Assembly (NCBI RefSeq): GCF_004010195.1
Contig: NC_057749.1
Coordinates: 18,580,926-18,617,858 of the forward strand
DNA from: Chiloscyllium plagiosum
Taxonomy: Eukaryota
Length of the DNA: 36,933 nt
Direction: 5' to 3'
How positions within the stretch are numbered: the stretch's first letter is position 1; each line of letters begins with the position of its first letter. The notes under the pieces were generated by a model. It did no database searches. It had not been told where the DNA came from and worked only from the letters and a program-made list of their open reading frames with translations. The translations under genes were made by a program, and so were the position numbers. Below are positions 1 through 36,933 of this stretch, one piece after another.

Positions 1-56
1 CGTTGCGGGGGCGAGGGCACGTTGCGGGGGCGAGGGCACGTTGCGGGGGCAAGGGC
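1..56. repeat. 19-bp G-rich tandem repeat (CGTTGCGGGGGCGAGGGCA), ~3 units, probably continuing upstream of the window
   Basis: Identical units at 1-19 and 20-38; variant unit at 39-56. Confidence 0.95.
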
Positions 57-970
57 GTGTAGCAGGGGGTGACACTGAGCTACAAGGTTTGATATGCTCA
101 CCTTATGTTTTTGGGACATTGGGAAAAGGTAAGCAAAGGCCGACTCCGAGAGATTGGATGACTGGTGACTTCCGGAGGTGCAATGCCTATAGGGTTGATG
201 GGGATGATGATATTTGGGTGCTCATGGTGAGACAGAACATAGAATTCTCAGTCCAAGGAGCAGCCACTGATGTCTTCCATTGTCCTGTAAAACCCAAGTG
301 TGCAATGGAATTGCAAGTGGCTATGTCCACAGCAAAGTGGTGGTAGCAGTGGTGGGGAGCACAGATGCTGCCATTTTTGAGGGACTTGTCTACAACTTAC
401 AGCAATGTGGGGTTTTTCAAAAGATAACACCAATAAACGCACAGGCATACAACCAAGATAAAACACACTTGTGAGCTCAATGTTCCTTGTCAGTATACGA
501 TATTGATGCAAACCCTCCCAACCATTTCATGCAGGATAATAGCCAGACCCCACTAATACATATGATGCAACAGCAATGCCTCTGCACCTAGAAAGATGCA
601 GCTTTGTTGTCAAAAGACATAGACACCTATAATTCACTCACTAAATGCTCACAGTGCAGTAGATTTTCCATTCACACTTTAATCTTGGGACATCATGCAG
701 CATTAAGGATGTGTGGTTTTAGTTCCTTCAAGGTTGCAAATGTGGCCACACTGCCTCTCGCAAACAGATGATAGTGAGAAATGTATTTATAATCAAGTAG
801 CAACCATGTCACCTTGTCAAACAATCTCCTTCTTTCTCTCCTCCCACTATGTCTCAGAGCAATCCTTGGGACTGCAGCTGAGTTGGAGGGGGTCTGCCAT
901 AAAGCACTGATCAGCCGATCCCAGACACGTCTGTATCTCAACAGCCCAGACATGCTGAGCCATAGGGCTG

Positions 971-1192
971 GAGAAAGTGAGGACTGCAGATGCTGGAGAT
1001 CAGAGCTGAAAATGTGTTGCTGGAAAAGCGCAGCAGGTCAGGCAGCATCCAAGGAACAGGAGAATCGACGTTTCGGGCACAAGCCCTGAAGAAGGATTCC
1101 TGAGGAAGGGCTTGTGCCCGAAATGTTGATTCTCCTGTTCCTTGGATGCTGCCTGACCTGCTGCGCTTTTCCAGCAACACATTTTCAACATT
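971..1192. mobile_element. Palindromic insertion of two inverted Penelope-like terminal repeats (pLTRs) with a 12-bp TSD
   Basis: 80-bp arms at 1007-1086 and 1108-1187 (2 mismatches). Arm sequence matches the PLE tail at 2333-2420. GCCATAGGGCTG flanks at 959-970 and 1193-1204. Confidence 0.9.
1100..1128 (+). ncRNA. Minimal hammerhead ribozyme motif, slightly decayed
   Basis: CTGAGGA-A-GGGC-ttgt-GCCC-GAAA-TGTT: CUGANGA core, 4-bp stem II and GAAA. Stem III shows CpG-type decay relative to GAAACGTC. Confidence 0.6.
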
Positions 1193-1959
1193 GCCATAGG
1201 GCTGTCATGACAGGCATGGGTGAGGTGGGAGACCTGGCCATCTCTACAATGGAAACCTGAGGGCTCCGTATGCAGTTCTTCATCCAATGGGTATCTGCTA
1301 GCACAGACCTTTGTGAGGAAGGGGCACGAAGAGTAAGGTCAAAGTCCCTTGTCCACTTGAGTAGTCTGACTGAACATTTGATTATGCTGAAGCCCCTGGA
1401 CCAATATCCAATACACCCCTTGTTTACTGTGCTGGGATCCTCTGAGTGATGGATATCTCCTGGGACATCAGTGGGAACTACTACCCATAAGCCTCTGAAA
1501 CATGGCTGCTTGCTTGAAGCACATGCAGTATGCTTGTTGTGCATACAGTTGGCACATGGTACAGGTGTGAGAAATGTCAGTGATATGCCAAACAGCAACA
1601 TATCCACTTCCTAGTCTCCCCACAGTCCCACTTTATTCTTTATGAAGAAATGTCATACATAGTCATGGACCATCACTTCCCCACAGCTGAGATTAGCAAA
1701 TGGCTGGCTACATGAGGGTGTGGGTTTTGTTAGCAGCAGCCCTACCTGTACGTGGAACTACATGTTCATTTCCCACATGCCACACCCCTTCAACATCCTC
1801 TCTGTGTACAGACCTTTATTCAAATATATCATCAAGAGTCAGATTGACTTAAATAAAACTATATTCTTGTACTTACAATGCATAATGATGCAAGTGGATA
1901 AAAATAACCAAGTTGTGTGAAAGGATGCTTTAGTGCCCTGTTACAATCGAAAGCAATCA

Positions 1960-2432
1960 TTCACTCCCCCTCCCACTCTGCCGAGGACATGCAGGTCCTG
2001 GGCCTCCTCCATTGCCACTCCCTCACCACCCGACGCCTGGAGGAAGAACGCCTCATCTTCCGCCTTGGAACCCTTCAATCCCATGGCATCAACGTGGACT
2101 TCACTAGTTTCCTCATTTCCCCTCCTCTCACTTTACCCTAGTTCTAATCTTCAGCTCAGCACCGTCGGCATGACCTGTCCCACCTGTCCATTTTCCTTCC
2201 CACCTATCTGCTCCACTCTCCTTTCCAACCTATCACATTCATGCCCACCTCCATCTACCTACTGCACTCTCAGCCACCTTCCCCCCCAGCCCCACTCCCC
2301 TCCCATTTATCTCTCCACTCATTCCTGGTGAAGGGCTTTCGCACGAAACCTCGATTGTCCTGCTCCTCGGATGCTGCCTGACCTGCTGTGCTTTTCCAGC
2401 ACCACTCTAATCTTGACTCTAATCTCCAGCAT
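1960..2432 (+). mobile_element. Penelope-like element, 3' part (endonuclease C-terminus, 3' UTR, pLTR)
   Basis: Peptide SPSHSAEDMQVLGLLHC...RRLEEERLIFRLGTLQSHGINVDF is typical of a PLE C-terminus. Pyrimidine-rich UTR follows; degenerate HHR CTGGTGAAGGGC..GCACGAAAC at 2325-2349. Confidence 0.85.
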
Positions 2433-2559
2433 CTGCATTACCCATTTTCGCCACAAGTTCAATTGCTGGGGGAAGACAATGAAGTGATGACATTTTGTGA
2501 ATGAAGTTGCATGCCCGACACTGTTGCTGATTTCCACCACCTGTGAAGGCGGCTTTCAT

Positions 2560-3005
2560 GACATAGCCCTGAGATTGTTGTGGACTCCCTGCCACTGCCA
2601 ACCCTGGAGAAAAGCATTTCTCTCCTGCTATCCTGACGACACCTTTAATCACCTTAAGCAACTCAATGAGTGTGTGTTCTGAAGAAGAGCTACCACACTT
2701 GAAACATTAACTCTGTTTTCTCCCCACAGCTGCTGCTGGACCTGCTAAATTTCTCCAGCGACTTCTGTTTTTGGTTCAATGAGATCGCTCCTTCACCGTA
2801 TAAAAGTAAAATAAATCATCTATGCAACCTGTTCTCATAAATTAACCCTGTTAGCCCTAGGATTATTCTGGCGAATCTGATCCTTTCAAGTCTAATATAT
2901 CCTTCCTGAGGCATGGCGCCCAGACTCAAGAGCATCATCCCACATACAGTCTAATAACAGCCTTGCTCAACTGCAGCACAACGACTCTCCCTTTTGTATT
3001 CCAGC
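2560..3005 (-). mobile_element. Degraded CR1 LINE 3' fragment, interrupted by a PLE pLTR
   Basis: Antisense CR1 RT C-terminal sequence resembling other CR1 copies here (e.g. ATATCCTTCCTGAGG, CCCTGGAGAAAAGCATTTCTCTCC). Confidence 0.6.
2671..2775 (+). mobile_element. Solo PLE terminal repeat (second family) with HHR remnant and 8-bp TSD
   Basis: GTT-CTGAAGA-AGAG...CTT-GAAACATT-AAC at 2676-2711. TCAATGAG direct repeats at 2663-2670 and 2776-2783. Similar to tails at 17966-18060 and 22600-22700. Confidence 0.7.
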
Positions 3006-3276
3006 AATCAGAAAATATCTTAGAAGTAAAGGGGCTTTGATTTAATTTATCCCCACAAATGCAACCATGCCCCTCCAAAACACTGACAGTGCTAAGCAAG
3101 AGGGCAATTATTTCAACATGAAACAGGAGAACCGGGCAGTGGGCACACACACAGAACGCAAGCATTGTCCTCAGTCTTGAAAACCCAAATATGGCTGTAA
3201 GTTATTAGTTCCGATGGCACCTGCTCCTGATCTGCATTGCAGCAATTCCATTCTCTAGAGCACATGGGCTGGGCGT

Positions 3277-3295
3277 GGGGGGGGGGGGGGGGGGG
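3277..3295. repeat. Poly-G homopolymer (19 G)
   Basis: Directly visible. Confidence 0.95.
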
Positions 3296-4322
3296 TGGAG
3301 TTATTACAGGCATCTTTCCTGCTTGGAAAAATTCAAGCAGACAAGAATACATTTCCAGGGCGAGTTTCTGAGCTACAGACTCGCCTTGGCAGCTTAGATA
3401 AAAATCAATTATCACGTCATAAAAAAAAGGGGCACCTGGCAGTCATTGGCAGTGAATGACCAAGCACAGCAGCTGCTCTTAATGTTGAGCTCACAAAGCA
3501 GCCTGGCAGCACATTCTAATTACATGCTGCCTTGCCTCTCAGAGACTGTCAATTACTGGCCCTCTGCGTAGGCCCAACCCATTGTGAATTCACTGGAAAG
3601 GTTTTGATGTCAACTGCATAAATGCAGTGTTTTACATTCGCTATGCCGGATCTGATCTCTTACAGCTCACTTCACTGCATTAGCGATGAGGCGGTTTCAC
3701 ATTAGCACGCAATTAGTAGTTGGCCCATTACCATTGCTGCTTCCCTATGGCTCCGACTGCAATCACAAAGGAACCTTTCCTTCCCCAGCCCCCAACCTTC
3801 TGAAACCAAAACGTCCTTTGTAGAATAAAATCCACACATAAAAATGAGATGTATGCAAATCCTTGACACCGTGCAAGCAAATCTTCCTCAAGATGTGATT
3901 TGTTTTGGATTCCATTAGCAGTCAAACATCTATGCTGGCTCTGTGCCAGTCTGGGTCTACGCACCTTTGCGTTGTCATGCCAACCAAGACATACATGGTT
4001 CGCCTGTACTTACATCTCAGATAAAAGACTAGCATAATTAAAAGGACAAATGTAATATCTTTCCCATGACATATTTTCCACTGAAACATATTTCTTCTGA
4101 AATGTCTGTCAACTATTTTGCAGCCCTGTGAAGCAGCAGCCTGGAGATTATGCAGCAATGTGTTAAGCTGCCTAAATGGAAAATCATCTCAGTAACCCTG
4201 CACTCAATTTAAAAGGATCTTACAACCTCTGCTAAAAATACATCTTGTGCTGTCTTTCCAATACAGCTGGTGCACTCAAGTCAAGTCCATCTGCATCTGA
4301 GAGAGTAGAAGCTAAGCTTATA

Positions 4323-4445
4323 GTCTACTATGGCCACAGTTGCCTGAAAATGCCCAATCTCATCTGATCTCAAAGCTAAGCAAAACCTGACTTGATTAGT
4401 ACGTGGATGGAAGACCGCCTGAAAATATCAGGTGCAGTCAGCTTT
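4323..4445 (+). pseudogene. Degenerate full-length 5S rRNA-derived sequence
   Basis: Colinear with vertebrate 5S rRNA: GTCTAC..GGCCA, ATCTCATCTGATCTC, box A AGCTAAGCA, TTAGTAC, box C TGGATGGAAGACCGCCTG, and terminal GCTTT, with many substitutions. Confidence 0.9.
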
Positions 4446-4556
4446 GTGGTGCAGTAGTAGCGTTCCTACCTCCAAACCAGGAGGTCTGGGTTCAAGTCTC
4501 ACCTGTTCCAGAGGTGCGTAATAATACCTCTGAACAAGTGGATTAGAAGATACCTA
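4446..4556 (+). mobile_element. tRNA-like SINE segment fused directly to the 3' end of the 5S copy
   Basis: A-box-like TGGTGCAGTAG from 4447, B box GGGTTCAAGTCTC at 4488-4500, then hairpin TGTTCCAGAGGT/ACCTCTGAACA at 4504-4536. Confidence 0.7.
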
Positions 4557-4952
4557 CAATCTGCTTAAATGAGAGAAAGGTTGCATTAGCTAAACCTCAA
4601 ATACAATGTAAGCTCATTTCTACCATGCTTATGCTGTACAAAAGCTCTTTTATATTCCAACCCGATAATGACTGCAAAATCACACATAATACTAGTGATG
4701 CAGATATTAAGACTGCATAATATGCACTTGTTCATCCAGTTGTTTTGCCCCTAATGGCTTTAGTGAATTGGACAAGTCACAGCATTGAGGCCAACAACAC
4801 ACAGGTCTAACTGGTTTGGAAGCTGCAGCTTTAATACAGCAGTGTGCTATACTAAAGGGTGCAAATAGCACAACTGTAATGTTTTTGTCACTCAGTACTG
4901 AGCAGAGAGATTACTGAATAATAGCGCAAATATTCTGCTTTAAGAAAAACCG

Positions 4953-5368
4953 AATTTGCATTTATATAGCACCTTTAATGCTCTCAGGACATTTCAAAGC
5001 ATTTTGCAGAAAACAAAGTATTATTTAAAGTATTGCTGCTGTTGTATTGTAGGAAATTTGGCCATCGATTTCCACACAACAAGCTCTCATAGCCATGCAA
5101 ATCCTTCTTGAAGGATAAATACTGGTCAAAGCAAAATGGAGTACACTCCTGCTCTTTACTCAAGGAAGGCCTTAGGACATTTTGCACTGGCTTGTGCAGA
5201 TAGACAAAATCTAATGCTTAGGTTAATATCTCATTTGAAAGGCCAACTCCACAAATCCAGAATTATCAGTGTTACACTAGGATTGTTAGCTTGGATCAGG
5301 TGTTCAATTCTCTGGAATGGGACTTGAAACCCAAAACATTATGACTCAGAGGCAGGAGTGAGGTAGCA
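4953..5368 (-). mobile_element. Old DeuSINE-type (SacSINE1-like) tRNA SINE, near full length
   Basis: Antisense B box (GGGACTTGAAACCC, ~5319-5333), Deu-like core (TTAATATCTCATTTGAAAG, CTCCTGCTCTTT) and tail TTGCATTTATATAGCACCTTT. Recognised from a recalled consensus. Confidence 0.7.
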
Positions 5369-5929
5369 CAAACAGGCCAGCTCTGTTTTGAACTCACTCA
5401 ACAGTAAACACAAGGTAGCTCAAATAATTTACAGCAATACCCGGTTACTGCAAACATTTCACTTGGAAGCTCAGTTATGTTGATATCATCTTTCATTTAC
5501 ACAACCTGCTGAATGAACAAAATGAGTCAGGTTACACTGCCCCTTTGCAGCCATTCAAATAAAACAACCTTCAACTCAGGACTGAACAAGACTTCAATGT
5601 CACATACTTTACCACTTGTGTCTTGCACAACTGGTCAGCCTGAACAAGCAGTCTGTAGAACAAGTAGTTCAGGAGGGTGGATGGTGTCAGGAGTAAGGCA
5701 ATAATCATTCTGGTGGGTGCGGATTAACAATATGTCTAGTACTCACTGAGTTCATTCACGGTAGCTCACCAAGTCTGGCTGGTTATAGATATTTGAATGG
5801 GAGGTGCAATGGGTCAGGCACTGGACTTTCATCTGTTGGCCCTTGGATCAAATACAGTCCATAATTGGATGAAAATTACCACTTTCCATTTTTAAGGACA
5901 ATTTGAATGGATTTTGGACAATTTCAACA

Positions 5930-6382
5930 GAATCTACAACATGAGCATTTTAGCTATGAAGTTGGCTAGACTGGGTTTGCTTTCACGAGAATGCAGGAGG
6001 TTGAGGGGTGGTCTGATTGAAGTTTATAAGATTGCAAATGGCACGGATAGAATGGGAAGTATGAGGCTTTTCCCCCCCAGAGTGAAGGGGTCAATTAAGA
6101 GGGGACACAGGTTCAATGAGTGCGGGGAGTGGGGGGTGATGGTGGTGTAAAAGTTTAAAAGAGATAAAGAGTGTTGACTGCCTGGAACACATTGCCAGAG
6201 GGGGTGGTGGAAGCAGACACAATAGCAGCATTCAAGAAGCACCTTCACAAATACATGAATAGGAGGGGAACAGAGGGATTCAGATCCTGGAAGCGAAGAC
6301 AGTTTTAGTACAGAAGGGCAATATGTGTCGGCACAGGCTTGGAGGGCCGAAGGACCTGTTCCTGTGCTTTATTGTTCTTTGT
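5930..6382 (+). mobile_element. CR1 LINE 3' end
   Basis: LARLGLLSRECRRLRGGLIEVYKI motif; CR1 3' UTR GGGCCGAAGGACCTGTTCCTGTGC..TGTTCTTTG. Confidence 0.9.
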
Positions 6383-6759
6383 GATACCTTCCTAAATTCA
6401 GCAACTAAACTGCTTCTGAAGAGGCTATAGATTGGCTGATGCTTAAAATGGAAAATGCTAAAATGGTGAAGCAGAAAATGTTCTTCTGAGGTTGAATTTC
6501 ATCAGACTTATTAAAGAAAGCTTTATCAAGCATTCATTGCACCGGATGCAAATTCTCCCCCCAACTGTGTAAAGAAGTGAATGAAACTGTTGAAATAAAT
6601 AATTGATTTAAGGGAAAGTTAAATAACCACATGAGCGAGAGAAGATTGGAAGAATTAGCTAATAAGAAGCTAATGAGTATGCATAGCCTTATGTATAGAA
6701 TGAACATTGCACAGATGGACCGCACTAAATTATGGCAAGTTTACCGAGCAACTTATTTA

Positions 6760-6866
6760 ATTATTGCCCGTGAAAGCTTGCTATATACAAATTGGATGCC
6801 ATCCCTTCATTGTCTGTGAAGCGCTTTGACGTATTCTGAAAGGCACTATATAAATGCAAACTGTTC
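6760..6866 (+). mobile_element. DeuSINE-type 3' tail fragment
   Basis: TTCATTGTCTGTGAAGCGCTTTG...GAAAGGCACTATATAAATGCAA resembles the reverse complement of the 4953-5000 tail. Confidence 0.55.
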
Positions 6867-7239
6867 ATTTTTCCATTTACACCTAGATGAATAGATTCTG
6901 AAAGATAAAATAACTTCTTACAAAGGATTAGCGTTGTAAGATGGAAGTAGATTTTGCTCTCATGCTGGTTGTTTTCAAAAGCTCCAAAGGTCAACACACC
7001 ACACTTTTCTCTCCCTGCATAACATCGACCACATGTGGATGCAAAGAGAGCAGTGACAAATGTTATTCAATCGGTGAGTCACTTGCTAGATTGCACTGAC
7101 CACCATCAGGAACACACATTCACCCATGAAAAGCAGAAGTATGGTTCTTGATCCAGTATAAACCTAGTTTATCATGAACAATGCAGCATTTCATTGACTG
7201 TAGCTTAAGCTTAGAACCGTAACATCATTCAACAAGTTT

Positions 7240-7580
7240 TATAGAAGCTTATAAAATCATGAGGGGCATGGATAGGATAAATAGACAAAGTCTTTCCCCT
7301 GCGGGGGAGTCCAGAACTCGAGGGCATAAGTTCAGAGTGAGAGGGAAAGATATAAAAGGGACCAAAGGGGCAACATTTTCAGCAGAAGGTGGTGTGTGGA
7401 TGAAATGAGATGCCAAAGGAAATGGTGCAGGCTGGTACAATTACAGCATTTAAAAGGCAGTTGGATGGGTTTATGAATAGGAAGGGTTTAGAGGGATATG
7501 GGCCAAGTGCTGGCAAATGGGACAAGATTAGGTTGGGATATCTGGTCGGCATGGACGAGTTGGACCCAAGGGTCTGTCAG
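7240..7580 (+). mobile_element. CR1 LINE 3' end
   Basis: YKIMRGMDRINRQSL and TAFKRQLDGFMNRKGLEGYG; closely similar to 29130-29420. Confidence 0.9.
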
Positions 7581-7602
7581 AACCTTCAAAGTACAGTGGC
7601 TT

Positions 7603-7917
7603 GGCAGTGCGTGGCTTGGTGGTTAGCACTGCTGACTCACAGTGCTAGAGACCAGAGTTCGATTCCCGCCTTGGGTGACTGTCTGTGTGGAGTTTGCACA
7701 TTCTCCCAGCGTCTGTGTGGGTTTCCTCGGGGTGCACTGGTTTCCTCCCACAATCCATAGATGTGCAGGTTAGGTGAATTGGCCATGCTAAATTGCCCAT
7801 AGTCAGTTCCCACCCAACAGGGGAATGGGTTTGCGTGGGTTCCTCTTCAGACGGTCGGTGTGGACTTGTTGGGCTGAAGGGCCTGTTTCCATACTGTAGG
7901 GAATCTAATCCAATCCA
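7603..7917 (+). mobile_element. HE1-type V-SINE
   Basis: tRNA head (TGGTTAGCACTGCTGACTCACAG..GAGTTCGATTCCC), V-domain (GTGTGGAGTTTGCACATTCTCCC..GGTTTCCTCCCAC), CR1-like tail and AATCT/AATCC repeats. Confidence 0.85.
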
Positions 7918-7967
7918 AAGTGTTCACTGTTGGATTATTTTACATATTTCCTTGAGCAGGCTCAACA

Positions 7968-8411
7968 GGCAGCACGGTGGCTCAGTAGTTAGTACGGTGG
8001 CTCAGTAGTTAGTACGGTTGCCTCATAACACCAGGGACCCTTGGGCAACGTTTGTATGGAATTTACACATTTGTCCCGTGTCTGCGTGGGTTTCCTATGG
8101 GTGCTCCAATTTCCTCTCTCAGACCAATAATGTGAAGGATAGGTGAATTGGTGTGCAGAGGAACCTCGATTATCCGAATTTCAGATTTACTGGCAAGATC
8201 GCAAGGTCCCGATGCTTCGCTAAATTGTGTTACCCAGCATTTGATTATCCAAACTTTCGATTATCCAACAAAATACTCCTCGCCTGCGTCATTCGGATAA
8301 TCGAGCTTCCTCTGTATTAGCCATGGGAAATGCAGGGTTGCTCTTTGGAGGGGCAGTGTAAACGTGATGGGCCGAATGGCTTACTTCTACACTGTAGGGA
8401 TTCTATGATTC
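7968..8411 (+). mobile_element. Second HE1-type V-SINE, with duplicated A box, split by a MITE
   Basis: GGCAGCACGGTGGCTCAG head, V-domain remnant and tail GGGCCGAATGGC..CACTGTAGGGATTCTATGATTC. 20-bp tandem duplication at 7974-8013. Confidence 0.8.
8156..8314. mobile_element. 159-bp MITE (Tc1/mariner-pogo/Tigger-like)
   Basis: 24-bp TIRs CAGAGGAACCTCGATTATCCGAAT (8156-8179) and 8291-8314 with 1 mismatch. TA on the right flank, TG on the left. Confidence 0.85.
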
Positions 8412-8486
8412 TTGAAGACATTCTATCATTTGGTCATACACTTTTTCCAGTGAACTCACTTTAGAAGTGGCATAGTCACTAATGTC

Positions 8487-8646
8487 CAACCAGACTATAG
8501 GGCTGCTCGCTCCTTAGAGAGGTTTAACGTGAGGGTCATCACTCCTCGGGTGTGGGGAAAGGTCGAAGTGGTGGTCCTTCAATAGTAACCTCAGGTGGCA
8601 TGGGAACTGAATCCACACACAGCCATCCAGCCAACTAAGCTAACCA
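8487..8646 (-). mobile_element. Short tRNA-derived SINE (different family), degraded
   Basis: Reverse complement begins GGTTAGCTTAGTTGGCTGGATGGCTG (A-box-like) then GGATTCAGTTCCC (B-box-like). Confidence 0.55.
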
Positions 8647-10459
8647 ATAGGAAACAGGGTTATTTAGGAAAGTGTATTACAAGGATAGGTCTGTGCCCGA
8701 GAATGTTTTAATTTAAACAGCAGTGCTGAACTGAAGCTAAGAACTTACATTCAAGGAAGAAATGGGAACAGAAATAAAATTCAGGTCTCTTACAGAATTT
8801 GCAGACCAAAAATATGGCTTTGCCCTGTACCTTGAATTTTGATGATGCCTCATATATGCCACTTCTTAGGACAACCAAGCACTTTACATTTCAAGTAAAA
8901 TCACTGTTTGAGTAGGCAAACAATATGGTCAATTTGTACACTGAAAGGCCCAATAAGCAGCAACTTAAATGAACAATGAGATAATCACTGCTTTGTGGCA
9001 TTGATTGAAAGAGTAATGTTGGCCAGCATACAGGAGAAACACATTGCTCTTTGGCAAATGATGCACTGGGACCTCTTAAGTCTGTTTGAGCAGGCAGATG
9101 GAACCTTGGCAAAAATCTCATCTGAAAGCATGTTTGCATTTCTTTTTCCACCTTATTGCAGTTCAAGACTCTTTGCTCAAACAGAGATGTTGATTATAAG
9201 CCTTGAAAAATCACAGCTCTGGTGCAGTTGACTCCCCCTTTGAAAGTACCAACCAAGGAATAAATCGGCCACCAAGCTGAATCTGTTAAAACCCTGAAGA
9301 AAGACTTTGACCCACTCTTGATTCAGGGATTGAAAAAAACACAGGCTTTGTGCTGGAACATGATGGTGACGAAATGGTTTAAAAATAGGTTTGGAGTCCA
9401 GGCAAATTGGACAGATTGAAAGACCTGCCTCAATCCAGTTTATGATTTGAAAATAAAAACATTGCTGTTGAGAGGTTTGTAATGGAGTAATTATTGACTC
9501 CGTCATATGTTCCACCTTCAAACGCCTGTTCTTAATTCTATCAATCCGACATCTTTTTCAAATTGGAGACTGTAAATTCCATGAGTTACAAATATACTTG
9601 GTCTTGCTGCCAAAGCTTGAGCTCCAATCACATTTAATGAATTTAAAGTTAGCATCCAAAATGCTGGATTAATGGCATGTGAATGTTTAGATAGTGAGAA
9701 GCTTCCATCATCACCTGCTATTAACCTGGGTAAGAGGTGGAATAGACTGCCTTGGGGTAACTCATTTTCTTCCCTGGCGTTCATTAATGCTTTTCTATTT
9801 TGTGGGACAGTTCTCCACTAAGGACAGACACTGGGCATTTTTCCTTTCAAGTCACATTGTGTACATGAGCATCTACTGTGGGCGTGTTCAAACTCCAAGC
9901 CATGTACATCACCCAAGCTCTGGAAATCCAGCCCTTGCAATTCCAGCTCAACCAGCCTCTGGCTGCAAACCTTGAGAAAGTATATTCACCATTCTGTGAT
10001 GTGACCCTGCTATTGGAAATACGATGGACCGCGTTAATATTTACACAAGAAACCTATTTAAAGATCATCAGGTGGGCTCACAGTGTGATGCATTTGTATA
10101 TACTAGAAGCTACATACATATGACTCTGCATTACATATGCAAAGGAAATTGTACATATATTGTACCTTTTTCAATCTAAAGGGTCATTGAGACAGCTTTG
10201 TGTGCTCTATGCCCATTGCAACACCCTGACCAATCAGAAGCTACTTGCCTGATCTGAGAATTAAGATGGACAGATAATTCCCTGCCAATAATGGCCTAAC
10301 TAATCCACACCCCCTATTCATGCTGTCTTAAATGTTGTCTCTTTGTTCAAGTCCATGCTTTGCATCCCAATTGAGATGTGTACAAGGCAATAAACTTCAA
10401 CTTCTGGTCTCATTTTAGCAATGGTTAAGCTCTACCTTATTTGCTGTTTGGATTTTCGT

Positions 10460-11145
10460 TTCTGCCCAACTGCTTCGCTGGGTGGGGAATTCCACAGATT
10501 CACAACCTTTTGGGTGAACAAGTTCCTCCTCAACTTAGCCCAAAATCTGCTGTCCCTTATTTTGAGGCTATGCCCACTAGTTCTAACTTCATCTGCCAGT
10601 GGAAACAACCTCCATGGTTCTATCTTATCTATTCCCTTCATAATTTCATCTGTTTCTACAAGATTTTCCCCTCATTCTTCTAAAATTCCAGTGAGTATAG
10701 TCCCAGTCTACTCAATCACTCTTCAGAAGTCCAATCTCCCAACTCTAGATCAACCTAGTGAACCTCTTCTACATCCCCTCTAGTGTCAGAACATCCTTTC
10801 TCAAGTAAGGAGACCAAAACTGGACATAGTATAGTTGCAACATACTTTTTAAACTCCATCCCTCTAGTGATGAAAGACAATATTCCATTTGTCTTCTTAA
10901 TTACCTGCTGCACCTGCAAACCAACTTTTTGTGATTTGTGCACAGCAGTATGCTGCAATTTTTCATCATTTAAATAATAGTCCATTTTGTTGATATTTGT
11001 AACAAAATGGATGACCTCACATTTAGCAAGATTGTATTCCATCTGCCAGAGTCTTAACCTATCTATACCTCTCTGCAGACTTTGTGTCCTCTGCACACAA
11101 CTCCAAATCATTGATGTTAATTGTAAACAATTGAGGTCCCAACAC
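10460..11145 (-). mobile_element. CR1 LINE RT C-terminal fragment
   Basis: LQRGIDRL..WQMEYNLAKCEVIHF, QVQQVIKKTNGILSFITRGMEFK, RRNLFTQKVVNLWNSPP. Confidence 0.9.
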
Positions 11146-11600
11146 TAGGGAGGAAATTCCAGGATTTGGACTTAGCAATGGTGAAGGAATAGCGATATAG
11201 TCAGGATGGCGAGTGGCTTGGAAGGGAACTTGCATGTGGTGATATTCTCATTTATCTGCTGTCAGTGTCCTTCTAGTTGGTAAGGACTGAGGGTTTGGAA
11301 GATGCTATCTAAGAATCTTTCATGAATTTCTGCACTGCATCTTTTTTGATGGTATACACTATTTTTACTGAGAGCTTGTAGTGGAGCGAGTGCATATTTG
11401 TGAACATGGTAGCAATTAAACCAGCTGGATAATGACAAGCTTCTTGAGTACTGTCATATAGGCAAGTGGGGAATATTCCAACACCCATGTCCTGTGCCTC
11501 GTAAATAATTGACTGGCTTTGGGGAGTCAGGAGTTGAGTTACTTGCTGCAGTCTGACCTGCTCTTGCATCCACTGTATTTATTGACACAGTATTTATATG
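11146..11600 (-). mobile_element. 3' fragment of a second CR1/L2-type LINE family
   Basis: GGGAGGAAATTCCAGGATTTGGAC..GTGAAGGA is shared with 30750-30790, and with 29930-30200 and 31930-32205 on the opposite strand. Confidence 0.6.
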
Positions 11601-11924
11601 GTTTGTGGTACATTACACATGAAACCATGGGTTGTGTTTGCATTCTGCATTTAAGTAGCAAAGATACAGAACATGCATTCCTATTGAATCAGATTATTAC
11701 ATTAAAACACATTCACTCATTAATCACTAACATTTATGCAAAATAGATTTCACGCTCATGTTCCCTCCATACCCAGTGGTGGAAGGATCAGTAACCAGTT
11801 CATGCTTTAAATTGGAATGATAGGTGTTGCCAATGTTGAGTTTAAAACACTCATATCTGTCTCCCGCATTGACCAAACAGCTCATCAGAAATTAGATCTT
11901 AGCCCTAGCTATACAAATAGTAAA

Positions 11925-12425
11925 CTTACTTCAGCGTTTCATCATGGGATAAGTCTCTCATTCCAGGAATTGATTTTCTGAACTTTGCTGCACTGCCTCC
12001 AAGACAAATATATCCTTCCTTAGATAGGGAGACCACAATGGAGCATAGAACTATGGGTCTGCTCTCATCAAAGTCCAATTGTACTAAGACTGCCTTACTC
12101 CCATACTCTAGTCTTCTTGCAATACAACCCAACATGCGATTTGCCTTCTTAATTGCTTGCTTTACTGACATGCTAACTTTGTGTTCCTTCAACAAGTACA
12201 CAAAGTCTTTCCAACATCAACATTTACAAATCTCACATCTGTTAAAAAATACTCTAGCCTTAATGTCACAATGAATAACTTTACATTTCCTTACATAATT
12301 CTCCATCTACTAATTTGGTGCTCATTCACTTAACCTGTCTATATCATGTTGTAGCCTCTGTGTCAGAGCTTACAATCCGCCTAGCTTCTTCACTAACAAA
12401 TTTGGATACGTTACTCTTTAAGTTA
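11925..12425 (-). mobile_element. CR1 LINE RT fragment
   Basis: VKQAIKKANRMLGCIARRLEYGSKAVLVQL..KSIPGMRDLSHDETL. Confidence 0.85.
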
Positions 12426-12502
12426 CTAATAATATTATATTGCAAATATATAATTATATTGCAAAAAAATTATATATTATTAATATATAATATTATATAA
12501 TA
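12425..12502. repeat. AT-rich low-complexity tract
   Basis: Imperfect repeats of AATATTATATTGCAAA / TATATAAT. Confidence 0.8.
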
Positions 12503-12606
12503 CTTGCAGCATAGGAGAAAGTGAGGATTGCAGATGCTGAAGATCAGAGTTGAAAAGTGTGGGGCTGGAAAAACACAGCAGGTCAGGCAGCATCCGAGAA
12601 GCGGGA

Positions 12607-12642
12607 GAATCAACGTTTCAGTGTAAGCCCTTCATCAGGAAT
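12607..12642 (-). ncRNA. Hammerhead ribozyme motif in the antisense pLTR (stem II decayed)
   Basis: Reverse complement ATTC-CTGATGA-A-GGGC-TTAC-ACT-GAAACGTT-GATTC. Confidence 0.55.
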
Positions 12643-12731
12643 GGGGAGGGATGGGGCAAGGTAACCGGGAACATTTCAGGAAACATGTCTGGGACACATG
12701 CATCAAACAATCTCACCGCTCTGTGGCCGAT

Positions 12732-14320
12732 CATTTTATTCTTACATAAGGAGCAAGCGGGTAACTAGAGAAAGGATTGGTCCACTAAAGGATAACAAAG
12801 GAAGGCTGTGTGTCAAATCTGAGAGAATGGGTGTGATTCTGAATGATTACTTTGCATCAGTGTTCATGGAGGAGAGGAACATGATGAATGTTGAGATTAG
12901 AGATAGAAGTTTGATTAGTCTGGATCATGTTGACGTAAGTAGGGAAGATGTGTCAGGTAGGCTAGAGGTTATTAAGGTGGACAAATCCCCAGGACCAGAT
13001 GGGATCTATCCCAGATTGCTGAGGAAGGCGAGAGAGAAAATAGCTTGGGCCCTGACAGATATATTTGTGGCATCCTTAAACACAGGTGAGGTGACGGAGG
13101 ATTGGAGGGTTGCTCATGTTGTCCCCCTGTACAAGAAGGGTAGTAGAGACATTCCAGGTAACTACAGACCAGTGAGCCTGACGTCGATGGTGGGAAAGTT
13201 GCTGTAGAAGATACTGAGGAATAAAATCTATTTATATATGGAAAAGAATGGACTTATCAGTGATAGGCAACATGGTTTTGTGCAGGGGAGATCGTGCCTT
13301 ACCAACTTAATAGAGTTCTTCGAGGAAATGACCAAATTGATAGATGAAAGAAGGGCTGTTGATGTCATATACATGGACTTTAGTGAGGCATTTGATAAGG
13401 TTAACCATGGTAGACTAATGGAGAAAGTGAAGTCACATGGTGTGCAGGGTGTTCTCGCTAGGTGGATAAAGAACTGGTTGAGCAACAGGAGACAGAGAGT
13501 AGGAGTTGAAGGGAGTTCCTTGAAATGGAGAAAGGTGACCAGTGGTGTTCCACAGGGATCAGTGTTGGGGCCACTGTTGCTTNNNNNNNNNNNNNNNNNN
13601 NNNNNNNNNNNNNNNNNNNNNNNNNNNNNNNNNNNNNNNNNNNNNNNNNNNNNNNNNNNNNNNNNNNNNNNNNNNNNNNNNNNNNNNNNNNNNNNNNNNN
13701 NNNNNNNNNNNNNNNNNNNNNNNNNNNNNNNNNNNNNNNNNNNNNNNNNNNNNNNNNNNNNNNNNNNNNNNNNNNNNNNNNNNNNNNNNNNNNNNNNNNN
13801 NNNNNNNNNNNNNNNNNNNNNNNNNNNNNNNNNNNNNNNNNNNNNNNNNNNNNNNNNNNNNNNNNNNNNNNNNNNNNNNNNNNNNNNNNNNNNNNNNNNN
13901 NNNNNNNNNNNNNNNNNNNNNNNNNNNNNNNNNNNNNNNNNNNNNNNNNNNNNNNNNNNNNNNNNNNNNNNNNNNNNNNNNNNNNNNNNNNNNNNNNNNN
14001 NNNNNNNNNNNNNNNNNNNNNNNNNNNNNNNNNNNNNNNNNCTTTCAAGGTGAGAGGTGGAAAGTTTAAGGGGGATACACATGGTAAGTACTTCACACAG
14101 AGGGTGATGGGCGTTTGGAACGTGTTGCCAGCAGAGGTGGTAGAGACAGGCATGGTAGATTCATTTAAGATGCATCTGGATAAATGCATGAGTAGGTGGG
14201 GAGTACAGCAATACAGATGCTTATGAATTGACCGAAGGTTTAGACAGTACATTTGGATCGGCTCAGGTTTGGAGAGCCGAAGGGCCTGTTCCTGGGCTGT
14301 AAATTTTCTTTGTTCTTTGT
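12732..14320 (+). mobile_element. 5'-truncated CR1 LINE (ORF2 reverse transcriptase pseudogene), spans an assembly gap
   Basis: KSPGPDGIYPRLL, GNYRPVSLTS, QHGFVQGRSCLTNL, YMDFSEAFDKV, SGVPQGSVLGPLL in one frame with a single TAG at 13205-13207. 3' UTR ends TGTTCTTTG at ~14319. Confidence 0.95.
13583..14041. other. Assembly gap (459 N)
   Basis: Run of N. Confidence 1.
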
Positions 14321-15742
14321 AACTCCCCCTCCCACTCTGCCAAGGACATGCAAGTCCTGGGCCTCCTCCACCGCCAAATCCAAGCCACCCAACATCCGGA
14401 GGAAGAATGCCTCATCTTCCTTGGGAGCCTCCAACCACACAGCATCAACGTCAATTTCACCAGTTTCCTCATCTTCCCTCCCTCCACCTTATCCCAGACA
14501 CAATCCTCCAACCCAGCAACGCCCTCTTGAATTGTCCTACCTGTCAATCTTCCTTCCCACCTATCCGCTCCGACCCATCACCCACCTTCATCTACCTATC
14601 GCCTTCACACTACCTCCCCCCAAGCCCCACACACACCCTCCGTTTATCTCTCAGTCCCCTTACCCCCATCGCCACATTCCTGAAGAACTTATGCCCAAAA
14701 CATAGATTCTCCAGCTCTTCTGATGCTGCCTGACCTGCTGCGCTTTTCCAGCAACACACTTTGACTTTACACTTACAGACCCACAACATGAAAATGCACC
14801 AATTATCTCAACTCTGCTTCCTGTCCATCAATCAATCCATCATCCACACTAATATGTTATCCCCAACTCTTAACAGTCCTCATCTTGTGTATTAACTTTT
14901 TGGATAGCATCTACCCTTTTAAGGAATTCCACAGAATACACTAATAATGAAATGATTAAAATTTAGTGATGCTCAAGAAGTACTATTTGGAGATGTGAAG
15001 GGCTAGGGAAGATTACACAGAAAGGAGGCCACAAGACCGTGAAGGGGCTTATAAAAAAAAATGGAAATTTTAAAATGAGGTGGTTGGAAAGAAAGATATC
15101 GATTTCCAAAACTAAAAAATGGAACAGGAATGAAAAAAAAACATCTGCTCCACTCTTATAGTAAGCGCTTAAACAAAATAATCAAAAATACAAAAGAAAA
15201 GCTGCATCAGAAGTGCATTAACATTTGTAAAGCAGTCCTTTTAGAATCTTAGACACATTTAGATTTTAAAAACTATATCATGAACGAAATGTCAGCACCG
15301 ACTTTGTTCCCTAACCAGTCACTTACATATCTTGTGACGTCCTTTAATTGGAAATTTCACAAGCAGTTCCCGAGGATTGGTGCAAATGAACACAAATGGA
15401 GAGCCACATTCTTGATCTGTAAACTGAAAACAAAAATTAAACATTCAGTACTCTTTATCCATGGACAGGTGGGAACTCTCTTTCCTCCAGTTCTTCGTAC
15501 ATAAACAGCTCCAGTCACACAGGTACACCTCAGAGAAACTCATGAGCTAATGTTACACCCTCTACCTCCTCCACCAACTCAAATTAAATACTACAATTTC
15601 ATTCTTCAGTTCAGTGTTGGCTGCAATCTACCATTCCCTGCCCCAGATTCTAGTCAAAGAGGCACACCCAAAGGATTCCAGGAGATTTATGTAGCCAAAG
15701 AGAAGCATCAATGGTACAGGTTTTACTCCTGTTTACTTTCAG

Positions 15743-15868
15743 GAGAGTTTCTTGAATCCAGTAAAAGGGAAGCACCTGGAAGCAACCACTTGCCTACTTC
15801 TCAGGAAAACCTGAATACACTGGAAGCTCCGAGCAGCAGTGGCGGTTTAAGAACTGCAATTCCATATA
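15743..15868 (+). other. Candidate 126-bp internal coding exon (phase 1-1), host gene unidentified
   Basis: Acceptor TTTTACTCCTGTTTACTTTCAG, donor ATA|GTAAGT, length divisible by 3, only one open frame (EFLESSKREAPGSNHLPTSQENLNTLEAPSSSGGLRTAIPY). No recognised homology. Confidence 0.25.
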
Positions 15869-16104
15869 GTAAGTTTTAAAGGGGAAGAGATATTTTTGTA
15901 AGCTTAAAGTGCAAGTTGCCTTCCAAAAGAGTATGTTTAAGATGGTGCTTTTAGGCAACAGTCACATGAAAAATCTCAAAATGTGAAATCCTGTTGTATC
16001 GTCTTTTTTAAATGCTAACTGGAAGTTTGAATTTATTTTTGAGACATTATCGATTGCTATGGGAATTACAAGAATTACCAACATATCAGACGAGGTGTAA
16101 TTGA

Positions 16105-17105
16105 TGGGAAGGCAATGGCCTCATATGGAGGCAATGGTCATTAATATGGAGACTATTAATCCAGAAAACCAGCTAATTTTCTGGAGACCTGGGTTCAAAC
16201 CCCATTTTAACTAAATAATAAAATGCCTGGAATCAAGAGTCTACTAATGACCATGAAACCATTGCCAAATGTTGGAAAAACCCACCTGGTTCATTAATGT
16301 CCTTAATGGAACAAAATCTTCCATCCTCACCTCTTCTGGCTTATATGTGACTCCAGACCATAGCAACACAACTGACTCTCCTTGCAAGACACTCAGTTGT
16401 TTCAATCACGAAGTTTCAGCAAGAAATGAAATCGGACGGACTACCTGGTATGGACCTAGGCACGAGAAAACTGAATGGCAGACACAGCCCCTGTTGACCT
16501 AGCAAAATATTCCTTACTAACATCTGGGAACCACTGCCAAAATTGGGAGAGCTGCGTCACAGACAAGTCAAGCAGCAGCCTTACATAGTCATACCTTACA
16601 GACAATGTCCCAGACATTACCATCACCATCCCTGGATACATCCAATATCCAACAGCAGAGGTGGCGGCATAGTGATATACAGGAAGGAGTTGCTCTGAGA
16701 GCCCTTAACATTGACTCTGGGCCCCATGAAGTCTCATGACTTCAGGTTAAACATGGGAAAGGAAATTTCCTGCTCATTACCATGTACCGTCCTCCATTGG
16801 CAGAGGAATCGGTACTCCTCCATATTGAGCAACTTTTGAAGGAAGCACAGAGGGTGGCAAGAGAACAGGATGTACTCTGGGTGGAGAATTTCACTGCCCA
16901 CCACTAACAGTGGCTGGGCAGCAGAAGTACTGATCAAACTGATTGGGTTCGAAAGGAGAGAGCTGTTAGACTGAATCTGAAGCAACTGGTGAGATAACCA
17001 ACAAGAGGGAAAAACATACTTGGCCTCAATCTGCCAACTGCAGATGCATTCATCCATGACAACACATGTTAGAGTGACCAACACACAGTCCTTGTGGAGA
17101 CAAAG
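16105..17105 (+). mobile_element. 5' portion of a LINE: tRNA-like head followed by degraded APE endonuclease
   Basis: B box GGGTTCAAACCC at 16191-16202. Frame-shifted APE motifs NIWEPLPKLGEL..KQQPYIVI, TITIPGY, RGGGIVIY, YRPP, PTRGKNIL, SDQHTVLVE. Confidence 0.75.
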
Positions 17106-17284
17106 ACTTTAAAAAGACTACGACCAGAAGACACAGCCCTCTATTGTTTTCAATAGAGCTGCTTTCTTTGCTGCTGAAAATGTTGCCTTTTTGATTCTTT
17201 CATGCATGCTGGATATTTCCTGTGTTCAAGATCATAAGATATCGGAGCAGAATTAGATAATTTGGCCCACTGATTCTGCTCCAT

Positions 17285-18075
17285 CTCTTCCAGACACATA
17301 TTCCCCTCCCTCCCTTGCCAGCCTTCTGCAGGAACTGTTCCTTTCAGGACACACTGGTCCACTCTTCTGTCACTCCCAACAGACCACCCACCCCACCCCC
17401 GACCCCAAAGCCCCACACCACTTTCTCCTGCAACACCTGTCTGCTTACTTCCTCCCTCCTCAGTATCCAAGGGCCCAACACATCTTCCAGGTGAAGCAGC
17501 ACTATACTTGCACTTTACTCAATCTAGTCTACTGCATTTACTGCTCACAACATGGTCTCCTGTACATTGGGGTAACAAAGCGTAGACTGGGTGACCACTT
17601 TGCAGAACACCTATGTCCCGCCCGCAAAAGAGACTGTGACCTTCCAGTTGCCTGCCACGTCAACACAGCTGCTTGTTCCCTGGCCAACCTCTGTGTCTCA
17701 GGATTGTTGCAATGCTCCAGTGATGCTCAGTGCAAGCTGGAAGAGCAGCACCTCATCTTCCACTTGGGAACTCTACAGCCTCCTGGACATGACATCGATC
17801 ACTTTAGTTTGAACTCTCCCATGACTTTACCCCAATCTCCCCACACTGTGCCTTGTTATCACAGTCTGCTATGACACACAGCCCACTAACAGTTCCCATT
17901 AACAGCTATTCATCCTCCTAGCCTGATCGTAATCCACTACTTTGACTGTCCAACTGTCCTTTGCTCTGAGGAAGGGTCACTGGACCCAAAACATTAATTC
18001 TGATTTCTCTCCACAGATGCTGCCAGACCTGTTGAGCTTTCCAGCAATTTACAGCATCCACAGTCCTTTCCATTT
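17285..18075 (+). mobile_element. Degraded Penelope-like element (GIY-YIG endonuclease plus pLTR)
   Basis: NLVYCIYCSQHGLLYIGVTKRRLGDHFAEHL..KLEEQHLIFHLGTLQPPG. HHR remnant CTGAGGA-A-GGGTC-actg-GACCC-AAAAC at 17966-17992. Confidence 0.85.
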
Positions 18076-18289
18076 CTATTAGGAGAGTGCTCCAGTTTAC
18101 ATGTGATGCAAAAAATTGTTATCCTAAAAAAAACAAAGGCAACCATTGCCATTGCAACACCGACTGAGACAACTCCCTGTCAAGCATTCCATGCAAATTA
18201 TTTGCCTATGTTACCCTCATCAGACTATAGATTCTTACTGAATTCATCAATCCCAGTACAGTTTCAGAACTGGCAGATCTGCAATTGAC

Positions 18290-18755
18290 ATGATCTTTCC
18301 AGTCTATGGGCTGCAAGAGAAATACAATGATCAAAAGGAGACCACGAGGAAACCACTAGATGTTATCTTTGTCAATTTCACCAGTACAATTGACCAATTG
18401 ACCTACATGCAGTCTATTTAAGTTGCTGGGGGAAACGAGGCATCTGCCAAAGCTGCTCAAATGTGATATCCTCTTTCCATGACAACATGATGAGTAAGGT
18501 CAGCTGTGAAACAGCAGCACTGATGTCCAGGAGCTTCACGGAGGTCAGACAGGGTTGTATTGGCAATTCTTTTTCCTGCTGTTATATGCCTTCAGGTCAT
18601 CTGTGGAGTGTCTCCTTTACAATCCAGAACTGGCAAATCTTATTTATCCCCACATGCCCGAGATCCAATATAAAGGTGTGCCTAGTCTTCATTAAGGAGT
18701 GGCACTATGGTAATGATACCACACTAATATTCCATAGTAAGGAACACTTACAGAA
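18290..18755 (+). mobile_element. Highly degraded RTE-clade (BovB-like) RT fragment
   Basis: LQEKYNDQK, PLDVIFVNFT, ISSFHDNM, EVRQGC and HYGNDTTLIFHSKEHLQ occur in the order of RTE motifs LQEKCREQ, FIDLTKAFD, GVKQGC, LYADD. Confidence 0.65.
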
Positions 18756-18774
18756 TCAAAAGGCAAATAATTTA

Positions 18775-20710
18775 TAGGACATTGGACTTAAGAGCAGGAC
18801 CAGGCCTTGCAGATCTTCTGTCATTCAATAAGATCGTGGAAAATCTGTTGTGGTCTCCTCTTACCTGTTGGCAACTCCCAAACCTCCACTCCTTTATCAG
18901 AAAACTATCTTAGCTCCACCTCAAATAAATTCATTCACCCACCCTCCACCGCTTTCCAGGGGAGAAAATTTCACAGTGAACATTTTCTCACCTTTATCTT
19001 AAAACCAAGACATTATATTCTTAAACGTTCTCCCCTAGTTCTCACCCTTTACATAGTGGGAAACATCAAATCTCCTCAGGATCTTACACATTTCAATAAG
19101 ATCATCTCTCATTTCTTTTCAACGTCAGCAGGCATACACTTACTCTTTTCAATCTTTCTTCGTAAGATAGGCCCATCATCCCAGGGGTGAGTCAAGTGAA
19201 TCTTCTCTAACTGCTTATACAGTCTGTTCTGCTATAACGGGATAGTTGCATTCTCGTGCAACCTAGTGTTATAGAAAATCAGGCAATAGAAATAACGGGG
19301 CCTTTGGGAAAAACAAGGTTGGGGCAAACCACCAAAAATATCAGTAAAAATCAAAACAAAAATACTAGTTCGCCTAATTCAAATGACAGCACAGTCTAAG
19401 TAAATGTTAAAAGCATATATATTAATGAAATAATAACACTTTAAAGGGTTTCTGAGTTTGCTGAGTTACACTACTGTATGAAGGCAGGGGCTGAGGGTCA
19501 TCATCAGCATCATCACTACTTTCAGTGCAGTTCTGGATGCAGGATTATTTAGTCCAGAAGTGGATGGCTGCTGTTCATTATCCTCAGACTGTTTCTTGGG
19601 AGTTGGCTTAAAAAAATGTATCTAGTTTTTGCTGCTTTACCATTTTTCTCCTTTCATGAAGAAGCTGTTCAGGTGGTGCCATATAAGACTTTATGCCACA
19701 AACTGCTATCCTGCTGCATTCTGCATTATAGCCATCGTCTTCTAAGAACTGCAACTGCTCCTCAACTTCTCTCAGGACAGAAGCTAAAATAGAAGTGGAA
19801 AGTTCACGTAGTGCTGCATTCTGGACTTCACTGTCTTCACCTTGAGCTCCAATTTCTCTCGTACCAACAAGGTACTGTAGGTCAATCTCCACTTCTTCAA
19901 ATCCAACTTGATTTGCAAGAGCAACACAATGTTCTTTGATTGCTGGAAGCTCCTCTAACGGTTCAAAACCTTTAAAATCATGAAGGAAATCTGGGAGAAG
20001 CTTCCACCAAAATGCATGCAAGCAGTAACCTTACTGATGTCACCCCAGGCCTCCACAATGATGTCAATGTTAATGTTAACTTCCTTAATGTTAAAGCTCT
20101 TCCAAAATTGAAGAACATTGTCCTCATTATCCCCCTGAGTAGCTATAATCAGCTTCCTGAATGTGTGTCTTAAATAATCAGCCTTAAAAGATGCTATTGC
20201 ACACTGGGTCCATGGGCTGAATAACAGCAGTTGTATTCAGAGGTAGAAGCAGCACTCGAAAATGTTTTCAGAAAGCTCACCAATGGTGGGAGGGTGGCTT
20301 GATGCATTGTCCAGAATGAGGAGAATCTTGAAGTCCAAATTTTTTCTCCTGCAATAATTTCTAAGAACATTTTCAAAGACATCAACAATAAGGTCAGAAA
20401 AAAATTTGCCCCATCATCCAATCTCTGTTGTTTGATCTGAAGTAAACACCTGGAGTGGACTTAAAGTAACCGGGGATGGAATCGCATAATAGCCAATGGG
20501 AGCTCACGTTTTTAAAAAAAGGTCCCCAATTCACCAACTGCATTACAGCCTAATCGCATTGACGAAACATATGTTACAGGAGAACAACCTGTATATATTT
20601 TTCTCGAATAAGGAAATTAAAACTGTACACAGTGCTCAAGATGTGTTTGCATACAGTTGCAATAAAATATCGTACTTCAGTATTTCATTCCCCTTGCATA
20701 CACGCCAACT
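18775..20710 (-). mobile_element. Degraded CR1 3' fragment split by the Tigger element
   Basis: GTGAATCTTCTCTAACTGC (to 19217) continues as ..AATAAGGAAATTAAAACTGTACACAGT after 20593, as in intact antisense CR1 copies (cf. 10758-10830). Confidence 0.7.
19220..20591 (-). mobile_element. Internally deleted Tigger/pogo DNA transposon with DDE transposase remnant
   Basis: TIRs CAGTCTGTTCTGCTATAAC and its inverse at 20573-20591 (15/19 match), TA on both flanks. Antisense NLDFKILLILDNASSHP, NTTAVIQPMD and C-terminal KQQKLDTFF. Confidence 0.9.
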
Positions 20711-21719
20711 TTCCATTCTCCTTCAGCTAGACATCGAGTCCCATTATGGTCGAATTTTCAGAACATGCCAGCCGTCTAGCCAGATGAGCTGGATACATTT
20801 ATCTCTACGAAAATCATGAAACAAAGTACAAGTTTAAAAATAAATGAAAGGCTTTTCTTGAAGCCATCAGCTTTGTAAACCCACCAATAATGGTTTGGTT
20901 TGACCAGGAGCATCAGGAAGACAAATGCCAGCAACCAGGATGCTGTCAATGTGAAGAGACGACAGTTTGGCAACGTGACACTGAAGGGTGTCAACGGAAT
21001 TATGAGATGAATTGTAATAACAAATTTCCTTCACCGAGTTGATAGATTGGAAACAGCCAAGGTATATAATCAGAGCTTGCAAGATGATAAAAGAAACAGA
21101 GATTAAGATGAAGCAGAAAAGGGTGTGTATGACAGATGTCAGGTGGATAAAACAAGAAACAACCAAGCTGAACACAGAAGTTTCAAACGGGAAGTGAAAA
21201 AAACAGAAGCAAATCAAGAAGAGACTGGCAGTTAACAAACATGGGGGTCAAACAATCTTTTAAAGTATATATGTCGTGAAAGGGTTGTAAAAAGATAATT
21301 TAAACTGACAAGAGACTTTAAGTAAAGATGTGACAGCACAGCGAAGGGATGAAATGAACATTTTACATCTCTCTTTACCAAGGAGGAAGCTGCCCAAGAC
21401 ACAGTAAAATACGGGGTTATTAAAATATTGGCGGGTATAACAATGAATAAAAATGGATAGTAGCTAGCTGTATGTAAAGTTGATAAGTCACCAAAATCAG
21501 ATGAGATGCATCAAGTATATTGAGTGAAGTGCAAGTGGCAATTGCCAAGCTGTGTGGCATAGAGTCATAGAGATGGGGGTGGTGCCGGAGGAACTGGTGA
21601 ACTGTAGATGTCAAACCCTTTTTTAAAATAAGGGTTTAAGGTTCAATTCAACAATGAGAAAATTTCAGTTAAGTCCAAAAAAAAATTTACAGTCACTTGG
21701 ACAAATGTAGATAAACATG

Positions 21720-21830
21720 GATTCCGACCTGAAACATCGACTCCCCTTCTCCTCTGATGCTGGTTAACCTGCTGTGCTTATTCCAGCTCCATTCTTTATC
21801 CTCCAACCTCCCCCTCCCCACCCCAACCCA
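21720..21830 (+). mobile_element. PLE pLTR fragment
   Basis: GAAACATCGACTC..CTCCTCTGATGCTGG..ACCTGCTGTGCTTATTCCAGC resembles the 2345-2400 tail. Confidence 0.6.
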
Positions 21831-22062
21831 CAAAATAAATCTGTTAAGGGCACACACTGTCTCATTAACTAGGTGGAGTTTTTTTGAGGTGGTAACAGAG
21901 AGGTTGATGTGTTGCACGTGGACTTCCAGAAGAGATTTGATGAAGTGCAGTACAACAGACATGTAACAAATCTCAAGCTCATGGAATAATAATGATATAA
22001 TAACAGCAGCTTGGATATGAACTTGGCTGAATGACAGGAAACAGTCAGCAGTGGTTAATGTC

Positions 22063-22740
22063 AAACAAAAACAGAAATCGCTGGAAAAAATAAGCAAGTT
22101 TGACAGCATCAATAGATAGAAAACAGAGTTAACATTGAATCCAGTGACCCTTCAGAACTAGAAGCAGCTAGATACAGGGGATGATGCGGGGAATACAGCT
22201 TTGTGGAAGAACAATATCACATCTTCCACTTCAGTAACTTACAGCCTTGAGGGCTCAATATGGAGTTTAACAATTTCAGAGCATGAACACCTCCTTCCTT
22301 GTCCATTACCTACTCCGACAACTTTAAAGTCCAGTCATGAAATGGATTGCTGTCAGCACAGCCACCTCATTTTCAACTATTAGTAGTCCCCATTATCACT
22401 TATCTAGCTTCTCTTCTTCCCGGACTTACTATCAACAATCCTTTTGTCTGGCTATCTTGATTTTTCCCTGTCTCTTGGTCTTTCTCCCTCTCCCTCTGGG
22501 TTCAGTCACTGCCTACTTGTTCACTCGATTTCCACCCCACCCCCTTTCCCCAACTCCCCACCATCAGGATAAATACCAAATTTTCATAGCTGCTTCCAAT
22601 CTAAAGGAGGATCACTGGACTCAAAGCATTAACGGTGGTTTCTCTCCACAGTTGGTGCCGGACCTCCTGAATTTCTAAAGTAATCTCTAGTTTGTTTGAA
22701 ACAGACCGCCAGGATCCACAGTTATTCGTTTTATTTTAGT
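22063..22740 (+). mobile_element. Old PLE 3' fragment with 5' inverted pLTR
   Basis: Antisense pLTR at ~22063-22160; sense C-terminal/UTR remnant from ~22200; decayed HHR/pLTR at 22600-22740. Confidence 0.6.
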
Positions 22741-23310
22741 GAATACTGGATGTATTTGAAGTCTGGAGGATGGTATGCAATGGATTCCCAAAGATCAGCA
22801 TGAGGAACATTATTCTTCCCGATAAACATTAATGACCCAGAATTGGGTGTACTAGATACAATTTGCAGACAACATAAAACTTGAAAGAGGAGAACAATTT
22901 AAGATGCTCAGTAAAAGAAGCAATGGCAACATGTGGGGAGGAAATAAAAAGTGTAATGCAGTGAACGGTGAGGATGTAGAATGCACTCTCTGAAAAGGAG
23001 GTTGGTGGGAGATTCAACCACAGCTTTCAAAAGTAAAATGGGATCATTACCTGAAGATAAAAAAGTTGCAGGGTTACAGGGTAGGGGGAGGGAAGTAGGA
23101 CTAGCTGAGTTATTCTTTCAGACAGCCAGTACAGTGAAGTCTGGCTGAATGACCTCATTCTACACCTATAACCATTTTATGATTCCATAAATCCCAAATT
23201 TAACACTGTGTTCTCTCTTCAAATAGATTCTTTATGACAGCTATTGAGAGCTACGTTTATATTTCCAGGAGAATCTGGAATGTCTTTAAAAATGAAGTTA
23301 AATGCTTTGT

Positions 23311-23656
23311 GGGCAGCACGGTGGCTCAGTGGTTAGCACTGCTGCCTCACAGTCCTAGGGACTCAGATCTGACTCCAGCCTTAGGTGACTGTTTGGATTT
23401 TGCAAATTCTCCCCACATCTGCGAAGATTTCCTCCAGTGCTCCTGTTTCCTCCCACAGTTCCAAACATATGCAATTTAGGTGAACAGTCGTGCTAAATTG
23501 CCCATAGATTCCAGGGATGTGTAGGTTAAGTGGATTAGCCATGGGATATACAGGGTTACAGGATACGTAAGGGGGATTGGGTCCGAGTGGGATGTTTCTC
23601 GGAGGGTCGGTGTGGACTCAATGGGTCAAGTGGCTGTTTCCACACTGTAGGGATTC
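23311..23656 (+). mobile_element. HE1-type V-SINE, near full length
   Basis: GGGCAGCACGGTGGCTCAGTGGTTAGCACTGCTGCCTCACAG head, V-domain, tail TTTCCACACTGTAGGGATTC. Confidence 0.85.
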
Positions 23657-24247
23657 ACTGACTAATAGGAGGTGGAGCAGAGCAGCCTAAATTAGATACT
23701 AAACCTCAAACTCCTAAGCAGTACAATAACTTTAGAGATTCACTTCATCGACAGTGATTCAGATCAAATTTTATTGATGTCAGAGCTTTATCTATCGCGC
23801 CATTTGTAAACTCAAACAATGAAACAATCAACTTCCATCCATTTCTAAACATAATATACTGAACATGACCAAACACTGACTCTTGACAATAATTGAGCTA
23901 ACAAGTTGAAGGACCAAAAATAAATCAGTCAGAATAGTAATTTATGCACAAGTCCACAGTGTCCTATGCTTGAGTCTCAATACTTCTTGTTACTAGTTTC
24001 CCCACTTTGCTACCACCTTTATTTATATTTTAAAAAACAATAGACTAGAGAGAAGAATGCAAAGGAGGTTAATAATAACCACAATTATTTGCAACTTACT
24101 GTGTTGAATGACTAAAAATTAGAAAGTTGAGCAATGTAATTCAAGCTGTGTTTATCCACTGCATCATTACACATTAGTACATAATTCCCATTTTGCAACA
24201 TCAGTGCAAATGTGTGACTGATGCCAATTACATGGAAAAGAGCACCG

Positions 24248-25295
24248 GGGAATCCCAGTGGATGTGGTCTACCTAGACTTCCAAAAGGCATTTGATAAGG
24301 TGCCACACGGGAGGCTGCTGAGCAAGGTGAGGGCCCATGGTGTTCGAGGTGAGCTACTAGTATGGATTGAGGATTGGCTGTCTGACAGAAGACAGAGTTG
24401 GGATAAAAGGTTCTTTTTCGGAATGGCAGCCAGTGACAAGCGGTGTCTCCCTGTAGCCCTTAATTCCTTGTGACATCAAGAATTTATCAATTTCTGCCTT
24501 GAAGACATTTAGTGTCCCAGCCTCCACTGCACTCTGTGGCAATGAATTCCACAGGCCCACCACTCTCCGGCTGAAGAAATGTCTCTGCATTTCTGTTCTG
24601 AATTTACCCTCTCTAATTCTAAGGCTGTGTCCACAGGTCCTAGTCTCTTCGCCTAACGGAAACAATTTCCTAGTGTCCACCCTCTCCAAGCCATGTATTG
24701 TCTTGTAAGTTTCTATTAGATCTCCCCTTAATCTTCTAAACTCCAATGAATATAATCCCAGGATCCTCAGCCGTTCCTCATATGTTAGACCTACTATTCC
24801 AGGGATCATCCGTGTGAATCTCCGCTGGACACGCTTCAATGCCAGTATGTCCTTCCTGAGGAATGGCTGAGGATCCTGGGATTGTATTCACTGGAGTTTC
24901 GAAGATTAAGGGGAGATCTAATAGAAACTTAGAAGATAATACATGGCTTGGAGAGGGTGGATGCTAGGAAATTGTTTCCGTTAGGCGAGGAGACTAGGAC
25001 CCGTGAACACAGCCTTAGAATTAGAGTGGGTAAATTCAGAACAGAAATGCGGAGACATTTCTTTAGCCAGAGAGTGGTGGGCCTGTGGAATTTATTGCCG
25101 CAGAGTGCAGTGGAGGCTGTGACGCTAAATGTCTTCAAGGCAGAAATTGATAAATTCTTGATGTCACAAGGAATTAAGGGCTACGGGGAGAATGCGGGTA
25201 AGTGGAGTTGAAATGCCCATCAGCCATGATTGAATGGTGGAGTGAACTCGATGGGCCGAATGGCCCTACTTCCGCTCCTATGTCTTATGATCTTA
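24248..25295 (+). mobile_element. CR1 LINE with an internal inverted duplication (+/-/+ structure)
   Basis: Sense DVVYLDFQKAFDKVPH..(24258-24447); antisense RT C-terminus (24446-24862); sense C-terminus and 3' UTR (24858-25295). Confidence 0.9.
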
Positions 25296-25466
25296 ATTAT
25301 TTACCTCAACTACTGAACTATCAAGTATGACTCTTTAAGCTAATTTAACCTTAATCTACATATTAATGAATGAGAGAAAAGTAAATAAAGCCGCATCCAC
25401 CTTTCAAAGCTACGTGCTGATCTGCTTATCCTCCAGGATCATTATTTAGCTGTTCGCCTAATTTTG

Positions 25467-25680
25467 CGAATTCAGATGGATAGAAAAGACCTCACAACAC
25501 GACAGCAGTATGGTCCGAGCCACCAGCTACCCTCTGACAAGTCCACCAAAAAGTTTCAACTAATTAACCAATCTTGCTGTGAAAATGGCTGCAGTGTTTG
25601 GCTGGGAAACAGCAATGACTACAATAGTGCTTTGGATCCTCCTGAGATTTTGAAAGGCATGAAATAATTGCAAGTTCCTC
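25467..25680 (+). mobile_element. Degraded DeuSINE-type fragment
   Basis: CAGATGGATAGAAAAGACCTCA and TCTTGCTGTGAAAATGGCTGC..TGAAAGGCATGAAATAATTGCAAGTTC resemble the 4953-5368 family. Confidence 0.5.
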
Positions 25681-26704
25681 CTTCACAAGGGAACAGTCAT
25701 GTAACAATGAGTAAAATTTGCACATAATTACTTGTAAATTTTTGATTTCTCATAAAACAAAATAACCATTTTAAATGGAAGGATTTCAAATTCCCACACA
25801 AGATTTAAGTCCAGGGATGTAAAGCTGATAATTCTGGGACAAACAGACATTTATAGCGTGCGTATGGAAAAAAAGAGTCACTTTGGCCTTCCTTGCTCCC
25901 GTTTAAAACCTTAAAAATTCTTCCATTGCTTTGAACTTGCCATTGAATTTCCTCTCCTGCAGATTCAAAAATCAATTTGCACTGACACAATATGTTTAAC
26001 ACAGCACTGGGGCACTTCACACAAGAGGAAAGAAATGGATCCTAGAACAGACAGTCAAAAAGTGAGCCAATCAAGTGATTCTGCAGATATAAAAGAGAAT
26101 GAGGTGACATTTGGGAGAGCATTCAACTGATATTACATCAATTTTAATTTAAAAGCCAAGATTGATAGATTTTACCTAACAAAGTAGAAATATAGACCAT
26201 GGCAGGTTTATGGAGTTAGCTCACAGATCAGATATGATCTTTAGGGGTCTGAATAGCTTGGAGAAAGCTGCCTAAATGTATGGCTCAGAAGGTTACGGGA
26301 CTGAAGATGGTTACACAGATAGAAAGCATGATTTGTCGATAAGGGCAAATTAAGTTGCGTGCTCACAATGGGAACAGGAAACCAGTGGAGGTCAGAGGAA
26401 GGGTTTATAGACAAGTGCAGTTAGTGCATTCAGTTCCTTTTTCTTCCTCCTCTCACTTCCCTTCATTGTCTTTTTATGTTTTTCATTCAAATTTATTACA
26501 ATTCTTTCAGCCTTCCTCCTCAAACATATCTTAAAACGTTTTACATTTTCAAGTTGTCTTTTTTTCCATCCGCAAACACACTCTTAGCCCTGCTCAACAG
26601 CACTAGGGATTGGGCCAAAAGCACCAATATCATCAAAAACACCCATGAGCTAAACATGATTTTTTTTTTGCAACAATTGCAGTGACAGAGACTATACAAA
26701 AAGG

Positions 26705-26828
26705 CTGATGAAGGAGCGTCCCTCCGAAAGCTAGTGTGCTTCCAATTAAACCTGTTGGGCCATAACCTGGTGTTGTGTGATTTTTAACTTTGTACACCCC
26801 AGTCCAACACCGGCATCTCCAAATCATG
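26705..26828 (+). mobile_element. Solo PLE pLTR (third family) beginning at its HHR core
   Basis: CTGATGA-A-GGAG-cgtcc-CTCC-GAAAG-CTA. Downstream sequence is near-identical to the arms at 30510-30647. Confidence 0.75.
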
Positions 26829-26829
26829 A

Positions 26830-29445
26830 CTGAAGAGGGAAATCAGGAAGGCAAAAAGGGGAGATGAGATAGCTCTGGCAAATAGGGTTAAGGAGAATCC
26901 AAAGGATTTTTACAAATACATTAAGGTCAAAAGGGTAACTTGGGAGCAAATAGAGCCCCTCAAAGATCAGCAAGGCAACCTTCGTGTAGAGCCGCAAGAG
27001 ATGGGGGAGATACTAAACGAGTATTTTGCATCAGTGTTTACTGAGAAGGATATGGAAGATATAGCATATGGGGAAATATGGTGACATCTTGAAAAATGGC
27101 CATATTACAGAGGAGGAAGTGCTGATGTCTTAAAATACATAAAGATGGATAAATCCTCAGGACCTGATCAGGTGTACCCTAGAATTCTGTGGGAAGCTCG
27201 GGAAGTGATTGCTAGGCCCCTTGCGGAGATATTTGTATCATCGATAGTCACAGTGAGGTGCCAGAAGACTGGAGGTTGGCTAACGTGGTGCCACGTGGTA
27301 AGGAAAAGCCAGAGAACTATAGACCAGGGAGCCTGACGTCAGTGGTGGGCAAGTTGTTGGAGGGAATCCTGAGGGACAGGATGTCCATGTATTTGGAAAG
27401 GCAAGGACTGATTAGGGATAGTCAACATGGCTTTATGCATGGAAAATGCATGGTGCATGGTGACGAGCGGTGTCCCGCAGGGTTCGGTGCTGGGGCCACA
27501 GCTGTTCGCATTATATATTAATGATTTGGATGAGGGAACCGGGGGCATTCTAGCGAAGTTAGGTGGACAGGCAGGTAGTACTGAGGAAGTGGGGAGGCTA
27601 CAGAAGGATCTTGACAGGTTGGGAGAGTGGTCCAGGAAATGGCTGATGGAATTTAACGTGAGCAAGTGCGAGGTCTTGCACTTTGGCAAAAAGAATAAAA
27701 GCATAGACTACTTTCTAAATGGTGAGAAAATTAATAAAGCCAAAGCACAAAGGGATCTGGGAGTGCGAGTCAACGTGTCCAGCGGCGATTCACACGGATG
27801 ATCCCTGGAATGACAGGTCTAACATATGAGGAATGGCTGAGGATACTGGGATTGTATTCTTTGGAGTTTAGAAGATTAAGGGGAGACTTAATAGAGACGT
27901 ACAAAATAATACATGGTTTGGAAAAGGTGGATGCTAGGAAATTGTTTCCGTTAGACGAGGAGACTAGGACCCGTGGACACAGCCTTAGAATTAGAGGGGG
28001 TCATTTCAGAACAGAAATGCGGAGACATTTCTTCAGCCAGAGAGTGGTGGGCCTGTGGAATTCATTGCCACGGAGTGCAGTGGAAGCCGGGACGCTAAAT
28101 GTCTTCAAGGCCGAGATTGATAGATTCTTGTTGTCTAGAGGAATTAAGGGCTACGGGGAGAACGCTGGTAAGTGGAGCTGAAATGCGCATCAGCCATGAT
28201 TGAATGGCGGAGTGGACTCGATGGGCCGAATGGCCTCACTTCCACTCCTATGTCTTATGGTCTAAAATCATGCCTCACAAACTCATTCAGGTTTTCCGAA
28301 GAAGTAACAAAAAGGATTGATGAGGGCAGAGTGGTGGACGTGATCTATATGGACTTCAGTAAGGTGCTTGACAAGGTTCCCCCTCAGAGACTAGTTAGCA
28401 AGGTTAGATCACAGAATACAGGGAGAACCAGCCATTTACATACAGAACTGACTCAAAGATAGAAGACAGAGGGTGGTGGCGGAGAGTTGCTTCTCAGACT
28501 GGAGGCTTGTGACCAGTGGAGTGCCACAAGGATTGGTGCTGGGTCCACTACTTTTCGTCATTTATATAAATGATTTGGGTATAGTTAGTAAGTTTGCAGA
28601 TGACACAAAAATTGGAGGTGCAATAGACAGCAAAGAAGGTTACCTCAGACTACAACTAGGTCTTGATCAGATGGGCTAATGGGCTGAGAAGTGGCAGGTG
28701 GAGTTGAATTTTGATAAAAGTGAGGTGCTGCATTTTGGGAAGGCAAATCTTAGCAGGACTTATACACTTAATGGTAAGGTCCTAGGGAGTGTTGCTGAAC
28801 AAAGAGATCTTGCAGATTCATAGCTCCTTGAAAGTAGAATCGCAGGTAAATAGGGTAGTGAAGAAGGCGTTTATTGGTCAGAGCATTGAGAACAGGAGTT
28901 GGGAGGTCATGTTGCAGCTGTACAGGACACTGGTTAGGCCACTGTTAGAATATTGCGTGCCATTTTGGTCTCCTTCCAATTGGAAGGATGTTGTAAAACC
29001 TGAAAGGATTCAGAAAAGATTTACAAGGATGTGGCCAGGGTTGGAGGATTTGAGCTACAGGGAGAGGACGAATATGCTGGGGCTGTTTTCCCTGGAGCGT
29101 CGGAGGCTGAGGGGTGACCTCATAGAGGTTTATAAAATCATGAGGGGCATGAATAGGATAAATAGGGGTGGAGGAGTCCAGAAGTAGAGAAGTAGAAGTA
29201 GAGTAAAAGAGACCTAAGGGGCAACTGTTTCACGCAGAGGGCGGTGTGTATGGAATGAGCTGCAAGAGCAAGTGATGGAGGGTGGTCCAATTACAACATT
29301 TAAAAGGCATCTGAATGGGTATATAAATAGGAAGGGTTTAGAGGGATATGGGCCAAGTGTTGGCAAATGGGAGTAGATGATCTGGTTGGCATGGATGAGT
29401 TGGACAGAAGGGTCTGTTTCCGTGTTGTACATCTCTATGACTCTA
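26830..29445 (+). mobile_element. 5'-truncated CR1 LINE (RT pseudogene) hosting a nested CR1
   Basis: DKSSGPDQVYPRIL, ENYRPGSLTS, QHGF | SCLTN, YMDFSK, SGVPQGLVLGPLL, KFADDTK, RRRLRGDLIEVYKI; tail CTCTATGACTCTA. Confidence 0.95.
27458..28263 (+). mobile_element. Nested younger CR1 (same family as 24248-25295) with internal deletions
   Basis: VTSGVPQGSVLGPQLF..WLMEFNVSKCEVLHFG..EFRRLRGDLIETYKI; tail TCTTATGGTCT. It interrupts the host between QHGFMHGK and SCLTN. Confidence 0.9.
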
Positions 29446-29929
29446 AATGTGACTCAGAGATACAAAATAACATTGAAAGATGAACATTTTGACATAGTCG
29501 AATTAGACTCAAATAGCCCGAGTTCAGCAAGTGCTGACTAACTCTCTTTTTGAACTTCATATAAGAGAACTCCTGGGGACAGGACAATATGAATGAAGGC
29601 TTCAGTCTGAGAGTATAGGGCTTTATTGTACATCGCATACATTGATAATAATGGTTTTCAGCTAACTGCAGATCATTAAATATGCATCTTATTTTTATGA
29701 TAGTGACAAACACCAGCTTAGGTATCAAATACTTTCAGCTTAACTACAGCAAATGCACCAATATATATTTATTAAATAAAATCTGTTAACTAATAATCAT
29801 TGCTACTGAACAATGCCCTGTTTTGTTTGTATTTTTATGGTCTTCAGATATTTTAATTTGTCGGTGCAGCGGTTTATGCCCAGTGATTTTCAGTGAGGAT
29901 GGTAAGGAACATTTGTGATAATACTCACC

Positions 29930-30200
29930 TTCAAGCTGAACAACTTTCCCTTGACATTCAATGACATGACCATCATCAAATCATCCACCATTCAAAATCT
30001 TAAGGGTTACATCACCAATCATCAGAAACTTTACTGGAACAGCCACATAAATGTTGTAGTTATTAGAGCACATCAGAGGCTGGGTTTTAGATGGCAATGG
30101 TTCACTCCTGATTTCTCAAAACTTTCTATCACCTACAAGGAAGATGCCAGTCAGAAATGTAATGAAATACTTTCTATTTGCTTGGATAGGTATAGTTTAT
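29930..30200 (+). mobile_element. Degraded RT C-terminal fragment of the second LINE family
   Basis: PLTFNDMTI..QKLYWNSHINVVVIRAHQRLG. Confidence 0.6.
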
Positions 30201-30509
30201 GGGAGCAACTAAAGATTTTGATTAAGTCCCAATTTTAACAGTCAGAGAGACAGATGCTCACTTGCAAATCTTTACCCTGCACATTCCCATTCTACCCAAA
30301 TAAGAGAAACAAAGTGCATGTTTTAACATTTTTTTCTTAACTAAGAGACCGGAGACTTTCATACTTTTCCAGCGTTGCGACTTAGAAACAATAACCATGA
30401 GAACTTTTTTTTTACAAAAACAACACAGAAGTGATGAGTATTTTAGAGGGAGATCAGACATCAGAGATCCTTCTAAAATTCAACCTTTTTAAAACAAACT
30501 GTTCATTTA

Positions 30510-30649
30510 GGATTTGGAGGAGCTGGTGTTGGACTGGGGTGTACAAAGTTAAAAATCACACAACACCAGGTTATAGTCCAACAGATTTCAGAGTGTGCTT
30601 CTAATTAAACCTGTTGGACTATAACCTGGTGTTGTGTGATTTTTAACAT
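30510..30649. mobile_element. Palindromic pLTR-only PLE insertion with 10-bp TSD
   Basis: Perfect 37-bp inverted arms at 30548-30584 and 30611-30647. TGTTCATTTA at 30500-30509 and 30650-30659. Confidence 0.85.
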
Positions 30650-30669
30650 TGTTCATTTATGCAATGGGA

Positions 30670-30925
30670 GTGTTGCTAGCATTTGTTACCCACCCCCAAG
30701 AACCAGTGCAGTCCAGGTGGTGTAAAAACACCCACAGCACTGTAAGGCAGGGAGTTCCAGGATTTTGACAGACCAGGACTGAAGGGAGCAGCAATACAGT
30801 TTCAAGGAAATGTAATGTGCCAGTTGAAAGGGCGTTACAATGGGGGTGTTGCCATGTGCCTACCACGGTTGTCCTTCTTTGTAGATGCTGGAAATCACAG
30901 GTTTGGAACAAGTGTTGATTGAGTC
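30670..30925 (-). mobile_element. 3' fragment of the second LINE family
   Basis: GGGAGTTCCAGGATTTTGAC..ACTGAAGGGAGC; reverse-complement similarity to 31930-32205. Confidence 0.6.
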
Positions 30926-30928
30926 TCA

Positions 30929-31165
30929 TTGATTAGATTAGATTACATTACAGTGTGGAAACAGGCCCTTCGGCCCAACAAGTCCACACCGCCCCGCCGA
31001 AGCGCAACCCACCCATACCCCTACATTTACCCCTTACCTAACACTACGGGCAATTTAGCATGGCCAATTCACCTGACCTGCACATCTTTGGACTGTGGGA
31101 GGAAACCGGCCGGGTCTCTGGCGCTGTGAGGCAGCAGTGCTAACCACTGTGCCACCGTGCCGCCC
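30929..31165 (-). mobile_element. Young HE1-type V-SINE with an internal deletion
   Basis: CpG-rich intact head (rc GGGCGGCACGGTGGCACAGTGGTTAGCACTGC) and (GATTA)n tail. B box and most of the V-domain are missing at ~31110. Confidence 0.85.
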
Positions 31166-31929
31166 ACAAGTGAGTTGCTGCAGCAGTGCATTCTGTATGT
31201 GGATGAGATGTTATAAGGCACTATTTGCCTCAATAGGTGAGTTGAAAAGCTAAACAGCTAAGTTACCCCAGTTCCATGCTCAAAATGCATCCCCGAAATC
31301 AACATCATAAATGCAGATGACTGTTTTATGGAGTAGGGGTGGGGATGAGAGCAGCTTGCCATGTGCATTTTTGCTGTCACATTTCCTGAACAATAACAGT
31401 GACCAATGTTTCCTCTAAGCAGAGCACACGATCAGCACGAGCATACTGGTTGAGGTATTGACTTCCAATTCTAGAAGTTGCTGCTATGCATGGGCTTTGG
31501 AAGCCCACACAGCCTGTAAGAAAATTACAGGGAACGCTGGCAGGAATTACACTGCAATAGGAGTTCATTGGCTGCAAAGCACTTTGAAACATCATGAAAA
31601 CCATGATGTTATTGGAAGACTTACTTCCTTCCACTTTATTTTATTTGCCAGTCATCACAAAGCCATAATGTTGTCAAGGTATGAACAAATTTAGTATCTA
31701 CAGAGTTGCAAATGTTGCTGAAGAGTGTACGATCAGCAAACATCCTTTTCACAGGGGGAGGGGTGTGCCATTGATGGAACAAACAAAGATGGTTCTTCTT
31801 CAGAAACCATCATGAGAAATTCCAAAGGCCGCAACAGTGCCTTAATTTAACATTTCGTCCAAATACAGAATGCACCGTTGCAGCAACACACAGAGTCAAT
31901 CAACAGCATGTTCCAGACTGAGACCTTCA

Positions 31930-32205
31930 GCACCTACAAAAAAGGACAATGGTGGTAGGCATATAGCAACACCCCAATGTGTAAGATCCCTTTCAACATG
32001 CACATTGCATTGCTTTGAAACTATATTGCAGCTTCCTTCAGTGTTGGTGGTTCAAAATCGTGCAGCTCCATCCCTTACAGTACTGTGGGTGTTCTTACAC
32101 CACATGGACTGCAGCGGCTCAAGGATGTAGCTTACTATCACCTTCTCAAGGGCAATTGGGGATGGTTAACAAATGTTCGCAACATTCAAATCGCGTAAAT
32201 AAATA
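31930..32205 (+). mobile_element. 3' end of the second LINE family
   Basis: CACACCACATGGACTGCAGCGGCTCAAG..CACCTTCTCAAGGGCAATTGGGGATGG; translation matches the antisense of 30670-30925. Confidence 0.6.
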
Positions 32206-32379
32206 ATTGTTTTAACATGGTTGTACTTTAAAAAGATCTCTGATGTTAGAACTCCCTCTAAAATACGATCTTTCTTTGTACAAGTTAGGACTCTCGCCAC
32301 TGAAAACCTCTGTCTGATTTCCATTAAGTTCAATATTACTAGGCTCCTTGATGCCACACTTAATTAAATACTGCTTATG

Positions 32380-33300
32380 TTGCTCTCATCTCACCTCTGG
32401 AACTCAACCTTTTTTGTCTATGCTTGGACAAAGCTACAATGAGGTCTGGAGACGAAATACCCTAGTGAAACCGAAAGTGGTTGCAGTTGTTTGCAGGTGC
32501 TGCTTGACAGCAGAGTTTATGACACTTTTCATCATTATGCTGAAGAGTCAGGTTAGACAGGTGGTAAAGTAACTTGCTGGATTGGATTTGTCCTGCTTTC
32601 TAGGATGAAAAATATCTGAGTAATTTTCCACATTGTTGAGTGGCTGTCAATGCTACAGTTGTTATGGAACAGTTTGGCTACAGGCATAGTTAGTTCTGGA
32701 GTACAAGTCTTTAGCACTACAGTTAGGATGATACCCAGTCCATAGCCTCTGCTGTATTCAATGAGTTCTTGATGGCAGCTCTGATGACAGGGACTTCAGA
32801 AGAAGGCACAGATGGATTATCATTCAGATTCTGGTTGAAAATGGCTGCAATCCTCCTCCTTCGCATTCATACGCTTGGTTCCACTAACCTTGTGAATTGG
32901 GGATGTCCATGGAGCCCCCACTTCTTTTCAGTTGTCCACAACCATTCCCCATTGAATTAAAGAATTATGCCAAGTGTCACGATAAGTTATATTCCAGAAT
33001 AAAAATTGACATTCTTGATGAACGCTTGCTTAAAGACGTATTGGCTGCACCATTGAGGAACTGGCTTGAAGGCATTATCCAACTGACAGCAGAATTAATG
33101 CATCACTAAAACAAGTCAAATCAACTCAGGTGAACGATCTATCTCTGCCTCTTCACCAGGTTCCCAGCATCACAGATGCAAGTCTTCTACCAACTTGATT
33201 AACCTTGACTAATGACTCTTTGGATTGATGGTCATTTAGCTGCAAAAGCTATTAGAAGACAGCAGCCCTCAAGCCAGTTTCCCATTGAGGTCATAATTTT
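32380..33300 (-). mobile_element. Highly degraded LINE RT-region remnant
   Basis: Weak resemblance to antisense KAMGPDxI..APELAMPVAKLF motifs (~32650-32750). Confidence 0.35.
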
Positions 33301-33882
33301 CACCTAAACTAACATTTCAATTCATTAATCAACAAGAGGAGATGAGTCAATACTTGGACACAATTCATCACACACACAAATCAGTGACATGCTTCTTGTC
33401 ACCACAATGCAAACTACAGATTTCTTCCACAATAACCACACAGAGACTGGAGTTTCCCTTCTGTCAAAGATATCCTCAATTCCTTAACACAGCCTGACAG
33501 AATTTCACTGTGAGCAAACTAAAGACGTGGAGGGTGGGAGATTGTTAAGAATTCAAGATGCAAAATTTCAAATCAGAAATATGAATAAGTGTGTAATTTT
33601 AAGAAGCAAATGAAGTGTTGTATTTTCAATAAGTCAGATTGTGCTGACCTAAACTTGTCAGATAGAATTTCCAAACTCTCGGCTGTATCAAATCTGAGTT
33701 GGAACAAGCTCTAATTAATTTGGAAGTTCCCTCTATGCCAGACAGGCAGGGTTGCTTTGTTTTGACATTTAACTCAAATCATTCATGGACTCAACCGACA
33801 GAACTGAGCACTGGACAAATCCCATGGTACCATTCAGCTTGAAATGAGGTGTTTAGGTTCTCACTGAAATAGAAAGTTGCAA

Positions 33883-34561
33883 AGTTTGGGAGAAGATTTG
33901 TAGCTCGGGTGCTCGACAACGGAATGAGGACATGCCACAACCCAAAGGACCATCCACACTACCATACATCAAAAACATTTCTGAACTGACAGCCAGACTA
34001 CTGCGACCACGAGGACTCATAACAGCACACAAACCAACAGCCACTCTCAGACAACAACTCACCAGGACGAAGGACCCGATACCCAGCATGAGCAAAACCA
34101 ATGTAGTGTACAAAATCCCATGCAAGGACTACACAAAACACTACATAGGACAAACAGGAAAACAGCTAACGATCCACATCCATGAACACCAACTCGCCAC
34201 GAAACGACATGACCAGCTATCCTTAGTAACCACACACTCAGATGACAAGCAACATGAGGTCGACTGGGACAACACTACTATTATAGGACAAGCCAAACAG
34301 AGAACAGCCAGGGAATTCCTACAGGGATGGCGCTCATCCAGATTCAATCAATAAGCACATCGACCTGGACCCAAGATACCGGCCACTGCAGCAGACAGCT
34401 GGAACTGACAACTGGAAGCGGCAGATTCAAACCACTACAAATGCCGGAGGAAAGATCACAGAAGCGCTTCACAGGAGGCTCCCAAGCACTGAGGATGTCA
34501 CCTAGACAGGGGACGAAACGTCTGCAACACAAATTCACAGCTCGGCGAAGAGAACCACAAC
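33883..34561 (+). mobile_element. Penelope-like element (Poseidon/Penelope-type GIY-YIG endonuclease), 5' truncated, 12-bp TSD
   Basis: TLPYIKNISE..NVVYKIPCKDYTKHYIGQTGKQL..IHEH..DWDNTTII. AGAAAGTTGCAA at 33871-33882 and 34562-34573. Confidence 0.92.
34486..34525 (+). ncRNA. Apparently intact minimal type I hammerhead ribozyme
   Basis: GCA-CTGAGGA-T-GTCACCT-agac-AGGGGAC-GAAAC-GTC-TGC: stem I GCA/TGC, stem II 6 of 7 paired, palindromic ACGT stem III, GUC cleavage triplet. Confidence 0.8.
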
Positions 34562-36563
34562 AGAAAGTTGCAAGTGAGATAGTGAAGAGCAGGTCACAGT
34601 TACACACACACACACAACCATTCAAATTCTGTGAGAAGATTGTTAAATATTGCAATATACAAGGTCATGTTCAATGATAACACTTCTTAAAAGAAAATGA
34701 CTTGCAGCAATGTTGACAGAACAAGAAGGAAATAGATTTTTTAATTTTCTTAAGAAACAAGCTAAAACCAAAATGATCTCACTAGTGGAAAAAATTAAAA
34801 CAGTACTTTCACTCTGCACTTGGAATTCAGCCTGGATATGCTATCCTCCCCAAGTATACATACAACACTGAACTGCTGAGTTCACATGAAGAGACCACCC
34901 ACACGTGCTTTCTAAATATTGAGTCTCAATCCAAAATCAATAACAGCTTCATTGTGAGCTACAGGCCAGTTTTACAAATCAGCAAGTGTCACACTTGAAC
35001 CGTCTTTCATCATTTTTCCACAGAAAGGATCCAAACACAAGTTAGCAAAACATGTTCTCTTTACAGCTCAGACCCCATGAACTCAAAGTCACACTGAAAG
35101 AAAACAAATATGGTAGCTTCCCAGAGACAAAACCATAAACAATGGAATGACTCATCTCTGCAAGTGATAGAGCACCTTACACTCACTATGATCCAGTGCA
35201 CTTAAAAACTTTATTTGGAGAAACAGTTGTGTCAGCAGTGAGTCATCAAAAGCTGCAAAGAGTTTGATTTTGTCCTGGGACGCCAGCACAGAATACAGCA
35301 AGATAATTTTGTTTAACTACTGAAAATAGCCACAGCCCTAAGCGAATGAAAAGGGGACTGCACTTCAAAAGTTGGCTGTAAAGATCTTTGGCTTGTCTTC
35401 GAGGTCATTGATTTCAGTAAGGCAGACATGTCGATGTCTCAGTCACACTAATTGAGCCAAGTGAAATGTGTTGAATGATTAAAGGGATGGGGTTTCCACT
35501 GTTGATCACTATCCTGCTGGACATAGCTGCACATGTGAATTTCAGCAAAGAATCCGGGCTTGGCTGGGTTGACCTTCCAAAAGCCTGTTGAAATGACACA
35601 CAATGTTTAGACCCCTAGGACACACAAAACACAACAGAATAGTCTCTGGAGTGATGTGGTAGCATGAGTCAGTACACCAGGAACGTGAAAAAAATAAGCA
35701 GGCATCAAGAACAAAGCACTTGGTTTGGCAGACTTCATATAATAACAAATGGGGACAAGAAAATAAATAGAAGGGCAGAAATTAATTTTGCAATGCTAAG
35801 GGCAACAGATGTAAGTGAATATTAAATTCAGCTGATTCTTTGCTTATTTTGATTGAAACTAAATCACTTCATTGAGTTTTACCGATATGGTACTTACATT
35901 CAGTGTTGATATTTCTATAATTGGAAGAAGCATCATTACTCAAGAGCACAGCTGGAGCAAAATCCAAAGGTGAAAGGCTCAATTTAACACTTGGGAATAA
36001 TATTATTTCAATATTCCAGAATGTTTTTCAAAATTATTTTAGAATCACAATCAATCTGTTATGGTGTTGATAATCATAGCTCATTCAAATAAAACAACTG
36101 TGTTGCAAGACTGAAGATTCAAAACGGTGCAAAATCCACCTGGTAGATTTACTGCCACCACCCTCTTTCCTGAGAGGGCTGTACAGGTTCGGTTTTTCAC
36201 AAGTGATAGGGAGAAATCACCTGGGGGCCAAACAAAAAAATGCTCTTGTCTTAAACAAGCTGTAGTTTATTGCATGACAGCAACATGGCTAGGATATGAG
36301 TTCTTTTCTCGCCTTGAGATGTTAAAGATGTTAATTTCATATAGTATCCAATCTTTGGTCTTATGTAAGCAAGTGGGACAGCCAAGTTATGCAGAGAAGT
36401 GTAAAGGAGCTATACAAAATCATGACTGCATCAAGAGTAGAGATTGTGTACACAATGATATATACCTTACATGTTGATCCCCAACATCTGTCCACTTGTG
36501 AGACATGGCACTCAGCTGGTCTGAACATGCACAGCTGCAACAAACCTTAAGAAGCTCAACATT

Positions 36564-36847
36564 ATCAAACAATTAATTCATTATTTCCATCACTGGGCTG
36601 CAACCTGTGTCTTCTGCTATTCTGTCACAGCAATGCATCTTCCAGGCTTCGACCAAAATATCTTTGCAGTCTCCAAAAAGGAGAAAGATCAGTCCTCAGC
36701 AGAGGATCAAACAATTAATTCATTATTTCCATCACTGGGCTGCAACCTGTGTCTTCTGCTATTCTGTCACAGCAATGCATCTTCCAGGCTTCGACCAAAA
36801 TATCTTTGCAGTCTCCAAAAAGGAGAAAGATCAGTCCTCAGCAGAGG
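36564..36847. repeat. Perfect 142-bp tandem duplication
   Basis: 36564-36705 is identical to 36706-36847. Confidence 0.95.
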
Positions 36848-36933
36848 TCTCACCTTCATTCCCCTACGCTCTCGGATTAACGAGTTCAACACGCGGCGTG
36901 ACATCGAACAATTCTTCCGCCGCCTTCACCTCC
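36825..36933 (+). mobile_element. Start of a Penelope-like ORF fragment (N-terminal region), runs off the window
   Basis: ERSVLSRGLTFIPLRSRINEFNTRRDIEQFFRRLHL matches the PLE N-terminal LxKGLxFxP..D..F.R.LRL pattern; CpG-rich, so young. Confidence 0.8.

Follow-up and report, generated by a model that had tools for sequence, protein, structure and literature searches.

Minimal type I hammerhead ribozymes (min-HHRs) have been described in the pseudo-LTRs of metazoan Penelope-like elements (PLEs), where they occur in massive numbers (Cervera and de la Pena, 2014; PMC4209133). Their hallmarks are a nucleotide that separates position 9 from 10.1, a G10.1-C11.1 pair and a palindromic 15.2-16.2, and a relaxed descriptor retrieved the extra-nucleotide type in the same work (Mol Biol Evol 31:2941), in which the activity of metazoan min-HHRs in vitro was low. 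The published anatomy of PLEs comprises copies that are frequently truncated at the 5' end, inverted partners with a 5' truncation, an optional tail of 30-40 nt and target-site duplications. In a reconstituted PLE, catalytic ribozyme mutants left insertion in vitro unaffected and no RNA ends were found at the cut site; in the anole element, cleavage is lost in the C3 and G8 single mutants and partly regained in the double mutant (PMC11167929).

Here, we analyzed a window of 36,933 nt (the whole stretch of DNA under study) from a shark-like genome, and we found hammerhead motifs in four repeat families, which we call A to D. These motifs are very probably minimal type I hammerheads of four PLE families, located in the pseudo-LTR near the 3' end of the element. 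The architecture is already known, extra nucleotide included, and each published hallmark has its counterpart here; what stands out is the sheer copy number in a shark-like genome.

Hammerhead motifs of four PLE families in the window

The reading of these repeats as PLEs, made in the initial annotation, is supported because the four families lie downstream of reverse-transcriptase/GIY-YIG reading frames, and it held for all four families. At 2325, 14680, 17966 and 34489, remnants of GIY-YIG-type frames precede the motif by 100-300 nt, and in a long copy of family C (L039) the motif is preceded by reverse-transcriptase and GIY-YIG frames. The relatives of the L039 frame are shark proteins with RVT_1 (PF00078), one of them also with GIY-YIG (PF01541); on the fragments themselves the Pfam scores are below cut-off (GIY-YIG, 17.8 bits; RVT_1, 15.2 bits). 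The endonuclease remnants connect the families to each other (A-B, 2e-11; B-C, 2e-9; D-C, 9e-5). 5' truncation, the inverted 5'-truncated partner, the optional 30-40-nt tail and target-site duplications are all present, matching the published anatomy.

In family A, a head-to-head hairpin at 971-1193 is one insertion: its arms (1007-1087 and 1107-1187) are 98% complementary, it has a target-site duplication of 11 bp on its flanks (960-970 and 1194-1204), and the optional tail is found in the left arm (about 971-1012) and is missing from the right arm. The hammerhead at 1100-1127 (+ strand; covariance model, 52.2 bits) has both core boxes intact, with CUGAGGA, an extra A, stem II GGGC/GCCC, loop UUGU, GAAA and H17 = U; its helix III is AUGU, the CpG-decayed form of ACGU. 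The left arm holds a partial motif (1063-1091, – strand; 26.4 bits) in which stem II, GAAA and ACGU are intact and the CUGANGA box is replaced at the junction. An older family A 3' end at 1908-2405 (+) comprises a GIY-YIG C-terminal remnant (1908-2138), the 3' UTR, a decayed hammerhead at 2325-2352 with CUGGUGA (CTGGTGA), stem GGGC/GCAC and helix III ACCU, and the 3' terminus. A copy with tail at 12514-12650 (–; repeat alignment; covariance model, 35.3 bits) has its hammerhead at about 12612-12638, where CUGAUGA is intact, stem II is broken through a 1-nt deletion and GAAACGUU follows. In a further older 3' end at 14303-14762 (+; 22.3 bits), the GIY-YIG remnant spans 14303-14527 and the decayed hammerhead at 14680-14704 has lost stem II and has AAAA instead of GAAA (G12 to A). 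A family A-like fragment at 21719-21779 (+; repeat alignment; 17.1 bits) starts inside stem II and is without the CUGANGA box.

In family B, the hammerhead at 2679-2708 (+; 41.1 bits) has intact core boxes, a weak 3-bp stem II (GAG/CUU, with a G-U pair) and a CpG-decayed helix III, ACAU. The family B 3' end at 17257-18060 (+) has a GIY-YIG reading frame at 17257-17871 (E = 0.004, below the Pfam cut-off), followed by a hammerhead at 17966-17995 with CUGAGGA, an extra A and GGGUC/GACCC; it is damaged at two CpG sites, by G12 to A (AAAA for GAAA) and in helix III (ACAU). Two decayed remnants belong to the same family, one at 22063-22159 (–; inverted-repeat match; covariance model, 11.8 bits, E = 0.42) and one at 22600-22670 (+), which has lost its CUGANGA box and to which neither covariance model gave a match. 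A short copy of family C at 26705-26832 (+) starts exactly at C3, and its hammerhead (26705-26733) has CUGAUGA, an extra A, GGAG/CUCC, GAAA, AGCU and H17 = A. A 5'-truncated CR1-like LINE follows directly, from about 26830. Family C is also present as a head-to-head hairpin at 30499-30655 (repeat alignment), whose arms end before the ribozyme core; the right arm begins at 30592, at most 1 nt from the predicted cleavage site. In family D, a 3' end at 33857-34562 (+; 34.5 bits) has a GIY-YIG-like frame at 33857-34351, a hammerhead at 34489-34522 with CUGAGGA, an extra U, stem II GUCACCU/AGGGGAC with one A/G mismatch, GAAA, ACGU and H17 = C, and the element end at 34562.

The observation made in the initial annotation is confirmed. 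Of the motifs listed there, four have intact cores (1100, 2679, 26705 and 34489) and four are damaged (2325, 12638(–), 14680 and 17966); there are several remnants in addition. The remnants reported near 14680 and 22140(–) were recovered by covariance models (14676-14708 and 22127-22159(–)) and the one near 22604 by repeat alignment (22600-22670, 79% identity to 17965-18035), but the list had missed the partial motifs at 1063-1091(–) and 21719-21750 and the core-less family C hairpin. CTGANGA boxes of these motifs are found at 1100, 2679, 17966, 26705 and 34489 on the + strand and at 12632-12638 on the – strand. With a strict descriptor that required CTGANGA, at most 1 extra nucleotide, a stem II of 3 bp or more and GAAA, we found five matches in the window (1100, 2679, 26705, 34489 and 12537), all five with the 1-nt insertion, as compared to a mean of 0.76 in 300 dinucleotide shuffles, one of which reaches five. 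The match at 12537, which is antisense to a family A tail, is probably due to chance. CTGANGA alone occurs at 47 sites (25 expected). None of the five tandem-repeat rows in the window contains a hammerhead.

Pairing, covariation and genome-wide load

In its commonest form, each of the four families has both catalytic boxes, CUGANGA and GAAA, arranged as in type I. Stem II pairs in each family, as had been noted, with the single A/G mismatch in GTCACCT/AGGGGAC, and an unpaired nucleotide does follow A9, an A in three families and a U in the fourth (A 92, U 7 and G 1 among the first 100 genome matches). The palindrome claimed for helix III is found in the commonest forms, ACGU in families A, B and D and AGCU in family C, but not in the copy at 1100 (AUGU); the variants AUGU and ACAU seen in the window arose by CpG transitions.

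To describe covariation, we used an alignment of 27 rows from families A, B and D. Helix II is paired in 88.8% of cells, with changes on both sides in 4/5 pairs, although the paired percentages are inflated because the rows were pre-selected by a descriptor demanding three stem II pairs. The pair 10.1-11.1 is GC in 21 rows, GU in five and CG in one. Covariation among copies, which had been proposed as a check, was found: the score is 0.348 as compared to 0.163 in shuffles, and 0/500 shuffles reach 0.348. Helix I is weak (65.7% of cells paired over four pairs), with clear covariation at the first pair only (CG 13, UA 8, AU 2, UG 1); in families A to C there is little 5' strand for helix I because most copies start 0-8 nt before C3. 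In monomer folds, stem II is present in families A, B and C, with no significant stability (z –0.2 to –1.0). Going by the literature, the RNA would be cut after H17 only when helix III is completed by a second copy (as a dimer; PMC4209133) or with help from the element's protein, and the predicted cut would serve to process PLE transcripts.

In the whole genome, the pattern for the insertion type, CTGANGANGN{7,19}CGAAA, gave 241,253 motifs as compared to 4,802 for the reversed pattern, which bears out the very large hammerhead load anticipated from the window. The same pattern without the extra nucleotide gave 5,460 (control, 4,346). Exact-word counts reach tens of thousands. The Rfam hammerhead families, of which Hammerhead_1 is the type I family, gave no match at the gathering threshold, nor at E up to 10 in a search that included 6.8 kb with intact copies of all four families. 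Thus, the suspicion that the insertion variant is missed holds for the Rfam models, which miss all motifs, but not for descriptors as such, since the insertion is a known min-HHR hallmark that was retrieved by the relaxed descriptor of 2014; for annotation, descriptors must allow a nucleotide after A9. Cores were damaged by CpG decay: at C11.1-G12, a hand count over the first 100 of 2,191 family B matches gave CG 22, CA 38, TG 37 and TA 3.

Ends of copies and the putative transcription start

We determined the 5' ends of copies in samples drawn in genome order (60 of family A, 40 of family C and 20 of family D). In family A, 37/60 boundaries (35 by script and two by eye) fall within –6 to +5 of C3 and 11 copies are long; in family C, 25/40 fall within –9 to +4 and seven copies are long. 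Boundaries near C3 therefore account for about 60% of sampled copies in these two families, and boundaries near the predicted cut site are not enriched (2/60 in family A and 2/40 in family C). In family D, 0/20 boundaries fall within –9 to +5; its TATAAA box is at –53, as compared to about –35 elsewhere, and its truncated copies start at –46, –45, –31, –31, –16 and +7, a poor fit to the position predicted from the TATA box. An upstream TATA-like box is found in every family and suggests that transcription starts just ahead of the ribozyme; because TATA-to-C3 distances are similar in families A, B and C, 'distance from TATA' and 'edge of ribozyme' are inseparable. A single RNA data set yielded neither starts nor ends. 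Judging from DNA copies alone, the copied RNA would usually start a few nucleotides from C3 in three families, about 30 nt after the TATA-like box.

Our tentative proposal is that in shark PLEs the ribozyme core would mark the start of the RNA driven by the pseudo-LTR, and that short start-to-tail RNAs, not ribozyme-cut RNAs, may be the main templates. The TATA-like box would set the start 0-8 nt before C3, so that transcripts driven by the pseudo-LTR would have the ribozyme at their extreme 5' end, and short start-to-tail RNAs would be copied into promoter-less copies of roughly 95-135 nt. Copying from both target strands would give promoter-less singles and head-to-head hairpins, such pairs often being made in a single insertion event. 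The 5'-terminal copy would be without most of helix I, and ribozyme cutting would not define the 5' end of the template. The head-to-head hairpins are single insertions, and among the first 100 family A matches head-to-head pairs outnumber head-to-tail pairs 5 to 1.

The lack of enrichment of copies starting at the cut site in the family A and C samples would also fit an account, rather unlikely in our view, in which the motif is kept in PLE masters for a job other than self-cleavage, its hammerhead look being ancestral and catalysis in vivo being slight. Candidate roles are a binding or folding site of the element's protein, or a promoter-proximal sequence at the transcript start, and the motif makes up about the first 35 nt of the transcript as inferred. 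The low activity in vitro (PMC4209133), the unaffected insertion of catalytic mutants and the missing cut-site RNA ends (PMC11167929), and the proliferation of published PLE clades without hammerheads point the same way. However, the four families, with flanks that can no longer be aligned, retain every core nucleotide, including two fast-decaying CpGs (at C11.1-G12 and 15.2-16.2), stem II covaries, and the anole C3/G8 double mutant partly regains the cleavage that single mutants lose (PMC11167929); the conserved core, the covariation and this mutant pattern are hard to explain without selection for catalysis.

The abundance of short copies starting near C3 (about 60% of the family A and C samples, with exact-word counts in the tens of thousands) could instead mean that they are a separate non-autonomous family, similar to SINEs or retrozymes, with an internal promoter of its own and a tail in common with PLEs, and a 2026 preprint (Li et al.) argues for an origin of animal retrozymes in PLE pseudo-LTRs. 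We consider this improbable: short copies equal long ones in sequence up to the boundary, and we saw no variants of stem II or of the loop that are specific to short copies; the TATA-like box, which is upstream of the boundary, is left behind; hammerhead-bearing tandem arrays are missing from the window; and the 5 to 1 excess of head-to-head pairs in the family A matches speaks against it. Chance proximity of CTGANGA and GAAA in a repeat, as at 12537 and in keeping with the surplus of CTGANGA sites, is refuted as a general explanation by the shuffles, by the covariation of stem II across families and by the genome count against its control, and the motifs keep a constant position downstream of PLE frames; we give it practically no weight.

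To return to the proposed RNA start, copy ends in the family A and C samples gather at the 5' edge of the ribozyme and not at the predicted cut site, and the two essential CpGs survive in master copies only. Taken together, these findings suggest that the motif is under selection in the source elements, but that the cut has no role in defining the copied RNA. With hundreds of thousands of copies from several families and of several ages, this genome is a very large natural sample for the role of hammerheads in PLEs and, if the RNA-start reading is true, may hold more hammerheads than any genome counted so far, about 2.4 x 10^5 motifs.

Comparison with known systems

Viroid hammerheads (De la Pena and Flores, 2001, as cited in PMC4209133) likewise have one extra unpaired nucleotide between A9 and G10.1, but they are type III ribozymes of circular RNA pathogens and have complete helices and loop-loop contacts. 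Animal non-LTR retrozymes (Cervera and de la Pena, 2020; Li et al. preprint) are also hammerhead-bearing, non-coding, PLE-related repeats; they are tandem arrays giving circular RNAs, whereas our copies occur dispersed, singly or as inverted pairs. The Rfam type I hammerhead has the same catalytic boxes and helix order as our motifs, in which tertiary contacts are absent because helix III is without a loop and helix I without a closing loop.

PAc, a Poseidon element of the anole (Mob DNA 2024; PMC11167929), likewise has its hammerhead in a pseudo-LTR and an optional 30-40-nt tail, and both target strands are extended, which would explain head-to-head copies. The PAc reading frame begins at stem II; in the copies here, no long frame begins within the motif, which lies 100-500 nt after the stop codon and 37-128 nt before the element end.

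With the metazoan PLE min-HHRs (PMC4209133), our motifs share the core boxes, a long stem II with G10.1-C11.1, the bulged nucleotide, a loop-less palindromic helix III, probably a short open helix I, and the pseudo-LTR location, as well as many dispersed singles, opposite-strand pairs and several consensus families per genome. Stem II is 4-5 bp in three families here and 7 bp in one, as compared to 7-8 bp in Schistosoma. The lineage differs, as the text of that study names no shark, and so does the load: about 241,000 motifs here, as compared to about 9,000 in Xenopus tropicalis and about 4,000 in the coelacanth.

Hammerhead cores in the window

The window is repeat-rich vertebrate DNA with CR1-like LINE frames, tRNA-derived SINEs and one gap of 459 Ns. 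The CTGANGA box is by itself above expectation (47 sites as compared to 25 expected), so the box alone means little. We used a strict descriptor that demands CTGANGA, zero or one extra nucleotide (an unpaired nucleotide between A9 and G10.1), a stem II of at least three pairs read from both ends, and GAAA. We found five matches, all with the extra nucleotide; 300 dinucleotide shuffles of the window gave a mean of 0.76 matches, and one of the 300 reached five. Four of the five matches lie on the forward strand at cores named in the initial annotation, one in each of four repeat families derived from Penelope-like elements (PLEs): 1100 (family A), 2679 (family B), 26705 (family C) and 34489 (family D). 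The presence of hammerhead cores is thus confirmed, and these four are intact. The fifth match, at 12537 in the antisense of a repeat tail, is probably due to chance. The other cores named there are real copies but damaged: in family A, 2325 (+) reads CUGGUGA and its stem II is broken, 12638 (–) has one stem nucleotide deleted and 14680 (+) has an A at G12, and in family B, 17966 (+) has the same G12 to A change. Remnants suspected near 22140 (–) and 22604 proved to be decayed family B copies, the former by repeat alignment and covariance models and the latter by repeat alignment. Absent from the initial annotation were a partial family A motif in a left hairpin arm (1063–1091, –), a family A-like fragment (21719–21750, +), which we place in family A, and a core-less family C hairpin (30499–30655), with the second family C member at 30592.

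All four families have GAAA followed by a four-letter palindrome that replaces helix III. The commonest form in every family has CUGANGA; families A and B have an extra A and ACGU in helix III, with a stem II of GGGC/GCCC and GGGUC/GACCC, respectively, family C has an extra A, GGAGC/GCUCC and AGCU, and family D has an extra U, GUCACCU/AGGGGAC (with one A/G mismatch) and ACGU. To count pairs we used 27 distinct rows from families A, B and D, pre-picked by the descriptor demanding three stem II pairs; family C is outside these counts because the cross-family MAFFT alignment shifted it by one column. In these rows, 88.8% of stem II cells are paired and four of its five pairs vary in both partners. 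In helix I, the first pair is CG in 13 rows, UA in 8, AU in 2 and UG in 1, and helix I overall is weak (65.7% paired). For covariation, the rows score 0.348 as compared to 0.163 when shuffled (0 of 500 reach 0.348) and at most 0.135 with partners slid. One family C copy with GGAGU/ACUCC carries a double change, both at CpG sites. Monomer folds have no significant stability. In long family A copies with G at N7 (for example, 1497–1510 of the long copy L004), CUGAGGA can pair with CCUCA just upstream; in the minimum-energy fold the resulting 5-bp hairpin would mask the catalytic box, and only transcripts with a start further upstream could form it.

The damaged sites in the window copies, C11.1–G12 and C15.2–G16.2, are CpGs. 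At C11.1–G12 in family B, a hand count of the first 100 of 2,191 matches gave 22 CG, 38 CA, 37 TG and 3 TA. The near-equal CA and TG classes indicate post-insertion decay of methylated CpGs on both strands, and thus that G12 was present in the source elements. AAAA at 17966 and 14680, like the AUGU/ACAU variants of helix III, is a fossil of CpG decay.

Genome-wide load and detection of the motif

In exact counts over the whole 3.56-Gb assembly, the generic pattern with the extra nucleotide has 241,253 matches as compared to 4,802 for the reversed control, bearing out the very large hammerhead load proposed for this genome. The pattern without the extra nucleotide has 5,460 matches (reversed control, 4,346), and among the matches listed this small excess is partly made up of copies whose extra nucleotide is G. 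The family A core 24-mer has 50,878 matches and its reversed control has none. The generic count with the extra nucleotide corresponds to roughly one motif every 15 kb; with 3 generic-pattern matches in 36.5 kb, the window resembles the genome as a whole. Published numbers of minimal hammerheads are about 9,000 in Xenopus tropicalis and about 4,000 in the coelacanth (Cervera and de la Pena, 2014; PMC4209133). Among the first 100 generic matches there are more hammerhead families that are absent from the window, such as one of the type CUGAUGA-A-GGGC-UUUU-GCCC and one related to family D with a fully paired 7-bp stem II (GUUACCU/AGGUGAC).

Scanning the window with Rfam 15 gave no hammerhead, at the gathering threshold or at E up to 10, and scanning 6.8 kb with intact copies of all four families gave none either; the expectation that standard models miss insertion-type motifs therefore holds. 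The Rfam matches in the window are hairpin look-alikes of plant microRNA families, produced by inverted repeats. Of the covariance models that we built, R1, built on A and B together with their flanks, is family-specific, and R2 (the core of A, B and D) recovers A, B and D copies but, even at E = 5, does not find the family C copy at 26705; neither is a general detector. The extra nucleotide itself is not an overlooked variant, as had been suggested, since it is a known hallmark of the minimal hammerheads defined in PLE pseudo-LTRs by Cervera and de la Pena (2014; PMC4209133). We found no publication on PLE hammerheads in cartilaginous fishes; supplementary figures of PMC4209133 may show fish or shark families and how its descriptor treats the extra nucleotide, and a 2026 preprint, in its accessible part, samples a single chondrichthyan, for tandem retrozymes only. 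The kind of motif is known, and the window motifs are new members from a new lineage, in which copies are unusually numerous.

PLE anatomy and neighbouring repeats

The motifs at 2325, 14680, 17966 and 34489 are preceded by remnants of GIY-YIG-type frames. Pfam matches on the short frames to GIY-YIG (17.8 bits) and RVT_1 are all sub-threshold, and the endonuclease remnants are related across families (A–B, E = 2e-11; B–C, 2e-9; D–C, 9e-5). The family C copy at 26705 is a fragment of 128 nt; in L039, a long genomic family C copy, reverse-transcriptase and GIY-YIG frames lie about 500 nt upstream of the motif. Longer relatives of the L039 frame have RVT_1, and one also has GIY-YIG; relatives are found among annotated shark proteins (Heptranchias, Scyliorhinus, Mustelus, Rhincodon and Chiloscyllium), and on this basis we call the genome shark-like. 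With the protein frames, a search of solved-structure sequences gave no useful match and a protein atlas search gave only an uninformative domain name. An open frame at 36525–36933 runs to the window end and contains a perfect 142-bp tandem duplication (36564–36847; 2.0 copies, 100% identical); it presumably resembles the N-terminal part of a PLE protein.

The hairpin at 971–1193 is a single insertion, since the same 11 bases flank both sides and there is a tail in the left arm and none in the right. As far as the accessible parts of the sources describe it, published PLE anatomy (Craig et al., 2021; Mob DNA 2024, PMC11167929) matches the window copies in frequent 5' truncation, an inverted 5'-truncated partner and a tail of about 35 nt that is optional and confined to one end. 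The upstream GIY-YIG remnants, the L039 frames and this copy anatomy support the assignment of the families to PLEs. A frame starting inside the ribozyme, as in the anole element, was rejected; in the copies inspected by eye, it meets a stop within 8–23 codons.

Other repeats adjoin these copies. At 26705–26840, the short family C copy (+) is followed directly, from about 26830, by a 5'-truncated CR1-like LINE (+), and at 12514–12700 the family A copy (–) meets another 5'-truncated CR1-like LINE (+) head to head at about 12650–12665. Template switching could have produced chimeric retrocopies here, or the repeats could be neighbours by chance. A 5S rRNA-like stretch at 4326–4443 (+) scores 33.2 bits as compared to the Rfam gathering score of 38, has many broken pairs, and is probably a 5S pseudogene or 5S-derived repeat. 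Copies of a tRNA-derived SINE lie in both orientations at 7611–8040, 23304–23395 and 31113–31169, one with a 20-bp internal tandem duplication (7959–8018).

5' boundaries and the role of the ribozyme

To locate copy boundaries, we took copies in genome order by an exact word just past the predicted cut site (after H17), fetched 80–110 nt upstream, and counted offsets from C3. In the first 60 of 20,876 family A copies (three rows limited by Ns), 11 are long (36 nt or more upstream) and 37 have boundaries at –6 to +5, of which 35 were called by script and 2 by eye; 7 lie at +8 to +15, 3 at –15 to –9 and 2 near the predicted cut site (+25, +27/28). In the first 40 of 19,389 family C copies, 7 are long (one by eye) and 25 have boundaries at –9 to +4, with 4 at +8 to +18, 2 upstream (–27, –13) and 2 near the cut site (about +24, +29). 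About 18 of 30 family B copies, in a similarity-ranked sample judged by eye, begin 0–4 nt before C3. In the first 20 of 28 non-window family D matches, 14 are long and none has a boundary at –9 to +5 or near the cut site; 1 lies at +7 and 5 upstream (–46, –45, –31, –31, –16). A TATA-like word begins 34–38 nt before C3 in long copies of A, B and C, and family D has TATAAA at –53. Starts at the predicted cut site are not enriched in A (2/60) or C (2/40), and because they are so rare we treat as chance the start at 30592, where the right arm of a family C hairpin begins within one nucleotide of that site. A first similarity search in which all family C copies started at C3 was an artefact, since the window query copy is itself truncated at C3.

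From these boundaries and the TATA-like words in the DNA copies we suggest, tentatively, that transcription could start just upstream of the ribozyme. A simple effect, in which reverse transcriptase stops at the ribozyme, would be another explanation for boundaries near C3; the family D pattern argues against such a stop, although family D numbers are small and its ends do not exactly match the position expected from its TATA box. A single-cell poly(A) run, with reads from both strands, depth that tracks DNA copy number and no molecule ends, is uninformative on expression, start and cleavage. At many boundaries the copy joins an inverted partner, which fits priming of two cDNAs from the two strands of the target, as the accessible text of an anole study reports in vitro (Mob DNA 2024, PMC11167929). 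Dimers have been proposed for minimal hammerheads, with low activity measured in vitro (Cervera and de la Pena, 2014; PMC4209133). The tandem arrangement that the dimer model needs was seen in 1 of 20 sampled family D copies: in L169 (C29:24610224–24610357), two hammerheads lie head to tail about 70 nt apart, and the upstream copy ends 3 nt past the predicted cut site, joined to –31 of the next.

The distribution of 5' ends offers a new, if modest, clue to PLE transcription and to functions that the ribozyme does not serve. The suggested start just upstream of the ribozyme agrees with Drosophila virilis Penelope, where, in the accessible part of the source, the known start site lies inside the pseudo-LTR (Schostak et al., 2008); that promoter, however, is TATA-less and further from the ribozyme. 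The accessible text on the anole element describes unprocessed RNA as the substrate and no RNA ends at the cut site (PMC11167929), in agreement with families A and C, in which cut-site starts are not enriched.
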